Below the pieces are notes generated by a model. It ran no database searches. It saw only the letters and a list, made by a program, of their open reading frames with translations, and was not told where the DNA came from. This document shows, in pieces, positions 1-64,000 of a DNA stretch of 64,000 bases. This DNA comes from an uncultured bacterium. Lineage in GTDB: Bacteria > Bacillota_I > Bacilli_A > RFN20 > CAG-826. Location of the stretch: assembly GCA_949292105.1 (NCBI GenBank), contig CASEYK010000028.1, forward strand, positions 5,246 through 69,245. Reading direction: 5' to 3'. A program made the translations under genes and the position numbers. How positions within the stretch are numbered: position 1 is the stretch's first letter; every line of letters starts with the position of its first letter.

Positions 1-1
1 T

Positions 2-766
2 TTGATTAATCGAAATATGCGAAATAGAGCAGACTTCAATTTCTTTTATTGTGGAAGCCAAAAAAGAGGCGAAGAGCAAGCGACATTTTTTAGAAGTCTT
101 CACTCTCAAATTATTAATGGTCACAATGAATTGTTGACTTGGGATAAAAATAGTTATGAGGAGAATTCTATTCTCGTCAAAAACTGGTTAGACAAAAGAG
201 GCTGTTCTTTGTCTAATGAACAAAAACAATTGAAGAAATTGCGTGAGTTACTAGAAGATCTTGGATGGGGTAAAAGTATATTGTTTTCTCCATATGAACT
301 ATACAATTATGAAACTAAAATATCTCGTGAACTCAAGAGTTTGACTCTAATAGCCGCCAATACAACCGATGATGTGAAAGGCGGAGCGATATTTCCTTTG
401 GTGGCCGAAAATTTGCAAAGAGGTGTTAAGTACACATATTTGTTCTTTGAATATCCTGGTGCTAAGAAGCAATTAGAAAACATATATTTATCACATGATA
501 GTAAGGTGAGGGATAAACTTAATGTTCAACTGGTTAAAAGCAAGGCGTGGTTCGCAGCAGATATTCTTTTAATCAAAATTTATGAATTTAAAAATGATGC
601 TCTACCAGAAATTTTCTTTCGCATAAAGATGTCAACTGATCAGCGATCAGAACAGTGCATTTATATAAAAGGTGATTACAACAAAATCCCAATTATTCAA
701 CAAGAAATTGAGGATTTAATTGAAGAACAACAGGTTGTTAAATTTAATGGAGAAAAATGGGAATAA
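2..766 (+). CDS. Hypothetical protein, 5'-truncated by the window edge, with no recognisable motif.
   Basis: Open frame running from the window start (254 aa). Codon usage matches the neighbours. An AT-rich 350 bp spacer follows it. Confidence 0.45.
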   Translation: MINRNMRNRADFNFFYCGSQKRGEEQATFFRSLHSQIINGHNELLTWDKNSYEENSILVKNWLDKRGCSLSNEQKQLKKLRELLEDLGWGKSILFSPYELYNYETKISRELKSLTLIAANTTDDVKGGAIFPLVAENLQRGVKYTYLFFEYPGAKKQLENIYLSHDSKVRDKLNVQLVKSKAWFAADILLIKIYEFKNDALPEIFFRIKMSTDQRSEQCIYIKGDYNKIPIIQQEIEDLIEEQQVVKFNGEKWE

Positions 767-1115
767 TAAGTTAGCTATCATTTTATATAAGATATTATTT
801 GCGTTTGAAAAGAGTATAAAAGATGCTCTTTGAAAAATAAGATTTCTATATGTATTAAAATATAAATATATCTAAAAATTTTTTAGATACAACACTTGAA
901 AAATATAATTTCAAAAGTTTTTGAAAACCAAATTTCTAAAATATTTGGCGACATTGATCTTTCAATTATTGAATGGATTGATTAATCAAATTTAAATATT
1001 ATAAATACTCTGATTATTTTTATTTGAATACAAAGATTTATAAATCTATATTTTATATTGAAAAAAATCTTTGGATGTAAGATAAAAGTTTGATACAATA
1101 AGCGAAGAACAAATC

Positions 1116-2165
1116 ATGGAAAAAATTTTGAAAAATACTAAATATCGAAGAAACTATTTTACTAGCAAAGAACTGGTACCTTTTTATGATGCTTTAGTGG
1201 ATGCTATTTCAAAAAAGAAAAACTTTTTAGAAATTGGAGAATTACTAAATGATGTAAAAGCAGTAGATATTTCAAACGCTTTCGAAAATGTTTTTTTAGA
1301 TAATCCACAATTTTATTACTGTTTCAAAAATACTTTAGTGTTCATTCAAAATAATAGGTTAAATTTAAACTATCAAAACGAATTCACTGACAAAGAAGAA
1401 CAAAACATCGAACAAATAATCGAATATCTTGAAACAAAAACCAATGGTATGGATGAGTATAATACAGCGCTTTTTGCTTTTGAATTTTTAACTCGTTTTT
1501 GTGTGTATGATTCGCGAGCATTGGAAAAGGATTTATCAGAAAAATATGAAAAATTGTACTCTTCTTTTACTTTAAGAGGTGCTTTGATTGATCGAGTTGC
1601 GTGTTGCAATGGTGTTGCTTCAGCTTATTTATATATATTGTATAAATTAGGTATTGATTCGTATATTGCTCGTGCTTCTTTGCCATCACCAAATTCTAGC
1701 GAAAGATTGGAACATGTTTACAATGTCGTAATTATTAATGGTGTCAAGGTTAATGTTGATATTACTTTATCGATGAAAGAGAAGAATAGATTTTTTAGCA
1801 AAGAGAATAGAAATGTTTATTACACAACTCATATCGGCTTTGGTGTTAGCGATAAAGATTTAATTAATATGGGATATCGCCTTTATCAAGATCAAGTTGT
1901 TGACGTACCAACAGATGCAAATGAGAATTTTTCATATTTCATGAAAAATAATTTAATTTTTGATGATTTTCCTGCATTGCGTAACGCCATGTTCTCTATG
2001 TGTAATCGTCATAAGATGTTTGAATGCCGATATGATGGACATTTTAGTAGTCAAAAGCTTAGTGAAAATATTAGTAGGATAAAAAGCATTGTTTCTTGTG
2101 GGGGTATATTAAACCAATATGGAAGGTTCGTTATTTTAATAGGAGGAGAACTATATGAAAATTAA
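1116..2165 (+). CDS. Transglutaminase-like cysteine peptidase domain protein.
   Basis: The CNGVASAYLYILYKLGIDSYIARAS ... EHVYNVVII ... VNVDITL spacing fits a transglutaminase-like Cys-His-Asp core (C-x35-H-x15-D). Its stop overlaps the next start, so it is the first gene of a long + strand operon. Confidence 0.5.
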   Translation: MEKILKNTKYRRNYFTSKELVPFYDALVDAISKKKNFLEIGELLNDVKAVDISNAFENVFLDNPQFYYCFKNTLVFIQNNRLNLNYQNEFTDKEEQNIEQIIEYLETKTNGMDEYNTALFAFEFLTRFCVYDSRALEKDLSEKYEKLYSSFTLRGALIDRVACCNGVASAYLYILYKLGIDSYIARASLPSPNSSERLEHVYNVVIINGVKVNVDITLSMKEKNRFFSKENRNVYYTTHIGFGVSDKDLINMGYRLYQDQVVDVPTDANENFSYFMKNNLIFDDFPALRNAMFSMCNRHKMFECRYDGHFSSQKLSENISRIKSIVSCGGILNQYGRFVILIGGELYEN

Positions 2166-4344
2166 CAGCAACAGTTCAAAATTTCAAGAGGATTTATGGC
2201 AATATCTACAGTTATATAACAATATTATTATTGATGGTCTAATCACCGACAATCAACTCTATTACATTAGCAGTGAATCCGATAATTTAGATTTGGCCAA
2301 TGATGTTCTTCACTACATTGAGACCGCTTATAGCCAAGATTATATTATTATTGCTTATGATTCTGATAAGTCCGAAAAAAATCGCTTTCAACTTTTAACT
2401 GGCACCGAAATGGTAAAAGCAAATTTTAATTCTAAACAATTGGCTGAATTAGTGGATATTTTCAAGTTTGAAGGCTTGAAAGAAAACGATAAAGAAGAGT
2501 CGAGTTCGGATGTTGATGAGCTAAAACAAACTTTACAAAATTTTGATAAAAAATCAGAAGAAAATTTTGAAGAATCCCTTGAAATTAAACATGATAATTC
2601 TGGCCCATCGCTCGATATTTCAAAAATAATTTATGCTTCGAATAATATCACTGGTAAATTGCCATTCCTTTTTGTTTTTACTTCGACATCGCGTATGGCT
2701 ATGAATTCTGGGACTATTTCAACCATTTCAGAACAGATGACATATTCTGCTATTTTAAATTTATGCCGTGAAGATATTGGTGATAATAGGGCTATTATTC
2801 TCGTGAATAAAGCCAACGACTTACCTGCCTGGCTTGGCAGTGAGACAATCAATTTAGATATTAAGACACTCTCGATCGGTAAACCTAACATTGAACAGCG
2901 AAAACTGTTAGTTAAATATTTTCTGACTCTAACCGATAAAAATGGACAGTTTATTTCGAGCGGCAATTATTTAGATTATTACCGTCAAAATGATGTTGAA
3001 ACATTTACTAGTGATGTCGCGACTATTACGAGTGAGTTCACAAATGGCAAAATTTCCTTTTTGTTTGATTTTATGTCCATTTTTGCTGATACCCTTTTTG
3101 ACAAAACAACAAAAGAACCTTTGCCTTTAGACAAAGTTTTGTTCTTATTCGAAAATGGTGCCAATGCTCAAAATCCTTGGGATTCAAACGATGTCTACGA
3201 TAAAGTCAAACAAATCGAAGATGAGATTAATGCGACATTAGCAGGACAAGAGTATGTGGCTAAAAATATCCGTAAAAATTTAGGCACGGCCGTAACAGGT
3301 AGCAGAAGAATTTCAAATAAAAATGCTCCTCGCGCTGTATTTTTCTTAGCTGGTCCTACTGGTGTAGGCAAAACGGAAGCTACTAAGGTTATTGCTAAGA
3401 CTATTTTTGGCAGCGAAGACAAAATGAAGAGATTTGATATGTCAGAATATGCTCAAGAGCACACCGATCAAAGATTGTTTGGTGCTCCGCCAGGATATGT
3501 CGGTTATGATGCTGGCGGTGAATTGACCAATTATGTCGCTCAAAATCCATTTTCTCTACTTTTATTTGATGAAATAGAAAAAGCACATCCTAAAATTTTT
3601 GATAAATTTTTACAAATTTTGTCCGATGGTCGTTTAACCGATGGACAAGGGCGCACGGTTAGCTTTGAAAACTGCGTCATAGTGATGACGAGCAATGCTG
3701 GCATTTCTGTTGACAAATTTCAAAACAATGTTGGTGGAACTATCGTTGAAAGTATTGATCCAGATTTAGCTACCGCTTATGAAAAGGCTAATGTCGATTA
3801 TCATCTCGCAGATATCTCTAACCTCATCAAGCTTGAAACTGACAAGGCGCCTATTACCAGCAAAACCAATCCAAATATCGTGCTTAAAGATCCAAAAGAT
3901 TTTTATAGTCATTTTATCAAGTATGTCAACTGTAACCTTGAGTATCATTTTGAAAAAAAATTAAACCGAAAAGAGATTTATGGCCGTTTAGTTGACTCGA
4001 TTATTGTGTATAACTACATATCTCAAGATGCGATGGAAGTTATTGTTAAAAATCAAATTGAAAAGACCAACAAGCATTATTTGTCGACATATAATTTGAC
4101 TATTGATCCTTCAAAACAAGATGAACTGAAAAAGTTTTTAATCGATAAAGCCAATAACTCGACAACAAGAAGTCTCGGCGGGCGAGGCATCATTAAACTC
4201 ATTGACACTTTTTATGCTGACGCAATATCAGATACGATTTTGCAATTAGATTTGAAAAAAAATGGTCAACCAGTTGTCCTTTCTTGGGAAGAAATATCCG
4301 ATAACTATACGAAACAAAACAAATTGACTTTCAAATTGAAATGA
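2155..4344 (+). CDS. AAA+ ATPase with a ClpA/ClpB/ClpC D2-type module (residues about 390-560) and an unknown roughly 380-aa N-terminal region. No IGF/VGF ClpP-docking tripeptide is visible.
   Basis: Sequence FFLAGPTGVGKTE (Walker A) ... LFGAPPGYVGYDAGGELT ... SLLLFDEIEKAHPKIFDKFLQILSDGRLTDGQGRTVSFENCVIVMTSN is a near-textbook Hsp100 D2 signature. Confidence 0.7.
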   Translation: MKINSNSSKFQEDLWQYLQLYNNIIIDGLITDNQLYYISSESDNLDLANDVLHYIETAYSQDYIIIAYDSDKSEKNRFQLLTGTEMVKANFNSKQLAELVDIFKFEGLKENDKEESSSDVDELKQTLQNFDKKSEENFEESLEIKHDNSGPSLDISKIIYASNNITGKLPFLFVFTSTSRMAMNSGTISTISEQMTYSAILNLCREDIGDNRAIILVNKANDLPAWLGSETINLDIKTLSIGKPNIEQRKLLVKYFLTLTDKNGQFISSGNYLDYYRQNDVETFTSDVATITSEFTNGKISFLFDFMSIFADTLFDKTTKEPLPLDKVLFLFENGANAQNPWDSNDVYDKVKQIEDEINATLAGQEYVAKNIRKNLGTAVTGSRRISNKNAPRAVFFLAGPTGVGKTEATKVIAKTIFGSEDKMKRFDMSEYAQEHTDQRLFGAPPGYVGYDAGGELTNYVAQNPFSLLLFDEIEKAHPKIFDKFLQILSDGRLTDGQGRTVSFENCVIVMTSNAGISVDKFQNNVGGTIVESIDPDLATAYEKANVDYHLADISNLIKLETDKAPITSKTNPNIVLKDPKDFYSHFIKYVNCNLEYHFEKKLNRKEIYGRLVDSIIVYNYISQDAMEVIVKNQIEKTNKHYLSTYNLTIDPSKQDELKKFLIDKANNSTTRSLGGRGIIKLIDTFYADAISDTILQLDLKKNGQPVVLSWEEISDNYTKQNKLTFKLK

Positions 4345-4362
4345 AACGATAGGATTTAGAGT

Positions 4363-4656
4363 ATGGACGATAGAATAAATTATCTAATTTTTGGTAGATA
4401 TTTAGAAACGGCCAATCAAACAGATGATGCCGTTATTGCGTATGAGCATTTTATTAAAACACATAATTTTTATTCTTACTACGTTAACTTAAAAGGGAGA
4501 GAGTTTGTTGAGGAAGAAATAAAACAATTAAAAAAGATAGAAGATTTTTGTCATTATGAAGCGTTTTTGGATCAGTTAGAACAATTCTCTGAACATAATG
4601 AAATCAGTCAACTATCTAACATTGATTTTACTATTTGGCAAAATAGTTTCAAATAA
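4363..4656 (+). CDS. Small hypothetical protein (97 aa).
   Basis: ORF in operon context, sitting 19 bp after the stop of the previous gene. Confidence 0.4.
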   Translation: MDDRINYLIFGRYLETANQTDDAVIAYEHFIKTHNFYSYYVNLKGREFVEEEIKQLKKIEDFCHYEAFLDQLEQFSEHNEISQLSNIDFTIWQNSFK

Positions 4657-4683
4657 TTGTAAGGGAAAGGAGTAACAAATACG

Positions 4684-6189
4684 ATGGGCAGGCAAAAAAG
4701 TAGAAGCGCGTTTATTCGTCCAAAAGTAGTGCAGGACGAGCTGACAGCAGAAGAAAATAGTTCTACCAATTTTGAAAATGTTAATTCTTCTGAAGACTAT
4801 TTTCAGAGTAATTTAGATGCTTTAATGACTGCGGATGATGAATCTTCTATTCCCACAGCCAAAGAGCCAACAACTTCTGTTTCTGCTTATAATTTTTGTG
4901 GCAAAATTTTTGATATCGGTCAAGAAAAACAAGCTCTTGATTTTCTTTATGACAATAGAGCGGTTGATTATGTGTTCGCGTCAGATTTTTCTAAAACCAA
5001 TGAGTCAATTTCCTTTTCAAACAACTTTCAAAATATCATTAACAAATATTTTGCTTTGTTAGACAAAAAAAATGATGATTTGCAAAAATACGCCGAAGAA
5101 TATGTGCGCAATCATTTTTCTGAGCAAGATATTAATTTGAAATACAAAACCTTTTTGATAATCATGGCTTATGCAACCGACAAACTTATTATTAACTATA
5201 ATAACCGAAAGATTCGCTTTGAAAATCCAAGTGAAATGTTGAAAAAACTTTCAAGTGAAAACTTTAAATTAAATGGTGATTTTATTAAAAAATATGTTGA
5301 TGTTCTAGACTTTTATTATTTTAAAAAAGTCAACAACCACGATTATTGTGGAGCTCTATCAAAAGAAATATATAATAATTTTCTCGTTTTTGTTTCTCTC
5401 TCACCAGAAACAGGAAAAACTTATTTCGGAACACGAGAGGAAATCAAAAAGCTCTTAGACAAAAATAATTTCGTTGATGAAAAATATCATGCGGTATTAA
5501 ATGTGGATGAAGATTATAAATTTAAAACCCAATCGTTTTTAAATAACATTAGTCCAACAAATAAAGCAGAATTAAATACTGTCTTGCGCCATTTTGTTTC
5601 CCAATCATCAGTCCTTAATTATCTTTGCCTTTTGTTTATTAAAATTTCATTGATGAATTCAAGGATGTTTGTTTTAACAAACATTGATGAACAGCAAAAC
5701 TATGAATTGAAGTTTAATCAAGCCACCATTTTCGATGATTTGTGTGAGCTTGCTTCAAAATATGTGAGAAAGCAAATTAAGCCAATGTCGCCAGAAAGCA
5801 AAAAACTCGATATTATCTATTTATTTTTCAAAAACGGAATCTTTAGTGGATGGTTTGCTGATCGGCTATTGGATGTTAGTGATTCGCATTCAACTATCCA
5901 AAATTATGCTCAGCAAAAGAATTTGGACGATTTTTGTTTAGCGGTTTTTGATGCAACTAACAGCAAATATATCAAATGTAATTTTGAGTATTTAACTTAC
6001 GAAGAATTAATCGACGGAATGAAAAAAACACAGCCTATTAAATTTCTTTCAACACTCAGCGTATACATGAGAGACACAAAATTTTTTGAGACCTTAGGCA
6101 AGACTTTGGGCACAAAAATTGACATCGAAGCAATCCGCAAAAATGCAACTAATATACTGGAAAGTTGCGCACTAAATAAAAGGAGATAA
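4684..6189 (+). CDS. Hypothetical protein (501 aa).
   Basis: Long ORF preceded by a GGAG RBS. No recognisable motif. Within the operon. Confidence 0.5.
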   Translation: MGRQKSRSAFIRPKVVQDELTAEENSSTNFENVNSSEDYFQSNLDALMTADDESSIPTAKEPTTSVSAYNFCGKIFDIGQEKQALDFLYDNRAVDYVFASDFSKTNESISFSNNFQNIINKYFALLDKKNDDLQKYAEEYVRNHFSEQDINLKYKTFLIIMAYATDKLIINYNNRKIRFENPSEMLKKLSSENFKLNGDFIKKYVDVLDFYYFKKVNNHDYCGALSKEIYNNFLVFVSLSPETGKTYFGTREEIKKLLDKNNFVDEKYHAVLNVDEDYKFKTQSFLNNISPTNKAELNTVLRHFVSQSSVLNYLCLLFIKISLMNSRMFVLTNIDEQQNYELKFNQATIFDDLCELASKYVRKQIKPMSPESKKLDIIYLFFKNGIFSGWFADRLLDVSDSHSTIQNYAQQKNLDDFCLAVFDATNSKYIKCNFEYLTYEELIDGMKKTQPIKFLSTLSVYMRDTKFFETLGKTLGTKIDIEAIRKNATNILESCALNKRR

Positions 6190-6195
6190 CGCTAT

Positions 6196-8049
6196 ATGAG
6201 TTTATATACGCAAATTAATTATTACATCGATAAAATTCCATATAAATATCGAAATGTTATCAGTTATACAAATGGTGGATATTATGTCGATGGCCAGCGC
6301 ATCGCAACGCCGAGCGCAGATAGCGATGAAATAGAAGAGGCTTATCAGCAATATTTGGTGCAAACAGCGATTGATAATCTGCAAAGGAAAATTCGTTCGA
6401 AATATCGCTCGAGTTCATCTCAATTAGCTTCAGCCAAAAAACTCTATCAGCAAAAAATTAAAAATTTAAATTTAACCATGCAAGATTATTTGCAAAAACT
6501 TGATCGAATTGCACCTTCTTTAAATTCGCTTGAACAAATCAAGAGTCAAATTGCAAAACAAATAAGCGGTGGAATGAAAGAAGAAATAATAAGCAAACAA
6601 TCAATTGAAAATTCAATCGACAATGAAATAACAAAACTAGAAAAAATATATTCAAATTTCTCTAAAGAGAAAACCCCTTCTCTAAAAAAACTTGAAGATA
6701 TTCGATCTGAAATCAACGGAATCAGCACTAACTTTTTTAATTGTAAAGAGTCGCAAAACATTGATTTTCAACCCATTATAGATGCTTTTAATTCTTTATG
6801 CTCCATTGTCGGCGAAGCCTTGTCGACTTCAAACCAACTTTTTGATGAAACTGACAAGCAAAAATTGCAGCAGAAAATAGAAGCAGTGCTTAAAATGTGT
6901 CCGACAAATTTAAACGGCATTAATGATGCTGCAAAAGAAATTCAAACACATTATTCGGAAATAGTAAAAATCGCTGAGCAACGTTTAAAAAGAAAAGAAC
7001 GAGATATATCGCGAGAGGAATACTATCAGTTAGAAAAACAATTGTTTCAAAATCTAAATCATGTTGGCGAAATCCGAGAAAGAATATATGGAACGGTCGG
7101 TATGCAAGATTATTCGGGTTCCGCTGATGCCTTAAAAAAAGATGTCAAAAAACTTTTGGATAGTTTCAACTTCAGCGATTTAAATGAAGAATATATCGAT
7201 GAATATAAAGATATTGTTGAATACTTTTCGTCTAGATTTGACTCGGCCAAATTTTGGAACCAGCTTGAGTATAATGATTTAATAAAGTTGCGCGATCGAT
7301 TAATGCTCTTAAAAGATAACAATAGTGTACTAAGTGGAAGAAAAAAGAGTTTTGAGTCTCGTATTCGACAAATCAAACGATTTGCTACAATAGCTGGCAA
7401 AGAGTTTGATGTACCAAAAATGTCGCTTCTAAATTTTGAACAACAAGAAAAAATTTTAGAGAAGATACTGGCTGAAATGAAAACGGCTGCAGTCTTAAAA
7501 ACTTATCAAGAAACAATTAAACAGATTAGTCGGTATTTTCAAGAAAAAAATTTTATAGAACTAAAAACAGAGCGAACATCGCGAATGTTTGAAGGCGGAC
7601 TCTCATCACACCAAAGAGTCTTTGTCGATGAAAAGAACCCTTTCATTTTGCGCGTTGTAACAATCTATTCAAACAGCGAAGTAATTTCAGAAACTCGCCC
7701 AGCTGTTCTTGAACATAATGGCAAATTTTACTATTTACCTTTAAGCCAAGAACTTCTTAAACAGTTAAATAATTCATGTGATAGAGCAAAGGACAACAAG
7801 TTAATAGACTACAAAGGCGGCGTTGAAGAAGATCACAAGACATTAGAAGATGTATTTTATTATCGCGTATCAGACTCTGGTACCCAACTTATACTTGATT
7901 TATACAAATCTAATCAAGATATGCTTAATATTATTAAGCAAAGAGAAACAGATACTCTAAACGAGAAAATCAATAATATTACTACATCCCTCTCTAAGAA
8001 AGAAATGTCGCTTAAGATTGCTAGTCCTAGAGGTGGTAGTCAGTCATGA
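6196..8049 (+). CDS. Hypothetical coiled-coil-rich protein (617 aa).
   Basis: Long ORF preceded by an AGGAG RBS. K/E/Q-rich heptad-like stretches. Its stop overlaps the next start. Confidence 0.5.
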   Translation: MSLYTQINYYIDKIPYKYRNVISYTNGGYYVDGQRIATPSADSDEIEEAYQQYLVQTAIDNLQRKIRSKYRSSSSQLASAKKLYQQKIKNLNLTMQDYLQKLDRIAPSLNSLEQIKSQIAKQISGGMKEEIISKQSIENSIDNEITKLEKIYSNFSKEKTPSLKKLEDIRSEINGISTNFFNCKESQNIDFQPIIDAFNSLCSIVGEALSTSNQLFDETDKQKLQQKIEAVLKMCPTNLNGINDAAKEIQTHYSEIVKIAEQRLKRKERDISREEYYQLEKQLFQNLNHVGEIRERIYGTVGMQDYSGSADALKKDVKKLLDSFNFSDLNEEYIDEYKDIVEYFSSRFDSAKFWNQLEYNDLIKLRDRLMLLKDNNSVLSGRKKSFESRIRQIKRFATIAGKEFDVPKMSLLNFEQQEKILEKILAEMKTAAVLKTYQETIKQISRYFQEKNFIELKTERTSRMFEGGLSSHQRVFVDEKNPFILRVVTIYSNSEVISETRPAVLEHNGKFYYLPLSQELLKQLNNSCDRAKDNKLIDYKGGVEEDHKTLEDVFYYRVSDSGTQLILDLYKSNQDMLNIIKQRETDTLNEKINNITTSLSKKEMSLKIASPRGGSQS

Positions 8050-8612
8050 TTATCGCCTATATCATTCCAGACATAAAAGACACACTAGGCCCAAACAACC
8101 GATTATGTATATGGGTGAAAGGATGTAAAAAACATTGCAAAAACTGTTTATCACCAGAATTAAGAGCTTTTGCGGGAAATGATTTAGATGTTATAACTTT
8201 TCTCGAAGATAATGTTGATTTTTCGAAAGTGGAAGGAGTAAGCATATCAGGCGGAGAGCCATTTTTACAAAATAATGAACTATTAGATTTGGTTGTTTAT
8301 CTCGAAAGTAAAACAAAGGATATCTTAATCTATTCAGGATACAAATATGAAGAATTAGCAAAAGATCCAATCAACAGATTAATTTTCAAACACATCGCCT
8401 GTTTAATTGACGGAGAATATCTTTACGAACAAGATAAAAACGAAAAATTGAAAGGTTCACTAAATCAGCGCTTTATTTTCTTCCGAAAAGAGTTTGAAAA
8501 CTTATATTTATCTTTGAATAAAAAAGAGAGACAGCCAATTCCTATCATATTTGATAATGAGCATCTATATTTAGAAGTTGGACTACGAAAAAGGAGTACG
8601 AAGAATGTATAA
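8046..8612 (+). CDS. Radical SAM activase-like protein of the 4Fe-4S single-cluster NrdG/QueE/PflA-type.
   Basis: Sequence GPNNRLCIWVKGCKKHCKNCLSP carries a CxxxCxxC cluster motif after a GP..R motif, as in NrdG. VEGVSISGGEPFLQ is the GGEP SAM-binding motif. Size is 188 aa. The start overlaps the upstream stop (ATGA). Confidence 0.6.
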   Translation: MIIAYIIPDIKDTLGPNNRLCIWVKGCKKHCKNCLSPELRAFAGNDLDVITFLEDNVDFSKVEGVSISGGEPFLQNNELLDLVVYLESKTKDILIYSGYKYEELAKDPINRLIFKHIACLIDGEYLYEQDKNEKLKGSLNQRFIFFRKEFENLYLSLNKKERQPIPIIFDNEHLYLEVGLRKRSTKNV

Positions 8613-10680
8613 CTATTACTTTGATTACAAAATTAAAAATGCATCAGACGGTAAAGAATTGTCGAAATATGACGACATCATGTTTTACATAGATCGTCTA
8701 TTTGACGACAATATTTCAAAATTTTGTTATCGTTTAGTGCTCTGCATTAGAAGAGAAATATCAGAACCAACAAACGGCGAACAATGTGTCGACACTATTT
8801 TTGGATGTGAGGATAATTTAAACGAAAAAAACTATGTATCTATTATCCATTTTAAACCCGGTGCATTGCCATCCAATCGCGATGATTTCAATTCTAATTA
8901 TTATTCTCTTTTTGAACATCCAAATAGTGACATTCACTATTTTTTCGAGCATTATACGAGGCTCAGTTCAAACAAAGATGACAATAAAGAGTGTTACTAC
9001 TTGAAATATGTTCTTGATATTCCTGAAGAAAATATTTCATCAATTGGAATGATTGGATTTTCTTCGTCGCTTCAAGAATGCCCTTCGCTGGCTAATACAT
9101 ATTTCTATGAAATTGAATTTTATCGGAAAAAACATATTTTTTATAGCATAGAGAAAAGTTCAAAAAAACTAAAAATTACAATCAAAAACATTCCTCAGGT
9201 TCCGAGTGATATCAAGTTTGTTGTTGCTGGTGATTCATCCCCCATTTATAAATTTGATAACAATATACTCGATGGATTTGAATTAGAGATGAAAGCTGGT
9301 TCTGCTTCTAGAACTATTGAAAAGGAATTCGAGTTGAGTGACGAACAGAGCAAATACAATCATTTTCGTCTTGCCATTAAAACTTATTCAAATGATGACG
9401 AAAATGAATATTTGAAAAATCTTCCATCAAAATTATTTCTTCTTTACCCTCTTCAAGCGCCCGATATAAAAGACAAAACTGATAAGGTAGAAAGAGAAAA
9501 TGTCGGGACTGAAAAGAAAATTTGTCCATTTTGTGCTCAAGAGTTGAATAAAGATGCTTTACAAAGTAAACATCTTCAATATTGTGATGGTGAATTAATA
9601 CCAGTTAAATTTCTTAACAAAAAAGGCAAAAAAATTAAAAAGGTTGTTGCTTGTAAACGATATAACAAATCTAATGGTAAATCTAATCCGACGGTGCCGA
9701 TGGTCATTCCACCTTTTTTGCTCAAAAAGAAAGCAAAAACGATAGTAATCGGTTTAAGCGGTGCTGCTAGCAGTGGTAAATCAGTTTTTCTTTCATCCCT
9801 CTTAAAACTTCAAAATGGCGTTAGCCACGATTTAACATATTTGAACGCCTATACGTCTTTTTATAAAAACAATTTTGAATTAGTTGATTTATTTTATGTC
9901 GAAAATAAAAAAGAAACTGGTCCGACCAACATCTGTGATTTAATGTCGCAACTCGTAAAAGAAACAACGAACAGCACTTCCTCGCGCCTTTACGACAATT
10001 TTAAAATGAATTATTTGAATAAGGGAGGCTTGTTTCAAAAGACCGGAGGAGACGACTTTTATCATCCATTTATTTTTAAATCAAATCATGCTTCATTTGT
10101 TATCAAGGATTTTGCTGGAGAAATTCTATTTGAGGAATCAGAAAATTATGACAATCCTTTGGACCCAAAATTGACCATTGATAATTCTGATGCCTATCTT
10201 GTTTTAATTAAGCCGAATCAAACTGTAGATGAATTTGGAAAAACTTTATCTAGAATTTTAAATAATCAAGATAATAAAAATAAGCCAATCGCCATTGTTT
10301 TGTCTAAATTTGATCTGTTCATTCAACAAAATCAAGATAAAATAGATCCTTCTTTGGCAGCCTTGGTAGATGATACATACTCTCTAATGAATCTTCGCTC
10401 TTATTCTGGCTCTTTGTTAGAAAAAAATGTCGAACGCGCTTCAGAAGAAATTAAAGCTATAATCAAAGATACAATCAAGTCTTTCCCCTTCGAAGCCACA
10501 GAAGGATTTACAAATGTAAAATATTTTGCCATTTCTTCTTTAGGAGGAGATTATCGTTCTTGTCCTGAAAATTTAACAAACGCAGGCGATAGTAATAATA
10601 TATTAGGAATTTATCTTTCTCCATATCGCATCGAGCTCCCAATCCTTTGGATATTACAACAAACTGGAATTATCATGTAG
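8605..10680 (+). CDS. Zn-ribbon + P-loop NTPase (GTPase-like G1/G3/G4 motifs) protein.
   Basis: Sequence CPFCAQELNK...HLQYCDG is a CxxC...C ribbon. GLSGAASSGKSVFLSSLL is Walker A / G1. DFAG is G3. SKFD is a G4-like motif. The start was moved to the ATG at 8605, which follows an AAGGAG RBS. The ORF track begins at a TTG at 8578. Confidence 0.5.
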   Translation: MYNYYFDYKIKNASDGKELSKYDDIMFYIDRLFDDNISKFCYRLVLCIRREISEPTNGEQCVDTIFGCEDNLNEKNYVSIIHFKPGALPSNRDDFNSNYYSLFEHPNSDIHYFFEHYTRLSSNKDDNKECYYLKYVLDIPEENISSIGMIGFSSSLQECPSLANTYFYEIEFYRKKHIFYSIEKSSKKLKITIKNIPQVPSDIKFVVAGDSSPIYKFDNNILDGFELEMKAGSASRTIEKEFELSDEQSKYNHFRLAIKTYSNDDENEYLKNLPSKLFLLYPLQAPDIKDKTDKVERENVGTEKKICPFCAQELNKDALQSKHLQYCDGELIPVKFLNKKGKKIKKVVACKRYNKSNGKSNPTVPMVIPPFLLKKKAKTIVIGLSGAASSGKSVFLSSLLKLQNGVSHDLTYLNAYTSFYKNNFELVDLFYVENKKETGPTNICDLMSQLVKETTNSTSSRLYDNFKMNYLNKGGLFQKTGGDDFYHPFIFKSNHASFVIKDFAGEILFEESENYDNPLDPKLTIDNSDAYLVLIKPNQTVDEFGKTLSRILNNQDNKNKPIAIVLSKFDLFIQQNQDKIDPSLAALVDDTYSLMNLRSYSGSLLEKNVERASEEIKAIIKDTIKSFPFEATEGFTNVKYFAISSLGGDYRSCPENLTNAGDSNNILGIYLSPYRIELPILWILQQTGIIM

Positions 10681-10692
10681 GAGGAACTGAAA

Positions 10693-12882
10693 ATGGAAGA
10701 AAAAACAAACTGGAGTTTTATCAAGCTAGATGCTCAAAAAGATGTGCACATCGCTTTGACGAGTGGTATTTTTCTCGGAAATAACTCTGCATATTACAAA
10801 GATTTAAGCGCGTCAGGCTTTTTGAATATTCAAAGCAGCTTTTTATGCGAACAATTTTTTAGTTATCGGCCAATTGTGATCAATAATACGCTTACCTATT
10901 CTTTTATCTATGGATTTAAGGCCCACGCGACAACCAATCGAAGCACAAATGCCTTTTCATATATTGCATGTTCATCAAATACTTTCAATGCAAATCCAGC
11001 ATTGTTTATTGATAATTCATTTTGTTCAAGCCTTTTTGAAGAATTTAAAACGCTAAATAATGTTGATGCTCTAAACGAGAGTATTAACACAAAATTTGCC
11101 GATAAACCGAAACAATATCATATTAATGAAGAGCTTTGCTCTATCGTTATTGATATAGTCGACAAAATGGTTAAACACGATTTTAAGAAAACTATTTTGC
11201 TCAAAAATTTTGATACTGCTACTATTGGTCTCATCATTCAAGGCGTTTTTTATCTTCTTCCCAAGGATATTGCAAAAGAGCTCTCGTATGTTACCTCCGC
11301 TAGCGGACAAGAAGTTTTAAAGTTTGCTATCGCGGGTCAAACTGATCAATCTAGTCTTGATTCTTCGCGGTTCATCGAATTTCCATCAAAAAATATCAAT
11401 ATCGAAACTTCATATGGAAAGTTTTTGCTAGATAACAAATCTCGAATCGATGATATTGCAACAAAAATTCAGCAAAAACTCGAAAGCCCTATCTTCAATG
11501 ATTTGATAGCTAACAAAAAATATTCCGACGCAGCAATGCTAACTCCTATTTTTATTGGCGAAAAAGATAATTACTTCAATTTGAAATTCGATTTGCAACA
11601 AGTAATTTTAACGAGTTGTGCCAATAATTTAACTGCAGGCATTGCAAAAGAAGCAGTGGAGAAACTACTAAGCGCTTCAATTGATGACAAAAATAGTCAA
11701 CAAAAGGCCGCCCAACAAAGTATCATAAATTTAAGCAAACAATGTGATTTTATATCTTTGATAAATAATGACGACTTAAAGAAATTCGCTGAAAAAATTA
11801 TAGGCGGCAAAGCCACAATCAACTTTGAAAAGATTAATAACCACTTATTAGAATATTATCGCGTGATGTTTGATTGTGTTTTAACTCTTGGTGATGACGA
11901 ACAAAAAGCTAAATTTGTTAATAAATTATCAAACAACTATATTGAGGCAGCATTTGTTAGACAATATCTTACTGATTTGCTTGAATGCGATGATAGCCGA
12001 CAACTTATCAAATACTTATTATTAGAAAACGACTTTATTGAAACTTATTTCAAAGATCGTTCTTCAAACCTAACAAATAACCAATCAAACTTTTCGAAAG
12101 CAGTTGAGGTTAATGTTGTCAACCCAAATAACATCGAATCAAATTTGAAGATATTATTATCAATCGAAAATAATGCATCGGTTAAAAAATTAAGTGAGAG
12201 AAAAAATAGTTTAAATTTTTTGGCTGCCCACTGTTTTAATTATTCTATTGAAGAAATTCTAGGAAACAAAGAGTTAATTATTCACTCAAACTATTTGTAT
12301 AGGCAAGCTTACGCTGCGATGGCTAAAATTATTGGTAGCGATGACAAAGAAACTGAAAAAACTATCAAGAAAAATCTAGACGAAATTCTAAAATTTTGTA
12401 ACCACATTAATGAGTTAGAAGTTGGTGATAACGGCCTTGATACTTTTTCCATTGATAAAATTAAGAAAATGTCAGAATTCGCTGAAAAAGAAAAGAAATC
12501 ATTTTTAATCTTAACCGATGAAAACGATGGTTTTTTAACTAGATTTAACCAGTTTGATAACTATGTGAAAAATATTCCAGCAACAAAAGCTGAAACAAAT
12601 TTCTTTAAAACAACATCCGCGACATCATATTCCCTTATCATTTGTTTTGTCTTAATTGATTTGTTGCTCTCCATCCCGATTTTTTATATGGACAAAGTCA
12701 TATTCCTGTATTCGCTGCTCTCCATCCCTCTTACAATTATTGTCTCGCTTGTCATTCAATTTTTATTTGAAAAAACGCTTAAAAAAATCATGATGAAATA
12801 CATCTCGCTCGGGGCATTATTCAGTTCGATTATTCCTCTAGTTTTAATCAACATATGTTTATTCGTTCTAATGTTTATCTAG
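10693..12882 (+). CDS. Large hypothetical protein with four C-terminal transmembrane helices.
   Basis: ORF of 729 aa preceded by a GGAGG RBS. The last roughly 110 aa are strongly hydrophobic segments. Confidence 0.5.
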   Translation: MEEKTNWSFIKLDAQKDVHIALTSGIFLGNNSAYYKDLSASGFLNIQSSFLCEQFFSYRPIVINNTLTYSFIYGFKAHATTNRSTNAFSYIACSSNTFNANPALFIDNSFCSSLFEEFKTLNNVDALNESINTKFADKPKQYHINEELCSIVIDIVDKMVKHDFKKTILLKNFDTATIGLIIQGVFYLLPKDIAKELSYVTSASGQEVLKFAIAGQTDQSSLDSSRFIEFPSKNINIETSYGKFLLDNKSRIDDIATKIQQKLESPIFNDLIANKKYSDAAMLTPIFIGEKDNYFNLKFDLQQVILTSCANNLTAGIAKEAVEKLLSASIDDKNSQQKAAQQSIINLSKQCDFISLINNDDLKKFAEKIIGGKATINFEKINNHLLEYYRVMFDCVLTLGDDEQKAKFVNKLSNNYIEAAFVRQYLTDLLECDDSRQLIKYLLLENDFIETYFKDRSSNLTNNQSNFSKAVEVNVVNPNNIESNLKILLSIENNASVKKLSERKNSLNFLAAHCFNYSIEEILGNKELIIHSNYLYRQAYAAMAKIIGSDDKETEKTIKKNLDEILKFCNHINELEVGDNGLDTFSIDKIKKMSEFAEKEKKSFLILTDENDGFLTRFNQFDNYVKNIPATKAETNFFKTTSATSYSLIICFVLIDLLLSIPIFYMDKVIFLYSLLSIPLTIIVSLVIQFLFEKTLKKIMMKYISLGALFSSIIPLVLINICLFVLMFI

Positions 12883-12898
12883 TAAGGAGGATGTAGCA

Positions 12899-13882
12899 AT
12901 GGCACAGAAACAAAAAAGAAGTTTAAAACCATCACAAATCGAAAAAAACATTGTTGTTATTACCTCCCTTCTAGGAGCGATATTTCTTTCTTTTGGAATT
13001 TATCTTGTCACCGAACGAAAAATAAACAATGAGTTAAAAGAGTTTGATGATTTCACTTCATCGACAAAATACATATATTCAGTCAAGGATTTGAATGGCA
13101 TCAAATCCAAAAACATGAATGATACTTATATTTTGATGGAAGACTTAACTATTGAAAATGGTCTTTCCACATATAGTGCCAATTCATCATTAACAGGTAC
13201 TTTCGATGGCAATGGCCACACCATAACTTTTAACTGTATGCCTAAAAACCCGTTATTTTATCGAATTGATAAAAATGGCACTGTTAAAAATCTCGGACTA
13301 AAATTTAATATTTCCTTTACGCCTGAAACCAAAAACTTTGCCGGCATTTGTGAGATTAATGAAGGGACAATTATGGACTCATTCGCTTATTATGAATCGC
13401 TCGGAGTTTTGGATAACAATTATATCGGCGGATTAGTTTGTTATAATCAAGGCATTATTGAAAGATGTGTCTCTTCTGTTTCTTTTCAAGAAAATTCAAA
13501 CTACATTTCGTCATATCGCATCGGCGGTATTGCTGGAGTTAATCGGGATGGTGGCAAAATAACAAAATCTTTTTCGGTGGTTTCTTCTTATTATCTCGAC
13601 AATTTAAATTTTGAAAACCATTCGGAAGAATTCATTCCTTACATCGGTTCAATTGTTGGCTATCAATCTAGCAACTCTACATTGTTGAATGTTTACACAA
13701 ATACTAACGATGCTCCTTTCAGCGATAGGAATGAAGTTATTCAGTACGACCTCACTTATTTATTGACGTCCGATTTTCTATTTTCAACTAAAACTGTCAA
13801 TTTTTCTTCAACTAAATGGCATATTGTTGAAGGAGAATTACCCCAGTTGAATGAACAAATTAAAAGCGAGGGTATTTTATGA
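12899..13882 (+). CDS. Membrane-anchored GLUG-motif protein.
   Basis: N-terminal TM helix. TGTFDGNGHTITFN box followed by IGGLVCYNQGIIERC and IGGIAGVNRDGGKITKSF, which match the GLUG repeat pattern. An AGGAGG RBS precedes it. Confidence 0.5.
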   Translation: MAQKQKRSLKPSQIEKNIVVITSLLGAIFLSFGIYLVTERKINNELKEFDDFTSSTKYIYSVKDLNGIKSKNMNDTYILMEDLTIENGLSTYSANSSLTGTFDGNGHTITFNCMPKNPLFYRIDKNGTVKNLGLKFNISFTPETKNFAGICEINEGTIMDSFAYYESLGVLDNNYIGGLVCYNQGIIERCVSSVSFQENSNYISSYRIGGIAGVNRDGGKITKSFSVVSSYYLDNLNFENHSEEFIPYIGSIVGYQSSNSTLLNVYTNTNDAPFSDRNEVIQYDLTYLLTSDFLFSTKTVNFSSTKWHIVEGELPQLNEQIKSEGIL

Positions 13883-16800
13883 AAACCATTTATAAAATTG
13901 TTGCGACTTTATTAATTCTTTGTATTTCGGCGATTGCCGTCATTCCATTGACTTTGTATTTCTTAGATGACAACGAGATTGAAGAAATTGTTGTTGACGA
14001 TGATGTAATGGAAGTCAGGCCATCTAGAACTTATACAATTTTGCCACAAGCTTTAGATGAAAAAGGTTCGCTCTCGTCTAATTACGAATTTGAATTTTCT
14101 TCTTCCAATCCAAATATATTGACTTTTGAATCCGAAAATAGTGGTACATTTACAGTCTCGAGCAAAGCAAGCGTTGGTAGCGAATGTGAAATTGACATTT
14201 CTGTTCAAAATGTGAGCAAAACAATAGAAGTAAAAGTTGTCGAATCACAAAACTATTTTCTTGATATCGATTTGAGCAATAATGGCGAAAATATTTCTAG
14301 CCAAGATTTGTTTTTTGGAAATGAATACAAACTTAATTTTACTATTTATCCCAACTTAGTTTCTTTACTTGATTGTCAAATATCTGTTTTAGATAGTGAA
14401 ATGAATATCATAAATAATTTGATTGAAATAACAAAAGACAGTAGCAATTACTATTTAAAAATGGTAGGCGCTGGAACTGGTTTTATTAAAATTCAATACA
14501 ATGGCGATTTCTTTTTAATTCCATTTATTTCAAGTTTTAAAGAGAAGGTTCTTAATGACGCATTAAATATTACAAATCAAAACTATACAAGAAACGATAT
14601 CAATAGTTTGACAACCATATTGATTGATATGGATATATCAAGTATTGATTTGCAAGAGTTAAGCTCATTTTCTTCACTTGAATATATTACTGTTGTTAAC
14701 GACAAAGTTATCGATTTTAAAAACTATAACAGTTCAAATTTTGATATTGTTGTGCGAACACATAGTGGCAGTTTGCAAATTTACGATTTATACGAAAAAA
14801 GTGAGATAGATAATAAACTTTTAAGTCGAATATATCCAGCATCTCCTATCACTTTTAATTTAACGGTTGTCTATTACTACACAAATCCGAACACGAGTAT
14901 TCTTGAATATGAAGTGATGTATTATAAGCAAGATGGAACAGAACAACTTTTGGATATGCCCAGTTGTTTTTCTGGCCAACTATATGAGACAGTACCAAAC
15001 AATGAGTATTGGTACTATACATCAAATTATTCTGAACAAGTTGAAGGTATTGACACAATTCAACAACCGCGCGTTAAATTGTTCGGCAAATTCATAGGAT
15101 CTCAATTTAATTTATCTTTTATTGTAGGAAATGAGGTATTTAAAGAAATGACAATTTCTCACAACGATTTAATTACAGCCGAAGATTTAGAAGAACTCAA
15201 TAGAAATAACATTGAAGAATTTTATTTCAAAAACAACGGATACTATTCTAGATTTTATGATTGGGTTAATAAAGAAGGAGATGTGGTTGATATAAATCGA
15301 GAAATAGCAAATATTTCTTCTGATACTGAAGGCTCGGAAGTATCTTATTACGCGAGGATGAAAAGAGAATTTGAAGTTCAAACATTAGTAAGTGAAGAAG
15401 CCTATTACACTGAAGATTCAAAAAGAGAATTCATTGTTTGCTATAAGGAAACTTTTACAGGCTTAAACGATGTTAAGGTTTCGAGAGACAATATTGCTTT
15501 GGAAGGATGGTATTTTAATAATTCAATTAAAATTACGCCAGACTCTATTTTCGATTTTGATGTCGATTACAATCAGACGATTATATTAGAAGCCAAGTGG
15601 TTTGGAGCATTCAGTTATATTTACGAATTTACCGCCTATGTGTTAGACGACATTTCTGAAGCAACTTTAGACTTATCTAATTATACTGATTCAAATCACA
15701 CTCATTATGAACTGTTAGTCAAAGACAATATTCAATCTCTCAATATCATCGGCAGCAGTAATGGAACATATGTGAATACAAATATTGTTATTGCCGAGCG
15801 CCAGTCGGATTTGGAATTAACGCTAGAAAATGTCAACATATTAAATAATTTAGATGTTATGACAATTGATGCGACACAAGTCAAAGATCATTACATTTAT
15901 TTGAATATAATTGGGGAAAATAATTTTGTTTCATCTGGCCGAAGTTTTGGTTCGGATAAATTTATGGTCAACATCCCTAATTTATTTGTCAGTGGCAGCG
16001 ATGCAATTATCTCTTTTACATCGACATCCCCATATGGAGAAAATGGAATGTTGGTGGATAATTTGACTTTAACTCATGCTAGCATGAGCGTTATCGGCTC
16101 TTCAAATATTTCATATACTGAAGGGCAAAAAAATGGTGGCATTGGTCTTAAAGCGAATAATGAAATAAAAATGTTAGATGGCGCAAAATTAGAAGTAAGA
16201 GGCGGCGATGGTGCAGATGGGAAAGATTATGGAAACATCACTGCTCAAGCCGGCGCTAACGATACTGCTTCTGGCGCTAATGGTAGCAATGGTGAATCAG
16301 GAATAAATGGTGAAAATGGTGGTAATGGTGGCGACGCAATAGTTGCTAATAGTTTACATATTGAGAATAAATCAACTCTTATCGCTCAAGCCGGCAATGG
16401 TGGCAATGGCGGCGATGGTGCTAGTGGTGGTCGCGGAGGAAATGGAGCGAAAGGATCAACCGCTAGCAAAGGTGGTGACGGCGGAAATGGTGGCAATGGC
16501 GGCAATGGTGGCGATGCTGGTAACGCTGGCTTCTCATTAAATACCAACATTTTGAAAGCTATTGATAATGGAGCTCGCATTGATTTATATGAACCAACGC
16601 CTGGAAAAGGTGGTAATGGTGGTAACGGCGGCAACGGTGGTAACGGCGGCGATGGCGGCGATAAAAAAACATTTATAGGTATTCCCTATGGTGACAGAGG
16701 TGTAAAAGGTATTGGTGGTAACGGTGGCGATGGCGGTGATGCTGGCCAAAACGGACAATATAAATTAGCTATTACCATCAATGATTACGAGTCTTCATCT

Positions 16801-16998
16801 TCAAGTATAGGCATACCAATTTATGTTCATAAAACAAGTACTGTTTCATTAACTGCTTCTGGTGGTTCGTATGGTCTTATGGGGAATAATGGTTCAGAAG
16901 GTAAAACACAATCAATAACTGGTGTTTCTGGCAGTTCTGGCGATTCATTCATTGCCATTTACGATTTAGAGTATCCACTTTATTGTGTTATGATGTAA
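13879..16998 (+). CDS. Large surface protein. It has an N-terminal signal/anchor, a Big_2-like Ig domain, and a C-terminal Gly/Asn/Asp-rich low-complexity tail built from GGNGG repeats.
   Basis: Hydrophobic N-terminus. A TYTILPQA...GSECEIDISVQNVSKTIEVKVV segment looks like a Big_2 domain. Residues about 770-960 are GGNGGNGGDGG-type repeats. The start overlaps the upstream stop (ATGA). Confidence 0.55.
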   Translation: MKTIYKIVATLLILCISAIAVIPLTLYFLDDNEIEEIVVDDDVMEVRPSRTYTILPQALDEKGSLSSNYEFEFSSSNPNILTFESENSGTFTVSSKASVGSECEIDISVQNVSKTIEVKVVESQNYFLDIDLSNNGENISSQDLFFGNEYKLNFTIYPNLVSLLDCQISVLDSEMNIINNLIEITKDSSNYYLKMVGAGTGFIKIQYNGDFFLIPFISSFKEKVLNDALNITNQNYTRNDINSLTTILIDMDISSIDLQELSSFSSLEYITVVNDKVIDFKNYNSSNFDIVVRTHSGSLQIYDLYEKSEIDNKLLSRIYPASPITFNLTVVYYYTNPNTSILEYEVMYYKQDGTEQLLDMPSCFSGQLYETVPNNEYWYYTSNYSEQVEGIDTIQQPRVKLFGKFIGSQFNLSFIVGNEVFKEMTISHNDLITAEDLEELNRNNIEEFYFKNNGYYSRFYDWVNKEGDVVDINREIANISSDTEGSEVSYYARMKREFEVQTLVSEEAYYTEDSKREFIVCYKETFTGLNDVKVSRDNIALEGWYFNNSIKITPDSIFDFDVDYNQTIILEAKWFGAFSYIYEFTAYVLDDISEATLDLSNYTDSNHTHYELLVKDNIQSLNIIGSSNGTYVNTNIVIAERQSDLELTLENVNILNNLDVMTIDATQVKDHYIYLNIIGENNFVSSGRSFGSDKFMVNIPNLFVSGSDAIISFTSTSPYGENGMLVDNLTLTHASMSVIGSSNISYTEGQKNGGIGLKANNEIKMLDGAKLEVRGGDGADGKDYGNITAQAGANDTASGANGSNGESGINGENGGNGGDAIVANSLHIENKSTLIAQAGNGGNGGDGASGGRGGNGAKGSTASKGGDGGNGGNGGNGGDAGNAGFSLNTNILKAIDNGARIDLYEPTPGKGGNGGNGGNGGNGGDGGDKKTFIGIPYGDRGVKGIGGNGGDGGDAGQNGQYKLAITINDYESSSSSIGIPIYVHKTSTVSLTASGGSYGLMGNNGSEGKTQSITGVSGSSGDSFIAIYDLEYPLYCVMM
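16195..16765 (+). repeat. Degenerate tandem 15-nt repeats (ggt ggc aat ggc ggc, and variants) encoding the GGNGG tail.
   Basis: Visible by eye. The antisense PPLPPLPP ORF at 16386-16634 is the mirror image of this repeat. Confidence 0.7.
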
Positions 16999-17032
16999 AA
17001 CAATATAAATAAAATTTGGCGAGGTGTTTTCA

Positions 17033-20000
17033 ATGAAAAAGGTTTTTATCAGTTATGGTCGTGACAGTTTAAGTTTTTTTCCTACTCGCGTGAGCGAAGA
17101 TTTGATAAAAACGGAGCGGTTTGAGACCATTATCGATCAAAGGATGGAATGTGCTGTTAAGTTTGATGATTGGATTCAAGATAGAATTGATGAGAGCGAC
17201 CTCATTATCTTTTTCATGACAAAACATTCAACAAGGCGCCACGACAGCGTATGCTTGGATGAAATCGCATATGCTCGTAGTAAATCTATTCAAATCATTC
17301 CTGTTTTACTCGAAGAGTGCTCTCCGCCCCTTCTTGTGTCACGCATCAATTGGTTAGATGCTCGCGATTGTATAAATGTTGCTAATAAAACCATTATTGA
17401 AAGCCGATACAATGAAAGACTTAATCAAATAATAAAAGCTCTTGACGATGGTGGATTCGATGACGAACTCATTGGAAATGCTTTAAATTTGAAGAAAAAA
17501 CTTCAACCTTTTGACTTTTCTTTAATTTTGTCAGAAAGAAATGATTTTTTCACCGAAAGGCATGAATTTACTAAATTTTATAATGAATGGATTGAAAGTG
17601 ATAATTCGGTGCTTTGGATTGCCGCTAACGCTGGAAGTGGAAAATCGGTTTTATGTTCACATCTCGCCAACGAAGATGTAAGAGTAAAAGGTATTCACTT
17701 CTGTAAAAATTTTAGTACTGATACTGGTCTTGCTAGACGCATCATGACCCATTTAGCCTTCAATATTTTTACGCAGAACGAGCAGTACGGAAAGTCGCTA
17801 GAAGAGAATGTGGATTTTTCTGCATTTGTCAAAAATGATACAACAAAAGTTTTTTACGATTTATTTGTCAAATGTACAGCCCCTTTAGAGCCTAGCGAAC
17901 CATATATTTTGATTATTGATGGCTTAGATGAAGCTCCTTCGAGAGAAATTACTGAATTGAGTAAAGCCTTGTTTGAAAATCGAAATTTAATTCCAAAGTG
18001 GTTAAAATTTATTATTACTTCAAGGCCAGATTTGACTATCCTCCAATCCCTCTCTTTCCTTAGAAAATATGATTTGTTAAATAACAAAGACGATATATTG
18101 GCCTATATTCAACAAATATGTCTTGTCAAAAATTTAAATTTATCACAGCAAGATGTCGATCAAATCGTCGATTTGAGTCAAGGTAATTATCTCTATGTTA
18201 AAACTCTTTTTGATTTGAATGGCGGTTCCACAATTGATTTAGAAACATTGAAGAGTGGTATGTCTTCCATTTTTTCTATTAGTTTTTCGAAATTTTTTAG
18301 TGAAGAAGAATTTGTTCAATTGCCAAGACAATTGCTCCAAATTTTAGTTGCTGCGAAAGATTCGCTAGATGTCGAGACCATTTCTGAAATCATGGGTATC
18401 GGTCATTACGAATTAAACAATTTACTGAAAAAATTTGGGACATTACTCAATAGCAGCGATGCAAAAATCACTCTTTATCACAAGGCACTTGGCGATTGGC
18501 TTACCAGCCAAGATAATATCAATTACTTTGTTTCTTCAATTGAAGGTGATAAACAGATTTGCTTGTGGATTAAAAATAATCCATTTGGCTTCATGTTTAA
18601 TGACTATATTCGCAAATATGGTTTTGACCACCTCTTTAATACAGGCGATTTTGAGACTATCTTCTCTGCCTTAAAAAATACTAATCAGGAAACAGATGAT
18701 TCTCTTTGCTTGACGCTTGTACATAACGCTGTTCCTAATAAATATTCAGCGATTGCCAAGTTCATCTATGAAGGATTTAAAAATGATCCGAAAATTTTCC
18801 CAATTGCTAAAATAATAAGATATTTTGTCGAATATGGATGTTTTGCGTCCATGAGAAGCTTTTTTGCCAATTTTTTCATTCGCCAAAATAAAGAAATTGA
18901 ATGGATTATTCCTTATTCGGATTTAATCACCAACCGAATGCAGATTAAGATTGAAGAAGCGTATAAAACGCCTGAAGATTTGTTTAAGAATGCTCCAGAT
19001 GATGTTTATGCTGAATATTTTTATTATCGTGCCGAAGCATCGAGAGAACTCGGCAAATATAAAGAAGCCTTGAAACTTTATGAAAAAGCGGCGGAAACTT
19101 CTAGTAGTCCGGATCGATTTGCTCATTATATGTCGCTCATTAAAATTGCTGACATTTATTTTGTGTTTGGCGATAATCCAAAAGCGTTAGAAAAAGCCAA
19201 TAGTGTAGTGTTGGCTGATACCAATTTTGAAGGCAATTTTGCAAAAGAGCGAGTTCTTGGGCATATTTATAGAAGCATGGGCAATAGGCATGAAGCCATA
19301 CTGCATTACGAAAACGCATTAAACATCGCTAAAGACATGGGCAAAATGTACGCGATTGTTGAATCATACAATTCGCTTGCCACGGTTCTTGATGATGATA
19401 CCGCTGTTGAATATTTGTTAAAAGTTATTTCGCTCTGCAAAGCGCATGATTATAAATTAGAATTAGGAAAAGCTTATAGCGAACTAGGTAATATTTATCT
19501 TAAGAGAAGTGATATTAATAATGCCATCGAGTGCGGATTGAACGCTAAGCACAACCAAGAAACCGTCAAATATTTAGGCGGAATTTGTCAAGCGCGACGC
19601 CTTTTGATTCGATGTTATCTCCAGCTTCATGATTATCAAAAAGCCTTGCCCTTAGCTCTTTCAAATATCGAGGATATGCTCAATTCTCATTCGAGCCTAA
19701 AAACAGTGCTCAATGATATTCGCTTATATCATTTTTGCCAAAACGGGCTAGGCATATATGAACCTTTTGACGCTAATTTGTTTGCTCTTAAAGACAAAAT
19801 AACAGATGAATGGTTTTATCGTGAATTAGAAAAAAATACGATTGTCAACGCGGTTTTGAAAGAATTTAATTCGAGACCATCTTCTGATTATAAAATCGGA
19901 TACCACAATCAAAACCATACTGTTTCAGTCAATGGAGCCAAATATATTTTAAGAATTCCAGTGGAAGATTTTGATACAGTTGATATTCATGTATTTAATG

Positions 20001-20845
20001 AAAATGATGTGCTCAATTTCTTGGATGAAATTAACTTATCTGTCGATCATCCTCATTTCATTGGCAATGGCATTTTGAATCATACCATTGTGTCTGTTCA
20101 CTCCTTTATTGAAGGAAAACAGTTGCGAGCAACTATTTCCGATAATAAAGAATTAACTAATAATTTTGTGCTTCAATTCGCCCAAATTATGGCCACTTTC
20201 CATTCTTGTCGAACATGTCTTCCAAGCAATGATAACTTATATAGCACAACCAAATCGTTTTATGCCTATGATTATTCTTTTATTTCGAATCTTGTTAACA
20301 AGTGGTTTTTAAGATATCAAAATATGTACATTAAAATGGGATTTCCCACTGATATTAACCTCTTGCTAGCCAGTCATAAAGATGAAATTTTTGAGAACAT
20401 CACTTGTCTAAATCACTGCGATTTGCATCGTGGCAATGTGCTATTAAAAGACGATGGAAAATTTGCCATCATCGATTGGGAACTAACCCAATTTACTGAT
20501 CCTTTATACGACGTAGCCATTCATTTACACAAAATGTTTTATTCTGAAGAACAAGAAAAAATTTTCCTCGATGAATATTTTTCTCACTTTCAATACGATC
20601 GAGAATCTGCTACGCGACAGATTGAAAATTATCGAAGACTAGAAGAAGTTAAAAGTTGTGTTATCGATATAATTAGACTCGTACATGAATTTGGCACGAT
20701 GTCTAAAGAATCATATTTAAATGCTTGTGAAAAATACATCATGAAATTGAAAGTGCTAGAGAAGGAACAAGAGCAATATAAATCACCTTTTAAAAATAAA
20801 GAATCACTTTATCAATTCATCGAGAAAAAGTGGATTTTCTCTTAA
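17033..20845 (+). CDS. TIR - STAND (NACHT/NB-ARC-like) NTPase - TPR - APH/choline-kinase-like phosphotransferase fusion protein.
   Basis: - TIR: KKVFISYGRDS ... VCLDEIAYA gives the TIR FISY box and conserved Glu.
- NTPase: AANAGSGKSV is Walker A, ILIIDGLDEA is Walker B, and KFIITSRPD is the STAND TTR/sensor-1 motif.
- TPR: TPR-like helical repeats with ...YYRAEASRELGKYKEALKLYEKA...
- Kinase: HCDLHRGNVLL...AIIDWELTQFTDPLYDVA matches the APH Brenner HxDxxxxN and DWE motifs, and YILRIP gives the N-lobe Lys.
- Start: placed at ATG 17033, which follows GGCGAGGTG. Confidence 0.75.
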   Translation: MKKVFISYGRDSLSFFPTRVSEDLIKTERFETIIDQRMECAVKFDDWIQDRIDESDLIIFFMTKHSTRRHDSVCLDEIAYARSKSIQIIPVLLEECSPPLLVSRINWLDARDCINVANKTIIESRYNERLNQIIKALDDGGFDDELIGNALNLKKKLQPFDFSLILSERNDFFTERHEFTKFYNEWIESDNSVLWIAANAGSGKSVLCSHLANEDVRVKGIHFCKNFSTDTGLARRIMTHLAFNIFTQNEQYGKSLEENVDFSAFVKNDTTKVFYDLFVKCTAPLEPSEPYILIIDGLDEAPSREITELSKALFENRNLIPKWLKFIITSRPDLTILQSLSFLRKYDLLNNKDDILAYIQQICLVKNLNLSQQDVDQIVDLSQGNYLYVKTLFDLNGGSTIDLETLKSGMSSIFSISFSKFFSEEEFVQLPRQLLQILVAAKDSLDVETISEIMGIGHYELNNLLKKFGTLLNSSDAKITLYHKALGDWLTSQDNINYFVSSIEGDKQICLWIKNNPFGFMFNDYIRKYGFDHLFNTGDFETIFSALKNTNQETDDSLCLTLVHNAVPNKYSAIAKFIYEGFKNDPKIFPIAKIIRYFVEYGCFASMRSFFANFFIRQNKEIEWIIPYSDLITNRMQIKIEEAYKTPEDLFKNAPDDVYAEYFYYRAEASRELGKYKEALKLYEKAAETSSSPDRFAHYMSLIKIADIYFVFGDNPKALEKANSVVLADTNFEGNFAKERVLGHIYRSMGNRHEAILHYENALNIAKDMGKMYAIVESYNSLATVLDDDTAVEYLLKVISLCKAHDYKLELGKAYSELGNIYLKRSDINNAIECGLNAKHNQETVKYLGGICQARRLLIRCYLQLHDYQKALPLALSNIEDMLNSHSSLKTVLNDIRLYHFCQNGLGIYEPFDANLFALKDKITDEWFYRELEKNTIVNAVLKEFNSRPSSDYKIGYHNQNHTVSVNGAKYILRIPVEDFDTVDIHVFNENDVLNFLDEINLSVDHPHFIGNGILNHTIVSVHSFIEGKQLRATISDNKELTNNFVLQFAQIMATFHSCRTCLPSNDNLYSTTKSFYAYDYSFISNLVNKWFLRYQNMYIKMGFPTDINLLLASHKDEIFENITCLNHCDLHRGNVLLKDDGKFAIIDWELTQFTDPLYDVAIHLHKMFYSEEQEKIFLDEYFSHFQYDRESATRQIENYRRLEEVKSCVIDIIRLVHEFGTMSKESYLNACEKYIMKLKVLEKEQEQYKSPFKNKESLYQFIEKKWIFS

Positions 20846-20934
20846 TTTTTTCGTTAACTATTTCTTTGTAATATTCATTTATCTTTTTACTGTTTATTGT
20901 TAAAATAAAAGTTAGTAAAGTAGGAGATTTTATC

Positions 20935-21855
20935 ATGGACAGAAAAGTGTTCGAACATTATAGAGCATTTTATAATATGGTTCTATCCACGACTATATTA
21001 AGTAATAAATCCAACGAAGAATTTGAAAAAAACGCTTCAAATATCATCGATTTTATTGGCGAATCGTTTAAGTTAGATTCTTCTTTAGTGGCAGAATGCA
21101 AAAAAATCATCTTAGATGATTTAACAATTTTAAGTATTATGGCGGATTGTAACGCTCTTTATAGTACTCGCACTCTCGGCTCAAAAATAAATGATGCAGA
21201 TGTGCTGCTTGATATAAAGTGTGATGTTTTAACTAAACTCAATTCTCTTAGCAATGACGCTATGATGCAAAAAATGGGAGTGAATCAAAGCTGGTTTGAC
21301 TATCACTTTTTTAAATCTTATCAGCCTAATGTGCGATATAACAAAATCAATATCGCCAGCAGCGTTGGCAATTTAATTTGTACGAAACAAGTCGGCATCA
21401 TGAAAGCGCTCGGCATCGGCACCAAACAGGATTATAGCGAAGCGATTAAACGCTTTTTACAAGCTGCTCTTTGGGGCGATGTTGCAAGTTTAAGATATTT
21501 ATCGTATGTCTATACTTTGATTGGCAATCAAGAAAAAGCGTGTATTTTTAATGAAATAAGCGAGTTAAGCAGTCAATATTTGCGATCGGGTATTACCGAA
21601 TTATCCGATGAAGTGAAAAAACAATACCACGAACAAGCCATTTGTTACTATGCGATTATATCTTCAATTAGGCAAGACATCATTTTGCGATTTCAAGTTT
21701 TTAACATCGATTTTTCTTTTGTAGAAGTCATTTTAAAAGATGATATTAGTTTTAAAAAAGCGATGAAATATATCAACGAATACAAAAAAGAGCAGTGGAA
21801 AGAAGAAACAAATTCTTCGCTTGAAGCAGATTCTAGAATAGGTTTTATCCTATAG
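20935..21855 (+). CDS. Hypothetical protein (306 aa).
   Basis: ORF preceded by a GGAG RBS, lying between the STAND gene and the TraG-like ATPase. Confidence 0.45.
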   Translation: MDRKVFEHYRAFYNMVLSTTILSNKSNEEFEKNASNIIDFIGESFKLDSSLVAECKKIILDDLTILSIMADCNALYSTRTLGSKINDADVLLDIKCDVLTKLNSLSNDAMMQKMGVNQSWFDYHFFKSYQPNVRYNKINIASSVGNLICTKQVGIMKALGIGTKQDYSEAIKRFLQAALWGDVASLRYLSYVYTLIGNQEKACIFNEISELSSQYLRSGITELSDEVKKQYHEQAICYYAIISSIRQDIILRFQVFNIDFSFVEVILKDDISFKKAMKYINEYKKEQWKEETNSSLEADSRIGFIL

Positions 21856-21873
21856 AAACAGGAGAAATGAAAT

Positions 21874-23733
21874 ATGGCGAAAATGTCGTTGAGCGAAAAA
21901 ATTAAAAACGAATATCAAGAAAAATATTTAGAAGTCTCTAAAAAGATTACATATTTGGATTTGGATGAAACAGACAATGTTGAAGTGGTCATGTACAAAG
22001 ATTTGCCAAAGACTGTTGTCAAAGGTTTTCCTGTGGCTAGCGATTTCATTGATAAAGAGGGAAATATTTATTCAACAAAAAGCTTCTTGAAACTATCAGC
22101 AGAAAAGAAAAAAGAATGCGAACTGCGATATTTCTTTTTACCTAAAAATCATGAATTGTATGTTGGGGCGACGGGTAGTGGAAAGACGACGGGATGTGTT
22201 GTGCCGCAGTTAAGAGCCATCGCTTCTAAAAAAAATAAGTCCAGCCTTTTTATTACTGATCCAAAGGGTGAATTATTTGATAAAAATGCCGATTTTCTTC
22301 AAAAACAGGGCTATAAAACCTTCGTTTTAAATTTCAAAAACACTAGCCGTTCTGATCGCTGGAGTGTTTTTGAAGATTTGTATAGCATTAAAATTAAAAC
22401 TCTTTCGATTGGCAAAGGAATGAAATATAAGACTGGCATTCCATCTGCTTCGTTAGAATTGTATAGCGATATAAGCGATTTTAATTCGGAAAATTATATC
22501 GAATATGATGGCAAAGCCTTTGCCAACGGTAATGACTTTGATGAATATGTTCGGATTCAAAAAGATTTGATTGAAGCCGAACTGGATTCATCGCTAAATG
22601 AATTAGCTAATACAATGATTGTTGTTCAATCTCGAAATGATAAGACTTGGGAATATGGCGCAATTGATTTATTAAAGGGCATTATTCGCTGTATGCTTAC
22701 TGATTTAGTTAATCCCAAAAGTGGATTTACAAAAGACATGCTCAATTTGAACAATTTACAATTTTATTATACAACGCTCAAAAATACTCTCACTGATTCA
22801 GAATTTTCTGGAAGTAGTCAAAACGCTAGATTCAACAATCATCCACTTCTGGTCGATAAAGATGTTCGAACAAAAGCTTTATTGTCGGCCGCGTTGAATA
22901 ATTCCCCTAATACAATGAGAAATTATTGTGGTGTTTTTGATAATTCGATGACTGATTGGTTTCAAGCCCACATTTATGCATTGACCAATGGTAATAATAT
23001 TGATATCGATAACATTCCTGATGATCAGCCGTATGCCATTTTTCTCATTACACGCGATTATGAAAAAAATGACTATCGCATCGCTGGCATTTTTATCGAC
23101 TATGTTTATCGACATTTGATTATGCGCGCCGAGTGTAGCGAGCGCCCGCGCGAATTCCATTTTTTGCTCGATGAATTTGGGAATGTTCCAAAAATAAAAG
23201 ATTTTGAAAATAAAATTGCTACGGCTAGAAGCCGCAACATTTGGTTCCATCTTTATTTGCAATCATATTTTCAACTTGACGCTATTTACACAGCAGATGT
23301 CGCAACAATTATACGAGATAATTGTAGTTCACAAATCTTTTTAGGAGCTCAAAATCGAGCGACTAAAGAAGACTTTTCGAAACAATGTGGTATGCATTAT
23401 GTACCATCGTTTTCTAGCTATCTAAATAATGAATCACAGCCTAACTTGGTTGAGGTTCCTCTTGTTCCCGTCAGTTCGCTAGATTTAATCGAGCCGGGAG
23501 AAATATATACCAAAAGAACATATAAGCCTGTCATGGTTGCGCAGTTTATTCGAAGCTATGTCTGCGGTGAATGTGGTGCATACGAAGATCATCAAGACGT
23601 TGAAGGTTTAAAAACATGTGTGCCTCATGAGCACGGCGGATTTAATGGTCCTCAATACATTTGGCCCAAACTGCAAGAAATGCATACTAAGAAAAAGAAG
23701 AAAATTGATCTAGATGATATCTTAGGAGATTAA
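21874..23733 (+). CDS. TraG/VirD4-family (type IV coupling protein-like) ATPase. It is soluble, with no N-terminal TM helices, and has a C-terminal Cys-rich Zn-ribbon-like tail.
   Basis: Sequence VGATGSGKTTGCVVPQL is Walker A + the PnLL box. HFLLDEFGNV is Walker B. ARSRNIWFHLYLQSYFQLDAIY matches the T4CP RSrGi...QslsQL block. C-terminal CGECG...CVPHEHGG. Confidence 0.6.
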   Translation: MAKMSLSEKIKNEYQEKYLEVSKKITYLDLDETDNVEVVMYKDLPKTVVKGFPVASDFIDKEGNIYSTKSFLKLSAEKKKECELRYFFLPKNHELYVGATGSGKTTGCVVPQLRAIASKKNKSSLFITDPKGELFDKNADFLQKQGYKTFVLNFKNTSRSDRWSVFEDLYSIKIKTLSIGKGMKYKTGIPSASLELYSDISDFNSENYIEYDGKAFANGNDFDEYVRIQKDLIEAELDSSLNELANTMIVVQSRNDKTWEYGAIDLLKGIIRCMLTDLVNPKSGFTKDMLNLNNLQFYYTTLKNTLTDSEFSGSSQNARFNNHPLLVDKDVRTKALLSAALNNSPNTMRNYCGVFDNSMTDWFQAHIYALTNGNNIDIDNIPDDQPYAIFLITRDYEKNDYRIAGIFIDYVYRHLIMRAECSERPREFHFLLDEFGNVPKIKDFENKIATARSRNIWFHLYLQSYFQLDAIYTADVATIIRDNCSSQIFLGAQNRATKEDFSKQCGMHYVPSFSSYLNNESQPNLVEVPLVPVSSLDLIEPGEIYTKRTYKPVMVAQFIRSYVCGECGAYEDHQDVEGLKTCVPHEHGGFNGPQYIWPKLQEMHTKKKKKIDLDDILGD

Positions 23734-23738
23734 ACAAT

Positions 23739-25916
23739 ATGCTCGCGGTTGATATACTTATTACTCTTTGTCTCATTGTTTTACTTTTCTACGCGCTATA
23801 TGTAGTGACGAAATTGTGTGTTTTAAAACGCGGCGATAAGTTGTCTTATCTCAAAGGTTTTAAAAAAGGAAAGTTTGCTTTCATCTACTTTATTGCTATT
23901 TTTCTCTATTGGATTGGATATTATCAAATCAATAACAAATTAGATCAATCGTTTATAAGCGCGATTAATGACACCATTGATTTGGTTGTTTTAAAAATCA
24001 AGATATCAGGTATTTATTCATATATGGAAACCAATGCGTATTATGCCGCTTCCATGTATATTCTTTTTTGTCTTGTTGTCTTGAATGTCTTTTTATTTGC
24101 TTTTGCGCTGTTTGGACAAAGTATTGTTAATTTCTTTAAAAGAGTTTATTACACGCATGTTGCGAAAAAAATTTATGTTGTTATCGGATTTAATAAGAGC
24201 AATGAATCGGTGCTCAAATCGATTAAAAGTAAAAAATATAATGTTATTTTATTCGCAGAAGCTGGCAAGAACTATTTAGATTTCACATATATAAACAAAA
24301 TTTGCTATATCAAATATTTTGATAACACTGATTTTTATGATAAATTGTCCAAACTTTTTAAGAATTTTACAAATCGTAGCGTAGAAGTAATTATTAATAC
24401 TGGCAACGATGAAAAAAATATTATTCTCACCGAACAAATCAGCAACATCATTCTTGATGATAAGTTGACAAAATATACTTCTGATGTCGATTGTGGCCTT
24501 CGCGTCTATGTCTTTGGTGAGCCACAAAATGTTTCATCTTTTTCCCATTATGTTAAAAAAACAAATGGATGCGTTCATTATTTGAATAAATACAAAATTG
24601 TTGCGAATGATTTTATCGACAAATATCCTCTTACCCAATTTATGAATGATGATGAAATTGATTATAGTAGTGCAACGATTAAAGAAGATGTCGATCTCAA
24701 TGTTATTCTTATCGGATACGGGAAAACAAATCAGCAAATATTCCTCTCTTCCGTGGCCATCAATCAATTTATTACTTTCGACAGAAATCATCGTCTTGTC
24801 GATAAACCAGTTAATTATTTTATTTATGATAAAGAAATTTCTAATAACGAAAAAAACTTAAATCATGCTTTTTATCGCTTTAAAAGCGAATTGGATACAG
24901 ATCAAGATAAATATTTGCCACTCCCTCCTTTCCCTGCCAATGATAATTTCTTAAAACTAGACATTAATGATAATCATTTTTATGAAATGATTAAAAGCAA
25001 TATCCACCCGCAAGGTAGACGAAAAGCGTTTAATTACATCGTTATTGCTTTCGGTACCGATTTAGAAAATCTCGATTTAGCTGAGAAAATATGTTCTAAG
25101 TTAAAAGAGTGGGGATTATTCAATAAAACCAAAGTTTTTCTCAAAATTCGCAACGGCGAATTAGCCACACAAGTCGTCAATAAAGAATTTATATCGACGA
25201 GCGGATTCTATACTTTTGGCAATGAGAGCGAAGTTGTCTATGATATCGATAAAATTGTGACAGAAAAAATTGAATTGATGGCAATGGATCGACATCTTTC
25301 ATATAACATCAAAAGCAATATGAATTTAGAAACAGCCAAGCAAGTAATTGAAGAAGCGACGAAGAGTTGGTACGCGATGCATCAAATTCAAAGAGAAAGC
25401 AACATTTACGCGATTTTAAGTATCCGTTCCAAACTCCAGTTGCTCGGGTTTGATTATGCTCCAGTTAACAGTCCTCTTGGCGATGAAAGTGCAGCATATC
25501 AAAAGGCTTATGAAAAAGACGATCCGATTGTCTATGACGACACAAGAGAAGATGTCAAAGGTAAAAAAACCATTGTTTATACAAATGAACGAGTGAGCCA
25601 TAGCGTAAGAGAAAATCTAGCTATCTTGGAGCATCAAAGATGGAATGCATACATGATTTCCAAAGGAAATATTCCTTCAACTATTGAACAAATTAAAAAC
25701 AATGATTCAAAACGTCTAGATTTGAGAAGGCATGGCAATATTACTACTTTTGAAGGCTTAATTGAATTTAGAAAAATAATGGCCGAAGTCAAGCATCTCT
25801 CAGAAGAAGAAACAGATGTTATCCGTTATGACTATCAAATAATGGATGATTTAGTTTGGCTATTGCACAAAAACGGCTATAAGATTGTCAAAAAAGAGGA
25901 GAAAAAAGATGAGTGA
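23739..25916 (+). CDS. Polytopic membrane protein with two Rossmann/RCK-like cytoplasmic domains and a C-terminal RyR domain (paralog A).
   Basis: Four N-terminal hydrophobic helices. KIYVVIGFNKSNESVLKSI and VILIGYGKTNQQIF are GxGxxG-like. LEHQRWNAYMISKGNIP...RHGNITTFEGL matches the RyR HExW..GW.yg...H.c...eL pattern. It is a paralog of 26999-29383. Confidence 0.55.
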   Translation: MLAVDILITLCLIVLLFYALYVVTKLCVLKRGDKLSYLKGFKKGKFAFIYFIAIFLYWIGYYQINNKLDQSFISAINDTIDLVVLKIKISGIYSYMETNAYYAASMYILFCLVVLNVFLFAFALFGQSIVNFFKRVYYTHVAKKIYVVIGFNKSNESVLKSIKSKKYNVILFAEAGKNYLDFTYINKICYIKYFDNTDFYDKLSKLFKNFTNRSVEVIINTGNDEKNIILTEQISNIILDDKLTKYTSDVDCGLRVYVFGEPQNVSSFSHYVKKTNGCVHYLNKYKIVANDFIDKYPLTQFMNDDEIDYSSATIKEDVDLNVILIGYGKTNQQIFLSSVAINQFITFDRNHRLVDKPVNYFIYDKEISNNEKNLNHAFYRFKSELDTDQDKYLPLPPFPANDNFLKLDINDNHFYEMIKSNIHPQGRRKAFNYIVIAFGTDLENLDLAEKICSKLKEWGLFNKTKVFLKIRNGELATQVVNKEFISTSGFYTFGNESEVVYDIDKIVTEKIELMAMDRHLSYNIKSNMNLETAKQVIEEATKSWYAMHQIQRESNIYAILSIRSKLQLLGFDYAPVNSPLGDESAAYQKAYEKDDPIVYDDTREDVKGKKTIVYTNERVSHSVRENLAILEHQRWNAYMISKGNIPSTIEQIKNNDSKRLDLRRHGNITTFEGLIEFRKIMAEVKHLSEEETDVIRYDYQIMDDLVWLLHKNGYKIVKKEEKKDE

Positions 25917-26451
25917 AAATTATACGGATATAAAAGATAAATTGTTCAAGGATAGAACTATCGTCATCTGCGGTCCAATCGACAACGCTAAAGCGACATC
26001 AATTATTTTTTCTCTTTTAACTTTTGATTCGGAGAGCAATGACGAAATTCAATTATTCATTAGTTCTCTGGGTGGGGAATATCTCGACTCGCTTGCTATC
26101 TACGACACGATTAAAAGAATCAAATCGCCAATATCTGCAACTTGTATTGGATTTGCCAACGGATATGCTGCATTAATTTTGGCGTGCTGTAGTAAAGGGC
26201 ATCGATACGCTTTAAAACATAGTCAAATTAACTTTGAACAACCATATGGTGTAATTAATCAAGGCGTCAATCAAGAAACAGAAATACGCATTAGCGCCAA
26301 AGAAGCAGCAATCGAAAGAGAAGTGTTTGAAAAAATGCTTTCTGAACACACCGGTCAACCAGTCGAAAAAATTCATAAAGATTTAGAAGCCGGCATCACA
26401 TTGAATGTTGAAGAAGCGCTAACTTATGGCGTTATTGACAAAATCATTTAA
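25909..26451 (+). CDS. ClpP-family protein that is catalytically inactive (ClpR-like). It lacks the N-terminal axial loop and has a Lys/Arg-rich N-terminal extension.
   Basis: Collinear with ClpP (IYDTIKRIKSPISATCIGF...). The Ser position reads GFANGYAALIL (Ser to Gly), the His position reads NFEQP (His to Glu), and the Asp position reads LEAGITL. The start was set to the ATG at 25909, which follows a GAGGAG RBS. Confidence 0.7.
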   Translation: MSENYTDIKDKLFKDRTIVICGPIDNAKATSIIFSLLTFDSESNDEIQLFISSLGGEYLDSLAIYDTIKRIKSPISATCIGFANGYAALILACCSKGHRYALKHSQINFEQPYGVINQGVNQETEIRISAKEAAIEREVFEKMLSEHTGQPVEKIHKDLEAGITLNVEEALTYGVIDKII

Positions 26452-26466
26452 GTTGAGGAAATAGTT

Positions 26467-26988
26467 ATGGCCAAAGATATGAGAATTATCCTCATTAGTG
26501 GAGAAATTGATGAAAATGTTGCAATGGATGTCATTTTGCGTCTTTTGCTCTTAGACAAGCAATCCCACACTGAAGAAATTGTTATGTATATTAACTCGAG
26601 CGGCGGAAGTATTTTAAGCGGACTTGCCATATACGATGTCATTAATTACATTCAAGCTCCTGTCAGCACAGTATGCTTTGGCATGGCGGCATCGATGGGT
26701 GCCTTCTTATTATCTTGCGGTCAAAAGGGAAGAAGATTTGCTCTGGCGCATAGCCGCATTCTCATCCATCAACCATTGATTTATTCTTCTTCACCAGTTT
26801 TAAAAGCCCAATCATCTCTTGCTAGAATGGCTAAGCAAATTGAAAATAGCCGTCTTGAGTTAGAGAAGATTATGGCTAAAAATTTATCAAAAAGTTTTGA
26901 AGAGTTGCACCGCGACTGCGAGCGCGATAACTGGATGAGTGCTTTTGAAGCCAAAGAATATGGAATTATCGACAAAGTTTTAGAATAG
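26467..26988 (+). CDS. ClpP-family serine peptidase with an intact Ser-His-Asp triad and the roughly 22 N-terminal residues (axial gating loop) missing.
   Basis: Sequence GMAASMGAFLL (Ser), RILIHQPL (His), ERDNWMSAFEAKEYGIIDKV (Asp). It aligns end-to-end with canonical ClpP from position about 25 onward. A GAGG RBS lies 8 nt upstream. Confidence 0.75.
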   Translation: MAKDMRIILISGEIDENVAMDVILRLLLLDKQSHTEEIVMYINSSGGSILSGLAIYDVINYIQAPVSTVCFGMAASMGAFLLSCGQKGRRFALAHSRILIHQPLIYSSSPVLKAQSSLARMAKQIENSRLELEKIMAKNLSKSFEELHRDCERDNWMSAFEAKEYGIIDKVLE

Positions 26989-26998
26989 AGGTTTATTT

Positions 26999-29383
26999 AT
27001 GAATTGCATTTTTGATGTAGCGTTAAGCGGTGGTTGGCACTTTGCTATTGGAGTTGTTCTTGGCATCATTATTTTAGCTATTGCTTACATTATCTTAATG
27101 GTTGCTTACATCAAAACACGACAAAAATATTCAGGCAACAAATATTTGGTAGAAGTCTTGTATATCGTTGCTGTTCTCATCTTTAGTTTTGCTATTAAAT
27201 TAACAATTATCTCTATCGTGCTTCCAAAAAATATTGAAAGCGGCGTTACAGCCTTTTTCTATGCTTTGTATAACGGATTTGGAGGTTTGGTATTTGAAGG
27301 GTTGAGCGAGGATATTGGTATTATCTCAAGTGCTACTCTTCAATATTTATATACTGGCAGTTCTATTTTAGCTGCTATTATTTTTGTTAGCGTTTTAGCA
27401 ACACGTTTTAACTATGAGATATATAGTTACTTCTCGTTAGTTATTAATCGTTGCATTTTAAAAATACGTAAGAATAAAGATATTTATATCTTTAAATGTG
27501 TTACTAGCGATTCTCTTATATTGGCTAATTCAATTGTAGAAACATATCGTACAAAGGATGTTAAAAATAAAAAATGTTTAATTATCTTCACTGGTCAAAA
27601 TCTGCCTCCTTTTAATCGAAACGATGAGACGATGAAAGAGATTATGGCCAAAGGATACATTTATTGGCCTTATTCCTTATCACACGACAAAGAAAGAAAT
27701 AGATCAGTTTTATCCAAATTACATTTGTATGTTGATAATGAGCACTTTCAAAACAAAACTAATAAAACTTTTAGCAAAAACTATCCTTCAATTCATATTT
27801 TTGCTCTTGACAATAAAGACACAGTGGGAAAAGAGACAAACAACGCTGATGATATTTTTGAAGAGATTCAAATGATGGTTAAAGAATTTCATCGAAAGAA
27901 CAAATATTATCATGTTAATTTATATGTGCTGACGAACAACTATCTCAATTACATTTTCTACGACAAAAGGCTTGACGAAATATGCGGATTAAGACGCAGC
28001 GATAAAAATGGCGAATCCCAAACAATTCAAGAAAAGGCGATTCAAGCTGAAGCAGGAAATTTAAGACAGTATTTTTCCATTCATGTTCTCAATGAAGCAA
28101 ATTTAGTTTCTCGCGATTTTATCAATAAGAAAATCCAAGCATTTGAAAATGGTGGGATAGAAATGGTTGAAGAGCTTGACGGTGTAAGAGCTTATACAAA
28201 TACATATCGTGTATTAACGCTTGGTTTTGGCTATACCGGCCAGCAAGCAACTTTGCAAGCTTATATTAACTCAGCTAATCTTTCGACAAATTTTGAAATT
28301 GATGGATTTGAAGCAGACATTTTTGACACGAAAATGGATTCAATCAGCGGTATTTTTGCCCTTCAGCATCCTTTAATCGTTTGTTGCAATAACGATACCT
28401 CAGAAGAATTAGAAAAGAAAAAGCAGAGAATTATAAGTGAAAAAGCCAATTCTTATTTATCAAGAGGAATAAAAGATAATAAATGCTTTAAACTTCCTGT
28501 TTTCATTTTTCATAATGCCTCCTGTTTTAATCAAGATTTTGTTAAATTTTTGTACAAAGATGGCAACCATGTTTTAGCCAAAAAATACAATCTCATTATT
28601 ATTGCGCTCGGTGATGATGAGATAAATATTAGAGCTGCTAATGCGATTATTAATCGATTAAATCACGAAAGTGTTACAATAGAACAGCACAAGATTGTTG
28701 CTGTTAATATTATCAATCAAAAGAATATTTGCCGCCTCGATGAAGTAAAAAATAGTGATTATGTCCATGTCATCGCTTTTGGCTGCCGCGAAACAATTTA
28801 TTCATATGATTACATCATTAGAGAAGATGCATTTATGGAATATAATTTCCGCTATGGCGTTATCTTTGATGAAAAAAATCATATTTTAGGACCATCTAGT
28901 GGAGATAGTTTGTTAAATTCATTTGTCAAAAAGGTTATTTCAAATAAAAAACTATCTCTGAATAGTCAAGATTTGGATGATATTAATCAAACCCTCACTG
29001 ATAAATTTCGCACAAATGCAGATTATATCGTTGAGAAAAAATGGCAAATCAGTCTTTTCCAAAAACAGTCGAATGTTTTTGCCGCTTTATTCAAACCGAT
29101 AATGGCTTCTTTCATAAGGAGTTATCCTTCAGAAGATGAATTTAATAATAGTGCGGATTATCTTGTTGATAAATTTACATTCTTATCGTGCGTTGAACAT
29201 GAACGATGGTCAAGATTTTTGATAGCCAATGGTTGGGTTTATAGCCAAACAAGAATTGATTCAGCAAGAGAACACAACTGTTTGACAACTTTTTTTGAAC
29301 TTAATGCAACAGATAGGATAAATGATTTAATCAATGTCATTGTCGCTTTAAGTTTGGCAAAAGAAGGGATGAATAAAAAATGA
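26999..29383 (+). CDS. Polytopic membrane protein with Rossmann/RCK-like domains and a C-terminal RyR domain (paralog B).
   Basis: Five N-terminal hydrophobic helices. YRVLTLGFGYTGQQATL is GxGxxG-like. VEHERWSRFLIANGWVYSQ...REHNCLTTFFELNATDR is a clear RyR-domain signature. Confidence 0.55.
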   Translation: MNCIFDVALSGGWHFAIGVVLGIIILAIAYIILMVAYIKTRQKYSGNKYLVEVLYIVAVLIFSFAIKLTIISIVLPKNIESGVTAFFYALYNGFGGLVFEGLSEDIGIISSATLQYLYTGSSILAAIIFVSVLATRFNYEIYSYFSLVINRCILKIRKNKDIYIFKCVTSDSLILANSIVETYRTKDVKNKKCLIIFTGQNLPPFNRNDETMKEIMAKGYIYWPYSLSHDKERNRSVLSKLHLYVDNEHFQNKTNKTFSKNYPSIHIFALDNKDTVGKETNNADDIFEEIQMMVKEFHRKNKYYHVNLYVLTNNYLNYIFYDKRLDEICGLRRSDKNGESQTIQEKAIQAEAGNLRQYFSIHVLNEANLVSRDFINKKIQAFENGGIEMVEELDGVRAYTNTYRVLTLGFGYTGQQATLQAYINSANLSTNFEIDGFEADIFDTKMDSISGIFALQHPLIVCCNNDTSEELEKKKQRIISEKANSYLSRGIKDNKCFKLPVFIFHNASCFNQDFVKFLYKDGNHVLAKKYNLIIIALGDDEINIRAANAIINRLNHESVTIEQHKIVAVNIINQKNICRLDEVKNSDYVHVIAFGCRETIYSYDYIIREDAFMEYNFRYGVIFDEKNHILGPSSGDSLLNSFVKKVISNKKLSLNSQDLDDINQTLTDKFRTNADYIVEKKWQISLFQKQSNVFAALFKPIMASFIRSYPSEDEFNNSADYLVDKFTFLSCVEHERWSRFLIANGWVYSQTRIDSAREHNCLTTFFELNATDRINDLINVIVALSLAKEGMNKK

Positions 29384-30330
29384 GCGCTGAATTAAAAGTC
29401 TATTTTTTATTCGATGAAAATGAGAATTTGACTTTTGAAGAAATTCTAAAAAGTTTAAACAATTATTCAACTGAGGATATTTTTAATGCTATTAATATTT
29501 TGATTGGCAACAGATCATTAAAACTTGATGAAAATGGTTATTTTTCGCGAAATCAGCAAAACAAAGACGCCCAAAATAAATTTGTCCAAAAATTTTCTTC
29601 TCAAGGCATCACGATGTTTAAAAACAATTTATTTAGAACTGATTTGACCATTTTATCAGCTATTTATACTGGCGCGCCCATTGCCAAAAGCCTTCTTGAA
29701 AAAATAATCAAAGTTGATGCTAGGTCATTTCAATACTCTTTAAGTAAGTTGTGCAAATACGATTTAATAAAAGAATTCAATGGTCATTATTACTGTCGGC
29801 TTGATAAAAGTGTTATCTGTGATATCGCAAGTGCGTTCGATGAGCAAGTTGAAGGCGATAACGAAAATAATATTGATAGTATAAGTCCTCACATACAAAA
29901 ATTATTGAACTTGCTCAGCGATTTCCATAATGGAAAGAAAAAAATCAACCATGGTATCTTCAAAGCTGATATCGTTTTGTATTATAAAAACGGAGAAAAT
30001 ACTAGTCAAAGAGGTATTCGAGTTGATTCAAATGCGACAATTGCTGAAATAATTCGATATTATTTAATTGCTGAATGGGGAGAAAAAGAAACTTGTAATT
30101 TTTTTCATAAGTCGGATCTTGATACAAAACAGTTAGTAGAATCTAAAAATAATTATTTTTTAAGCGGTAGCGCATACTTTTTCGATGATGATAATGATGA
30201 ATTATTGGAACTGCATTGGGACGACAAGATTTTTGGTTCTAATGAACGGCTCGATTATCTTTTGCTACGAAATACCCATCCAATAATTCAACTCGATATT
30301 AAAGATATAGGAGAATGGACGGCAAAATGA
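29380..30330 (+). CDS. Hypothetical protein (316 aa).
   Basis: ORF whose start overlaps the upstream stop (ATGA). Confidence 0.4.
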   Translation: MSAELKVYFLFDENENLTFEEILKSLNNYSTEDIFNAINILIGNRSLKLDENGYFSRNQQNKDAQNKFVQKFSSQGITMFKNNLFRTDLTILSAIYTGAPIAKSLLEKIIKVDARSFQYSLSKLCKYDLIKEFNGHYYCRLDKSVICDIASAFDEQVEGDNENNIDSISPHIQKLLNLLSDFHNGKKKINHGIFKADIVLYYKNGENTSQRGIRVDSNATIAEIIRYYLIAEWGEKETCNFFHKSDLDTKQLVESKNNYFLSGSAYFFDDDNDELLELHWDDKIFGSNERLDYLLLRNTHPIIQLDIKDIGEWTAK

Positions 30331-30791
30331 AAAACATAAAAGAACAATTTAGACAATTTTTAAAAAGAAACAAACTTAATTTTGAAGAATCGGACGAAAA
30401 TTTTATTTTGCAGTGGACTTCAGAGGAAAACAGAGATCTTGATTCAACTTGCATGATTGAATTCGACTTAGATAGTAAAAGGATTTTTGTTCATTTTTTA
30501 TTTGCATTTACAATTGATGATTCTTTTTTACTTGAAACTGCGGTCGCTGTTTGCATGGTAAATAATTGCCTCTACGAAGGCAATTTTGAAATTATATTTG
30601 AAAATAATTCGGTGCTATTTAGAAATTGTTACCGATATAATGAGCAAGTTGATGACGATTTGTTTGAAACTGTTATATATAATGGTTTAAAAACATATGA
30701 TCCGTTTGTTTTAAAAATTAAAGAAGTATCTAACGGCGAATGCGGCATTAAAGAATTAGATGATTTTTTAAATGCTCCAAGCGAAGATTAG
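30315..30791 (+). CDS. Hypothetical protein (158 aa).
   Basis: ORF overlapping the upstream gene by 16 nt. It is translationally coupled. Confidence 0.4.
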   Translation: MDGKMKNIKEQFRQFLKRNKLNFEESDENFILQWTSEENRDLDSTCMIEFDLDSKRIFVHFLFAFTIDDSFLLETAVAVCMVNNCLYEGNFEIIFENNSVLFRNCYRYNEQVDDDLFETVIYNGLKTYDPFVLKIKEVSNGECGIKELDDFLNAPSED

Positions 30792-30794
30792 AAT

Positions 30795-32132
30795 ATGATT
30801 TCAAAGAGAAGTACTTGTTTTAAAAAAATCAATCCAAAACTTTTTTTGGATTATTCTTCTCTTTCTTCGAATAAATATTTATTTCCTTATAGTGGATCGT
30901 ATTTGCTAGCTAGGAAAATTTTCGACAATTTTGATAGATCTATAGATAGTGAAAAAATCCCTAGTATGCTCGAGAATATGCAAATAGCACTTAGCTTAAA
31001 TAATCCCTGCGCAATGTATAATACTGGCCTTCTTTTTGAACTAGGCATTGGCGTTCGCAAAGACGAAAAGATTGCTTTTGAACTATTCGAAGAAGCCAAA
31101 TTATTCAATAATTGTGATGCCGAATATGAAATAGCACTCAATTACTTTGATGGTACGCACTACGAGATAGATGAAAATAGAGGCATGGCTATTTTGTATA
31201 AACTATCGATTAGAGGACATCCAAACTCTTGTGGATTGTTGGGCGATTTGCTTTCTAAAAAGAATAATCCTAACAGCGTAGACATTGATGAGGTTTTTCA
31301 ACATTATTGCAATGCGGCTAGAGGCGGACTAGAAAAATACGCATATCGAGCTGCCTTCATATATTATTTTTTGCCTGCTGTTAATGCTGGATATGATCAG
31401 TCGATACTAATTGAACAACTTGCACCTAAGCTTTTTGAATTAGATGATAGTGAAGGATTATTTCTTAAAGGAGTATTTTCTCTTGGTGGCAAAAATTATC
31501 AAAAAGATATAGCGTTAGCTGAACAACTGTTGATTCAAAGTGCTGAAAAAGGTTGTGTTTACGCCCAAGTCTTTCTTGGTCAATTTTATCGAACTAATGA
31601 CTTTGACTTTCCAACCGATATCGAAAAATCGATCAAATATTTAAAAATGGCTGCAAAACAGAAAGATAATAGCGCAATTTTGAGCTTGGGAATTTATTAT
31701 TTAAAGTCAGACAATAACGATAAGAAAAAAGCATATGACTATTTTATGAGTTTCGAAGATGATTGTACCTTCTCCTATGAAAAATATTTTTCTTACAACT
31801 CAATATTCGGTGTTGGACACATCGATTATGTCGAGGAAGCTGTTTCATTTTACGAAAAAGAAGCAAACAACGGGAATGACGATGCAGCGTTTATTCTAGG
31901 CGCTATTTTTTATAATATGTGTATCTTCGATAAAGCATTCTCGTGTTTAAAAAGATTTAAAAAAAGCAACCATCCAAAAGGTTTGTTTTATTTGAGCTTA
32001 TGCTATTTTTATGGTTTAGGTATAAAAAAGAATTTATCTCCTGCAAAAAAATATTGTTCACAAGCCGTCATAGCTGGGAACAATTTTGCACAAGATTTGC
32101 TCAATATGATTGAAAATGAAATTAATGATTAA
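30795..32132 (+). CDS. Sel1/TPR-like repeat protein.
   Basis: Repeated A..lG..Y..G.GV.kD...A..w...AA-type units (AMYNTGLLFELGIGVRKDEKIAFELFEEAA, AQVFLGQFYRTNDF...SIKYLKMAA, and others). Confidence 0.55.
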   Translation: MISKRSTCFKKINPKLFLDYSSLSSNKYLFPYSGSYLLARKIFDNFDRSIDSEKIPSMLENMQIALSLNNPCAMYNTGLLFELGIGVRKDEKIAFELFEEAKLFNNCDAEYEIALNYFDGTHYEIDENRGMAILYKLSIRGHPNSCGLLGDLLSKKNNPNSVDIDEVFQHYCNAARGGLEKYAYRAAFIYYFLPAVNAGYDQSILIEQLAPKLFELDDSEGLFLKGVFSLGGKNYQKDIALAEQLLIQSAEKGCVYAQVFLGQFYRTNDFDFPTDIEKSIKYLKMAAKQKDNSAILSLGIYYLKSDNNDKKKAYDYFMSFEDDCTFSYEKYFSYNSIFGVGHIDYVEEAVSFYEKEANNGNDDAAFILGAIFYNMCIFDKAFSCLKRFKKSNHPKGLFYLSLCYFYGLGIKKNLSPAKKYCSQAVIAGNNFAQDLLNMIENEIND

Positions 32133-32139
32133 TTTAGGA

Positions 32140-33555
32140 TTAATTTATACCTTTTAGTAGATTTATTTGTCTCCATCCACCTTTTCGCCAGCGAATATAA
32201 AAGCCAATTCCGCGTACACATTCGTCGAGGCAAGCGCCAATAAAAGCACCATAAATACCTAATTTGAAGACGGTACATAGAAGTGCTGAAGCCCCGACTG
32301 TAAACACCCATGATGTGACGATAGAACTTATCACTGGAAATGCAATATCTCCAGCTGTCTCTAATCCTTTAACATAGACTAGATTAGTTGCTCTACCTTG
32401 CTCTAACACAACATTGATGCAAAGGCAAAAAACTGCAGTCAATCCGCAGTACATAAAATCCACATTATTGACATTGATTGTTGGGTTGTTTATTGCCGGA
32501 GTCATCAATGCTCCAAAAAGTGGATAAGAAATGCCTAGGACGATTAGTGACATGACAAAGGACACAATTTGTGCCATTTTACCCGTATCACAAACAAGTT
32601 TATAAACAGCTTCTTTATTTTGACTGCCCAAAAGATTACCTTCGATGACTTGCATAGCTATTCCGCTTCCGCTAGCGAACAAGTAAATAATGGAAGTGAT
32701 AGTCATAATATATGTTCTTAAATTTTGATCTAAAACTGTGCAAGAATAGTTGACAATAATCGCTAGAACAAATTGCGATAAATTGTACGATAAAGTTTCC
32801 CCGGCTGTTGGTAATCCAATCTTTAGTTGTTTTTTTAGGAGCAAGGACGGAAATGGTCGAAGCGATTTGAACGATATTCTCGCTCTAACAGTTATCTTAA
32901 AGAAAATATATGAAATAAGGCATGAAATAAATCGTGAAATCAGTATTGCCAAACCTACACCGATTAGTTGATCTTCAATATCGAGATTTGGAATTCCCCA
33001 AAGCACAATGGCACAAATGACAATATTGATAATGTTAGTAGCAAATGAAATAATGGTTGGCTGAACCATTTTTTTATTCGCCCGCAAAAAACTAGAAAAA
33101 GCCTGATTTAAAGAATAAAAAATAAGAGAAGGTGCTGAGATATATAAGTAGAGTTTAGCCAGCGGAATAATTCGTTTATCAACTTGCATCCAATCAAAGA
33201 TAAAAGGTGAAATGGCTAAAAGAATGCCACAGACAATTATTCCGATAAATAAATTCAAAAATAGTGTAAGAGGATAAATCTTTTTTACTCCTTCCTCATT
33301 ATCTGATCCTTTTAATTGTGTAATGAGAATAAGAGAGGATGTTGATAACACGCTAAACGCAACAATAAAGATATTGCTTATTTGATTCACTTGTCCGATG
33401 GCGTTGGTCGCTTGCGGTACACCAGCAAACATGAATTGATTAACATAGCCAATACCGACACCTAAAATAAGTTCGATAAAAACTGGAACAGCCAATTTGA
33501 TGACTTCTTTATTGCGGGAGAATAAGCTAAATAAAGGAAACTTTTGTTTTTTCAC
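32140..33555 (-). CDS. Multidrug efflux transporter, probably of the MATE family.
   Basis: About 470 aa with 12 predicted TM helices, arranged in the MATE-like 2x6 layout. Confidence 0.5.
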   Translation of the reverse strand: MKKQKFPLFSLFSRNKEVIKLAVPVFIELILGVGIGYVNQFMFAGVPQATNAIGQVNQISNIFIVAFSVLSTSSLILITQLKGSDNEEGVKKIYPLTLFLNLFIGIIVCGILLAISPFIFDWMQVDKRIIPLAKLYLYISAPSLIFYSLNQAFSSFLRANKKMVQPTIISFATNIINIVICAIVLWGIPNLDIEDQLIGVGLAILISRFISCLISYIFFKITVRARISFKSLRPFPSLLLKKQLKIGLPTAGETLSYNLSQFVLAIIVNYSCTVLDQNLRTYIMTITSIIYLFASGSGIAMQVIEGNLLGSQNKEAVYKLVCDTGKMAQIVSFVMSLIVLGISYPLFGALMTPAINNPTINVNNVDFMYCGLTAVFCLCINVVLEQGRATNLVYVKGLETAGDIAFPVISSIVTSWVFTVGASALLCTVFKLGIYGAFIGACLDECVRGIGFYIRWRKGGWRQINLLKGIN

Positions 33556-33668
33556 AAGTAATAATTCTATATTCTAAAATTAGAATAACAAGAGTATTTT
33601 ACATTTTATTTGCAAATTGTATTTCGCCATTTAATAAGTCGAGAAATATTTATAAAATATTAAGTGAT

Positions 33669-34484
33669 ATGAAATACGCTCTCATCTCAGGCGCCTCGAG
33701 CGGTTTAGCTAAAGAAGTAATTAATCTCATTAAAGATGATTATTATATTTTCGCTCTCGATATTAATCCAAAACTTTCACTAGAATTGGAACAATATAGC
33801 AATGTTGCCACTTTCAAAGTTGATGTGACAAATATGAGTGACATTCAACTCGCCAAAGCAGAGATTTTAAAAAAGACCGATAGACTTGATCTATTAATTA
33901 ATTTTGCTGGAATTGTTATTTTGGGTTCAACCGTGGAAATAGAGCCTGATAAAGCATTGAGATTAATGGATATCAATTTGTTTGGAATGTATAGAATGAA
34001 TCAAACTTTTTTCGACTTATTATTAAAAGCCAAAGGTCGCATTATCAATGTGTCGAGCGAATATGGTGTTTTAGACGCCATTCCGTTTCATAGTTTTTAT
34101 ACAATGAGTAAACACGCGGTGGAAATTTATAATGATTCGCTGAGACGTGAAGTTTCTTCATTGGGCGTAAAAGTCATTAAAATTAGACCAGGTGCTTTTA
34201 AGACCAAAATGCAAAATAATATTCAGAATCAATTCAACGAATTGACCAAAGAAACAAAATATTTCGAAAAGCCGTTATTTCGAATGAAATTTTTGATGGA
34301 TAAAGAACTCGTTAAGGCTAAAGATACTTCAAAAATTATTAAAACATTCCGCAAGGCAATTTATGCTAAACATCCAAAAGATGTCTATAATGTTAACAAC
34401 TCTTTTAAAATGAAACTATTGTCATGTCTTCCTTCTAAACTTCAAGATAAAATATACAAGCATTTTTTTAGCAATAAAGAATAG
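33669..34484 (+). CDS. Short-chain dehydrogenase/reductase (SDR).
   Basis: Sequence ISGASSGLAK is a TGxxxGxG-like cofactor motif. NVSS...YTMSKHAVE gives the catalytic Ser and YxxxK. Confidence 0.75.
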   Translation: MKYALISGASSGLAKEVINLIKDDYYIFALDINPKLSLELEQYSNVATFKVDVTNMSDIQLAKAEILKKTDRLDLLINFAGIVILGSTVEIEPDKALRLMDINLFGMYRMNQTFFDLLLKAKGRIINVSSEYGVLDAIPFHSFYTMSKHAVEIYNDSLRREVSSLGVKVIKIRPGAFKTKMQNNIQNQFNELTKETKYFEKPLFRMKFLMDKELVKAKDTSKIIKTFRKAIYAKHPKDVYNVNNSFKMKLLSCLPSKLQDKIYKHFFSNKE

Positions 34485-34594
34485 TTTAATTTTTTGTTGA
34501 TTGCAAAGTAGAGCTTGACATAATTCAAGTATGGACTTGGTAGAGCAAATACAAGACATTATTTTACAATTTTTCTCGAAAGGAGGAGAGATAG

Positions 34595-34927
34595 ATGAAA
34601 TTATCGGATAAAATTCGGATTATTCGAAAAGCAAGATGTTTAACACAAGAACAACTGGGATATCGTTTATCAAGGGTTAATGAAAACGGCATATCGCGTC
34701 AAACTATCTCCGATTGGGAAAATGGTAATTTTGAACCTAAATTAGAGAATATTAGAGATCTTGCAGATGCGTTAAATGTTTCATTTGACGCCTTGCTTGA
34801 CGAAACAATTAATTTAGACAATGATCAAGTTTTGCACAAAGTTTTAAACAAAGAAACTATTAATAAGACAGATAGTAATCAAATAAAAAGTTCTATCAAC
34901 TATTCATTGGCTGTTATTATTTTTTAA
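34595..34927 (+). CDS. XRE-family HTH transcriptional regulator.
   Basis: Sequence LTQEQLGYRL...ISRQTISDWENG is a HTH_3 signature. A GGAGG RBS precedes it. Confidence 0.75.
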   Translation: MKLSDKIRIIRKARCLTQEQLGYRLSRVNENGISRQTISDWENGNFEPKLENIRDLADALNVSFDALLDETINLDNDQVLHKVLNKETINKTDSNQIKSSINYSLAVIIF

Positions 34928-34971
34928 AAAGCGATGTCATTTGGATTATTTTAGCAGTTGTCTTCGATGCT

Positions 34972-35379
34972 TTGGCCATTGTTTTACTAATATGTTTGTT
35001 TCTCAGAAGTGGCGAAAAGTTTGAAATTTATCATTGGTTTTTGCTATTTGGAGCATCGATATCAACTGGACTTGGCATTATATCAACTGCTCGAGTTCCT
35101 TTTTGTGTTAGAAATATTGTCTATGGTCGTGTTTCAACCAATTGTGGAAAATTAACCAATGATTGTTTAAAAATAGTAAGCACTTCTGTAGCAATTAAAA
35201 CAACTACAATTCCTTTTAATAAAATCGTCAAAATAGATGTTGACCATAAAGCCAACAAAAGGCATGGTACAATATTTGTTTATCTTACAGACAGGGACGA
35301 TCCAATTGTGTTAAAAGAAATCAAAAATCCTTATCGTTTAATCGAAACATACAATAGTATATTAAATACTATTAAATAA
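34972..35379 (+). CDS. Small membrane protein (2 TM helices + a soluble domain), function unknown.
   Basis: ORF immediately downstream of the XRE regulator. It has a TTG start, so the true start is uncertain. Confidence 0.35.
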   Translation: MAIVLLICLFLRSGEKFEIYHWFLLFGASISTGLGIISTARVPFCVRNIVYGRVSTNCGKLTNDCLKIVSTSVAIKTTTIPFNKIVKIDVDHKANKRHGTIFVYLTDRDDPIVLKEIKNPYRLIETYNSILNTIK

Positions 35380-35409
35380 TTTTATCCTATAGTTTATCTT
35401 TCTTTTTCC

Positions 35410-35619
35410 TTGTTAGGAGGAAAATTTATGATATCTGAATCGGCTTATTATATCGCGATTGCGTTAGGTTGTATTAACACTATTTTTTCAGCAGTTGCTT
35501 GCCCAATTATTGCATATCAAAAGGGAAGAAGCGTTGCCGGATGGTTTTTTGGAGGCTTACTTTTAGGTTTTATTGGTCTTATCATTGTGGCGTGTTTACC
35601 TAAAACTATTTCTAAATAG
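35410..35619 (+). CDS. Small membrane protein (69 aa, 2 TM helices).
   Basis: A GGAGG RBS lies 7 nt upstream of the ATG. Confidence 0.35.
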   Translation: MLGGKFMISESAYYIAIALGCINTIFSAVACPIIAYQKGRSVAGWFFGGLLLGFIGLIIVACLPKTISK

Positions 35620-35675
35620 TAGTTTTCCTAATATAATGTTTTAATAGTAGTAAAATATTTATATTAAGGAAATTT

Positions 35676-36368
35676 GTGAAAAAAAATTTATTGTGTCTAT
35701 TATTTATTGTACTATTAACTAGTTGCGGTATTTCTTCTTCCATAGATGAAAGTTCTCAAGAAGAAAGCTCTTCTCTCGAATCATCTGAATCAAATGAACA
35801 ATCTTCTGAAATTGAAAGTAGTAGCGAGGATTCTAATCTTATTTTTTACAAAGATTTTAGTGGTTACGAGGACGATAGCTTGCCATTTTTTCAAGAAGGA
35901 TATTCAACAGCTAATTCAAAATTCGGCTCAAATTATATTAATCTTATTGATCCTAATGGTTATGTCAGAACATGTGATATTGATCATTTAACCGATCAAA
36001 TGAATATTACCATGTATGCTCATCTTACCAATCTTGAAAGTTTAAATGAAACAGCGCTTAATAAAGTGTTTTCTTACAAAGTCGAAGCTATTGATTATTA
36101 TCTAGATGATAGTGGATTTAGCCATTACGATGTTATTGATACATATGAGTTTTCTCATACTCTTACAGCTGATGATATTATAAATAATTCCGTTCCCGGC
36201 ATCCCTTCCTATAGCGTTGATTTTTCTAATGAACCTATTTCTTTTACGCTTAACGGAAATGGAGCAAATAAAATTTTGATTACTATGACTTCCAAAATTG
36301 AATTTACTGCCGATGGAAAAAACGCCGGATCTAATTTTGCAATTCATAGCATCGAAATCACTAAATAA
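35676..36368 (+). CDS. Lipoprotein.
   Basis: Signal peptide + LTSC lipobox (MKKNLLCLLFIVLLTSCG), then a Ser/Glu-rich linker. Confidence 0.6.
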   Translation: MKKNLLCLLFIVLLTSCGISSSIDESSQEESSSLESSESNEQSSEIESSSEDSNLIFYKDFSGYEDDSLPFFQEGYSTANSKFGSNYINLIDPNGYVRTCDIDHLTDQMNITMYAHLTNLESLNETALNKVFSYKVEAIDYYLDDSGFSHYDVIDTYEFSHTLTADDIINNSVPGIPSYSVDFSNEPISFTLNGNGANKILITMTSKIEFTADGKNAGSNFAIHSIEITK

Positions 36369-36435
36369 CATTTTGTTCACGCTTTAATATTGATAATATA
36401 AAAGTGGAATATTATTTATTGAGTGAGGAATAATT

Positions 36436-36918
36436 ATGAATCACATTTTGATTGCTTATTTTAGTCCCACTAAAACAACTAAACATTATGCTAGTCTAAT
36501 CCAGCAATTCATTGGTGGAGATTTATTTGAAATTGAGCCAACTATTCCATATAGTGATCAAGATTTAGACTGGCGTAATTCCAAGTCCCGTTCAAGTCTT
36601 GAAATGAATCGGTTAGAGTATCGCCCTCCCATCATTGACAAACATCTAGATATAGAACAATACGATGTTATATTCCTCGGTTTTCCGATATGGTGGTATA
36701 TCGCCCCGACCATTGTGAATACTTTTCTTAAAAAGTATGATTTAGCGGATAAAACTATTATTACTTTTGCCACTTCTGGAAGCAGCGGTATGGGACACAC
36801 TATTGAGAATTTAAAAAAGAGTTCTCCTCACTGCCATTGGATTGAAGGTAAAGTTCTCAATCATATAAGTGATGAAGAAATAAAACAGTGGCTCGCTTCT
36901 CTTTCAATTAAATCATGA
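36436..36918 (+). CDS. Flavodoxin-like FMN-binding protein.
   Basis: Sequence ILIAYFSPTKTTK is the flavodoxin N-terminal phosphate-binding loop. Size is about 160 aa. Confidence 0.6.
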   Translation: MNHILIAYFSPTKTTKHYASLIQQFIGGDLFEIEPTIPYSDQDLDWRNSKSRSSLEMNRLEYRPPIIDKHLDIEQYDVIFLGFPIWWYIAPTIVNTFLKKYDLADKTIITFATSGSSGMGHTIENLKKSSPHCHWIEGKVLNHISDEEIKQWLASLSIKS

Positions 36919-37406
36919 TTTATTATTCGACATATTCATCTCCTCTAGGAGATATTTATCTAGTAAGCGATGGACAATTTTTAACGCAACTTTTTTTCGC
37001 TGATCAAAAATTGCCTTCGAGCTACACTTATAATCCAAATCTCCATATTTTTTCTTTAACTATTCAATTTCTTGATGAATATTTTCAAAATAAAAATCCA
37101 AAGATTTTAATCCCAATTAAGCCGAGCGGAACTCAGTTTCAAAAACTAGTATGGAACATTGTTCAAAAAATTGATTATGGAACAACTAAAACATATCGTC
37201 AAATCGCTGAAGAAGTAAAACTCATTACTGGTCAAACTCATATGTCTGCACAAGCGATTGGTGGCGCTTTAAAGCACAACCCTTTGCTTATCGTTATCCC
37301 TTGTCACCGAGTTGTTGGATTGCACCATCAATTAGTTGGCTATAGCGGCGGCTTATCGCTGAAACGCGCTCTTTTAAAAAACGAGCAAATAATAAATGAA
37401 GATTGA
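36915..37406 (+). CDS. ogt: Methylated-DNA--protein-cysteine methyltransferase (Ogt/MGMT).
   Basis: Sequence IPCHRVVG is the active-site PCHRV motif. TYRQIAEEV is the HTH. The start overlaps the flavodoxin stop. Confidence 0.8.
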   Translation: MIYYSTYSSPLGDIYLVSDGQFLTQLFFADQKLPSSYTYNPNLHIFSLTIQFLDEYFQNKNPKILIPIKPSGTQFQKLVWNIVQKIDYGTTKTYRQIAEEVKLITGQTHMSAQAIGGALKHNPLLIVIPCHRVVGLHHQLVGYSGGLSLKRALLKNEQIINED

Positions 37407-37424
37407 TATAATATAAAAAGGAGA

Positions 37425-38213
37425 TTGAATATGGATAACATAAAAACGAAAAAGATTAGAACTTTTAACATAGTTATGGGTTCAATTCATTTATTGCAAG
37501 CGTTTGTAATGCTTTTTTTAGCTATTTTTGTCAAACAAATCGCTGATTTTAAGCCAGGTATTACTACAACTTATTTAGCGTACGAGCAAACGATTAATAC
37601 GCTCGTAGCGACGACAAAAACTCTTTTTGATTTACCATTTGGGATATTTGTATCGCTCTTTTTGTTCATCTCAGCATTTTTTCATTTTCTTGTCAGCGTT
37701 CCTAAAAAAGTGAATGATTATTACAATCGCGGATTAGAGGCAAACATCAATGTGTTTCGCTGGTATGAATATGCCTTATCCTCTTCTATTATGATGGTGC
37801 TGATTGCCGCTTTGTTTGGCGTTTATGATTTAGGCACATTAATTCTTATCTTTTTATTAAATGCATCAATGAATTTATTTGGACTATTGATGGAAAAAAT
37901 GAATCAAGGAAAAGAGAAGACAAATTGGCTACCGTTTATTTTTGGATGTGTCAGTGGCATTGGCGGTTGGATTATCGTCCTTATCAGTTTGCTTTCTTGC
38001 GAAGATCTATCTCAAATCCCTTGGTTTGTATTTGTTATAGCCGCCTCATATTTTATACTTTTTAATCTATTTCCTATCAATATGGTTCTTCAATATAAAA
38101 AGATTGGTAAATGGAAAGATTATTTATATGGCGAACGAGTTTACATTATTTTAAGTTTGGTCGCTAAAACCTTGCTCGCTTGGCTTGTTTTTGCGGGCAT
38201 TATGCAACCATAA
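37425..38213 (+). CDS. Heliorhodopsin, a 7-TM retinal protein.
   Basis: Near-collinear identity to heliorhodopsin 48C12 as recalled from memory: IHLLQ (His), RWYEYALSSS (counterion Glu), MVLQYKKIGKWKDYLYGERVYIILSLVAKTLLAW (retinal Lys in LVAK). Confidence 0.85.
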   Translation: MNMDNIKTKKIRTFNIVMGSIHLLQAFVMLFLAIFVKQIADFKPGITTTYLAYEQTINTLVATTKTLFDLPFGIFVSLFLFISAFFHFLVSVPKKVNDYYNRGLEANINVFRWYEYALSSSIMMVLIAALFGVYDLGTLILIFLLNASMNLFGLLMEKMNQGKEKTNWLPFIFGCVSGIGGWIIVLISLLSCEDLSQIPWFVFVIAASYFILFNLFPINMVLQYKKIGKWKDYLYGERVYIILSLVAKTLLAWLVFAGIMQP

Positions 38214-38334
38214 AATAGATTTTCTACTTTTAGTTGGATAATATTCCACCAAAAATATAGCGATTCAACTGATTGGATATGTAAAAAATATTTTCGGCTG
38301 TTTAAATTATTGATATGACATGGAGGTATTCACG

Positions 38335-38835
38335 ATGAAAACAACTTTAGGACAGCGCATTGCAGCGCTCCGCAAAAGCAAAGGATTAACTCAAGAAGAG
38401 TTAGCAGATAAACTTAACATTTCCAATCAAGCCATATCAAAGTGGGAAAACGACCAAAGCGAGCCAGATGTAGCTATGCTTTTAACTTTATCAAAACTAT
38501 TTGATATCAGTGTCGATGAATTGTTAGGCAATCCAGTTGAAAGAAAAATGGAAGTCAAAAAGAATCTTGATACTGACTTACTTTTACTTCAAATCAAAAT
38601 TCTATCGAATGATGGCGACACCGTTAAAATTCGCTTACCGCTAGCAGTTGTAAAAGCACTAGTTAATTCTGGTGCCGACATTAATTTAGGATCGAATTCC
38701 GAGGCAATAAAGAAGATAGATTGGAATAAAGTGTTTGATTTAGCGGAACGTGGAATTGTTGGCGAAATTATTAATGTGTCGAGTGCCGATGGTGATATCG
38801 TTAAAGTCGCAATTGATTATGAAGATAAAGATTAA
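38335..38835 (+). CDS. XRE-family HTH regulator with a C-terminal domain.
   Basis: Sequence LTQEELADKLNISNQAISKWEN. Start set to the ATG at 38335, which follows a GGAGG RBS. Confidence 0.7.
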   Translation: MKTTLGQRIAALRKSKGLTQEELADKLNISNQAISKWENDQSEPDVAMLLTLSKLFDISVDELLGNPVERKMEVKKNLDTDLLLLQIKILSNDGDTVKIRLPLAVVKALVNSGADINLGSNSEAIKKIDWNKVFDLAERGIVGEIINVSSADGDIVKVAIDYEDKD

Positions 38836-38851
38836 AAGTGCAAAGAAAAAA

Positions 38852-39037
38852 ATGTCTTTGATTCTTCCAACTAAGTTTGTTCTATCTCATTTCGTTTTAA
38901 AGCGTATCGCACCTTCAATTGACGAGGCGACAATAAAGTCAATTTACCGAATACTGAAGAAATGGCGAAAAAATAATGGTCAGCTCATTATTGCTGATAT
39001 TCAAACAAAAGATGAGAATGTCACGATTACTCTTTAA
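38852..39037 (+). CDS. Possible small protein (61 aa).
   Basis: Internal ATG of ORF 38750-39037, lying downstream of the regulator's stop. No clear RBS. Confidence 0.2.
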   Translation: MSLILPTKFVLSHFVLKRIAPSIDEATIKSIYRILKKWRKNNGQLIIADIQTKDENVTITL

Positions 39038-39087
39038 TTTATTTCCCTTCCATTATTTTGTAAAATAAAAAAAGTGAAGGATATAAA

Positions 39088-40034
39088 ATGAAAAAAATTC
39101 TTTGTACTGGTGTTGATGGCAATTTTGGCTCACGAGCTGCCAAAATTTTGATGGACAAATTGCCAAAAGAACAACTTATTTTTACTTCGCCAAACCAAAA
39201 ACTTTGGAAAAATACAAAGCAATGTGCATTGATGCTCGCTACGCTGATTTTAATAATCCTGATCAATTAGCAGAAGCGTTCAAAGGGGCTGACACTGTTT
39301 TGCTTATATCTATGCCTTTTGTTGGCCCACGAAGAAGAGCTGCTCACAAGAATGCAGTAGATGCTGCTGTTAAAGCAGGAGTGAGAAGATTAATTTATAC
39401 ATCTATTGTCGGAGCGGGGCTTGATGAATGTGATACTTATGAAGTAAGCGATCATAAATATACTGAAGCATATATCAAATCGCAGCCGATTCACTATGTC
39501 TTTTTAAGAGATGCCCAATATGCAGAGGCTATGGTTTCTGCTTTTGAAGAAGCATATGAAAAGACAAATGGCGTCTTATCCAATAATATGGGCGATGGTA
39601 AAATGGCTTACATTTCCCGCGACGACTGTGCGCTTTTTGCAGCCACTGTTGCAGCAGGTGCTGGAGAGGATGATGTTATATATGAAGTTAGTGGATATGA
39701 ACCTCTAACTATTGCTCAATATCTTGCTATTGCTTCAGAAGTCACTGGTAAAAAAGTTGTTTATCATGAGATTAGCGATGAACAAATGTATGCCTTCTTT
39801 GATTCGATTGGCGTTCCTCGCACAACGGAGCAAATGTGGGTAGATACCGCGAAAAATTTTCCATTTTGCAGCGATGGTATGGTGACATTTGGAAGAGCAA
39901 TTCGCCTCAATCATATGTCCACATTCACACACGATTCCGAAAAGATTGTCGGCCATAAACCGATGAGCGTAAAAGAAATATTCGAGGATATCGAAAATCA
40001 TAAAATTGGCTCTATAACTTCTACTGAAGATTAA
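39088..40034 (+). pseudogene. NmrA-like / NAD(P)-binding Rossmann protein, split by a frameshift in an A5 run at about 39196-39200.
   Basis: The N-terminal piece MKKILCTGVDGNFGSRA (GxxGxxG) is in frame 1. The remainder, (L)EKYKAMCIDARYADFNNPDQLAEAFKGADTVLL..., is in another frame starting with a TTG at 39204. Adding one A to the homopolymer restores a single NmrA-like ORF. Confidence 0.6.
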
Positions 40035-40054
40035 AAAAGAGTTATAAATTTATA

Positions 40055-40090
40055 AAAAAAGTAGCGGTTTTGCCGCTACTTTTCATTTTC
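40055..40090. terminator. Bidirectional intrinsic terminator between the convergent NmrA-like gene and the permease gene.
   Basis: Hairpin gtagcggttttgccgctac flanked by an A-run on one side and a T-run on the other. It overlaps the stop codon of the permease. Confidence 0.55.
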
Positions 40091-41566
40091 TGTATCTTGT
40101 TTTTTCTTAAAAGATATGTGCATATCGTTTGGTAGCGCCCACGATAAAATCATCGCAATTATAAACATATTGATGACGGGGTTTGAAATAATAATGCTCA
40201 AGTTTTCTAAAGCTTCTCCGCCGCTATTTAGACGATCGAAGAAAGAACTGACAAGAGTTATACCAAAACCGAGGCAAATTGAAAGAGAAACAATCGCGAT
40301 ATTTTTTTCAGTAAAGCCTTCATCTTTAATCATGCTCATGCCGGTAACCGCAATCGAGCCAAAGACAATGATAATTGCTCCGCCAAGAACACAATAAGGT
40401 ATTGTTAAAAGCAAATTAGCAAGAGGAGGGAAAAAACCAGCAATTACTAAAAAGCATGCTCCGATAAAAATAGTAAATCGATTGACCATTTTGGTTTGGG
40501 CGACAATACCAACGTTTTGTGAAAAAGTTGTAAGTGGCAGTGCGCCGAACATTCCAGCTAGCATACTTGAAAGCCCATCAACTGTCAAAACTCCTCCAAG
40601 TTCGCGCTGTGTAATGCTGCGATTGAGACCGCCTTTGCAGACAGCAGAACTATCTCCAATTCCTTCGACTGTCGCAACAAGAAACACAAGACATGTTAAA
40701 ACAATTGGTAGTGGTTCAAATCGCAATTTAGAAAAGTCGACAAAATATGGAACATTAATAAAATCTGTCACTGTTTTAAAACTTAGTGCAGAAAAATCAA
40801 GCATACCGGGAGCAACCGTATAATTAAAAATGAGTGCTAATAAATAACCAAGCACCATTGCAACAATAATATTTAAGTTTTTCCAAATGCCTTTAATGAA
40901 TAATGACCACAGTATTCCAACGATTAATGTGAAAACAGCAACTATGATATAAAAAATATAGACATTATTTGAAATGTCGGATGAAATAACCGATGATCCA
41001 CCCAAAAAATATTCTGCTCCAACACTTAGAAGCGATAATCCAATTCCAAGCACGACAACTGCTGGTACAATTGGCTTAATAATTTTTCCCCACCATTTGA
41101 CAAATGGTCCTAACACACCAATAAAAATGCCACCAATAATAATACTGGCCATAATTGTATAATAAGCATCGATTGATTCTTGTGAGAAAACATTAGGCAC
41201 TCCTTTGTAAAAGGAACAAAAAAGGCCGACAAATGTAAAAGAAGTACCGATTACAATCGGCAAACGAGCGCCGAATAGCAATTGAATAATCGTTCCGATG
41301 CCCGCGATGAAAATAGCGCTACGCACCGCATTAGAAGCAAAAGATGTATATTCAGCTGGCGCGTTTAATAAACCAATTGTGCTAAAGACAATTAGAATTG
41401 GAGCTATATTTGCGATAAACATAGCAAAAATGTGCTGTATACCGAACACTACTCCTTGCGTGAAAGGGACGCGCCCGTCAATCGAATATATATTTTGAGG
41501 ATTTGGCTTGCCTTTAAATATTGAGACAACGCCATTTTTGAAATCTGAGAAAATGGATTTGAGCAT
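40076..41566 (-). CDS. NCS2-family nucleobase (xanthine/uracil/guanine) permease.
   Basis: Sequence GIQHIFAMFIANIAPILIV matches the NCS2 QH..AMFGAT signature. Size is about 490 aa and the protein is polytopic. Confidence 0.65.
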   Translation of the reverse strand: MLKSIFSDFKNGVVSIFKGKPNPQNIYSIDGRVPFTQGVVFGIQHIFAMFIANIAPILIVFSTIGLLNAPAEYTSFASNAVRSAIFIAGIGTIIQLLFGARLPIVIGTSFTFVGLFCSFYKGVPNVFSQESIDAYYTIMASIIIGGIFIGVLGPFVKWWGKIIKPIVPAVVVLGIGLSLLSVGAEYFLGGSSVISSDISNNVYIFYIIVAVFTLIVGILWSLFIKGIWKNLNIIVAMVLGYLLALIFNYTVAPGMLDFSALSFKTVTDFINVPYFVDFSKLRFEPLPIVLTCLVFLVATVEGIGDSSAVCKGGLNRSITQRELGGVLTVDGLSSMLAGMFGALPLTTFSQNVGIVAQTKMVNRFTIFIGACFLVIAGFFPPLANLLLTIPYCVLGGAIIIVFGSIAVTGMSMIKDEGFTEKNIAIVSLSICLGFGITLVSSFFDRLNSGGEALENLSIIISNPVINMFIIAMILSWALPNDMHISFKKKQDTENEK

Positions 41567-41569
41567 AAA

Positions 41570-42025
41570 TTAATATTCCTTATGTTCAAGTTTCATATAT
41601 TCTTCGTAGACTTTTAAGCAGTCAGCACGATCCATTTCAACAATCATATTTTTACGATTTTCAGGTTTTGACATCTCGTAAAATTTTGCATCTCTAAACC
41701 CGATTACTTCAGTATCTTCAATATTGCAGCCGTAATAGACTTTATCAATATTTGCCCACATAATTGCGCACAAGCACATGGGGCACGGTTCACCAGTTGT
41801 ATAAAGAGTACAGCCTTTCAAGTCAAAAGTTTTAAGATTTTTACACGCATCATGGATAGCCATCATTTCTCCGTGGCAGGTTGGATCTTGATTTTTAATG
41901 ACTTGATTATGACCTCTTCCAACAATCTTACCATCTTTGACAATAACTGATCCGAACGGTCCTCCATGACCTTCGTTTATTCCTTGTCTAGCTTCAAGGA
42001 TAGCTTCTTTCATAAATTCATTCAT
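41570..42025 (-). CDS. CDA-fold nucleoside/guanine deaminase (GuaD/TadA-like).
   Basis: Sequence CHGEMMAI...TGEPCPMCLCAI gives the H(A/C)E + PCxxC zinc motifs. It is collinear with B. subtilis GuaD when the start is placed at MNEFMKEA. Confidence 0.7.
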   Translation of the reverse strand: MNEFMKEAILEARQGINEGHGGPFGSVIVKDGKIVGRGHNQVIKNQDPTCHGEMMAIHDACKNLKTFDLKGCTLYTTGEPCPMCLCAIMWANIDKVYYGCNIEDTEVIGFRDAKFYEMSKPENRKNMIVEMDRADCLKVYEEYMKLEHKEY

Positions 42026-42196
42026 ACTTTTCCGCTCACAAAACAAGTTTGTTCTGCAAATAACACCCTCCTAAAATGTTCGTTATTATTTTAACAAAAT
42101 TATCGTGCTGTAAGTAGCAAAAAATATGGATTGCAACTATTTAACTTTCTATACATTTTATCATTTGATATGATAAACTCATATTTGAGAAAAAAT

Positions 42197-43723
42197 ATGC
42201 CTAACGAAGAATTAGAAAAACAAATTCAAGAATACGAAGAAGAGGCTAAAAAAACCACTCCGAATCAACCCAAAAAAAAGAAAACAAAATGGAAATACAT
42301 CGTCAATATTTCCCTTGTTTTGGTTTTTACAATTCTAGCTGTTGTTTTAGCGGTTTATGACAATTTTGGTGAAATTGTCAATAATTTAAAGCGGGCTAAT
42401 TGGATTTATATTGGGCTTATCGTTGGAATTGTCTTTGTCTGCATCTTGATTAAAGGCTTGATTCTATTTTGTTTCGCGCGCCTCTATACTCGCAAATACA
42501 AATTTCATCAAGCTCTTGCCTGTGATCAGGTTGGAACGTTTTATAACGCTGTGACTCCTGGTTCAAGCGGCGGCCAATTCATGCAGGCATATGCATTTAA
42601 AAAACAGGGTGTCCCAATTAGTTCAGCTGTTAGCATTATGGCCATGTATTCTATTATTTATCAAGGCGTTTTAATTCTCTATGGCTTATTATCTTTTGCG
42701 ATTAAATATGATTTTATTATCAGCATCAACAATTTGACATTTAATATCTTTGATTTCGAATTATCTATTCCTATTTGGCTTCTTACAATTGTCGGGTTCC
42801 TCCTTAATCTATCTGTTATCTTGCTCGTGTTTTTGATGGCGTATTGGAAGGGTTTCCATAATTTTATTATGGGTCCATGTATTTCCTTTCTTCATAAATT
42901 GAAGTTGATCAAAGATAGTGAAAAATCACGCGAGTCCCTTCGAGTTCAAGTCGAAAACTTCAAAATTGAATTTCGAAGATTAATGACTAATATTCCATTT
43001 ACTATTCTTGTGTCTGTCCTCTTTCTTGCATATATGACATTTAAATTTTCCATTCCATATTTCGCTGGTATCGCTCTTGGCAATCAAAGTGCATACGCTA
43101 ATTTTTGGGATGCGGTTTTCTTGAGCAATTACCACCAAATGGTCACTGGATTAATTCCTATTCCTGGATCAGCTGGTGTTTCCGAATACTTTTTCTCTGA
43201 ATTGTTCGTCAATCAGAGGGATTTATCAAAAGGTTTTTATTATATTGCAGGTATTACTTCTTCATCCGACAGCACTGTCTTGTGCCGTTCTGCACTTCTG
43301 ATTTGGAGAACTGCAACCTTTACTTTGCCTTTGATTGCCGCGGGCATTGTTACTGCCTTCTATCGCGGTACCCCAAAAGAAGAGGTTGGGCGCAAAGGAT
43401 TTCCAAACCATCAAACATTTGTCGAGTTGCAGAGTGAGACCTATGCGATTCGAAAAAGCGAGTTTGATACTCTTTTAGAGACAAAGCAACTATCGCGACA
43501 AGCGATTCAAGAAAAATTGTTTAATCGACAAAAACATAAAAACGATGCAAAAACAAAGCCTAAAAAGGCAAAAAACGGGCAAAAACTCAATGAAAATAAG
43601 GAAAATAAGCCTAAAAAGGTTCGAAAGAGTTACAAATATTTGGAAAAAGACAATAAACCAAAAGAACAAAATTCTGATGATTTTGCTAATTACAATATAG
43701 ATGAGGACGATGATTCAATTTAA
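42197..43723 (+). CDS. Integral membrane protein, possibly of the flippase-like (lysylphosphatidylglycerol-synthase TM domain) family, with a Lys-rich C-terminal tail.
   Basis: About 8 TM helices. The start at MPNEE follows an A-rich leader. Its stop overlaps the start of the GT4 gene. Confidence 0.4.
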   Translation: MPNEELEKQIQEYEEEAKKTTPNQPKKKKTKWKYIVNISLVLVFTILAVVLAVYDNFGEIVNNLKRANWIYIGLIVGIVFVCILIKGLILFCFARLYTRKYKFHQALACDQVGTFYNAVTPGSSGGQFMQAYAFKKQGVPISSAVSIMAMYSIIYQGVLILYGLLSFAIKYDFIISINNLTFNIFDFELSIPIWLLTIVGFLLNLSVILLVFLMAYWKGFHNFIMGPCISFLHKLKLIKDSEKSRESLRVQVENFKIEFRRLMTNIPFTILVSVLFLAYMTFKFSIPYFAGIALGNQSAYANFWDAVFLSNYHQMVTGLIPIPGSAGVSEYFFSELFVNQRDLSKGFYYIAGITSSSDSTVLCRSALLIWRTATFTLPLIAAGIVTAFYRGTPKEEVGRKGFPNHQTFVELQSETYAIRKSEFDTLLETKQLSRQAIQEKLFNRQKHKNDAKTKPKKAKNGQKLNENKENKPKKVRKSYKYLEKDNKPKEQNSDDFANYNIDEDDDSI

Positions 43724-44898
43724 TGAAAGTTTTAGTTTTTTCTGATACTTACCCGCCATTTATTAACGGTGTGTCCACATCTGTTTTTAACCTTGTCAAA
43801 ATGTTTCGCAATCGCGGTCATCAAGTGATGGTGGTCACTCCTCGATCGTCGGATGGACCATTGGAGGTGATTGACAATGTCGTTTATATGCCTGGCATTG
43901 AAAACAAGAAATTGTACGGTTATCGTTTTCCAAAATTTTATGATCGCAAAGTAATGCAAATGGTTAAAGAGTTCAAACCTGATGTTATTCATTATCATAC
44001 CGATAGTATGCTTGGTGTGTTTGCTCGTATTGCTGCTCACAAATTGCACTGTCCACTCGTTTATACATATCATACTTCTTATGAAGACTACACTTATTAC
44101 GCCACAAAAGGTTTTTTAGACCGTGTCGCAAAAAAAACAGTGCGTCTCTATACTAAAACGATAGCTAAAAATTGTACCGAATTTATTACTCCTAGTTATA
44201 AGACCAAGGAATTTTTAAGAGCAACTGGATCTGATATTTATATGAATGTTATTCCGACTGGCATCGATTTTTCTCTTTTTGATAGCAAAAACATTGATGT
44301 GGAAAGAACTAAACAGTTTAAACTAGAACACCACATCGATGATGACACAAAAGTTTTTCTCATTTTAGGCCGTGTTGCGAAAGAAAAAAGTATGGATGTA
44401 TCAATTCGAGGCTATGCACAGTTTAAAGAAACTTATCCAAACATAAAAACAAAATTGATTGTCGTTGGAGGAGGGCCAGCCAAAACTGAATTAGAACTTC
44501 TTACTCATGAATTAAGAATTGCTGATTCTGTTGATTTTATTGGACCAGTTCCGGCTAGTGATGTACCCTTTTATTACCATTTAGCCGATATTTATACTTC
44601 GGCTTCTGTCACTGAGACGCAAGGATTGACATTTATGGAAGCAATGGCGGCTTCAACGATTATTTTAGCGCGCCTAGATGATAATTTAGCGGGAACGATT
44701 ATCGATGGTCAAACGGGTTTCTTTTTCACGACAGAATCTTCATTTGTCGAAAAGGCATACCGAATACTAACTCTCTCGAGTGAAGAAAAAGAAAAAATTA
44801 TTTCTAACGCTTTGAAACAAGTTGACATTTATTCAATCGATAATTTTTACAAAAACATTTTGGAGGTTTATCAGCGTGCCATCAAAAAATATTGGTAA
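43723..44898 (+). CDS. GT4-family glycosyltransferase of the diacylglycerol glucosyltransferase type.
   Basis: Sequence MKVLVFSDTYPPFINGVST... is a GT4 N-terminus. ETQGLTFMEAMA is the E-x7-E motif. Confidence 0.7.
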   Translation: MKVLVFSDTYPPFINGVSTSVFNLVKMFRNRGHQVMVVTPRSSDGPLEVIDNVVYMPGIENKKLYGYRFPKFYDRKVMQMVKEFKPDVIHYHTDSMLGVFARIAAHKLHCPLVYTYHTSYEDYTYYATKGFLDRVAKKTVRLYTKTIAKNCTEFITPSYKTKEFLRATGSDIYMNVIPTGIDFSLFDSKNIDVERTKQFKLEHHIDDDTKVFLILGRVAKEKSMDVSIRGYAQFKETYPNIKTKLIVVGGGPAKTELELLTHELRIADSVDFIGPVPASDVPFYYHLADIYTSASVTETQGLTFMEAMAASTIILARLDDNLAGTIIDGQTGFFFTTESSFVEKAYRILTLSSEEKEKIISNALKQVDIYSIDNFYKNILEVYQRAIKKYW

Positions 44899-45685
44899 TA
44901 AAACGATTAAAAGTGTTCATAAATACAAAAAGAAAATAGTCGTTTTGTTCTCTGATGGAATTAAAATGTCAATGGACGCCGATACATTTACTTCATTTTA
45001 TCTTTACGAAGGAAAAAAATTATCAACTGCTGAATACCGTAATCTCAAAGAAAGAATTTCGTTGAGCAATGATATTAGTGTCATTAAAAAACGCTTGAGC
45101 AAAAAGCGTATGAGCGAATGGAAAGTGCGAGAAATGCTCTATAACAAGCAAAATTTAGCAAAATCGCGCGTCAATAAAATTATCGCTCTGTTGAAACAAG
45201 AACATTTAATCGACGACAAACAATTAACTAAAGATTATCTCTCTTATTATCAACAAAAAGGATATGGGCAAGAAAAAATTATCTCCTTGCTTCGACAAAA
45301 CGGATTATTTGCTTACTGTGACAAAATCAATTTTTCTCAGCGAGATGAAGCCAGTAGAGCCAAACAGCTGGTTTTAAAGCTTGATGTTCGTTTTCGAAAT
45401 GATCCCTATGAAAAAAGAAAAGCAAAAATTTATGCCGCTTTGTTGAGAAATGGCTTTTCTTCATCTCTTGCTCTTTTCTCTTTAAAATATATAAAAAGCG
45501 AATCAAAACAAGATACAAGTCAAAAACTTAATCGTGATTTAGAGAAATTAATGCGTGCTGATACTCATAACTCAGATTTAGAAAATAGAAAACAAAAAAT
45601 AATTCGTAAACTCCTTAATAAAGGATATAAATATGACGATATCATTTCGGCTTTGGAGGTAATATTTGATGAAAATGGTCAATGA
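44876..45685 (+). CDS. recX: RecX-like regulatory protein.
   Basis: Size and the repeated three-helix pattern, plus the N-terminal KTIKSVHKYKKKIVVLFSDG segment, resemble RecX. A GTG start follows a GGAGG RBS. Confidence 0.45.
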   Translation: MPSKNIGNKTIKSVHKYKKKIVVLFSDGIKMSMDADTFTSFYLYEGKKLSTAEYRNLKERISLSNDISVIKKRLSKKRMSEWKVREMLYNKQNLAKSRVNKIIALLKQEHLIDDKQLTKDYLSYYQQKGYGQEKIISLLRQNGLFAYCDKINFSQRDEASRAKQLVLKLDVRFRNDPYEKRKAKIYAALLRNGFSSSLALFSLKYIKSESKQDTSQKLNRDLEKLMRADTHNSDLENRKQKIIRKLLNKGYKYDDIISALEVIFDENGQ

Positions 45686-46601
45686 ATTTGTTGAAGGCGA
45701 CCGCGTAAATACTCAATTATTGGTGGCGTCTCGTTTAAAAGGTGTAACGAATAATGGATTATCTTATCTAAATTTGGAATTGCGCGATTCCTCAGGCTCG
45801 ATAAACGCTAAAAAATGGGAAGTGACGCCAGAAGATGAACAACTTTTTGTTCCTGGCAATATTATTAATGTGATCGGCGAAGTGATTATGTATAAATCAT
45901 CATTACAAATGAAAGTTCTCAGCGCTTCTATCTTAAAAGACGATGAAATTGATGCTTCGCGCTTCATGAAGATTTCACCAATTAAGCAAGAAGAATTAAT
46001 TGAACGATTGAATAAATACATTAATGGCATTAGAAATAAAGATTGTCAGGTGCTTGTTCGCTCACTCGTTAAAAAATTTCAAGATCGCATCTATGTTTAT
46101 CCAGCAGCAGTCAGTATTCATCACGATTATCGCTATGGGCTTTTAACACATATTGTTTCAATGTGCGATATCGCTCATTTTTTATGCGGTATGTATCACG
46201 ATGTTAATGAAGACTTACTAATTTCAGGTGTTATTCTCCATGATATCGGCAAAACAATTGAGTTAGAAGGTAGCCTTGTTTACCAATATTCTCTTGAAGG
46301 CAAATTAATTGGTCATATTTCTATAATGGTTAGCGAAATTCGACAGATGGCTGAAACGCTAGGAATTAAGAGTGAGGTTCCTCTTTTGCTCGAACATATG
46401 GTTTTATCACATCACGGACAATATGATTTTGGTTCCCCTGTACTCCCGATGACACAAGAAGCGTTGCTCTTATCGCTCATCGATGCACTCGATAGCAAAA
46501 TGGTTTGTCTAAACAAGGCATATGAAAATGTTTCGTGCGGCGAATTCACACAAAAACTATTTTCTTTCGATGGCCGAGTTTTTTATAAACCTAAAATTTA
46601 A
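45666..46601 (+). CDS. yhaM: 3'-5' exoribonuclease YhaM (OB-fold + HD domain).
   Basis: An N-terminal OB fold, then HHDYRYGLLTHIV...ILHDIGK HD motifs. Confidence 0.8.
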   Translation: MMKMVNEFVEGDRVNTQLLVASRLKGVTNNGLSYLNLELRDSSGSINAKKWEVTPEDEQLFVPGNIINVIGEVIMYKSSLQMKVLSASILKDDEIDASRFMKISPIKQEELIERLNKYINGIRNKDCQVLVRSLVKKFQDRIYVYPAAVSIHHDYRYGLLTHIVSMCDIAHFLCGMYHDVNEDLLISGVILHDIGKTIELEGSLVYQYSLEGKLIGHISIMVSEIRQMAETLGIKSEVPLLLEHMVLSHHGQYDFGSPVLPMTQEALLLSLIDALDSKMVCLNKAYENVSCGEFTQKLFSFDGRVFYKPKI

Positions 46602-47008
46602 TCAATTTTAATTTTGTTTTGAAGGGCTGGTAAATTTAAATTATCCGGTCCTTTTTTCATTTCAAGAACAAAACCTTCTTTTTCTTCATATCGCGGAATA
46701 ACATGGACATGAAAGTGCATAACGCTTTGGCCGGCTGCTTCATAACAATTTGATAAGATATTAACACCTTTTGCGCCAAGCATTTTGATTTGCACCTGTC
46801 CGATTCTTTGGGCAACATCCATGACTTTATGCATTATTTCTTGTGGTGTTGAAAGAAAGTTATCAAAATGTTTTTTGCTGATGACTAAGGAGTGGCCTTT
46901 TGTGACTTGAGAGATATCTAAAAACGCCAAAACATCTTCATCTTCATATAATTTATAGCACGGAATTGTTCCGTCGATTATTTGGCAAAACACATCTTTT
47001 GTTTTCAT
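46598..47008 (-). CDS. HIT-family nucleotide hydrolase.
   Basis: Sequence HFHVHVIPR is the histidine-triad motif. Confidence 0.8.
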   Translation of the reverse strand: MKTKDVFCQIIDGTIPCYKLYEDEDVLAFLDISQVTKGHSLVISKKHFDNFLSTPQEIMHKVMDVAQRIGQVQIKMLGAKGVNILSNCYEAAGQSVMHFHVHVIPRYEEKEGFVLEMKKGPDNLNLPALQNKIKID

Positions 47009-47063
47009 AATTTTTACCTCAAAAAATATTTTACATCTTTTTATCTTTAACTTTTATATTAAA

Positions 47064-47092
47064 TGAAAAAAACCGCTGCGATGAGCGGTTTT
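47064..47092 (-). terminator. Intrinsic terminator for the minus-strand lipoprotein gene.
   Basis: Stem aaccgct/agcggtt with a 6-nt loop, followed on the minus strand by T7. Confidence 0.6.
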
Positions 47093-47112
47093 ATTTCGTT
47101 GATTGATTGAGA

Positions 47113-49011
47113 TTAATCAAATAAATCTGGATAGTTTTCTTTGAAATAATCGTAAACGACAGTATCGTGGAAAGCGAGAGCGGCTTGTTCTAACCAATAT
47201 TCAGTTGATAGAGTGCTGTATGATTCGCTCTTAGCAATAATTTTGGCAACTTCGTTGACAACTTCTTCCATGACATCATCGCCCCTGGTTTGTCCATAAC
47301 GGTTGTCGCTGGTTTTGCTAAGTTTTGAACTAGAGACAGCTTCTTCGATTTGGATGATGTAATAGGTCGAAGAACTACGATCGTAGAAGAGCATATCACT
47401 ATCGGAGCCGCCTTGTTCAGAAGTATCGCGTTTCAAATAGTACTTACCATTGATTTTTGCAACGTAGGAGTTGACATCGTTATCAGGATTATATGTCCAA
47501 GTTCCATTTTCGTATGTCCAACGATCTTGGGCAATTGTTTCTTCGTTTTCAACTTCTGGTAAAGCGTTAGCAACAGCGATATTGAATAATCTCGTACGGA
47601 TAGAATCGGGTAAATCAGATAATCCGCCATTTTTGATGAACCATCCATTTGTTGTGTAATTTTTCAAACGGATGTTGTTGGTTTGAATTTCTTGGCCGAC
47701 AGAAATTGGATATGAATTGTTATTTGTGAACTCATTTTCAATTTCGGTATCGGTGAGAAGAGGATCATCGTTGATTTTCTTAATTTTTTCCATCAAATTA
47801 CCGTATTCTGTTCCAAGATAGAATGTTTCGCCATCATAAGTATCAGCTGTAAAACCTTTTGAACTGACTAATAAATCAGTTTCATCGGCAGTTAAGTCAA
47901 TACCTCTCCAAGCGTTAGATAACATTTTGAACGTATCCAAATCAACTTTGTTTGTCGAGTCTGCAACACTTGTAACAGATGCGCCATTATCACCAGCCGG
48001 CATAGCGTTGACATATTCTTTAACAAAAGTTGTCATCAAATAGTCAGCAGCATCCAAATAATTTTCATTATCGGTAATAGCGATAATGTTTACTTTACGT
48101 GCGTAACTACGTCCTAATGTGTTATATGTTTCATCGAGCAAGTATTGTTCAACTAACAATGAACGGTAAATTTCAGGAATGATTTGGTCTTCAATGTATG
48201 TATTTGCATCAGATGCGCTTTCTTGAGCATCTAATGCATAATTTGATTGATAGTATGAACGGTGAAGAAGTGGGGTTGTTGCAATGCCATCGATAGTATC
48301 AAAGACTTGAGTTTCTTCGATGTCTGGATAGATGAGGCTTTCGGTCAAGCCCAAACTAACTTCGGAAGCAACGAGTGGGTTTGCCACATCGTAGAGATTG
48401 TTGAGAAGAGACATTAAGTATTTTTCTTCATAGAAAACACTTCTTGTGCTGTAGGAGCCAGATGAGATATTGCTATAAAGAGTTTCAGAAATGCGATCTT
48501 CTATTGTGTACCACTTAGCTAAAACGCGAGCGTATTCGCTTTGAGATGGTGCAGCATCTTCGCCAACAATCGTTGACTCTTCTTCATCATCGTTGATACG
48601 ATTGCCATCGGAATCAGTGGTCCAATAGGCTTTGTGAGATTTGATAAATTCATCGGCTATCGTTGCTCCGCTGACAATATCATCAGTGCCAGTATGAGCA
48701 AGAATGTCGTTAACAACTTCTTTTAAGGTAGTGGCAGTTGAGTCGCTATTAACAACTTTGTTGTATCGTCCGAAAACGCTGATGGAATATTGATAAAGAA
48801 CATCGTTTAAAACATTATTAGCTAAATCGCCATCACGGATTGCATCATAAACGGTGCTCATGATGTTGTTATAGATTTCCTTATCGTAATCACCAATTTC
48901 GATAATTGGCTTGTCGTAGTCGCTTGGTTCGGCCACAATATCGCTTGAACAAGCAGCCAAACCTAATGTTCCAAGTAATGCGACAGCAATAATTTTATAT
49001 TTACTCGACAT
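47113..49011 (-). CDS. Large lipoprotein (632 aa).
   Basis: Sequence MSSKYKIIAVALLGTLGLAACSS gives a signal peptide + lipobox. Confidence 0.55.
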   Translation of the reverse strand: MSSKYKIIAVALLGTLGLAACSSDIVAEPSDYDKPIIEIGDYDKEIYNNIMSTVYDAIRDGDLANNVLNDVLYQYSISVFGRYNKVVNSDSTATTLKEVVNDILAHTGTDDIVSGATIADEFIKSHKAYWTTDSDGNRINDDEEESTIVGEDAAPSQSEYARVLAKWYTIEDRISETLYSNISSGSYSTRSVFYEEKYLMSLLNNLYDVANPLVASEVSLGLTESLIYPDIEETQVFDTIDGIATTPLLHRSYYQSNYALDAQESASDANTYIEDQIIPEIYRSLLVEQYLLDETYNTLGRSYARKVNIIAITDNENYLDAADYLMTTFVKEYVNAMPAGDNGASVTSVADSTNKVDLDTFKMLSNAWRGIDLTADETDLLVSSKGFTADTYDGETFYLGTEYGNLMEKIKKINDDPLLTDTEIENEFTNNNSYPISVGQEIQTNNIRLKNYTTNGWFIKNGGLSDLPDSIRTRLFNIAVANALPEVENEETIAQDRWTYENGTWTYNPDNDVNSYVAKINGKYYLKRDTSEQGGSDSDMLFYDRSSSTYYIIQIEEAVSSSKLSKTSDNRYGQTRGDDVMEEVVNEVAKIIAKSESYSTLSTEYWLEQAALAFHDTVVYDYFKENYPDLFD

Positions 49012-50821
49012 AATAGCATGAACCTCCTACTTCAAAACGAGGATCTGAACTAGCATCTTTAAAGCCGATTGCACATGTTTCAGGAATCAAGCGTTGTGAA
49101 GTGCGTGTTTGATCTTGACGTTGTACCATTTCAAGATATGCAACCCAAGAATCATTGAGTGTATTCTTTGCACTCCAGTTGTTGTATTCGCGTTTTGCAT
49201 CAATCATTTTTTGAATTTCTTCGCCTAAATTAACACCATTTGTATCGTTGAATTGAATAGTGTTTTTGCTAACAAAATATTCATATAAGCGATATTCATA
49301 TGTTGAGTCAAAGCTTTCAATTTTATCCTTAACTTCTGTGGCACGTTGTTTTAAAACTGATTGATCAGATGTGTTCAAATAATTAACATAAGTAATTTTT
49401 GGTGTGCTGACACCATTTGAATCAACATAGACTGGATAATCAGAATCTGAAGGAACAGCCGTTGTGTAATATTCACTGAGTGAAACATTTTCTGTATCTT
49501 CGCCACCAGTTGTAAATTCATAAATGGATTTTTGCATGACCATGAAATGAACACCAAGTTCACTTCTAACACCAATAATCACTCTGCCCTGTTCATCAGT
49601 TAAGACTCTTTGATTAGAGTTGTTACAAACGCCTTCGACATATCGCCATCCAGAATGTCCAGGTTGCGCATCTGTGACGCTTAAATAAGTTGTGCTACCT
49701 TGGCCATCAACTGCATCAACATTCAAATCGTTGTTACTAATGACAAATGGATTGTGCAAATTGATGTATTTATTCCAATAGATATTGCGCGGGTACGAAG
49801 CAGCGTAGCCATCGTTAACCAGCATACCTTTAGAATCCCTTTCTTCTTCGGCGTAGGTACCAAGAGCAGCAAAGGCATCATAAGGAACATATGTCAAGCC
49901 GATATCTTCTACTGTTTCTTCAACCGTTGAATTATCGAAATCGTCGCTAATCCCTAATCCGTTAGTAATGACGCTGTCACGATTTTCAGCGGAACGGCTT
50001 AATACGCCATCAAAGGCATAGATACCTAATTTAAATTCATTAACGAACGAGGTTGTTAAATCCATAATGCCGACATCGCCATAGTTTTGAGCGCTTGAAT
50101 CATCATCTGAACTCGTATAAGCGATTTGTCCAAAACTGATAATGCCTTCGGCAAATTCTTTCACAATAGTCGATAATTTTTTCGCTTCAGTCGAACTGAT
50201 AGTGCTACGTGTATAATCTGTAGCATCTCCGCTTACTGAAACGAGGATATGACGGATGTGGTATGGAAATCCAGAACTTGTTGGGCTTTCGACCTCAGCT
50301 CCTTCATCATTGACGCCAATGTATTCAGCTTTGAGGGCTTCTTCATTTTCGTTGGCATACCAATCTTCAATTTCTTCTTTTTCTAAGTTGTAGATGAAAA
50401 GTTCCAACAATTCATCTTCATCTTCTACGCCTTGACTTGTTAAATAGCTTTCCCATTCTTCATCATAAGAAGTGCCATTTGTTTTGGCGTTGTCGCGAGC
50501 GTCTGACTTAGCGCTTTTGACATTATTTTCGGCATCTGTGACAATTTCGCTATATGTCTTAATACCAGGAATTGTGTTTTCTTGGAATTGATAGCGAATC
50601 AACACTTCCATAATTGAATTATAGAAGCGTGTAATACCATCGCTTGTATAACGATATTGTTCATAAACATCGTTTGTAATTACATTGATGGTTTCGCCAT
50701 TGTAACCGTTAATTGTTACAATTGCGTTGTCATTAGAAGTCACAGAGCCTGAACACGCACCCATAGCGAGTGCGCCAATGAAACTAGAAACTAATCCAAT
50801 AGCTAGTTTACTTTTTTTCAT
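49001..50821 (-). CDS. Large PrsA-like lipoprotein with a parvulin (PpiC-type) PPIase domain.
   Basis: Sequence MKKSKLAIGLVSSFIGALAMGACSG gives the lipobox. FPYHIRHILVSV...FGQIAYTSSDDDSSAQNYGDVG resembles a parvulin core. The start follows an AGGAGG RBS. Confidence 0.55.
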   Translation of the reverse strand: MKKSKLAIGLVSSFIGALAMGACSGSVTSNDNAIVTINGYNGETINVITNDVYEQYRYTSDGITRFYNSIMEVLIRYQFQENTIPGIKTYSEIVTDAENNVKSAKSDARDNAKTNGTSYDEEWESYLTSQGVEDEDELLELFIYNLEKEEIEDWYANENEEALKAEYIGVNDEGAEVESPTSSGFPYHIRHILVSVSGDATDYTRSTISSTEAKKLSTIVKEFAEGIISFGQIAYTSSDDDSSAQNYGDVGIMDLTTSFVNEFKLGIYAFDGVLSRSAENRDSVITNGLGISDDFDNSTVEETVEDIGLTYVPYDAFAALGTYAEEERDSKGMLVNDGYAASYPRNIYWNKYINLHNPFVISNNDLNVDAVDGQGSTTYLSVTDAQPGHSGWRYVEGVCNNSNQRVLTDEQGRVIIGVRSELGVHFMVMQKSIYEFTTGGEDTENVSLSEYYTTAVPSDSDYPVYVDSNGVSTPKITYVNYLNTSDQSVLKQRATEVKDKIESFDSTYEYRLYEYFVSKNTIQFNDTNGVNLGEEIQKMIDAKREYNNWSAKNTLNDSWVAYLEMVQRQDQTRTSQRLIPETCAIGFKDASSDPRFEVGGSCYYVE

Positions 50822-50975
50822 TTTCTGCTGCCTCCTTAAAATATATAGCGGTAATATTTTACATATTACTTTTTTTCTTTGCAACAAAATTGTTCTAAGT
50901 TAACCATACGCGAAGACTTTAATTGTCAAAATATTGTTATTTGTTACTTCTGATGACACTTTTTTATCGTATTGT

Positions 50976-51004
50976 TTGAAACAATAAGATGCATTTTGTA
51001 GAAT
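50976..51004 (+). promoter_or_regulatory. Sigma-A-type promoter for the suf operon.
   Basis: TTGAAA, a 17-nt spacer, then TAGAAT with a TG upstream. It lies 24 nt before the sufC ATG. Confidence 0.5.
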
Positions 51005-51027
51005 ATTTAAGCGTTAGAGGATAATTT

Positions 51028-51855
51028 ATGGCAAAGATTGAAATCAAAAATTTACATGTTGAAGTCGATTCGAAAGAAATTCTTAAAGGTATTAATTTAG
51101 TAATTGATGACGGCGATGTTTTGGCTCTTTTTGGGCCGAACGGAAATGGAAAATCGACATTATTGATGACGATTATGGGACATCCTCGCTACCATGTGAC
51201 ACAAGGATCGATTCTTTTTAATGGAATTGATATCACAAATATGACGACCGATCAAAGAGCTAAAATGGGCATTTTTCTATCAATGCAAAACCCTGTTGAA
51301 ATCGCTGGTGTAACGAATTCAGATTTCTTAAAAGCTGCCATAAATTCAAATCGTGAAAAGCCTCTTACAACCTATCAATTTTATAAATTGCTCGATGGGG
51401 CAATGAAAGAAGTCAAAATCCCTTTTGAGATGGCGACCAGAGGATTAAATGACGGCTTTTCAGGTGGAGAAAAAAAGCGTAATGAAATACTTCAGATGCT
51501 GTTGCTAAATCCTGATTTTATTATGTTAGATGAAATCGATTCAGGCTTAGATGTCGATGCCATTCAGGTTGTTGCGGATTGTATTTGCGAACAAAAGAAA
51601 CAAAATAAAACAATTTTAATCATTTCTCACTATGCCCGTTTGTTTGACCTTGTTAAGCCAAGTAAAGCTGCGGTCATCATCGATGGTAAAATTGTTTTAG
51701 AAGGTGATGAAAAGCTTATCAAAAAAATTGATAATGAAGGTTATGAATTTATTAAAGTTGAATATGGCATAGATATTGATTCCACAAATAAAAATATGAA
51801 TCAAATTTCACTTGAAACTTGTGCAGTAAAGGATATGACTAAAAAAAATGAATAG
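51028..51855 (+). CDS. sufC: Fe-S cluster assembly ATPase SufC.
   Basis: An ABC ATPase with GPNGNGKSTL Walker A and an LSGGEKKR signature-like motif. Confidence 0.85.
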   Translation: MAKIEIKNLHVEVDSKEILKGINLVIDDGDVLALFGPNGNGKSTLLMTIMGHPRYHVTQGSILFNGIDITNMTTDQRAKMGIFLSMQNPVEIAGVTNSDFLKAAINSNREKPLTTYQFYKLLDGAMKEVKIPFEMATRGLNDGFSGGEKKRNEILQMLLLNPDFIMLDEIDSGLDVDAIQVVADCICEQKKQNKTILIISHYARLFDLVKPSKAAVIIDGKIVLEGDEKLIKKIDNEGYEFIKVEYGIDIDSTNKNMNQISLETCAVKDMTKKNE

Positions 51856-52651
51856 CGATAAATTATCCCATACTTTAAGACTTGGTTGTTTGCCTGCTAA
51901 TACTGGACTGTTTTCTATTGCTAAATTATCAAGCGACACTCTATACAAAATTCAAAGTGATGAGAACGTGTATTTAGTCGATAGAAATGTCGGTGGACAA
52001 GTCTTTAATCTAATATTAGAAGATAATTCTTGTGCTACTTTATCCTTTATTTGCAAAAGATCATTAGAAATGATTGTCAATGTGAAATTAATGAAAAATT
52101 CATCATTTTCTCTTTATTTTGCTGATTTTTCACCTAAAATGCTTCATTTAATTATTAATGTTGAACTTGCTGAAAACAATGCAAATTGCTCAATTAATTT
52201 AGCTAGTATCGCGTCCAATGATGACGACAAATCTTTCGAAATTAATATTTCACATCTCGCCGCTGGAACGAAAGGCAAAGTCAATTGTTATGGGGTAGTT
52301 AGAAACAATTCGAAAATTAAAATTTCTGGCATTTCGCACATTCATAATGGAGCTGTTAAATCAGCTTCATCGCAAAATGCAAAAGCTTTAGTATTTGATC
52401 CAGATGCTGTCGCCATTGTTCGTCCTATTCTTAAAATAGATGAAAACGATATAGAGGCTAGTCATTCTGCTGCAGCTGGCAAAATCGCTGATGAGTATTT
52501 GTTTTATTTAATGTCTCGTGGGTTAAATGAGAGCGATGCTAAACGACTTATTACCTACGGTTATATAAAACCTGTTTTGAAGGGTTTTATCGATAATGAA
52601 GCGCAGCAAGAAATTGAAAAATTAATCGAAAGGAAAATTTCTTATGATTGA
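51848..52651 (+). CDS. sufD: SufD-like protein, unusually short at 267 aa.
   Basis: Position between sufC and sufS, plus a SufB/D-like C-terminal beta-helix region. Confidence 0.55.
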   Translation: MNSDKLSHTLRLGCLPANTGLFSIAKLSSDTLYKIQSDENVYLVDRNVGGQVFNLILEDNSCATLSFICKRSLEMIVNVKLMKNSSFSLYFADFSPKMLHLIINVELAENNANCSINLASIASNDDDKSFEINISHLAAGTKGKVNCYGVVRNNSKIKISGISHIHNGAVKSASSQNAKALVFDPDAVAIVRPILKIDENDIEASHSAAAGKIADEYLFYLMSRGLNESDAKRLITYGYIKPVLKGFIDNEAQQEIEKLIERKISYD

Positions 52652-53876
52652 TATTGAAAATGTGCGTAAAGATTTTCCGATGCTTAATGGCAAGATGATG
52701 CAAGGTCATCGACTTGTTTTTCTTGATAATGCTTCAACAACATTTAAGCCTTACTGTGTTATTAATGAAATTCGTCGTTATTATACTGATATTACAAGCA
52801 ATTCTCATCGAGGCGATTATGATCTGTGCTTTAATATGGATCAAGAAGTTTTATCATGCCGAAAAATTGTTGCAAATTTTGTAAATTGCCGTCCTGATGA
52901 AGTTGTCTTTTCAAGCGGAACAACTATGTCGATTAATTTAGTCGCTTGGGGTTTGGGAATGAAATATTTAAATCCTGGCGATGAAATCGTTATTAGTGAA
53001 GCAGAGCACGCTTCTAATAGTTTGCCTTGGTTTTCAATCGCTAAACTGAAAGGAGCGGTTGTTAAGTTTGTTCCATTAGACGATGATGGCCGTATTACTG
53101 TGACAAATTTGAAAAAAGTTATGAGTGAGAAAACTAAAATTGTTGCGCTCGCTCATGTTGGAAATGTTTTAGGTTATGTTTTAGATTTGAAAACTATATG
53201 TAATTTGGTTCATTCTTATCATGCTTATTTTGTTGTTGATGGTGCACAGTCTGTTCCGCATATGAAAGTTGATTTTAACGATACCGATATCGATTTTCTT
53301 TCATTTTCAGGTCATAAGATGTGCGGCCCGACTGGCATTGGTGTTTTAATTGGTAAATATTCTATCCTTGATTCGATTGATCCTTTTTTAAATGGTGGTG
53401 GCAACAATGCAAAATTTAATATGTGTGGCGATATTGAATATTTACAACCTCCGATGAAATTCGAAGCTGGAACAATTGATTTAGCAGGTATTTTAGGCTT
53501 GTCAAAAGCAATTCAATATCTACAAAACATTGGTATTGACAACATCGAAAAGCGAGAAAAACAGCTTCGTCAGTATGCGATTAAAAAACTAGAAAAACTG
53601 GATAATGTCATTATTTATAATAAAAATGCTGAATCTGGTATTATTACCTTTAATGTCAAAGGTGTTTTTGCTCAGGATGAGGCCACTTTGTTAAATTCAA
53701 AAGGCATTGCTGTGAGGAGTGGTGAACATTGTGCAAAAATGCTTAATGATTTTCTTAAAACTCCTGCGACTTGTCGCGCATCATTATATTTTTATACAAG
53801 TGAAGACGAGATCGATATTTTTGTCGATGCACTTGCACAAGGAGGTGACTTTTTAGATGCCTATTTTAATGAATAA
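52644..53876 (+). CDS. sufS: Cysteine desulfurase SufS.
   Basis: Class-V aminotransferase with SFSGHKMCGPTGIGVL containing the PLP-binding Lys. Confidence 0.85.
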   Translation: MIDIENVRKDFPMLNGKMMQGHRLVFLDNASTTFKPYCVINEIRRYYTDITSNSHRGDYDLCFNMDQEVLSCRKIVANFVNCRPDEVVFSSGTTMSINLVAWGLGMKYLNPGDEIVISEAEHASNSLPWFSIAKLKGAVVKFVPLDDDGRITVTNLKKVMSEKTKIVALAHVGNVLGYVLDLKTICNLVHSYHAYFVVDGAQSVPHMKVDFNDTDIDFLSFSGHKMCGPTGIGVLIGKYSILDSIDPFLNGGGNNAKFNMCGDIEYLQPPMKFEAGTIDLAGILGLSKAIQYLQNIGIDNIEKREKQLRQYAIKKLEKLDNVIIYNKNAESGIITFNVKGVFAQDEATLLNSKGIAVRSGEHCAKMLNDFLKTPATCRASLYFYTSEDEIDIFVDALAQGGDFLDAYFNE

Positions 53877-54309
53877 TGAAATGATGAGAGAAATAATTAT
53901 GGATCATTACTCTCATCCATCACATAAACATATGCCTGCTGATTTAGCATCTTACGAAACAGTTCATATGCATTCAGATAATTGTATTGATGATATTGAT
54001 GTTTATCTTAAAATTGAAAATGAGATTGTAGTGGATGCTCTATTTGAAGGAGTGGCTTGTGCTATTTCGACTGCTTCGACAGATATTATGTGCGAATTGT
54101 TAATTGGTAAGACAAAAACAGATGCTCTCTACATTATTGAGCAATATTTTCACATGATACATGAAGAAAAATACGATGAGTCAGTATTAGATGAAGCTCT
54201 TGCTTTTATGAATACCTCAAAGCAGGCAGCAAGAATCAGGTGCGCCATTATCGGTTGGAGCGCGGCTGAAAAAATTATTGAGGAAAACACTGATGACAAA
54301 AAAAGATGA
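53857..54309 (+). CDS. sufU: Zn-dependent sulfurtransferase SufU.
   Basis: Sequence [16 protein letters not shown] and RCAIIGW supply the three conserved Cys residues plus the Asp. Confidence 0.7.
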
Positions 54310-55696
54310 ACTAAATCTAAGTGAAGAATACAAATATGGTTTTAAGGATGCTGATTCATCTGTTTTCAAAACGGACAAAGGCTTGAATGAAGAAATTGTA
54401 ACACAAATTTCGATGATGAAACATGAGCCAGAATGGATGAGAGAATATCGGCTAAAATCATTGAAAGCATTTCGTAACATGCCTAATCCAAACTTTGGTG
54501 TTGATTTATCCTACTTAGATTATGATTCATATACTTATTTTATTCGTCCTTCTCAAAAAGAAGCACAGAGTTGGGATGATGTGCCGCAAACGATTAGAAA
54601 CACATTTGATCGTCTAGGTATTCCTGAAGCTGAACAAAAGTTTTTAGCTGGTGTTTCAACCCAGTATGAATCTGAAATCGTCTATCACAATATGCTCAAA
54701 GAAGTTGAAGAAAAAGGTGTTATATTTTTGTCTACCGATATGGCTTTAAAACTCTATCCAGATTTATTTAAAAAATATTTTGGGACAGTTGTTCCGTTTT
54801 ACGATAATAAATTTTCTGCTTTAAATGGATCGGTTTGGTCAGGTGGTTCATTTATTTATGTTCCAAAAAACACAAAATTAGATAAACCATTGCAGAGTTA
54901 TTTTCGCATTAACAACGAAAAAAGCGGCCAATTTGAACGAACTTTGATTATAGTTGACGAAGGGGCAGAAGTACACTATGTGGAAGGTTGTACTGCTCCT
55001 ATCTATTCAAAAGAAAGTTTACACGCTGCGGTTGTTGAAATAATTGTCATGAAAAATGCTAAATGTCGTTATTCAACAGTACAAAACTGGTCGACTAATA
55101 TTGTTAATCTAGTCACGAAACGCGCTTTTGTCTACGAAAATGGTCAGATGGAATGGATTGATGGCAATATTGGTTCAATGGCCAACATGAAATATCCCGC
55201 TTGTATTCTTAAAGAATCTGGTGCGAAAGGAACTTGTATCTCTATTGCGGTTGCTGGAAAGAATCAATTTCAAGACGCTGGAGCTCGAATGATTCACGAA
55301 GCACCAAATACGACATCGACCATTATCTCAAAATCAATTTGTCGTCGAGGCGGAGTTGTTAATTATCGTGGGACTGTACGAATTAAAAATAATGCTATCA
55401 ATTCGCGTTCACATGTCGAGTGCGATACATTAATTTTGGATATTATATCCAAAAGCGATACAATACCTAAAAACGAAGTTCATAATAATAGTTCTTACAT
55501 TGAACACGAAGCAACGATAAGCAAAATTAATGAAGAACAATTATTTTATTTAATGTCGCGAGGAATCAGCGAGCAAGATGCAACACAAATGATTATTATG
55601 GGTTTTATTGAACCATTCACAAAAGAATTACCGATGGAATATGCGGTGGAGCTCAATCAACTAATTAAGTTAGATATGGAAGGAAGCGTCGGCTAG
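54293..55696 (+). CDS. sufB: Fe-S cluster assembly protein SufB.
   Basis: Size and position fit SufB, as do conserved SufB blocks. Start set to the ATG at 54293, which follows GAGGAA. Confidence 0.85.
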
Positions 55697-57571
55697 ATGA
55701 ATATCGATTATGATGTTATCGTTGTTGGTGGCGGACATGCTGGTCTTGAAGCTGCTTTTTCGTCTGCTCATTTAGGACATCAAACGCTTTTGATTTCATT
55801 AAATTTTGATAAAGTTGGGAACATGCCATGTAACCCTTCGATTGGGGGAAGCGCTAAAGGAATTGTTGTCAGAGAAATTGATGCTCTCGGTGGAATGATG
55901 GGGAAAGCCGCCGATCAAATGTATCTTCAAATGAAAATGCTCAACACCGGTAAAGGACCGGGCGTCCAATGCCTTCGAAGTCAACAAGATAAGATTGAAT
56001 ATCCAAAAATAATGCAAAATTTTGTTAAAAATACGCAAAACCTGTCTTATTTAGACGGAATGGTTGTGGATTTGATACATGATAACAAAACCGTGAATGG
56101 TGTTATTATGGCGGATGGGACAAGAATATACTCACGCGCTGTTATTTTAGCAACGGGAACATACATGGAAGCACAAATATTCAGAGGAAGAGATGTTAGG
56201 CAAGAAGGGCCAGATGGCGAAAAAGCTTCAATTGGACTTTCTACAAAATTAAAAGAGATGGGTCTAGGCATTTATCGACTTAAAACAGGTACTCCCCCTA
56301 GAGTAGCAAAAGAATCAATCGATTTTTCAAAATCATCTCCTCAGCCTGGCACTGAAGGTCATTATGCTTTTAGTTATGAAACAACACATTTTATTCCTTT
56401 AAGCGAACAAGAATTATGCTATTTAATTTACACTACACCGAATACTCATAAAATCATTCAAGAACACTTAGATGACACCGCACTTTATGGCGGATTAGTG
56501 AAAGGGGTAGGACCGAGATACTGCCCATCAATTGAATCTAAAATTGTGAATTTCAAAGATAAAGAAAGGCATCAGTTATTTCTTGAGCCAGAATCAATTC
56601 ACACTAATTCCATATATTTGCAAGGGTTTGCTACTTCGATGGCGGTTGATATTCAAAAGATGATGGTTGAGAGTCTTCCAGGATTTGAAAAGGCTAAAAT
56701 TCTTAAGTATGCTTATGCGATTGAATATGATGCAATTAGAACAGAGGAATATGACGAAACTCTTGCGATAAAAAAATGGCCAGGATTATATATCGCTGGT
56801 CAAATTTGTGGTACTTCAGGATATGAAGAAGCAGCAGCACTGGGTCTAATTGCTGGGATAAATGCTTGTATGAAAATTGATAACAGAGAACCTCTCATTC
56901 TTCGACGCGATCAATCTTATATCGGTGTTATGATTGATGATTTAGTGACAAAGGGAACTGACGAGCCTTATCGTTTATTATCTTCTCGCGCTGAGTATCG
57001 TTTACTACTTCGCCATGATAATGCTGATTTAAGATTGACAGACATTGGACATGCAATTGGACTGATTAGCGACGAAAGATATAACAAGTTCTGTCATAAA
57101 AGAGATAAAATCAACCAAGCAATTAAAATTTTAAATTCGACATATTTTGGTGCAACTAAAGAAATGAATTATTTTCTCGAAAAAAATGGTTCAACGCCTT
57201 TAAAAGGTGGCGTGCTCGCTGCTGAATTGGTCAAACGACCGATGATTAAACTCTCATCACTTCTTGATTTTTTACCACAACTTGTCAATTTAGACCTTGA
57301 TGAATTTGAAATCGAAGAAGTAGAAATAATGGTCAAATACGAGGGTTATATTGTCAAGCAAGAAAAAGATGCTGCAAATATGAGAAAACTCGAAGAACTT
57401 AAATTAGATCAAAATACTGATTATTTACATCTTGATGGTTTAGCGCTTGAAGCTCGCGCTAAATTAAATGCTATTAAGCCGACAACAATTGGTCAAGCAT
57501 CGCGCATTAGTGGAGTCAACCCAAGTGATGTAGCGATTTTGATTATGCATGTCAAAAGGAATAAAAAATAA
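55697..57571 (+). CDS. mnmG: tRNA uridine-5-carboxymethylaminomethyl modification enzyme MnmG (GidA).
   Basis: Sequence YDVIVVGGGHAGLEAA is the FAD-binding N-terminus. About 624 aa. Confidence 0.9.
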   Translation: MNIDYDVIVVGGGHAGLEAAFSSAHLGHQTLLISLNFDKVGNMPCNPSIGGSAKGIVVREIDALGGMMGKAADQMYLQMKMLNTGKGPGVQCLRSQQDKIEYPKIMQNFVKNTQNLSYLDGMVVDLIHDNKTVNGVIMADGTRIYSRAVILATGTYMEAQIFRGRDVRQEGPDGEKASIGLSTKLKEMGLGIYRLKTGTPPRVAKESIDFSKSSPQPGTEGHYAFSYETTHFIPLSEQELCYLIYTTPNTHKIIQEHLDDTALYGGLVKGVGPRYCPSIESKIVNFKDKERHQLFLEPESIHTNSIYLQGFATSMAVDIQKMMVESLPGFEKAKILKYAYAIEYDAIRTEEYDETLAIKKWPGLYIAGQICGTSGYEEAAALGLIAGINACMKIDNREPLILRRDQSYIGVMIDDLVTKGTDEPYRLLSSRAEYRLLLRHDNADLRLTDIGHAIGLISDERYNKFCHKRDKINQAIKILNSTYFGATKEMNYFLEKNGSTPLKGGVLAAELVKRPMIKLSSLLDFLPQLVNLDLDEFEIEEVEIMVKYEGYIVKQEKDAANMRKLEELKLDQNTDYLHLDGLALEARAKLNAIKPTTIGQASRISGVNPSDVAILIMHVKRNKK

Positions 57572-57572
57572 T

Positions 57573-58274
57573 ATGACATCTTTGATAAAAAAGTGTTTTG
57601 AAAAATGCAATTTAAAGGTAAGTGAGAAACAGATAAATGATTTATCCATGCTCGCTTCTTTGACATTAGAAAAAAATCAATTATTGAATCTAACATCCAT
57701 AAATGATGAAGAAAATTTTGTTGACAAAATGATAGTGGATTCTGCCTTATTATTATTAAATATTGATTTAAATCAAAAATTTGTTTTAGATTTAGGAACT
57801 GGGGCAGGATTTCCTGGATTGGTTTTAGCAATTTTATCACCAAATACGAAATTTGTTTTATTGGACTCGACCACTAAAAAAATTAATCATATACAAGAAG
57901 TTATTCAAAAAATTGGCTTAAACAATGTAGAAACTGTCTCTGCTCGAGCCGAAGAATATATAGATGTTAATAGAGAAAAATTTGATTTAGTTGTCGCTCG
58001 CGCTGTCAAAGAATTGACTATTCTTTTGGAAATTGCGGTGCCATTCGTCAAAAATGGAGGAAGCTTTGTTGCGTATAAAGGGCAAAATTATTTAGATGAA
58101 ATTAATAAATCTAAAAGAGCCATAAAACTTTTAAATTGTTCATTTGTTCAAGCCGCACCTTACACTTTGCCAATTTCTAATGAAATTCGTTATTATCTTA
58201 TATTTTATAAAACGGCTAGTACTGATTTAAAATACCCCAGACAGTATAGCAAAATAATTCACAAGCCATTATGA
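57573..58274 (+). CDS. rsmG: 16S rRNA m7G methyltransferase RsmG (GidB).
   Basis: Sequence LDLGTGAGFPGLVLAI is the SAM-binding motif. It lies just after mnmG. Confidence 0.8.
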   Translation: MTSLIKKCFEKCNLKVSEKQINDLSMLASLTLEKNQLLNLTSINDEENFVDKMIVDSALLLLNIDLNQKFVLDLGTGAGFPGLVLAILSPNTKFVLLDSTTKKINHIQEVIQKIGLNNVETVSARAEEYIDVNREKFDLVVARAVKELTILLEIAVPFVKNGGSFVAYKGQNYLDEINKSKRAIKLLNCSFVQAAPYTLPISNEIRYYLIFYKTASTDLKYPRQYSKIIHKPL

Positions 58275-58298
58275 TGATAAAAAAGAGGAAGGAAAAAA

Positions 58299-59069
58299 AT
58301 GAGTAAAATTATTGCCATCGCTAATCAGAAAGGCGGTGTGGGAAAGACAACAACTTCTATTAATTTAGGTGCAGCGCTTGCTCATTTTAATCGTCGTGTT
58401 TTAATCATTGATATGGATCCTCAAGGCAATGCTTCACGCGGTCTTGGAGTAGATATTACCCTTATCAATCGTTCTATTTATGATGTCTTAGGTTTTGACT
58501 ATGATATCAATTTAGCTATTCGTCGCGTCTATAAAAATTTAGATTTATTAGCTTCAAAATTGATATTAGCATCGCTTGATACAATATTAGCAAGCAAGAC
58601 TCATGAACCTTTTGTTGTGCTAAAAAACGCAATGTCTAACTTAAAAAAAGAATATGACTATATTATTATCGATTGCCCTCCTTCCTTAGGTCTTTTGACT
58701 TTGAATTCTTTGGTTGCGGCCGATTCAGTTTTAATCCCAGTTCAATGCGAATATTTTGCTATGGAAGCTGTGGCGCAGATTTTAGCAAGCGTATCGCGCA
58801 TCCAGCAAACTAACAATCCAAACCTTGGAATTGAAGGTTTTTTGCTAACGATGTACGATTCAAAAACTCGTCTTTGTACTGAAATATCTATGCAAATCCG
58901 CTCTCTTTTTAAAGAAAATACCTTTTTAACACAAATACCTCGAAACATTTCTGTTCCTGAAAGTAACGCCAAAGGTTTGCCGGTAACGGTTTATCGTCCT
59001 TCTTCGAGCGGCGCGCTTGCATATTTCTCCTTAGCCAAGGAAGTAATCGACCATGAAGAAAGAAAATAA
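58299..59069 (+). CDS. parA: Chromosome partitioning ATPase ParA/Soj.
   Basis: Sequence KIIAIANQKGGVGKTTTSINL is the deviant Walker A. Confidence 0.85.
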   Translation: MSKIIAIANQKGGVGKTTTSINLGAALAHFNRRVLIIDMDPQGNASRGLGVDITLINRSIYDVLGFDYDINLAIRRVYKNLDLLASKLILASLDTILASKTHEPFVVLKNAMSNLKKEYDYIIIDCPPSLGLLTLNSLVAADSVLIPVQCEYFAMEAVAQILASVSRIQQTNNPNLGIEGFLLTMYDSKTRLCTEISMQIRSLFKENTFLTQIPRNISVPESNAKGLPVTVYRPSSSGALAYFSLAKEVIDHEERK

Positions 59070-59901
59070 TGACAAAATTTTGAAAAGCTCATTATCGACA
59101 CTTTTAAAGCGTTTTTCTAACACTGATGTCGTTGGCAATATTGAAAAGGAATATAGAGCAGCCTATCAAGGGCAATTATCGCTTTCATTTATCGATGACA
59201 ATCATATTTATAAGAATGTTAAAATCAATAAAGATCGTTTAAAAATAGAAATTGATAAATTATCTGGCCATCGTTTAACTTCGCCTCTTATTGTTCGTTC
59301 AACTGACGAAGGTCGATACGAAATTATTTATCCGCGGCTGACTTATTATGCTTGTTTGTCACTACAACTAGAAACTGCTAATTGCTATGTTGTTGATATC
59401 GACGAAGAAGAGATGCTTCTTCTGATGGCGTCTCAAATTAAAAATGATAAGGATGCTAATGTTGTTGAATTATCTTTTATTCTTAATCGACTTGTCAAAA
59501 AATATCATTTTGTTCAAAAGGATTTGGCGGAATTAATGAACTTATCTAGAAGCCAAATCACAAACATCATGCGTTTGAAAAATCTTCCCACTCGAATTTT
59601 ATCCGATTTGATTAACGGCAAAATTTCTTTTGGCCATGTTCGTGCGATGATGACATTAAGTGAGAGTGAGATGGATCAACTTTTAGAAAAAATATATGAG
59701 AATAATTTATCGGTTCGCGATGTCGAAAAGATGATTTATATGGAAAAAAATGATGTTGATTATTCAAACATTGAACAGAGTATCAACAAAAAATATAATT
59801 GCGCAGCAAACATCGGATCTAATCGTGTCACAATTCGTTTTGAAGATAGCAAGTCTTTTCAAAAATTTTTAAAGAAAATCGCTCCTTTTGTTAAAAAATA
59901 A
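59053..59901 (+). CDS. parB: ParB/Spo0J-like partition protein.
   Basis: Location after parA. HTH KDLAELMNLSRSQITNIMRL. About 280 aa. Confidence 0.6.
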   Translation: MKKENNDKILKSSLSTLLKRFSNTDVVGNIEKEYRAAYQGQLSLSFIDDNHIYKNVKINKDRLKIEIDKLSGHRLTSPLIVRSTDEGRYEIIYPRLTYYACLSLQLETANCYVVDIDEEEMLLLMASQIKNDKDANVVELSFILNRLVKKYHFVQKDLAELMNLSRSQITNIMRLKNLPTRILSDLINGKISFGHVRAMMTLSESEMDQLLEKIYENNLSVRDVEKMIYMEKNDVDYSNIEQSINKKYNCAANIGSNRVTIRFEDSKSFQKFLKKIAPFVKK

Positions 59902-59931
59902 TTCATTAATTTTTTATTTTGTATATAATTA

Positions 59932-60050
59932 TTGTGCTTCAGGGTAAGGTGAAATTCCTTAATCGGCGGTATACCCCGCGAGTCTTAATGGCTGAACTTG
60001 TGCAATTCAAGTGGCGACAGTAAAGTCTGGATGAGAGAAGTTTTTTTCTT
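59932..60050 (+). ncRNA. Candidate cobalamin (B12) riboswitch.
   Basis: Sequence GGTGAAATTCC...GCGGTATACCCCGCGAG...AAGTCTGGATGAGAG matches cobalamin-riboswitch core elements (GGTGaAAnTCC and a B12-box-like AAGTCnGGA). It lies in the 5' leader of the ECF S-component gene, after a TATAAT at about 59924. Confidence 0.5.
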
Positions 60051-60082
60051 GCCCAAGCAGAAAGTAAAGGTGGTTATTCTTA

Positions 60083-60786
60083 TGGAAGGGTACAATCTTA
60101 CAAGATTTGTTATTGGGTGTCTTACCATTGTTATTACGGTTTTGTGTTTTATTAATCGTGTCTTTTTTAAACACAAGCCTCTTTCCACTAAATTTATAAC
60201 AAGAAGTGCTATTCTTGGAGCAATGTCAACAATTTTATATGTTGTTCCATATTTTCAATTCCATCTTCCTTTTTTTCCATCCTTTTTGGAATTTCATTTC
60301 GATGAAGTTCCAGCTCTCATCGCTTCGTTGGCATACGGACCTTTTTCTGCGGCATTTGTTATACTAATTAAAACTTTAATTAAACTTCCTCTTACTTCCA
60401 CCCTCGGCGTCGGTGAGTTAGCAGATTTCATATATGGTATTCTTTTAGTTGTTCCTGCAGGAATTATTTATAAAAAAATGAGAACTTTCAAAGGTGGAGT
60501 TCTTTCAGTTTTGTGCGGAGCACTTATTCAAACGCTCGGCGCTTCACTGATTACTTCATTCCCTATTCTTGATTTTTATATGCTAGTTATGCAAATTCCT
60601 GAGGAAAGTTTATTGGCAATGTGCCAAATCGCTAACCCAAAGGTAACTTCACTTGGATGGACTTTCTTTGGCTATGTCGCCTTACCATTTAACGCCTTAA
60701 AAGATGTATTTATCGTCATATTTACTCTGCTCTTGTATAAAAAGATGCATCAAATCATTGATAAAATCGGGCAAGAAAAAAACTAG
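60083..60786 (+). CDS. ECF-transporter substrate-specific (S) component, possibly the cobalamin-specific CbrT type.
   Basis: Six hydrophobic helices of about 230 aa. ALIASLAYGPFSAAFV is S-component-like. It sits directly downstream of the candidate B12 riboswitch. Confidence 0.5.
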
Positions 60787-60804
60787 CAGCGCTAGTCTTT
60801 TCAA

Positions 60805-60981
60805 TTAATCTTCAACGATTGCGCCAACAGGGCAAACGCCAGCAGCTTCTTCGTCGACCTCTTCGCTAATTAATTCAGCAACACCTTCATCACCGATGCG
60901 GAAATTTTCTGGATAAGAACCGACGCAGCAGCCACAGCCGATGCACACATTTGGATCAACCTTGAGCTTTTTAAGACCCAT
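60805..60981 (-). CDS. Small 4Fe-4S ferredoxin (58 aa). It is below the ORF-track length cutoff.
   Basis: Minus-strand translation MGLKKLKVDPNVCIGCGCCVGSYPENFRIGDEGVAELISEEVDEEAAGVCPVGAIVED. It shows CxxCxxC...CP motifs. A GGAGGAG RBS lies 8 nt upstream. Confidence 0.6.
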   Translation of the reverse strand: MGLKKLKVDPNVCIGCGCCVGSYPENFRIGDEGVAELISEEVDEEAAGVCPVGAIVED

Positions 60982-61147
60982 GATTACTCTCCTCCCGGAT
61001 AGAAAGATTATAAAATATTACCTCAATAAATAAAATATTTTTTGTCAATTAATATTCTGACTGCTTTTCTCATAAAACTTATTAATCTTTTTTATTTTTC
61101 ACTACTAAATATGTAAATTATTTATTAAAATAAAAAAAGTTAGGTTT

Positions 61148-61456
61148 ATGCAAGAGACACGAAAAGAAAAATATCGCGAATATCGCGCCTCGCTTTGCGA
61201 AGAAAATGTCGATCTCAAACCGACCCCCAAAAACGATCCTTTAACAACCCATAAAATTGAAGATACTGCCGGTGCGACTTCAACTCTTCCCATTGATCAA
61301 GTGATCAATGCAATTGAAGAAGAAGACCGTGAAAACCATCGTTTTCTCGTGAAACAAAAAACAAAAAAAATTATTATTTATACATTAATTGCGGTTGGGC
61401 TTCTCGCCTTACTCGCCATTATTATTTGGATTGGCGTTTTGCTTTTCCAAAATTAG
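61148..61456 (+). CDS. Small protein with a C-terminal TM helix.
   Basis: ORF in the intergenic space ahead of cmk, with a hydrophobic C-terminus. Confidence 0.35.
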   Translation: MQETRKEKYREYRASLCEENVDLKPTPKNDPLTTHKIEDTAGATSTLPIDQVINAIEEEDRENHRFLVKQKTKKIIIYTLIAVGLLALLAIIIWIGVLLFQN

Positions 61457-61471
61457 AAAGAAGGTGTAAGC

Positions 61472-62140
61472 ATGAATATTTCAGTTGCTATTGACGGACC
61501 AGCTGCTGCTGGTAAATCAACCGTGGCAAAAAAAGTTGCCAAGATACTTGGATATACTTATATCGACACGGGTGCGATGTACCGCGCTTACACATGGTAT
61601 TGTTTAACTAATGGAATTGACTGCCAAAACGAACAAGCAAGCGTGGCGGTTGTTGACAGGGTTAAAATTCAACTTTTGCCAAATGATATTGTTTTATGTA
61701 ATGGCATTGATGTTACTAAACCGATTCGCGAACCATTTGTATCGGCTAATGTTTCATACATCGCTTCCTATAAAGATATTCGATTAGCTCTTGTTGAACA
61801 GCAAAGAGAAATGGCTAAATCGACATCCGTCATTATGGATGGACGTGATATTGGAACATATGTTCTTCCAAATGCTGATGTGAAAATTTTTCAAATCGCT
61901 TCGCCTGAAACTAGAGCGGTGAGAAGATATGAAGAAAATTTGCAAAAAGGAATTGAGTGCACACTTGAAGAAATTGAAGCAGATGTTAGAAAACGCGATT
62001 ATATCGATTCGCATCGCGATTTTGCTCCGTTAAAACCTGCTGCTGATTCCGTATTATTGGATACTTCATTCTTAAGCGTTGATGAAGTTGTTGATGCGGT
62101 TATCGATATTATTAATCGCAAATTGAAGGAGAAACAATAG
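61472..62140 (+). CDS. cmk: Cytidylate kinase.
   Basis: Sequence ISVAIDGPAAAGKSTVAK is the P-loop. About 222 aa. Confidence 0.85.
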   Translation: MNISVAIDGPAAAGKSTVAKKVAKILGYTYIDTGAMYRAYTWYCLTNGIDCQNEQASVAVVDRVKIQLLPNDIVLCNGIDVTKPIREPFVSANVSYIASYKDIRLALVEQQREMAKSTSVIMDGRDIGTYVLPNADVKIFQIASPETRAVRRYEENLQKGIECTLEEIEADVRKRDYIDSHRDFAPLKPAADSVLLDTSFLSVDEVVDAVIDIINRKLKEKQ

Positions 62141-62143
62141 CGT

Positions 62144-63466
62144 ATGCCTAAACGTTTGGGGATTGTTGCTATTGTTGGCTCTCCTAACGTTGGCAAGTCA
62201 ACTCTTTTTAATCGGCTATGCGGTGAGCGTAAAGCCATCGTTGATGATGAGGCTGGCATTACGCGCGATAGACAGTACGCCGTATGTACTTGGCTTAATC
62301 ATTCTTTCACATTAATTGATACTGGCGGTATTGAAATAAAAAATGCCCCGTTTCAACAAGAAATACGAGCTCAAGTTGAACTTGCAATCGATGAAGCCGA
62401 TTTAATTGTTTTTGTTGTTGATGGAAAAATCGGGGTAACCAACGATGATCTTTTGACCGCCAAAATGATTCGCTCATGTCAAAAACAAATTATTTTTTGC
62501 GTTAACAAAATCGATGAAGGTATTCATGTTGCTTCCGCTCATGAATTTTATTCTCTCGGTCTAGGCGAACCACTTGTTATCAGTTCATCACATGGGGTGG
62601 GAATTGGTGATTTGCTCAATAAAATTATTGAATCATTGCCTGAAGAAAATGAGAAAGAACAAAATGATTCTATTACTTTTTGTTTAATTGGTCGTCCTAA
62701 TGTTGGCAAATCCTCTTTGACTAACGCTTTACTCAGTGAGGAAAGAGTTATTGTATCAACGATTGCTGGAACGACTAGAGATTCTATTGATACGCCTTTT
62801 GAAAAAAATGGACAGCATTATATTGCGATCGATACTGCCGGGTTGAAAAAACGTGGAAAAATTTACGAATCAATCGATAAATATTCGGCAATTCGTGCTC
62901 TCAAGGCAATTCAAAGAAGTGAAATTGTTTTGCTCGTCATTGATGCCTCTAGCGGAATAACTGACCAAGATAAACATGTTATTTCTTATGCTATCGATTT
63001 AAAAAAAGCCATTATCATTGTTGTAAACAAATGGGACTTGGTCAATAAAGATCAAAATACGATGAGCAATTTTACTAAAGTGATACGCCAGCAATATAAA
63101 TTTATTCCTTATGCACCTATTGTTTTTGTATCAGCTAAAACAAGGGCAAGGCTCGATACTATTTTTTCAGCTATTGATATGGTACATCAAGCATATTTCA
63201 CAAGAATTAAAACTTCGACATTAAACGAAGTGATGCAAGATGCACAAATGATGAACCCATCTCCTCATTTCAATGGTGGTAGAGTGAAAATTCTTTATGC
63301 TTCACAAGTCAGCACAGCCCCTCCAACAATTGTTTTATTTGTCAATGATGCACAATTTATGCACTTTTCTTATTTACGCTATTTGGAGAATCGTTTACGA
63401 GAAACATTTAATTTTGATGGTACACCAATTAGAATAATATTAAGAAAGAGAAACGAAAAAATATGA
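62144..63466 (+). CDS. der: Ribosome-assembly GTPase Der (EngA), with two GTPase domains + a KH domain.
   Basis: Two G domains, each with its own P-loop (GSPNVGKST and GRPNVGKSS). Confidence 0.9.
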   Translation: MPKRLGIVAIVGSPNVGKSTLFNRLCGERKAIVDDEAGITRDRQYAVCTWLNHSFTLIDTGGIEIKNAPFQQEIRAQVELAIDEADLIVFVVDGKIGVTNDDLLTAKMIRSCQKQIIFCVNKIDEGIHVASAHEFYSLGLGEPLVISSSHGVGIGDLLNKIIESLPEENEKEQNDSITFCLIGRPNVGKSSLTNALLSEERVIVSTIAGTTRDSIDTPFEKNGQHYIAIDTAGLKKRGKIYESIDKYSAIRALKAIQRSEIVLLVIDASSGITDQDKHVISYAIDLKKAIIIVVNKWDLVNKDQNTMSNFTKVIRQQYKFIPYAPIVFVSAKTRARLDTIFSAIDMVHQAYFTRIKTSTLNEVMQDAQMMNPSPHFNGGRVKILYASQVSTAPPTIVLFVNDAQFMHFSYLRYLENRLRETFNFDGTPIRIILRKRNEKI

Positions 63467-64000
63467 AAATAGGAATAATTGGTGCTGGTACATGGGGTAC
63501 GGCTCTTAGCCAAGTTTTAGATGATAATGGACATCAGGTTGTCTTATATACAAATGATCCAAAGTCCGCTACAGACATCAATCAAAATCACAAAAATTCA
63601 TTTTACTTTGGTAATAAAATCACATTAAGTCCGACGATTGTTGCTACCAATTCATTAGAAGCGGCAGTGGAATCAAGCGAAGTTTTAGTTCTTTCAGTTC
63701 CTACTTCAGCAATGAGAGATGTTTTAAGCAAAGTTAAAGCCATATTAAAAAAACCTACAATCTTTGTAAATACTGCCAAAGGATTTGATACTGAAAAAAA
63801 TATTCGCATGAGCGAACTTATTCGTGAAATTATTCCTCTTGAGTTGATAAGAGGACTTGCTTCGCTAATTGGTCCTAGTCACGCTGAAGAAGTAATTGTC
63901 AGAGATCTTACTTGTGTTTGCTCGGTGTCAACCAATTTAAATATTGCAGAAAAAGTTGCAATGCTTTTTTCCAATTCTTATTTTCGTGTTTACACAAACA
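63463..64000 (+). CDS. gpsA: NAD(P)H-dependent glycerol-3-phosphate dehydrogenase, 3'-truncated by the window edge.
   Basis: Sequence MKIGIIGAGTWGTALSQVL. Its ATG overlaps the der stop. Confidence 0.8.
   Translation, partial: MKIGIIGAGTWGTALSQVLDDNGHQVVLYTNDPKSATDINQNHKNSFYFGNKITLSPTIVATNSLEAAVESSEVLVLSVPTSAMRDVLSKVKAILKKPTIFVNTAKGFDTEKNIRMSELIREIIPLELIRGLASLIGPSHAEEVIVRDLTCVCSVSTNLNIAEKVAMLFSNSYFRVYTN

Follow-up and report, generated by a model that had tools for sequence, protein, structure and literature searches.

Ten co-directional genes occupying positions 1116–16998 of the forward strand of the window, a 64,000-nucleotide stretch of a contig from an uncultured bacterium, form one conserved module, which is reasonably likely to represent a divergent architecture, not described before, within the N2-type DO-GTPase/GAP1 conflict systems. 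The first-pass annotation had recognised no described secretion, defence or biosynthetic system in this gene set. This holds only in part: the core belongs to the GTPase-centric (double-GTPase/GAP1) conflict systems predicted by Kaur, Burroughs, Iyer and Aravind in 2020 (eLife 9:e52696; PMC7159879; corresponding Pfam entries PF19993, PF20013 and PF20014), because it combines a DO-GTPase (P7), a probable GAP1 (P8) and a peptidase that recurs in those systems. Placement in a known, named system is thus half achieved, since the AAA+ protein, the radical SAM enzyme, P3–P5 and the GLUG protein are missing from that description. In the literature searched, we found no experiment on any member of the DO-GTPase/GAP1 family, so that the label 'conflict system' is itself a prediction. 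The features of the module are as follows.

880–1115, + strand: conserved upstream region, probable module promoter
1116–2165, + strand: P1, transglutaminase-like cysteine peptidase, 349 aa, cytoplasmic (PDB 9crn_A, E = 2e-11)
2155–4344, + strand: P2, AAA+ unfoldase (AAA_2, E = 1.5e-44, residues 392–522)
2155–3189, + strand: P2 family-specific N-terminal half, residues 1–345, without match
3190–4341, + strand: P2 ClpC/ClpE/ClpB D2-type ATPase (AAA_2)
4363–4656, + strand: P3, small orphan, 97 aa, without family match
4684–6189, + strand: P4, orphan, 501 aa, without family match
6196–8049, + strand: P5, orphan, 617 aa, weak matches to coiled-coil families only
8046–8612, + strand: P6, minimal NrdG-like radical SAM enzyme, 188 aa (Fer4_12, E = 2e-24)
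8605–10680, + strand: P7, DO-GTPase-type switch protein, 691 aa
8605–9489, + strand: P7 beta-rich N-domain, about 300 aa
9511–9660, + strand: P7 zinc ribbon (CPFC...C...C)
9727–10677, + strand: P7 TRAFAC GTPase
10693–12882, + strand: P8, probable divergent GAP1, 729 aa (position and transitive profile links)
11146–11301, + strand: P8 GAP1-M-like segment, residues 152–203
12610–12879, + strand: P8 C-terminal transmembrane (TM) helices, three or four
12899–13882, + strand: P9, N-terminally anchored extracellular GLUG-motif protein, 327 aa (Glug, E = 9.3e-7)
13879–16998, + strand: P10, N-terminally anchored large surface protein, 1039 aa (TM helix, residues 7–25)

The ten overlapping or abutting reading frames are present as first described, and their coordinates were confirmed. 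From P1 to P10 the intergenic gaps are -11, 18, 27, 6, -4, -8, 12, 16 and -4 nt, taking as the start of P7 the ATG at 8605 (alternative start 8578), which, in agreement with the first-pass choice, is preceded by an AAGGAG ribosome-binding site. GGAG-type sites precede most other starts, the P5 stop overlaps the P6 start (ATGA) and the P6 gene overlaps the start of the GTPase gene. Terminator-like sites within the block are not in excess (12 versus a shuffle expectation of 9.8 +/- 3.6). Similarity between the window and a strain about 93% identical to it (L007) starts at the upstream region (86% over 240 nt), 5' of which the gene content differs; the promoter-like hexamers at 882–909 and 1024–1052 are consensus matches only. 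Past 16998 the array stays co-directional and terminator-free for ten more genes, to 32132, and 16998 is therefore a boundary by comparative genomics rather than a demonstrated transcript end.

The comparative evidence for a single unit comes from three other genomes of Bacilli type, L009 (uncultured Bacilli), L010 (Erysipelotrichales) and L011 (Anaeroplasmataceae), distantly related gut bacteria in which all ten genes follow one another in identical order and encode proteins of matching size, at protein identities of only about 16–40%. The flanks differ, and a gap of 200–340 nt lies upstream of each locus. We refer to these three loci and that of the window as variant 1. A rearranged nine-gene version from further metagenomes (variant 2, L015–L022) retains the AAA+ protein, radical SAM enzyme, GTPase, P8-like and P10-like proteins and peptidase, the gene for the last being shifted to the 3' end. 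The gene-neighbourhood comparison proposed by the first-pass annotation reveals co-conservation across related genomes, and such an arrangement far exceeds what chance would produce. The family is rare and patchy (70 representatives in 1.84 billion proteins), and the GTPase was not found on any phage, plasmid or viral contig searched. Between the two strains, the ratio of nonsynonymous to synonymous differences is 0.7–1.3 for P1, P4, P5 and P7–P10 and 0.15–0.33 for P2, P3 and P6; P2 is the most conserved gene of the set and P10 the most divergent (88.6% amino acid identity). Rarity, the different neighbours carried by the two strains, an adjacent TIR-STAND gene and the high ratios are signatures of conflict-type loci. 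Of the two options initially offered, the evidence favours 'conflict or defence' over 'surface-structure assembly'.

The assignment to GTPase-centric systems draws on P7 and P8 as well as on the peptidase. The best match of P7 is Pfam DO-GTPase2, which also matches 21 of 48 relatives, although P7 itself scores under the gathering threshold (17.8 versus 27 bits). An HMM of canonical GAP1-adjacent GTPases matches P7 at E = 3.9e-25 (hhalign 99.8%), and P7 carries DxxGE, the Walker B motif of a family described as having this motif and a zinc ribbon (Kaur et al. 2020, PMC7159879). The zinc ribbon followed by a GTPase had been correctly noticed at the outset, and P7 is clearly homologous to the DO-GTPases that Kaur et al. 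2020 describe next to GAP1. P8, with its large cytoplasmic part, lies directly 3' of the GTPase gene, that is, in the GAP1 position. It aligns with its variant-2 counterpart (hhalign 91%, E = 1e-6), which in turn aligns with canonical GAP1-N2/M (hhalign 96%, E = 9e-9) and matches Pfam GAP1-M at E = 0.0013. The direct comparison of P8 with canonical GAP1 reaches only 10% (hhalign, E = 0.003) in the same region, no GAP1 match was obtained for P8 in Pfam, and the link is carried by no more than a 51-column segment. The C-terminal TM helices, initially counted as four and here as three or four, are also described for N2-type GAP1 (Kaur et al. 2020, PMC7159879), and P8 is a probable, very divergent GAP1.

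The transglutaminase-like peptidase called initially is borne out by the PDB match and a conserved Cys-His-Asp triad, together with a match to the NCBIfam MAG6410 transglutaminase-related family (1e-7). Every relative keeps the equivalents of Cys164, His200 and Asp215 of P1, and this extends to the Transglut_core genes found in canonical GAP1 loci. Such peptidases occur in canonical loci L024, L028, L029 and L034; in L024, which holds two DO-GTPase2 genes, two HSP70 genes, GAP1-N2/M, a HerA-like ATPase and a Transglut_core gene, the last matches the P1 HMM at 1e-22. The 11-nt overlap between P1 and P2 is present in four of four variant-1 loci. The D2-type AAA+ call for P2 likewise stands, the top PDB matches being the D2 domains of ClpE and ClpC (E about 1e-50). 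Its motifs comprise Walker A (residues 400–407), a GYVG pore loop (447–450), Walker B (468–477), sensor-1 (512–514) and GGR (675–677), and family and profile searches with the 345-aa N-terminal half gave nothing. Catalytic motifs are intact in P1, P2, P6 and P7, and P2 is homologous over its full length between variants 1 and 2 (hhalign 100%). That the PADLOC models PDC-M37B and DolB match P2 (E = 2e-30 and 3e-22), and that defence genes often cluster, as with the TIR-STAND gene directly 3', could suggest two unrelated adjacent systems, a Dodola- or PDC-M37-like AAA+/peptidase half (P1–P5) and a GTPase/radical SAM/membrane half (P6–P10). We regard this as very unlikely: the PADLOC matches span the generic AAA+ core only (residues 348–535), with no DolA or PDC-M37A partner, the junctions overlap or are shorter than 30 nt, and the halves co-occur in every complete variant-1 or variant-2 locus despite deep divergence, staying together even where a change in gene order put the peptidase beside the membrane half.

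For P3–P5, no relatives were detected beyond variant 1, variant 2 included, apart from a weak similarity of the P5 C-terminal domain to the variant-2 gene at the same position (hhalign E = 0.013). P3 is kept by position and HMM only within variant 1. P4 relatives in L010 and L011 bear an N-terminal Cys4 zinc ribbon, and the single-sequence AF2 model of P4 (pLDDT 36) is unusable. P5 joins a long, K/E/Q/L-rich, probably coiled-coil N-terminal part to a beta-rich C-terminal domain with a conserved Cys. For P6, the first-pass annotation proposed a minimal NrdG-type activase with no glycyl-radical partner in sight, and P6 does prove to be an NrdG-like radical SAM protein. Besides Fer4_12, P6 matches TIGR02491 NrdG (E = 4e-23; 82 bits, below the 126-bit cut-off) and contains C27-x3-C31-x2-C34 and SGGEP, with CX3CX2C and SGGEP kept in all relatives. 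Neither NrdD, PFL nor any other glycyl-radical protein was found in the operon or the scanned large open reading frames of the window, and the RVxG[FWY] motif is absent from P1–P20. The P6 gene lies directly 5' of the long GTPase gene in each of the 10 loci, from variants 1 and 2 together, that span this junction; locus L038 has the same radical SAM subfamily without the P7 N-domain.

The surface proteins are among the fastest-evolving of the ten. P9 (TM helix at residues 14–32), with a high nonsynonymous/synonymous ratio between strains, is the GLUG-motif membrane-anchored protein originally named; it is kept in variant 1 and absent from variant 2. In P10, the N-terminal TM helix and GGN-rich C-terminus with tandem repeats were found, whereas the proposed Big_2 domains were not: P10 has no Pfam match, and in its relatives there are Flg_new (Listeria-Bacteroides) repeats instead, alongside a Hint module. 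With that exception, almost every domain call of the first-pass annotation was right. P10 is homologous to a variant-2 protein of about 980 aa (hhalign 99.4%). The adhesin-like character and N-terminal anchors of both proteins, the membrane-embedded P8 and the BspA-type LRR_5 surface proteins flanking the module in L007, L011 and L022 would suit a biogenesis pathway with P9 and P10 as its products, the cytoplasmic ATPase, GTPase, peptidase and radical SAM enzyme serving their folding, modification, export or anchoring. We nonetheless consider this unlikely, as the module has neither a secretion ATPase nor a sortase signal nor a glycosyltransferase, the GTPase family pairs with HSP70, TIR, trypsin and RCC1 in loci without a P9- or P10-like gene, variant 2 dispenses with P9, and such a rare and patchy distribution is unusual for a structural pathway. 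Less probable still is inter-bacterial antagonism, with P10 as an autoprocessed exported effector whose release is controlled by the cytoplasmic machinery. Hint or PT-HINT-like autoprocessing modules do follow the repeats in P10 relatives of L011 and variant 2, an architecture known from polymorphic toxins; yet the P10 of the window lacks a Hint module, the post-Hint region of variant-2 loci is conserved rather than polymorphic (32–40% identity, like the rest of the protein), and neither a toxin domain nor an immunity-like gene was identified.

Ten further co-directional genes, assigned from Pfam and possibly linked, extend the array at 17024–32132 on the + strand, with no gap greater than 89 nt and no convincing terminator.

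17024–20845, + strand: TIR-NACHT-TPR-APH (TIR-STAND) protein (Pfam)
20935–21855, + strand: P12
21874–23733, + strand: VirD4-like ATPase, T4SS-DNA_transf / TraG-D_C (Pfam)
23739–25916, + strand: 3-TM protein
25885–26988, + strand: two ClpP
26999–29383, + strand: TM/RyR protein
between the TM/RyR and Sel1 genes, + strand: two small proteins
30795–32132, + strand: Sel1 protein

These genes lie outside the conserved ten-gene module in L009–L011, and relatives of P13, ClpP plus P12, and P19 adjoin other DO-GTPase loci (L010, L019, L035 and L017). Although the VirD4-like gene and a homologue directly 5' of the module in L010 recall a conjugative element (ICE or type IV secretion), of which the module would be cargo or part, this origin is highly improbable. 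The scanned array genes include no relaxase, VirB4, VirB6 or integrase, no plasmid record shows similarity, and FtsK/HerA-type ATPases occur within canonical GAP1 loci too; the context is chromosomal, since housekeeping, origin-proximal genes follow.

Taken as a conflict system, the module is probably membrane-anchored, GTPase-switched and directed against invaders. In the mechanism we infer, P8, P9 and P10 would constitute an envelope-spanning sensor, through which a surface or membrane cue (phage attack or another invader) would be relayed via P8 to P7, acting as a GTP-dependent switch. The switched-on complex would recruit or license the unfoldase P2 and peptidase P1, an Hsp100-type ATPase thereby replacing the HSP70 or tubulin modules of described systems, and target proteins would then be remodelled and cleaved by the pair. 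The targets would be P3–P5, as scaffold or effector proteins of the system itself, or else proteins of the host or invader, the outcome being growth arrest or blockage of the invader. In the least certain step, P6 would most likely modify a protein of the system, and we favour as its target the unique beta-rich domain at the N-terminus of P7, given that P6 and this domain always occur together and that the two genes overlap. P9 and P10 would also fit a non-defensive, envelope-related role.

Several known systems share parts of this module. Dodola (DolA/DolB) and PADLOC PDC-M37 each contain a ClpB-like AAA+ protein, encoded in operons classed as defence or candidate defence, and their models match P2, but only in its AAA+ core; the other gene content is unrelated, and PADLOC models detected no equivalent of DolA (DUF6414) or PDC-M37A. 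Compared with Hsp100/Clp proteins (ClpB, ClpC, ClpE and the second ring of ClpA), P2 aligns to D2 over residues 346–729, with Walker A and B, GYVG, sensor-1, Arg finger region and sensor-2 intact and a weak D2-small domain. It differs in lacking a D1 ring, Clp N-domain and middle domain, in a ClpP-docking [IVL]G[FL] loop that is not conserved (VGG in the window, absent in L009–L011) and in the location of its gene within a conflict-type operon. P6 resembles glycyl-radical activases of the NrdG type (TIGR02491, Fer4_12) in its minimal size, CX3CX2C and GGE SAM motifs and an alignment spanning nearly the whole model, but it scores under the cut-off, has no glycyl-radical protein in the operon or the scanned large open reading frames and is always coupled to a DO-GTPase gene. 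Relative to GAP1-N2-type systems, a ClpC/E-D2-type AAA+ protein takes the place of the HSP70/GrpE/DnaJ, tubulin/vWA and kinase/PP2C themes, an NrdG-like radical SAM enzyme and the GTPase N-domain of about 300 aa are added, GAP1-N2 is undetectable and GAP1-M only transitively detectable in P8, the GTPase gene is single and P3–P5 are orphans. GLUG and Flg_new/GGN surface proteins are present, and no protein with the FNIII repeats by which N2-type systems are said to be defined turned up in the module; conversely, the text of Kaur et al. 2020 on GTPase-centric systems is without Hsp100-type AAA+, radical SAM, P3–P5 or GLUG/Flg_new-type surface components. What the module shares with these systems is a TRAFAC GTPase that has a zinc ribbon and DxxGE, a large protein encoded next to it and ending in TM helices, additional TM and extracellular components, ATP-driven protein remodelling encoded within the operon, a transglutaminase-like peptidase, as in the four canonical loci, and a Firmicutes-type host range.

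The ten plus-strand ORFs between 1116 and 16998 (P1 to P10) have the coordinates first reported for them, and follow one another with junctions, from P1 to P10, of -11, 18, 27, 6, -4, -8, 12, 16 and -4 nt when the ATG at 8605 is taken as the start of P7. This start is preceded by AAGGAG and is called identically in a related strain, and GGAG-type ribosome-binding sites are found at most of the other module starts. Terminator-like and promoter-like consensus matches within the block show no excess over shuffle expectation. A full HMMER scan with P7 recovered only 70 relatives among 1.84 billion representatives. Word-index searches for homologues of P7 and P8 gave none below 93% identity, a concatenated P3+P4+P5+P8 alignment used as a query returned zero matches, and searches of plasmids, phages and viral contigs with the block yielded no relative. 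Genomic loci for comparison were fetched via the P7-family relatives. Three metagenome-assembled genomes, from an uncultured Bacilli member, an Erysipelotrichales member and an Anaeroplasmataceae member, share all ten genes in identical order, so that the operon proposed in the first-pass annotation is co-conserved in three further genomes, with closely matching protein sizes despite identities of ~16-40%.

Protein sizes (aa) of P1 to P10 in the ten-gene loci.
Window: 349/729/97/501/617/188/691/729/327/1039
Uncultured Bacilli: 356/776/119/503/604/180/693/711/320/1033
Erysipelotrichales: 360/715/118/538/606/186/680/804/323/992
Anaeroplasmataceae: 349/745/187/570/629/190/655/803/324/1238

Each ten-gene locus has an upstream gap of 200-340 nt and unrelated genes on both flanks, and P1 and P2 overlap by 11 nt in all four. 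Because gene order is kept, the flanks are unrelated and similarity to a ~93%-identical strain, which has another gene upstream, starts at ~880, the boundaries originally drawn for the block are those of a conserved module. The ten-gene finding is real and well bounded. Between the two strains, the ratio of nonsynonymous to synonymous codon differences is 0.15-0.33 for P2, P3 and P6, indicating strong constraint, and 0.7-1.26 for P1, P4, P5 and P7-P10; the most divergent protein is P10 (88.6% identity). Such a pattern would be expected of P8-P10 if these three proteins face a changing ligand. The surroundings of the module in the comparison loci include the following.

L011 (Anaeroplasmataceae), 1-1200, immediately 5' of the module: group II intron reverse transcriptase/maturase
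L010 (Erysipelotrichales), 19324-21740, downstream of the module: two radical SAM genes, one with a SPASM domain

Other P7-family loci (L015-L022, GC 38-60%) carry a nine-gene sister order, referred to here as variant 2, the ten-gene order being variant 1. Its 5' part encodes an AAA+ protein (a full-length P2 homologue) and proteins of 184, ~700 and ~660 aa; its 3' part encodes a radical SAM enzyme, a long GTPase, a ~940-aa protein with C-terminal transmembrane (TM) helices, a ~980-aa P10 homologue and, last, the peptidase. The GLUG gene (P9) is absent. That the ten genes are two adjacent, unrelated systems is contradicted by this arrangement, as both halves are co-conserved through the change in gene order. 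The same metagenome scan supplied canonical DO-GTPase/GAP1 systems, among which the HSP70-theme loci L024 and L038 were used for comparison; L024 encodes DO-GTPase2, HSP70, HSP70-vWA, a zinc-ribbon protein, a second DO-GTPase2, GAP1-N2/GAP1-M, a HerA-like ATPase and Transglut_core.

The relationship to these systems is carried by P7, which has a TRAFAC-type GTPase fold with G1, G2, G3 and G4 motifs, a Walker B glutamate (DxxGE; E506) invariant across three alignments (A1, A2 and A3) and a zinc ribbon whose cysteines are kept (C307-P-x-C310 ... C327 ... C350). DO-GTPases have been described as combining an N-terminal zinc ribbon, a TRAFAC GTPase domain and a conserved Walker B glutamate (DxxGE), with ~60% of them carrying one or two such ribbons ahead of the GTPase domain (Kaur et al. 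2020, PMC7159879). Tested against Pfam DO-GTPase2 (PF19993) and DO-GTPase1 (PF19975), P7 has DO-GTPase2 as its best Pfam match, at 17.8 bits (E=0.0027) and under the gathering threshold of 27 bits; 21 of 48 P7 relatives match the same family at E<0.01, the best at 4.8e-10. An HMM of 20 GAP1-adjacent GTPases matches P7 residues 303-690 (E=3.9e-25), and hhalign relates P7 to these GTPases at 99.8% (E=6e-30) and to L024_493, itself a Pfam DO-GTPase2 at 6e-9, at 97.4%. The AF2 model of P7 (pLDDT 79, pTM 0.87) has an all-beta N-domain followed by a Rag/Arf/Rab-like GTPase domain; the beta-rich N-domain of ~300 residues is restricted to the long GTPases of variants 1 and 2. Within its SGxGxI motif, the first Gly alone is invariant among the 48 relatives.

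P8 lies directly downstream of the GTPase gene, that is, in the GAP1 position, and its C-terminus bears three or four TM helices; N2-type GAP1 has been described with C-terminal TM helices (Kaur et al. 2020, PMC7159879). A Pfam search with P8 and four relatives gave no match to GAP1-M (PF20014) or any other family. The best non-family matches of a P8 HMM are variant-2 proteins at the same position (E=4e-4 to 5e-3), and the variant-2 counterpart L019_942 matches Pfam GAP1-M at E=0.0013. Profile-profile comparisons over the N-terminal 420 residues link the two ends of this series through variant 2.

hhalign comparisons of P8, its variant-2 counterpart and canonical GAP1.
P8 against variant-2 counterpart: 91%, E=1e-6; 51 columns, GAP1-M-like region
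Variant-2 counterpart against canonical GAP1: 96%, E=9e-9; 231 columns
P8 against canonical GAP1, direct: 10%, E=0.003; same segment
P8 against merged profile: 67%, E=5e-5; same segment

As for the GAP1-N2 domain (PF20013), no comparison aligned P8 residues 1-130 to the N2 region. Judged by its position, its TM helices and these profile matches, P8 is probably a very divergent GAP1.

P1 was correctly recognised as a transglutaminase-like Cys peptidase: it matches a solved transglutaminase-like protein (PDB 9crn_A, E=2e-11), and its conserved triad C164, H200 and D215 aligns with the CNG, HAWN and D-x-T motifs of that protein as well as with Pfam-positive Transglut_core relatives. Because a P1 HMM matches the peptidases of canonical DO-GTPase/GAP1 loci (1e-16 to 1e-27), this type of peptidase is an accessory common to those loci; the text of Kaur et al. 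2020 makes no mention of a transglutaminase-like peptidase for GTPase-centric systems. P2 is, as first described, an Hsp100 D2-type AAA+ protein with an unrecognised N-terminal half. Its AAA_2 domain is of the ClpC/ClpE/ClpB D2 type with Walker A, GYVG pore loop, Walker B, sensor-1 and sensor-2 intact, the 345 residues of the N-terminal half have no Pfam or PDB match, and NCBIfam matches are confined to the D2 core and fall far under their cut-offs (ClpB 208 vs 1232 bits). A degenerate D1 ring in the N-terminal half is not supported (hhalign 0.1% against its own D2, and nothing significant in a PDB profile search). Docking of P2 to the nearby ClpP pair via a VGF-type loop was rejected, as the loop reads VGG in the window and is not kept in the other ten-gene loci.

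P6 is the minimal NrdG-like radical SAM enzyme that had been proposed, with CX3CX2C (C27, C31, C34) and SGGEP at 68-72 kept in 11 relatives and a TIGR02491 match at E=4e-23 that, at 82 bits, lies below the 126-bit equivalog cut-off. The accompanying claim that it has no glycyl-radical partner in sight also holds in the window: no scanned ORF, including all those of >600 aa, matches a glycyl-radical/RNR family, and P1 to P20 (the module and the ten genes after it) contain no RVxG[FWY]-like motif. A glycyl-radical-like G[FY]S motif in the P7 N-domain was discarded, 'GF' not being kept among the 48 relatives. The radical SAM gene lies directly upstream of the N-domain GTPase in 10 of the 10 variant-1 and variant-2 loci that span the junction, and it is missing from ~20 canonical loci with the exception of L038 (909-19671), which combines DO-GTPase/GAP1 and HSP70 with a radical SAM enzyme of the P6-type subfamily beside a short GTPase, an AAA-trypsin fusion, a second AAA protein and two ~1060-aa RCC1-repeat proteins. 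How an NrdG-like enzyme acts when it has no glycyl-radical partner and is tied strictly to a GTPase whose N-domain is unique is a concrete question for biochemistry.

P3, P4 and P5 are non-enzymatic proteins, one of them long and probably coiled-coil, and family searches left them as matchless as they had initially appeared. They show no relation to the proteins encoded at their positions in variant 2 or canonical loci, except that the C-terminal domain of P5 weakly matches its variant-2 counterpart, and both have a conserved Cys. Nearly all of the domain calls made from the window alone stood, among them the C-terminal helices of P8 and the GLUG motif of P9; the exception is Big_2 in P10, a protein in which Pfam has no match and whose relatives carry Flg_new repeats. 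P9 and P10 each begin with a single TM helix. Two P10 relatives have a further module.

L011, 14825-18541, and L019 (variant 2), 14649-17582: Hint/bacterial-intein-like autoprocessing module near the C-terminus, after the Flg_new repeats
Window P10, instead: GGN-rich tail

Such Hint modules suggest a secreted-effector system built on P10; against it, the region after Hint is conserved, not polymorphic, and the window P10 has no Hint. For the same reason of post-Hint conservation, a polymorphic toxin was rejected for the P10 relatives. A surface-structure assembly pathway fits in part, as it would suit P9, P10 and the flanking BspA-type LRR proteins, but the other contexts of the GTPase family do not suit it and variant 2 lacks P9. 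In three lineages the module has BspA-type LRR_5 surface proteins on its flank.

L007 (~93%-identical strain), 1-294
L011, 18588-21395
L022 (variant 2), 18675-21716: fused to a second transglutaminase-like domain

Beyond P10, a co-directional, terminator-free array continues for ten genes to 32132, encoding in order a TIR-STAND protein, P12, a VirD4-like ATPase, a 3-TM protein, two ClpP, a TM/RyR protein, two small proteins and a Sel1 protein. These ten genes are absent from the conserved module of the other ten-gene loci.

17024-20845, plus strand, 25 nt after P10: 1273-aa protein combining TIR, NACHT-like STAND (NPHP3_N), TPR and APH-type phosphotransferase domains; the architecture is of an Avs/bNACHT-like defence type, and its C-terminal kinase-like domain is unusual
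21874-23733, plus strand: VirD4/TraG-like coupling-protein homologue, with no other type IV secretion gene found
25885-26988, plus strand: two adjacent ClpP paralogues
26999-32132, plus strand: 794-aa protein (N-terminal TM, weak RyR match), two small proteins and a Sel1-repeat protein, closing the 20-gene array

Some of the array genes recur near related systems. A VirD4-like homologue immediately precedes P1 in L010 (412-2091), and another follows variant 2 in L019 (20284-21609), two genes further on, with a HerA/FtsK-like ATPase in place of this gene in canonical GAP1 loci; the end of the canonical DO-GTPase/GAP1 locus L035 (15544-16576) encodes ClpP and then a homologue of P12 (window 20935-21855); and L017 has a relative of the 158-aa small protein of the window (P19). 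The array genes may be exchangeable accessories or effectors of DO-GTPase systems, or plain defence-island neighbours. The VirD4-like homologue, which lies outside the ten genes, is also what would speak for an origin as an integrative and conjugative element (ICE) or conjugative type IV secretion system, a reading that lacks components: relaxase, VirB4 ATPase and channel components were not found among the array genes scanned, and there is no plasmid similarity. The right half of the window is ordinary chromosome, with Suf genes, MnmG, ParA/ParB, Der and heliorhodopsin. The single-strand arrangement of the Suf, MnmG, Par and Der genes, together with a cumulative GC skew rising steadily across the window, suggests an origin-proximal chromosomal location. 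The window contains no tRNA, and no Rfam element lies near the module.

37425-38213, plus strand: heliorhodopsin (Pfam E=2e-96); genome of gut-metagenome type with 32% GC
51028-63466: Suf Fe-S assembly genes, MnmG, ParA, ParB and Der on one strand
59931-60046, plus strand: FMN riboswitch (92.9 bits) upstream of ORF 59998-60786, the sole Rfam match in the window
Whole window: part of a ~85-kb metagenomic contig occurring in several samples

A predicted role in biological conflict is supported by the family relationship, the rarity and patchiness of the family, the differing neighbours in near-identical strains and the adjacent TIR-NACHT-TPR-APH gene. Under such a role, P8, P9 and P10 would sense an envelope-level event, which P7 would turn into a GTP-dependent switch; remodelling and cleavage by P2 and P1 would follow, aimed at the P3-P5 scaffold/effector set or at proteins of the invader or host, with arrest or blockage as the outcome. 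P6 would modify a protein of the system, the first guess being the P7 N-domain because of the strict co-occurrence and the overlapping genes. By sequence, the enzymes of this scheme are intact, namely the P7 GTPase switch, the P2 translocating AAA+ protein, the P1 Cys peptidase and the P6 radical SAM enzyme; P8 is anchored in the membrane, and P9 and P10 are anchored proteins of the cell exterior. A bolder proposal, which we consider unlikely, is that the module and its nine-gene sister constitute a distinct envelope-coupled immune class, a proteolytic defence gated by radical SAM, switched by a GTPase and without a characterised precedent, in which the radical SAM enzyme would modify or radical-activate the beta-rich N-domain of the DO-GTPase or another system protein, and this step would license the Hsp100-type unfoldase and the transglutaminase-like peptidase to dismantle or process targets. 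Should the module itself prove to act against phages or plasmids in gut Bacilli/Mollicutes-like bacteria, the defence catalogue would gain a mechanistically new entry.

The module appears to be a new form of the computationally predicted DO-GTPase/GAP1 systems, with an unusual enzyme combination. The first-pass annotation had seen no described system in the gene set; this does not hold for the DO-GTPase core, which belongs to the kind predicted by Kaur et al. 2020, and it does hold for the Hsp100-type ATPase and the radical SAM enzyme, which are absent there. Hsp100/Clp-type ATPases, radical SAM, ClpP and HerA go unmentioned in the text of that paper on GTPase-centric systems, and the literature searched contained no further paper on DO-GTPase/GAP1 systems and no experiment on any of them. 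The N2-type themes described (tubulin/vWA, HSP70/GrpE/DnaJ and kinase/PP2C; Kaur et al. 2020, PMC7159879) are all missing from the window module. N2-type systems include a rapidly evolving FNIII-repeat protein, whereas none of the ten proteins has an fn3 match; the fast-evolving surface protein here is P10, whose relatives carry Flg_new repeats rather than FNIII. Among other known systems, the Dodola protein DolB matches the AAA+ core of P2 only, and its partner DolA (DUF6414) has no match among the ten proteins. P2 shares with the double-ring ClpB, ClpC and ClpA a D2-type AAA_2 with pore loop and sensor motifs and, unlike them, has neither a D1 ring nor a Clp N-domain, and P6 shares with NrdG-type activases the cluster motif, the SAM-binding GGE and a minimal size (~150-190 aa range). 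DO-GTPase/GAP1 systems rank with the largest conflict systems predicted in bacteria, and the ten-gene unit is a compact, sharply bounded one with four assayable enzymes (GTPase, AAA+ unfoldase, Cys peptidase and radical SAM). The chaperone-type slot is occupied in variants 1 and 2 by a ClpC/E-D2-type unfoldase, suggesting that a chaperone module of the Hsp100 type can stand in for one of the HSP70 type, and vice versa, in DO-GTPase/GAP1 systems, which points to protein remodelling as their common output.

Follow-up and report, generated by a model that had tools for sequence, protein, structure and literature searches.

A rare TIR–NACHT–TPR protein of NLR-like architecture fused to a predicted active choline-kinase/APH-like kinase

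Domain organisation of the fused protein

The window analysed here, a 64,000-nucleotide stretch of DNA from an uncultured bacterium, contains a complete plus-strand gene (17033..20845; 1270 codons plus stop) coding for a 1270-residue TIR–NACHT–TPR–kinase protein. A mechanical ORF call placed the start at GTG 17024. We prefer ATG 17033, because a Shine-Dalgarno-like GAGGTG read from the sequence (17021..17026, plus strand) lies 6 nt upstream of it; translation gives 1270 residues, and not the 1271 reported in a first-pass annotation of this DNA. Public assemblies contain an identical protein (P0001), together with variants at 95% identity or above (n = 11) that are, every one, exactly 1270 residues long and come from several samples, on contigs as long as 85 kb. 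Since these same-length variants recur across samples, and since the window protein aligns collinearly from end to end with diverged proteins that share 44% and 31% identity with it, the gene is not an assembly artefact. The fusion is real but rare: 3 of 185,579 species genomes have it, and it is present in three metagenome-assembled genomes (MAGs) of uncultured Bacilli/Firmicutes.

The N-terminus of the protein forms a TIR domain (residues 1-140; 17033..17452), which was recognised by the Pfam model TIR_2 (residues 4-111, 48.6 bits against a curated cut-off of 28, E = 1e-12) and includes the motifs FISY (residues 5-8) and VCLDEIAYA (residues 73-81), the latter containing the putative catalytic Glu77 (codon 17261-17263). 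A profile built from 18 homologous TIR domains matched the NADase TIRs of SARM1 (E = 2e-10), Cat1 (4e-10) and AbTIR (5e-8), and aligned Glu77 with the Glu in the SARM1 sequence ‘hkEIVTA’, taken here as the catalytic residue E642. Glu77 is at least 90% conserved across 28 homologues, and we infer that the domain has NADase activity.

This is followed by a NACHT-type STAND NTPase with a putative winged helix (residues 165-520; 17525..18592). The region is a strong match to Pfam NPHP3_N, a NACHT-type P-loop family (PF24883; residues 183-331, 74.7 bits, cut-off 24.8, E = 1e-20), and scores under the cut-off of the classic NACHT model (PF05729; 17.6 bits, cut-off 26.7). Its Walker A motif, ANAGSGKS (residues 198-205, with GSGKS at 201-205; 17624-17647), conforms to the P-loop pattern [AG]xxxxGK[ST]. 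The Walker B motif, LIIDGLDE (17906-17932; IIDGLDEA at residues 294-301), carries D296-G-L-D299-E300, the D[GAS]hDE signature that Kibby et al. use as a NACHT criterion (bioRxiv 10.1101/2022.07.19.500537). Beyond these, the sensor residue Arg331 sits within the TSR of IITSRPD (residues 327-333), and a putative winged-helix motif, LYHKALGDWL (18473-18502), contains a conserved His483. G203, K204 and D296 are invariant in 28 homologues, and conservation in the same set is 90% or higher for D299, E300, R331 and H483. The HTH_TANC1 model scored just under its cut-off of 27 on the window protein (24.3 bits), and reached 29.6 and 32.5 bits on the homologues P0053 and P0054. By its motifs and profile matches, the NTPase belongs to the NACHT clade, in an NPHP3/TANC-like flavour. 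The helical region that follows (residues 521-905; 18593..19747) contains a TPR array recognisable at about residues 660-870; here several TPR families exceed their Pfam cut-offs, including TPR_1 (48.7 bits, cut-off 27.8) and TPR_12 (46.8 bits, cut-off 30.1), both within residues 660-770, and a profile of the region matched TPR proteins in the PDB.

The C-terminal domain is a choline-kinase/APH-like kinase (residues 933-1266; 19829..20830), identified by Pfam APH (PF01636; residues 956-1189, 66.1 bits, cut-off 23.2, E = 5e-18) and having the bilobal fold of the small-molecule-kinase type. Its motifs comprise HCDLHRGNVLL (residues 1128-1138), in which HCDLHRGN (20414-20437) holds the catalytic Asp1130 and Asn1135; IIDWE (residues 1146-1150), in which IDWE (20474-20482) holds the metal-binding Asp1148; and DPLYDVA (residues 1156-1162). 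The catalytic set is complete (beta3 Arg974, alphaC Glu990, H1128/D1130/N1135 and D1148). The beta3 Arg, the alphaC Glu, HxDxxxxN and DWE are all invariant across 33 fused proteins, and the same holds for the catalytic residues of 30 mostly stand-alone kinase relatives, save that the beta3 Arg is conserved in these at 90% or above. Thus, the TIR, STAND NTPase, TPR and APH-like kinase assignments made in the first-pass annotation all hold, TIR_2, NPHP3_N, TPR and APH each exceeding their Pfam cut-offs; every motif it quoted was located in the translation, and its overall NLR/Avs-like reading is borne out by the domain profiles.

The kinase shares the Brenner motif HxDxxxxN with choline/ethanolamine and APH-family kinases (LicA 4r77, PfChoK 6yxs, APH, Mph and homoserine kinase II), but differs from them in being fused to an NLR and in showing an identity of only 12-19%. 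The beta3 Arg in place of Lys is presumably as in choline kinases, and we take the segment from D-W-E to DPLYDVAIHLHK to be similar to the choline-kinase motif. None of the NCBIfam equivalog cut-offs was reached, the best scores being those of GntI (39 bits against 357) and ThiK (35.6 against 299), so the domain does not correspond to any known enzyme of resistance or metabolism. An aminoglycoside or macrolide resistance phosphotransferase was considered and rejected, with APH_3p (APH(3')) at 13.9 bits against 205, MPH_3 at 26.2 against 500 and MphE at 19.9 against 640. Weak matches to Pfam TCAD9, below its cut-off, were seen on the kinase region of four homologues. The conserved residues indicate that the kinase is most likely catalytically competent, as opposed to a decayed repeat-like appendage, and most likely would transfer phosphate to a hydroxyl group, whether of a small molecule or, perhaps, of a bound protein.

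Fused, split and other arrangements of the kinase

A search for homologues with and without the fused kinase, as the first-pass annotation had proposed, recovered both fused and split forms. Seven further, more diverged full-length proteins carry the same TIR–NACHT–TPR–kinase order, the fused proteins being P0001-3, P0053, P0062, P0095, P0100 and P0107. In the split form, the kinase is encoded by a gene of its own that overlaps the stop codon of a TIR–NPHP3_N–TPR gene, as in the Granulicoccus pair WP_432558635.1 and WP_432558636.1 (locus L023) and in the metagenome loci L027 and L028. At another locus (L019) the kinase gene is directly preceded by a gene for a TPR protein, and the Paenibacillus locus (L015) has the opposite order, the kinase gene coming first and an NPHP3_N–TPR gene following right after it. 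The kinases of the fused and split forms adjoin in the leaf order of a neighbour-joining tree.

The clade extends to other partners. In about 14 proteins of 969-1167 residues, an N-terminal P-loop is followed by a helical region and then by the kinase, and these proteins have neither another enzymatic domain nor an N-terminal effector. TPR–kinase proteins lacking any NTPase also exist. The same kinase clade is therefore used by at least two NTPase lineages: the TIR–NACHT–TPR proteins and another P-loop/STAND-like group. Because members of this clade are found both as a separate gene next to the receptor and fused to a different NTPase, the kinase can be regarded as a dedicated, probably catalytic, partner module and not a one-off addition to a single protein. 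The window gene looks like the fused form of a two-part receptor and kinase module.

In one related TIR–NACHT–TPR locus, the only such case, a complete SDR enzyme fills the translationally coupled downstream slot. This hints that NLRs may be coupled to interchangeable small-molecule-modifying enzymes.

Genomic context and the role of the kinase

The gene had been described as lying beside other defence-like genes. This was not borne out: no PADLOC-DB 2.0.0 model was matched by the window protein or by ten of its neighbours, and Avs (AVAST) models were absent from the matches of the window protein in the same database even at E-values up to 1. The sole PADLOC listings for the protein, TPR, PD-T4-6 and mad8, were at chance level (E = 0.009-0.04), and a gene for a T4SS coupling protein is the only hint of a mobile element in the window. 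The gene occupies one conserved chromosomal site in three related Bacilli MAGs, where its neighbours include the housekeeping genes pheST, mraZ and ftsAZ, and the Granulicoccus locus lies among proC and asd-type genes, settings that are untypical of a defence island. Other relatives were found near AbiLi-like, Eleos-like (LeoA/LeoBC), type I and type IIG restriction-modification genes, and a comparison of related loci revealed no neighbours common to different lineages. Close stand-alone kinases of Chloroflexi have a conserved, syntenic metabolic neighbourhood that includes aldolase, aspartokinase and RelA/SpoT genes.

A defence role is plausible since a TIR–STAND–TPR gene protects E. coli (PMC9122126) and since relatives lie near defence genes, and by analogy the window protein may plausibly have an anti-phage function. 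The housekeeping settings in the three MAGs and Granulicoccus, the lack of PADLOC matches for the protein and its ten neighbours, and the metabolic synteny in Chloroflexi would also suit a non-immune protein, in which a STAND ATPase for signal transduction, comparable to MalT, AfsR or PknK, controls a metabolic small-molecule kinase and the TIR domain is an NAD-linked or protein-interaction module; the P-loop–helical–kinase family likewise resembles regulated-enzyme STANDs. We consider this improbable, given that anti-phage proteins validated by experiment have this same combination of NACHT and TPR modules with a TIR domain whose catalytic Glu is conserved, that the family is patchy and rare, as the count of fused forms shows, that its lineages have no neighbours in common, and that some relatives sit beside restriction-modification, AbiL-like and Eleos-like genes.

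The reading we favour, with a probability of roughly 0.6, is that of a fused NLR-like TIR–NACHT–TPR receptor with a dedicated active kinase, which acts as a NACHT-controlled second output or as a signal-modifying step. By analogy with validated TIR–STAND–TPR and bNACHT systems, an infection cue would be detected by the C-terminal TPR/kinase end; the NACHT module would then exchange or bind NTP and oligomerise, and the clustered N-terminal TIR domains would cleave NAD+, stopping the growth of the infected cell. The kinase would provide the second NACHT-controlled output, or modify the signal; we infer its activity, its substrate and the direction of signalling from sequence. An output is preferred over a passive sensor because the 14 or so P-loop–helical–kinase proteins have no other enzymatic domain, because the SDR enzyme occupies the coupled downstream slot in the one related locus, and because bNACHT effectors at the C-terminus are known and passages of two papers class APH-like kinases in such systems as effectors (PMC7159879, PMC8195603).

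An output is only slightly likelier than a role in sensing or as a guarded partner, because the kinase stands at the usual position of a sensor and a TIR effector is already present. The kinase might therefore do the sensing itself, or be a partner that the NLR guards or that serves it as an integrated decoy, a possibility that we hold only tentatively. In such a protein the TPRs would hold the kinase until a phage factor or small molecule binds it, inhibits it or is phosphorylated by it, and the changed TPR–kinase conformation would free the NACHT module for TIR assembly. The kinase follows immediately after the TPRs, at the C-terminal site of bNACHT and Avs sensors, in a protein whose N-terminus is already a canonical effector; the overlap of stop and start codons in the split forms suggests 1:1 co-translation and a stable complex; and the NTPase-free TPR–kinase proteins suggest that TPR and kinase may be an autonomous binding unit.

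The pattern of variation can be read in both directions. Among the 11 near-identical variants, variable columns make up 27% of the C-tail, 9% of the kinase and 8% of the TPR region, compared with 2-3% of NACHT. This excess of within-population variation fits a sensor end weakly, and the signal comes mostly from one variant at 95% identity. At deep divergence the kinase is instead conserved like the TIR domain and better than the TPRs, unlike fast-evolving sensors: identity to the 31%-identical orthologue is 44% for TIR, 43% for the kinase, 29% for NACHT and 28% for TPR. Decoys often lose catalytic residues, whereas those of this kinase are invariant in the 33 fused proteins and nearly so in stand-alone relatives (beta3 Arg at least 90%); in the N-terminal P-loop family, moreover, a sensing kinase would leave a sensor without an output.

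We also regard as doubtful, slightly more so than sensing in general, a kinase with one of two more specific roles: it may be a guarded or integrated catalytic sensor, or its substrate may be an NAD+ product of the TIR domain or another infection metabolite, phosphorylated to make or quench an immune messenger. In the guard version, phages would have to bind or inhibit a small-molecule kinase and the NLR would monitor that kinase, in parallel with plant NLR–kinase guard pairs.

In the current view, bacterial NLR-like proteins have three parts: an effector, a switch in the form of an NTPase, and repeats that act as the sensor by binding a phage protein. The present family has a further, obligatory component, a kinase of the small-molecule type that appears to be active and is either fused or translationally coupled. 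Were the kinase to sense, this would imply enzyme-based or guard-type sensing in bacterial NLRs; were it an output, STAND switches could drive phosphorylation chemistry beside NAD+ cleavage. The fused and split pairs offer a clean experimental handle, with TIR, NACHT and kinase functions separable by point mutants.

Comparison with known systems

[quoted passage not shown] The window protein, in which the winged helix is putative, shares this tripartite layout and the D[GAS]hDE Walker B, but its module is of the NPHP3_N/TANC-like flavour, below the PF05729 NACHT cut-off. The kinases listed as bNACHT effectors are protein (S/T/Y) kinases only, and an APH/choline-kinase-like domain such as that of the window protein is unmentioned in the main text or supplementary discussion of that study. 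The TIR-NLR of P4-like satellites, likened here by architecture only, combines TIR, STAND NTPase and TPR in one polypeptide that protects E. coli from phage (Rousset et al. 2022, PMC9122126), but is without a kinase.

Avs (AVAST) proteins (Gao et al. 2020/2022) follow the same logic of N-terminal effector, STAND NTPase and C-terminal sensor. The earlier assignment to an Avs/STAND type stands as regards NLR-like architecture and not as regards Avs itself, there being no match to a PADLOC Avs model and the NTPase being specifically of the NACHT clade. Sensors in the main text of a 2026 census of Avs are mostly TPR-like, with TPR, WD40 and FGE-sulfatase sensors reported and a kinase sensor not among them (PMC13581612).

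Passages of Kaur et al. describe ‘a few examples’ of active APH-superfamily kinases as effectors in STAND/ternary conflict systems (2020, PMC7159879; 2021, PMC8195603), occurring in multi-gene ternary, iSTAND2 and TERNS3 systems with predicted low-molecular-weight substrates. The window protein likewise pairs a predicted active APH-superfamily kinase with a STAND module, a likeness at the level of superfamily only, and those passages mention neither the TIR–NACHT–TPR–kinase fusion, nor the split operonic form, nor the recurrent link to one clade. The view of the architecture as unusual must accordingly be narrowed to the exact domain order, which is rare, since APH-like kinases in STAND systems had been noted in those passages. 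No description of this exact order was found in the literature searched.

Plants provide a parallel for an NLR partnered with a kinase, in ZAR1–RKS1–PBL2, in Prf–Pto and in NLRs with integrated kinase domains, the partners being members of the eukaryotic protein kinase family, either protein kinases or pseudokinases. As in the window family, an NLR is there physically joined to a kinase-fold protein, whether fused to it or paired with it as a separate partner; the domain described here is instead choline-kinase/APH-like with intact catalytic residues, so that the resemblance is one of analogy only, with common descent unsupported.

Domain architecture of the fused protein

The open reading frame at 17033-20845 (+), whose start ATG (17033) has a GAGGTG ribosome-binding site 6 nt upstream, codes for a protein of 1270 residues, in the translation of which all the motifs quoted in the first-pass annotation were found. 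That annotation had read the protein as a fusion of a TIR, a STAND NTPase, a TPR array and an APH-like kinase, and its four assignments were borne out by Pfam families scoring above their curated cut-offs: TIR_2 at residues 4-111 (48.6 bits; cut-off 28), the NACHT-type P-loop family NPHP3_N at residues 183-331 (74.7 bits; cut-off 24.8), several TPR families at residues 660-770, and APH (PF01636) at residues 956-1189 (66.1 bits; cut-off 23.2). A TANC1-type winged helix at residues 420-513 fell slightly under the cut-off in the window protein and over it in two homologues. We could rule out an assembly chimera or frameshift artefact as the source of the fusion, since 11 variants with at least 95% identity, found on contigs as long as 85 kb, are each 1270 residues long, and seven diverged full-length proteins have the same domain order. 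Proteins at 44% and 31% identity align collinearly from end to end, with every key motif invariant.

A profile built from 18 homologous TIR domains matched the TIR of SARM1 (E 2e-10), as well as CRISPR-associated Cat1, AbTIR and further NADase TIRs. In the TIR of the window protein, Glu77 (VCLDEIAYA) is invariant and aligns to the Glu in SARM1 'hkEIVTA', which we take to be the catalytic E642. Single-sequence searches of the PDB with the TIR and the NTPase gave no significant match, whereas the profile search succeeded for the TIR; when a full-length profile was used, the NTPase signal was swamped by TPR matches. The NTPase carries a Walker A motif (ANAGSGKS), a Walker B motif (LIIDGLDE) that exactly fits D[GAS]hDE, the pattern that separates NACHT from other STANDs (Kibby et al.), and a conserved sensor Arg331 and winged-helix His483. 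Judged by these motifs, it is a NACHT-clade NTPase of NPHP3/TANC-like flavour. Since the window protein gave no match to the PADLOC Avs models, even at E values up to 1, by this profile comparison it is not an Avs.

The kinase contains R974 (beta3), E990 (alphaC), H1128, D1130 and N1135 (Brenner motif) and D1148 (IDWE), residues that are invariant across 33 proteins in which the kinase is fused to something larger. The same residues are invariant in 30 mostly stand-alone kinase relatives, R974 alone excepted (conserved at 90% or more). A first AlphaFold2 model, generated from a 3-sequence alignment, was poor (pLDDT 64), with uninformative Foldseek TM-scores of 0.3-0.4, and a 30-sequence model (pLDDT 90.9) was used instead. 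In structural comparisons the kinase domain scored 19.5 against P. falciparum choline kinase, 19.0 against the APH-like 3csv, 18.8 against homoserine kinase and 18.3 against LicA, compared with about 11 against protein kinases. None of the NCBIfam resistance and metabolic equivalogs came near its curated cut-off; an antibiotic-resistance APH or Mph enzyme was ruled out, every curated cut-off being missed widely.

Fused and split forms across genomes and metagenomes

A word-indexed search of 5.8 billion clustered proteins returned only three full-length relatives, the remaining matches being TIR-NPHP3_N proteins that end in TPR, WD40 or ankyrin repeats and lack the kinase, and the fused architecture occurred in three of 185,579 species genomes, all three being MAGs of uncultured Bacilli/Firmicutes. 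The phage records, viral contigs and plasmids searched contained no full-length relative, the plasmid matches being stand-alone actinobacterial kinases only, in uninformative contexts. A scan of JGI metagenomes yielded 13 distant TIR-NACHT loci, none of the 13 with a kinase nearby. Queried with the kinase domain alone, the word-indexed search gave no match, missing even the parent protein, and with a 30-sequence profile it gave eight; an exhaustive HMMER search with the kinase profile was needed to recover relatives. Across 1.84 billion representatives this search identified 1374, the majority of them stand-alone proteins of 320-350 residues, with 58 at E values up to 1e-30. Domain scans of the long matches revealed five further TIR-NACHT-TPR-kinase clusters (P0053, P0062, P0095, P0100 and P0107), a single NACHT-kinase protein without a TIR (P0151) and several TPR-kinase proteins without an NTPase. 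About 14 proteins of 969-1167 residues have a P-loop at the extreme N-terminus, followed by a helical/TPR region and the kinase, with no N-terminal effector.

The kinase is also found as a separate gene beside the receptor gene, a split or adjacent arrangement known from five loci. In Granulicoccus sp. GXG6511, the kinase gene (P0058; WP_432558636.1) begins 14 nt ahead of the stop codon of the gene for a 956-residue TIR-NPHP3_N-TPR homologue of the window protein (P0007; WP_432558635.1), and on two JGI metagenome contigs (L027 and L028) a kinase gene (P0071) overlaps by 8 nt the end of a gene for a 954-residue TIR-NPHP3_N-winged-helix-TPR protein. At L019, the gene preceding the best-scoring stand-alone kinase (P0056) ends 10 nt before it and aligns to the TPR region of the window protein, at residues 658-876 (30% identity, E 2e-12). 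The Paenibacillus locus (L015) has the kinase 36 nt upstream of a gene whose NPHP3_N-TPR product is collinear with residues 164-840 of the window protein. The occurrence of the same two components in fused and in adjacent form is classic evidence pointing to a functional and physical partnership. In a simple neighbour-joining tree of kinase domains, without support values, the fused TIR-NLR kinases adjoin the split and solo kinases in leaf order, and those of the N-terminal P-loop family lie elsewhere, adjoining Chloroflexi kinases of metabolic synteny.

The closest TIR-NACHT-TPR relative without the kinase (P0004) is followed by a gene that overlaps its stop codon by 8 nt and encodes a complete short-chain dehydrogenase (SDR) of the classical type, with TGxxxGxG and YxxxK motifs (L042, 3033-3737). 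With an SDR in the translationally coupled downstream slot that the kinase takes in relatives, this one locus looks like a swap of enzymatic modules.

Several other features of these loci were noted. At L027, a second TIR-NACHT gene (8209-10809) lies 3' of the kinase and runs off the contig, leaving the kinase between two paralogous NLR genes. The NLR of L015 (Paenibacillus sp. NEAU-GSW1) has a 340-residue N-terminal region without a Pfam match that may be an unknown effector. On both metagenome contigs a 96-residue RyR-domain gene (L027 3742-4032; L028 3271-3561), accompanied by a TrkA_N gene, lies directly upstream of the split TIR-NLR and kinase pair, and an RyR-domain protein is also encoded at 26999-29383 (+) in the window, 6 kb beyond the 3' end of the window gene, which may be coincidence.

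Genomic surroundings

The window is chromosomal and, to judge from mnmG (GidA) at 55697-57571 (+), probably close to the replication origin. Cumulative GC skew climbs across the window, and this Bacilli-like chromosome of low GC content (about 33%) carries a heliorhodopsin gene at 37425-38213 (+) (PF18761, 322 bits).

The window gene sits inside a 32-kb run of + strand ORFs (1-32132), most of them without a family assignment. Other members of the run encode a ClpX-like AAA_2 ATPase (2155-4344), a Fer4_12 protein resembling radical-SAM activases (8046-8612), a coupling protein of the VirD4/TraG type (21874-23733), a tandem pair of ClpP proteins (25885-26451 and 26467-26988), the RyR-domain protein and a Sel1 protein (30795-32132), all on the + strand. 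Ten ORFs of 306-1039 residues could not be given a function from Pfam, PADLOC or PHROGs; they yielded only a GLUG motif, an RyR domain scoring below its cut-off and two weak matches to PHROGs families of unknown function, and the 1039-residue ORF had no plasmid match. The run may represent an uncharacterised mobile or secretion-related element. The neighbours had at first been described as defence-like, which these results do not support: beyond the two weak PHROGs matches, PADLOC returned nothing for the window protein or for ten of its window neighbours.

No neighbour recurs between the window and the relatives' loci. The window protein therefore forms a single-gene unit that is self-contained, and a multi-gene operon including the flanking 1039- and 306-residue ORFs was rejected on the same ground. 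In three related MAGs the gene occupies one conserved site, with a CoA-disulfide-reductase-like gene on one side and flavin reductase/pheST on the other. Some relatives do have known defence genes nearby, as at three loci, a sample too small for statistics. At L001, an AbiLi-like ATPase gene (1505-3859; PADLOC E 2e-25) followed by one for a DUF4420 protein, probably an AbiL-type pair, lies ~6-8.5 kb upstream of the gene for P0002, the ortholog with 44% identity to the window protein. At L015, the kinase and NPHP3_N-TPR pair has three dynamin-like GTPases and the type I methylase HsdM as neighbours (1-4657 and 12064-12969), the two scanned GTPases matching PADLOC LeoA/LeoBC (Eleos) models, and at L025 a type IIG restriction-modification enzyme is found near the relative.

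Role of the kinase and comparison with known systems

The sequence of the window protein shows a TIR that retains the catalytic Glu, joined to a NACHT whose NTP-binding motifs are intact, to a TPR array and to a kinase whose active site is complete. By analogy with TIR-STAND-TPR and bNACHT proteins, which have been experimentally validated (PMC9122126; Kibby et al.), a cue would be sensed by the C-terminal end of the protein, triggering oligomerisation of the NACHT and, in turn, cleavage of NAD+ by the TIR; a non-immune regulatory role is less likely. Within such a scheme, the main rival to an enzymatic function is that the kinase acts as a sensor or guarded partner, as would fit its position next to the TPR, the TIR effector that the protein already has, the coupling of the split genes, and population-level variation that is slightly higher in TPR, kinase and C-tail. 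We nevertheless favour an active enzyme, providing a second output or a signal-modifying step, since the catalytic residues are strictly conserved and since, relative to the 31%-identical ortholog, the kinase is conserved like the TIR (43-44%) and better than TPR and NACHT (28-29%). The same reading is favoured by the N-terminal P-loop family, in which the kinase is the sole possible output, by the SDR that holds the coupled downstream slot of P0004, by bNACHT effectors known C-terminal to the repeats, and by Kaur et al., who put APH-like kinases among effectors.

In the literature covered, which for the STAND census means its main text, we found no description of a TIR-NACHT-TPR-kinase protein, of the operonic split form of TIR-NACHT-TPR and kinase, or of the recruitment of a single kinase clade by several lineages of NTPase. 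The main text of that 2026 census gives TPR, WD40 and FGE-sulfatase sensors and no kinase (PMC13581612), and two other accounts name APH-like kinases as 'a few examples' among the effectors found in STAND and in ternary systems (PMC7159879, PMC8195603). The TIR-NACHT-TPR core of the window protein is of a known kind, and the NLR with its added kinase is directly testable.

Follow-up and report, generated by a model that had tools for sequence, protein, structure and literature searches.

A rare modular operon of Christensenellales-like Clostridia with gate-less ClpR/ClpP paralogs, RCK-type membrane proteins and a soluble VirD4-like ATPase

Closest described systems

Paired ClpP paralogs are known from cyanobacteria and plastids (ClpP/ClpR, e.g., ClpP3/ClpR) and from Mycobacterium and Listeria (ClpP1P2). 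As in these systems, the operon described here, which lies in a window of 64,000 nucleotides of genomic DNA, has an active and a triad-less paralog side by side, both of family S14 (PF00574), and by analogy a mixed ClpR/ClpP2 ring would be the obvious expectation. In contrast to the known pairs, the axial hairpin is missing from both partners and, in ClpP2, helix A too, a 4-5 residue insertion follows the QP.G motif in both proteins, the C-termini are short, both scores fall below the NCBIfam ClpP equivalog cut-offs, and the linked ATPase is VirD4-like rather than ClpC or ClpX; this ClpR probably arose independently of cyanobacterial ClpR. Without the gating N-terminus, the axial pore should stay open and ClpX or ClpA should no longer couple productively, and N-terminally deleted ClpP is expected to degrade peptides and unfolded chains without an ATPase. 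The same loss characterizes N-terminally deleted and ADEP-opened ClpP, but in these cases the housekeeping enzyme was altered in the laboratory or by a drug, whereas here it is natural, subfamily-wide and accompanied by a dead partner. NfeD/STOPP with stomatin likewise represents an operonic ClpP-fold peptidase with membrane proteins and no AAA+ partner; however, NfeD is membrane-anchored and belongs to another S14/S49-like branch, whereas ClpR and ClpP2 are soluble and near canonical ClpP.

The two membrane proteins of the operon are named A and B. Compared with the RCK-gated GsuK, MthK, TrkA/KtrA and CASTOR, A lacks a K+ selectivity filter and a detectable Pfam TrkA_N domain, its transmembrane (TM) domain has no clear relative, and it carries an additional C-terminal RyR-type domain. 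Single-repeat RyR proteins dimerise into a two-fold module. B has one such repeat, of the kind found in animal RyR repeat 1-2, a Bacteroides thetaiotaomicron RyR-like protein (3nrt) and the phage protein RyDEP (PMC13232231), and the corresponding region of A is far more divergent. RyR/R12 domains bind and cleave 2'/3'cADPR, and the putative His/Trp/His/Asp ligand set of B has the spacing of H75/W78/H100/D117 in RyDEP, +3/+25/+42 (PMC13232231). RyDEP is a small phage anti-defence protein, whereas the repeat of B is the C-terminal domain of a large host RCK membrane protein.

In Thoeris and other TIR systems, TIR genes likewise adjoin a membrane protein with a nucleotide-binding domain. According to a survey of TIR systems, their effectors include TM-Macro (type II), a caspase-like protease (type IV) and an 'ion channel' (type X), providing precedent for a signal-controlled protease or pore output; the searched parts of that survey contain no RyR, TrkA or ClpP effector (bioRxiv 10.64898/2025.12.03.692087). 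In contrast to Thoeris, there is no two-gene TIR and effector operon here, most A loci and most loci of the hub defined below are TIR-free, and the TIR protein of the window is a STAND NTPase rather than ThsB. With regard to the ATPase, VirD4/TraG/TrwB coupling proteins and the CD1115 family share its core, including an all-alpha insertion and the TraG-D_C region, but they differ in having a membrane anchor and T4SS/relaxase genes nearby. No comparable system was found in the literature searched or in PADLOC, which has no model for any component, a result that fits novelty and a non-defence role equally.

Layout of the operon and its proteins

All intergenic gaps between 20935 and 32132 of the window measure -15 to +18 nt. 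The features are as follows:

17024-20845, plus strand: TIR-NACHT(NPHP3_N)-TPR-APH-kinase STAND protein, 1273 aa (Pfam TIR_2 48.6, NPHP3_N 74.7, APH 66.1 bits; TPR)
20935-32132, plus strand: tightly packed operon from p306 to the Sel1 gene, perhaps starting at 17024
20935-21855, plus strand: p306, Sel1-like repeat protein without a Pfam family (Sel1 match to PDB 6ork, E 1e-7), half of the conserved hub
21874-23733, plus strand: 619 aa; soluble P-loop ATPase, VirD4/TraG/TrwB-like; second component of the hub
23739-25916, plus strand: gene A, 725 aa; 4-5 TM helices (1-140), tandem RCK domains (about 144-300 and 318-500), helical region, divergent RyR-like C-terminus
25909-26451, plus strand: ClpR, catalytically dead ClpP paralog, 180 aa, without N-terminal hairpin; G85/E110/G162 replace Ser/His/Asp
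26467-26988, plus strand: ClpP2, ClpP paralog, 173 aa, triad S76/H101/D154 intact; without N-terminal hairpin and helix A
26999-29383, plus strand: gene B, 794 aa; about 4 TM helices, two Rossmann/RCK-like domains, one C-terminal RyR (R12-type) repeat (alignment and hhalign to A)
29183-29368, plus strand: RyR repeat of B, residues 729-790; invariant H734, W737, H759, D776
29380-30330, plus strand: p316, unknown protein, weak winged-helix signal, 4-nt overlap with the end of B
30315-30791, plus strand: p158, small unknown protein that recurs alongside both the A family and the hub
30795-32132, plus strand: Sel1-repeat protein, 445 aa, final gene of the operon (Pfam Sel1 66.2 bits)

The earlier note had described a symmetrical cassette of A, a triad-dead ClpP, an intact ClpP and B. 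The four open reading frames lie in that order where it had placed them, all on the plus strand, and the cassette exists, but as the variable part of a larger operon. Predicted TM helices are confined to A and B among the operon proteins.

Both middle genes match Pfam CLP_protease strongly (156 and 200 bits). Alignment to ClpP bears out that all three triad residues are replaced in ClpR and kept in ClpP2. The N-terminal truncation proved genuine and no annotation artefact when upstream frames and homologues were checked: ClpP2 has only 5 open in-frame codons 5' of its ATG, an alternative TTG start would add merely 8 lysine-rich residues to ClpR, and every ClpR/ClpP homologue (171-182 aa) has a short N-terminus. 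The ClpR start is most likely the ATG at 25909, which is preceded by a GAGGAG site. A common start at about residue 25 of ClpP had been proposed; this fits ClpP2 (about residue 26-27) but not ClpR, which starts at about residue 13-14 and so retains helix A. Taken together, the truncations and the triad pattern support what looks like a heteromeric ClpR/ClpP couple without axial gating loops, as had been suggested. The docking-pocket residues of ClpP2 are mostly retained, except Y60, and it is therefore conceivable that a gene elsewhere supplies an AAA+ partner. The nine cluster representatives of the ClpR family (P0127-P0135) are all about 180 aa long and triad-less and share 50-93% identity, which indicates that the dead subfamily is under selection.

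The identification of A and B as RCK/RyR membrane proteins is supported. A has a tandem RCK fold, which is closest to the gating rings of the K+ channels and transporters GsuK, TrkA, KtrA and CASTOR. In the A family, Pfam TrkA_N was not detected beyond 1 of 29 members at E 0.025, a K+ selectivity-filter motif occurs in the TM part of 0 of 106 members, and the TM domain gives a weak MrpB-like match (E 0.006, family profile). The RyR repeat of B has strong family-level support (PDB RyR repeats, E 1.2e-21; Pfam RyR in 7 of 10 members), and its fragment alone matches 6uhi (2.3e-11), RyR2 890-931 (1e-7) and 3nrt (1.4e-4); the AF2 model of B was poor (pLDDT 55) and left unused. The RyR signature also claimed for A is an indirect assignment (the region contains EHQRW at 631-635, H665 and D698), with Pfam RyR in 0 of 29 family members and no PDB RyR match for the family profile. 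A and B had further been called clear paralogs: their homology is real (hhalign 98.6%, E 6e-16), but it is confined to the C-terminal ~450 aa and weak by BLASTP (E 5e-4 and 2e-3).

The ATPase matches Pfam T4SS-DNA_transf (103.9 bits), TraG-D_C (85.9) and TrwB_AAD_bind (70.1) and can be aligned with the soluble part of TrwB; it has no predicted TM helix and lacks the membrane anchor. Its Walker A motif (GATGSGKT) is conserved, and the protein, here also termed T4CP, is highly conserved across lineages. The view that no ATPase partner is encoded nearby therefore holds for AAA+ genes with an IGF loop, but not for this P-loop ATPase directly upstream of A. Comparison of T4CPs from loci with and without Clp genes revealed no Clp-specific insertion, so no docking surface is marked.

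The VirD4-like gene might be a leftover ICE or prophage coupling protein, with the Clp genes as phage prohead proteases and the adjacency of A and B incidental. ClpP-fold proteases do take part in phage head maturation, there is an NCBIfam Clp_rel_HeadMat match, and the best named relatives of the T4CP are CD1115-family conjugal transfer proteins of conjugative Firmicute plasmids (202 bits, cut-off 250). Such decay is nevertheless very improbable: the Clp proteins score 203 and 153 bits against true ClpP versus 69 and 40 against the head-maturation models (cut-off 120), the dead state of ClpR is conserved, the T4CP retains its Walker motifs and its conservation despite the loss of its anchor, and no relaxase, VirB4, integrase, capsid or portal gene occurs in about 15 loci examined. 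Against plasmid VirD4-like proteins, the T4CP is 25-28% identical over at most 52% of its length. In addition, A has no match in 72,556 plasmids, neither A nor B has one in 50,697 phages, and IMG/VR holds one match for A. The system is very probably not mobile-element cargo.

A recurrent hub with variable modules

Across loci, the recurrent hub consists of a Sel1-like 300-aa protein and the soluble VirD4/TraG-like P-loop ATPase, around which lineages add or drop three modules, i.e., the gate-less ClpR/ClpP pair, one or two A/B membrane proteins, and the small adaptor-like p316, p158 and Sel1 proteins. The p306 family has few members, with 47 clusters at E<=1e-30 in a set of 1.84 billion representatives. 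In the A/B surveys, 10 loci have both hub genes no further than 10 kb from a member of the A or B family; p306 adjoins the T4CP-like gene in all ten, an eleventh p306 stands alone at the edge of L070, and the adjacency is seen again in L091-94, L095, L096, L100 and L101. In the ClpR/ClpP survey (9 lineages), the hub adjoins the pair in seven (window/L003, L007, L091-94, L095, L096/97, L100, L101/102); L070 has p306 at 9.5 kb, and the short contig L099 has no visible hub gene. Homologues of p316 occur in L003 and L007, with a 323-aa gene in the equivalent position in L096; those of p158 occur in eight GTDB-survey loci (L002, L003, L007, L030, L051, L056, L065, L070) and L096, and Sel1 proteins lie downstream of ClpR/ClpP in L007, L096 and L099.

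It had been proposed that the four genes make up a ClpP/ClpR peptidase that is self-contained, docked at the membrane and independent of an ATPase, its access or activity set directly by A and B. They do co-occur elsewhere, with the order A-ClpR-ClpP-B in three separate lineages (window/L003/L007, L091-94, L070), and a RyR-family protein adjoins ClpRP in 6-7 of 9 lineages (in L101, a free-standing 93-aa RyR protein and an RCK/EHxRW protein face the ClpRP genes); the missing gating loops point the same way. Set against this, L096/97 retains ClpRP together with the ATPase and Sel1 proteins (gene order p306-T4CP-ClpR-ClpP-323aa-p158-Sel1 in L096) although A and B are both missing, L095 is without A, and the conserved ATPase adjoins the pair in most lineages. 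Only 3 of the 79 loci in the A survey have Clp genes, the other 76 being Clp-free. Without Clp genes, L002, L009 and L013 combine the hub with A and B, and L015, L026, L028, L033 and L060 the hub with A only. The Clp pair thus tracks p306 and the ATPase rather than A/B, and the unit of selection is the larger modular operon. Self-containment and ATPase independence both find no support, the four-gene peptidase is unlikely, and the earlier interpretation has to be revised because the cassette is not self-contained. It is best explained as the output part of a larger operon, rare and so far undescribed, with a soluble conjugation-type ATPase at its centre.

TIR context and possible role

A is found in at least 245 GTDB genomes (Clostridia, Christensenellales-type) and at least 288 protein clusters, is conserved over its full length at 36-58% identity, and in about 65 of 84 loci has no partners within 10 kb; it often lies amid housekeeping genes (L9, RsmI, ABC transporters), with synteny at the genus level. 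It is a stable gene, apparently inherited vertically, in many genomes, which would suit a physiological channel no less than an immune effector. A and B could accordingly be nucleotide-gated channels or transport regulators of Christensenellales, with the ATPase, Sel1 and ClpRP serving their turnover or assembly and no role in conflict. The gating-ring fold of A agrees with this housekeeping role, which we regard as rather unlikely in view of the missing selectivity filter, the patchy and modular partner genes with hypervariable paralog pairs, and the TIR genes of many architectures enriched near A.

Nineteen of the 79 loci hold TIR genes at most 10 kb from A, twenty genes in total, of which 16 are within 3 kb; 9 of 10 checked pass Pfam TIR_2. 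At least six architectures are represented (TIR-methyltransferase, TIR alone, TIR-TPR, TIR-NACHT, TIR-LRR, TIR-PP2C), distributed over the entire A tree, and the distance to A is shorter for TIR genes than for its other neighbours (p 7e-4 by gene, 0.03 by collapsed lineage); most T4CP-containing loci and most A loci have no TIR gene. In the window, the suspected defence-like context was found, a single 32-kb island holding both the TIR-STAND gene and one for a DolB-like ATPase, which also speaks against a purely physiological role. The TIR-STAND protein has a catalytic-Glu-type motif (VCLDEI, residues 76-81), adjoins the module only among the closest-relative loci (window/L003/L007), probably works together with the operon, and is a candidate sensor and signal generator.

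The preferred reading, to which we assign a probability of about 0.4, is that the operon may encode a modular system of the conflict type, rare and not yet described, in Christensenellales-like Clostridia, with Clp and A/B outputs, all functions being inferred from association. A and B would be ligand-gated membrane effectors, whose single RyR repeats may pair, A with B or each with itself, to form a pocket for an adenine nucleotide or ADP-ribose. A TIR-made ADPR-type signal, or an ATP/NAD-type ligand at the RCK ring, would then shift the membrane domain into another state. A mixed peptidase of ClpR and ClpP2 would have a permanently open pore and be unable to use a normal AAA+ partner; the VirD4-like hexameric ATPase might serve or control it, and the Sel1 proteins might select its substrates. 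After infection or entry of DNA, the cell would stop growing, or the proteins of the invader would be destroyed.

Operon organization and related loci

The window carries a conserved operon in which a soluble VirD4-like ATPase and a Sel1 protein form a recurrent hub, accompanied by a dead-plus-live pair of gate-less Clp proteins and RCK-RyR membrane proteins; TIR genes are enriched near A in the surveyed loci. The four ORFs of the cassette described in the earlier note (A, ClpR, ClpP2, and B) were found exactly where they had been placed. They belong to a run of about ten genes (nine named) spaced by -15 to +18 nt, and a STAND gene of the TIR-NACHT-TPR-kinase type lies 89 nt upstream of this run. 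Among the proteins of the operon, TM helices are predicted in A and B alone.

Genes of the run at 20935-32132, + strand, in order
20935-21855, +, p306, a Sel1-like protein
21874-23733, +, T4CP, a soluble VirD4/TraG/TrwB-like ATPase (619 aa)
23739-25916, +, A, a TM, RCK, and RyR-type membrane protein (725 aa)
25909-26451, +, ClpR, a triad-less ClpP paralog (180 aa)
26467-26988, +, ClpP2, a triad-intact ClpP paralog (173 aa)
26999-29383, +, B, a TM, RCK, and RyR-type membrane protein (794 aa)
after B, up to 32132, +, p316, p158, and a Sel1 protein

The run is part of one long + strand island (1-32132, GC about 0.32), and the first ordinary genes follow from 32140 (MatE, SDR, flavodoxin, Ogt, and heliorhodopsin). 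A promoter and terminator scan yielded counts not above those of shuffled sequence and was uninformative. Searches with the PADLOC-DB v2.0.0 HMMs gave no match for A, ClpR, ClpP2, B, p306, p316, p158, or the Sel1 protein, and the sole match of the T4CP was a weak P-loop similarity to mad8.

Several other genes were observed in the window. A single-AAA_2 ClpB-like ATPase (2155-4344; PADLOC DolB match 2.8e-22, PDC-M37B 1.8e-30) is preceded by an overlapping 349-aa ORF of no known family; the island may begin with these two genes as a Dodola-like pair (1116-4344). The co-directional ORFs at 6196-12882, which include a small Fer4_12 radical-SAM activase-like gene (8046-8612) surrounded by three large ORFs (617, 700, and 729 aa) with no Pfam match, could represent another unrecognised system. 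Just upstream of the TIR-STAND gene, a 1039-aa ORF (13879-16998) with no Pfam match shows weak similarity (5.8e-6) to the LRR_5 protein encoded immediately before A in another locus (L070, 7781-9919). The heliorhodopsin gene (37425-38213; Pfam 322 bits) occurs in an apparent gut Clostridia genome, and an FMN riboswitch (RF00050; Rfam, 92.9 bits; 59931-60046) lies ahead of an ORF at 59998-60786.

With regard to distribution, B belongs to a rare family (six clusters among 5.8 billion proteins) and A to a large one (at least 288 clusters and at least 245 GTDB genomes, chiefly Clostridia MAGs of the Christensenellales type), while p306 is represented by just 47 clusters at a threshold of E<=1e-30 in a set of 1.84 billion representatives. 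The neighbourhoods of A were surveyed, with flanks of at most 10 kb, in 79 loci, three of which (L003, L007, and L070) hold Clp genes. The T4CP and p306 occur as a pair in 10 surveyed loci, and p306 by itself is located at the edge of L070. Of the 87 surveyed loci, 19 contain a second paralog, either B or a member of two other A/B-family groups (c7 and c10), and 65 contain a single family member; the EHxRW motif is found in all of the B, c7, and c10 paralogs.

Gene orders in surveyed relative loci
L091-94: p306, T4CP, A(549), ClpR, ClpP, B(941)
L095: [T4CP, p306] divergent from ClpR, ClpP, B(807)
L096/97: p306, T4CP, ClpR, ClpP, 323, p158, Sel1; A and B absent
L100: [T4CP, p306] divergent from ClpR, ClpP, 311
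L101/102: p306, T4CP, ClpR, ClpP, opposite a 93-aa RyR protein and an RCK/EHxRW protein
L099: ClpR, ClpP, Sel1, 394; T4CP not seen on the 7.5-kb contig
L070: A, HAD, ClpR, ClpP, B, 362, TIR/TPR; p306 at 9.5 kb

The proposed association of the four cassette genes holds in part. The order A-ClpR-ClpP-B is found in the window, in L091-94 and, with an HAD gene inserted, in L070, whereas L096/97 keep the Clp pair without A or B, which argues against the direct coupling of A and B to a ClpRP peptidase that was first suggested and that we regard as unlikely. In seven of the nine ClpR lineages, the VirD4-like ATPase adjoins ClpR/ClpP; the cassette is therefore not self-contained, as had been claimed, and its description as ATPase-independent is unsafe.

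Two further arrangements were noted in the surveyed loci. HAD-family phosphatase genes, located between A and ClpR (L070, 12490-13695) or just upstream of p306 (L096, 6520-7164), could act on a nucleotide signal. In L051, L056, and L065, a CbbX/SpoVK-type AAA+ ATPase of ~680 aa and two p158-like small genes are followed by A, which is a second ATPase-plus-adaptor arrangement on the A family.

The Clp pair and the VirD4-like ATPase

Both Clp proteins match Pfam PF00574 (MEROPS S14) with 156.1 bits for ClpR and 200.1 bits for ClpP2 (cut-off 20.2), and neither reaches the cut-off of the NCBIfam equivalog TIGR00493 (138.5 and 182.7, respectively, against 308.6). Their NCBIfam scores with ClpP models are far above those with phage head-maturation models, by which a prophage head-protease identity was ruled out. 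The solved structures closest to ClpR are ordinary bacterial ClpPs. Alignment to solved ClpPs bears out the triad loss reported for ClpR, whose triad positions are occupied by G85, E110, and G162, as well as the intact triad of ClpP2 (S76, H101, and D154).

The N-terminal axial hairpin or loop of ClpP serves as the pore gate and contacts the AAA+ partner. ClpR and ClpP2 are relatives of the ClpP family, but in the alignment this gating N-terminus is absent from both. The most plausible start of ClpR is the ATG at 25909, preceded by a GAGGAG site, and its residue 3 aligns to residue 14 of solved ClpPs. Residues 4-6 of ClpP2 align to residues 26-28, and hence both the hairpin and helix A are missing from this protein; since its frame is open for just five codons upstream, there is no room for the loop, and the N-terminal truncation noticed earlier is real. 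The docking pocket for the IGF/LGF loop, which we take to consist of Y60, Y62, F82, I90, M92, F112, and L114 in E. coli ClpP, is altered in the alignment at Y60 (V, S, or T in the ClpP2 group and Q or K in the ClpR group) and at position 82, which is non-aromatic in ClpR, and the remaining positions are conservatively retained. An insertion of 4-5 residues after QP.G is common to both groups.

The triad is found in none of the nine cluster representatives of the ClpR subfamily (P0127-P0135; 50-93% identity, ~180 aa), and an intact ClpP of 171-181 aa directly follows ClpR in each examined case. ClpR is conserved under selection as a dead paralog beside an active ClpP. The window holds no ClpP besides ClpR and ClpP2, and a metagenome pattern scan for ClpR returned just generic ClpPs (35-39% identity).

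The T4CP has the ATPase core with the all-alpha domain and the TraG-D_C region, and it exceeds the Pfam cut-offs for T4SS-DNA_transf, TraG-D_C, and TrwB_AAD_bind (103.9, 85.9, and 70.1 bits, respectively). Its sequence aligns with TrwB in the soluble domain, and it contains the Walker motifs; its identity to plasmid CD1115-family proteins is just ~26%. It is related to T4CPs, but it lacks both the anchor, as no N-terminal TM segment is predicted, and a T4SS, as no T4SS or relaxase Pfam families are present in the gene tables of the surveyed loci. The latter result, together with the lack of any match in plasmid and phage tblastn searches with A, makes a decayed mobile element a very improbable explanation. 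Phage tblastn with B gave no match, and IMG/VR scans gave one match for A and none for p306. A comparison of T4CPs between Clp-containing and Clp-free loci revealed no Clp-specific insertion or tail.

The ClpB-like ATPase at 2155 was ruled out as a Clp partner, being 20 kb off, DolB/PDC-M37B-like, and missing from other loci; it has VGG at the position of the VGF loop of ClpC. The ClpB/ClpC-like genes of 857-859 aa that L001 and L095 carry close to their B homologues are probably a matter of housekeeping synteny.

The membrane proteins A and B

A and B had been described as clear paralogs. Their BLASTP similarity is marginal and their family profiles align (98.6% probability, E 6e-16; A 279-726 with B 357-808), so they are distant homologues rather than close paralogs. 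A Rossmann/RCK domain and a C-terminal module are common to the two. The structural model of A, built from 80 homologues (pLDDT 93), contains two Rossmann domains in addition to 4-5 TM helices, and its C-terminus is helical; its top Foldseek match is full-length GsuK; the tandem RCK fold behind a membrane domain places A among RCK/KTN proteins. The AF2 model of B was built from 6 sequences (pLDDT 55) and left out of the analysis.

A and B are relatives of RCK channels, but the K+ filter is absent: a regex scan of the TM parts found a TVGYG-type selectivity filter in 0 of 106 family members, and the sole match in the first 200 residues was a Rossmann TLGFG in the split B ORF of L007. This speaks against a physiological K+ channel, and we consider it rather doubtful that the locus encodes a channel of purely physiological function together with its own turnover machinery. 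The TM part of A shows weak matches to MrpB (E 0.006) and to the N-terminus of an EPS sugar transferase (E 4e-4). In L007, a 68%-identical relative, B (9096-11497) is split into ORFs of 301 and 498 aa, reflecting either a frameshift or a true division between TM/RCK1 and RCK2/RyR.

The RyR signature that had been assigned to both proteins was confirmed by Pfam PF02026 for the B family (7 of 10 members, best E 4.4e-7) and for none of the 29 members of the A family; window B alone scores 23.5 bits, under the cut-off of 27.4. The B family profile matches RyR repeats in the PDB (E 1.2e-21), as does an 85-aa C-terminal fragment of B alone (2.3e-11), and these matches identify a genuine RyR repeat at the end of B, with R12 repeats as its known relatives. 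The A family profile has no RyR match in the PDB, and the putative RyR-like region of A is detectable solely via hhalign to B.

In B, H734, W737, H759, and D776 are invariant in 10 sequences, and their spacing (+3/+25/+42) is identical to that of H75, W78, H100, and D117 of the phage protein RyDEP, which hold and cleave 2'/3'cADPR (PMC13232231). A ligand-contact set of His, Trp, His, and Asp is thus present in B as a putative ligand site, and its counterparts in A (H632, W635, H665, and D698) are conserved with insertions between them. Binding of cADPR isomers by a RyR domain is established for phage proteins only (PMC13232231).

TIR genes and the proposed system

An iterative search seeded by the TIR domain of a neighbour gene identified 20 TIR genes across 19 of the 79 A loci, 16 of them within 3 kb and five directly adjacent to A; nine of the ten checked passed Pfam TIR_2. 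Their architectures include TIR-methyltransferase, TIR alone, TIR-TPR, TIR-LRR, TIR-PP2C, and NACHT-type proteins. The TIR gene of the window, 2.9 kb upstream of A, has a VCLDEI motif of the catalytic-Glu type. The distance from A is shorter to TIR genes than to other neighbours (p 7e-4 by gene, 0.03 by 14 collapsed lineages). TIR is absent from most A loci; TIR genes are spread over the whole A tree, and the T4CP, B, and Clp associations fall within one major clade. A conserved TIR-methyltransferase fusion of ~434 aa adjoins A in five loci (L011, L016, L020, L036, and L046), three of which have a double-GNAT-like protein between the two.

The TIR component has known relatives in TIR signalling, of which Thoeris is an example, but the two-gene layout of Thoeris is absent. 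A survey of Thoeris distinguished 29 types, one with an "ion channel" effector, and its searchable text and tables contain no RyR, TrkA, or ClpP effector (bioRxiv 10.64898/2025.12.03.692087). In the literature searched, no defence system combining a T4CP with ClpP or RyR with RCK was found, and the present combination has neither a PADLOC model nor a paper there, in agreement with the earlier note, where it was not recognised as a described system. The combination is new as a system, with its function inferred from gene association and domain content only.

In the preferred reading, to which we assign a probability of about 0.4, the genes form a conflict system. Briefly, A and B would be membrane effectors gated by ligands, with RCK rings and paired RyR repeats for reading adenine nucleotides or nucleotides of the ADPR type, ClpR/ClpP2 would be a mixed peptidase with an open pore, the VirD4-like ATPase would serve or control this peptidase, and the Sel1 proteins would act as adaptors. 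It is decidedly unlikely that two specific versions hold at once, namely A/B channels that are RyR/R12-gated by TIR-made ADP-ribose and ClpR/ClpP2 working with a VirD4/FtsK-HerA-superfamily ATPase.

If true, the former would be the prokaryotic equivalent of the disputed axis that links cADPR to the ryanodine receptor in animals, and might be ancestral to it. Direct reading of cyclic ADP-ribose by RyR-type domains is a long-standing question, for which the locus would offer a small bacterial test system linking such reading to membrane conductance. The association of TIR with RyR domains also predicts a class of host target that phage RyDEP may mimic or compete with. To our knowledge, ClpP chambers are driven by AAA+ partners only; the latter version would be an exception, the first ClpP-type chamber in which a VirD4/FtsK-HerA-superfamily ATPase replaces the AAA+ unfoldase and Sel1 proteins act as adaptors for substrates. 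Even on the least exciting reading, A represents a large unannotated RCK-RyR membrane family (at least 288 clusters) with no Pfam model, for which a confident predicted structure is available whatever the reading. If the module works as proposed, an uncultured gut lineage that has been little studied would contribute a new architecture for defence or signalling.
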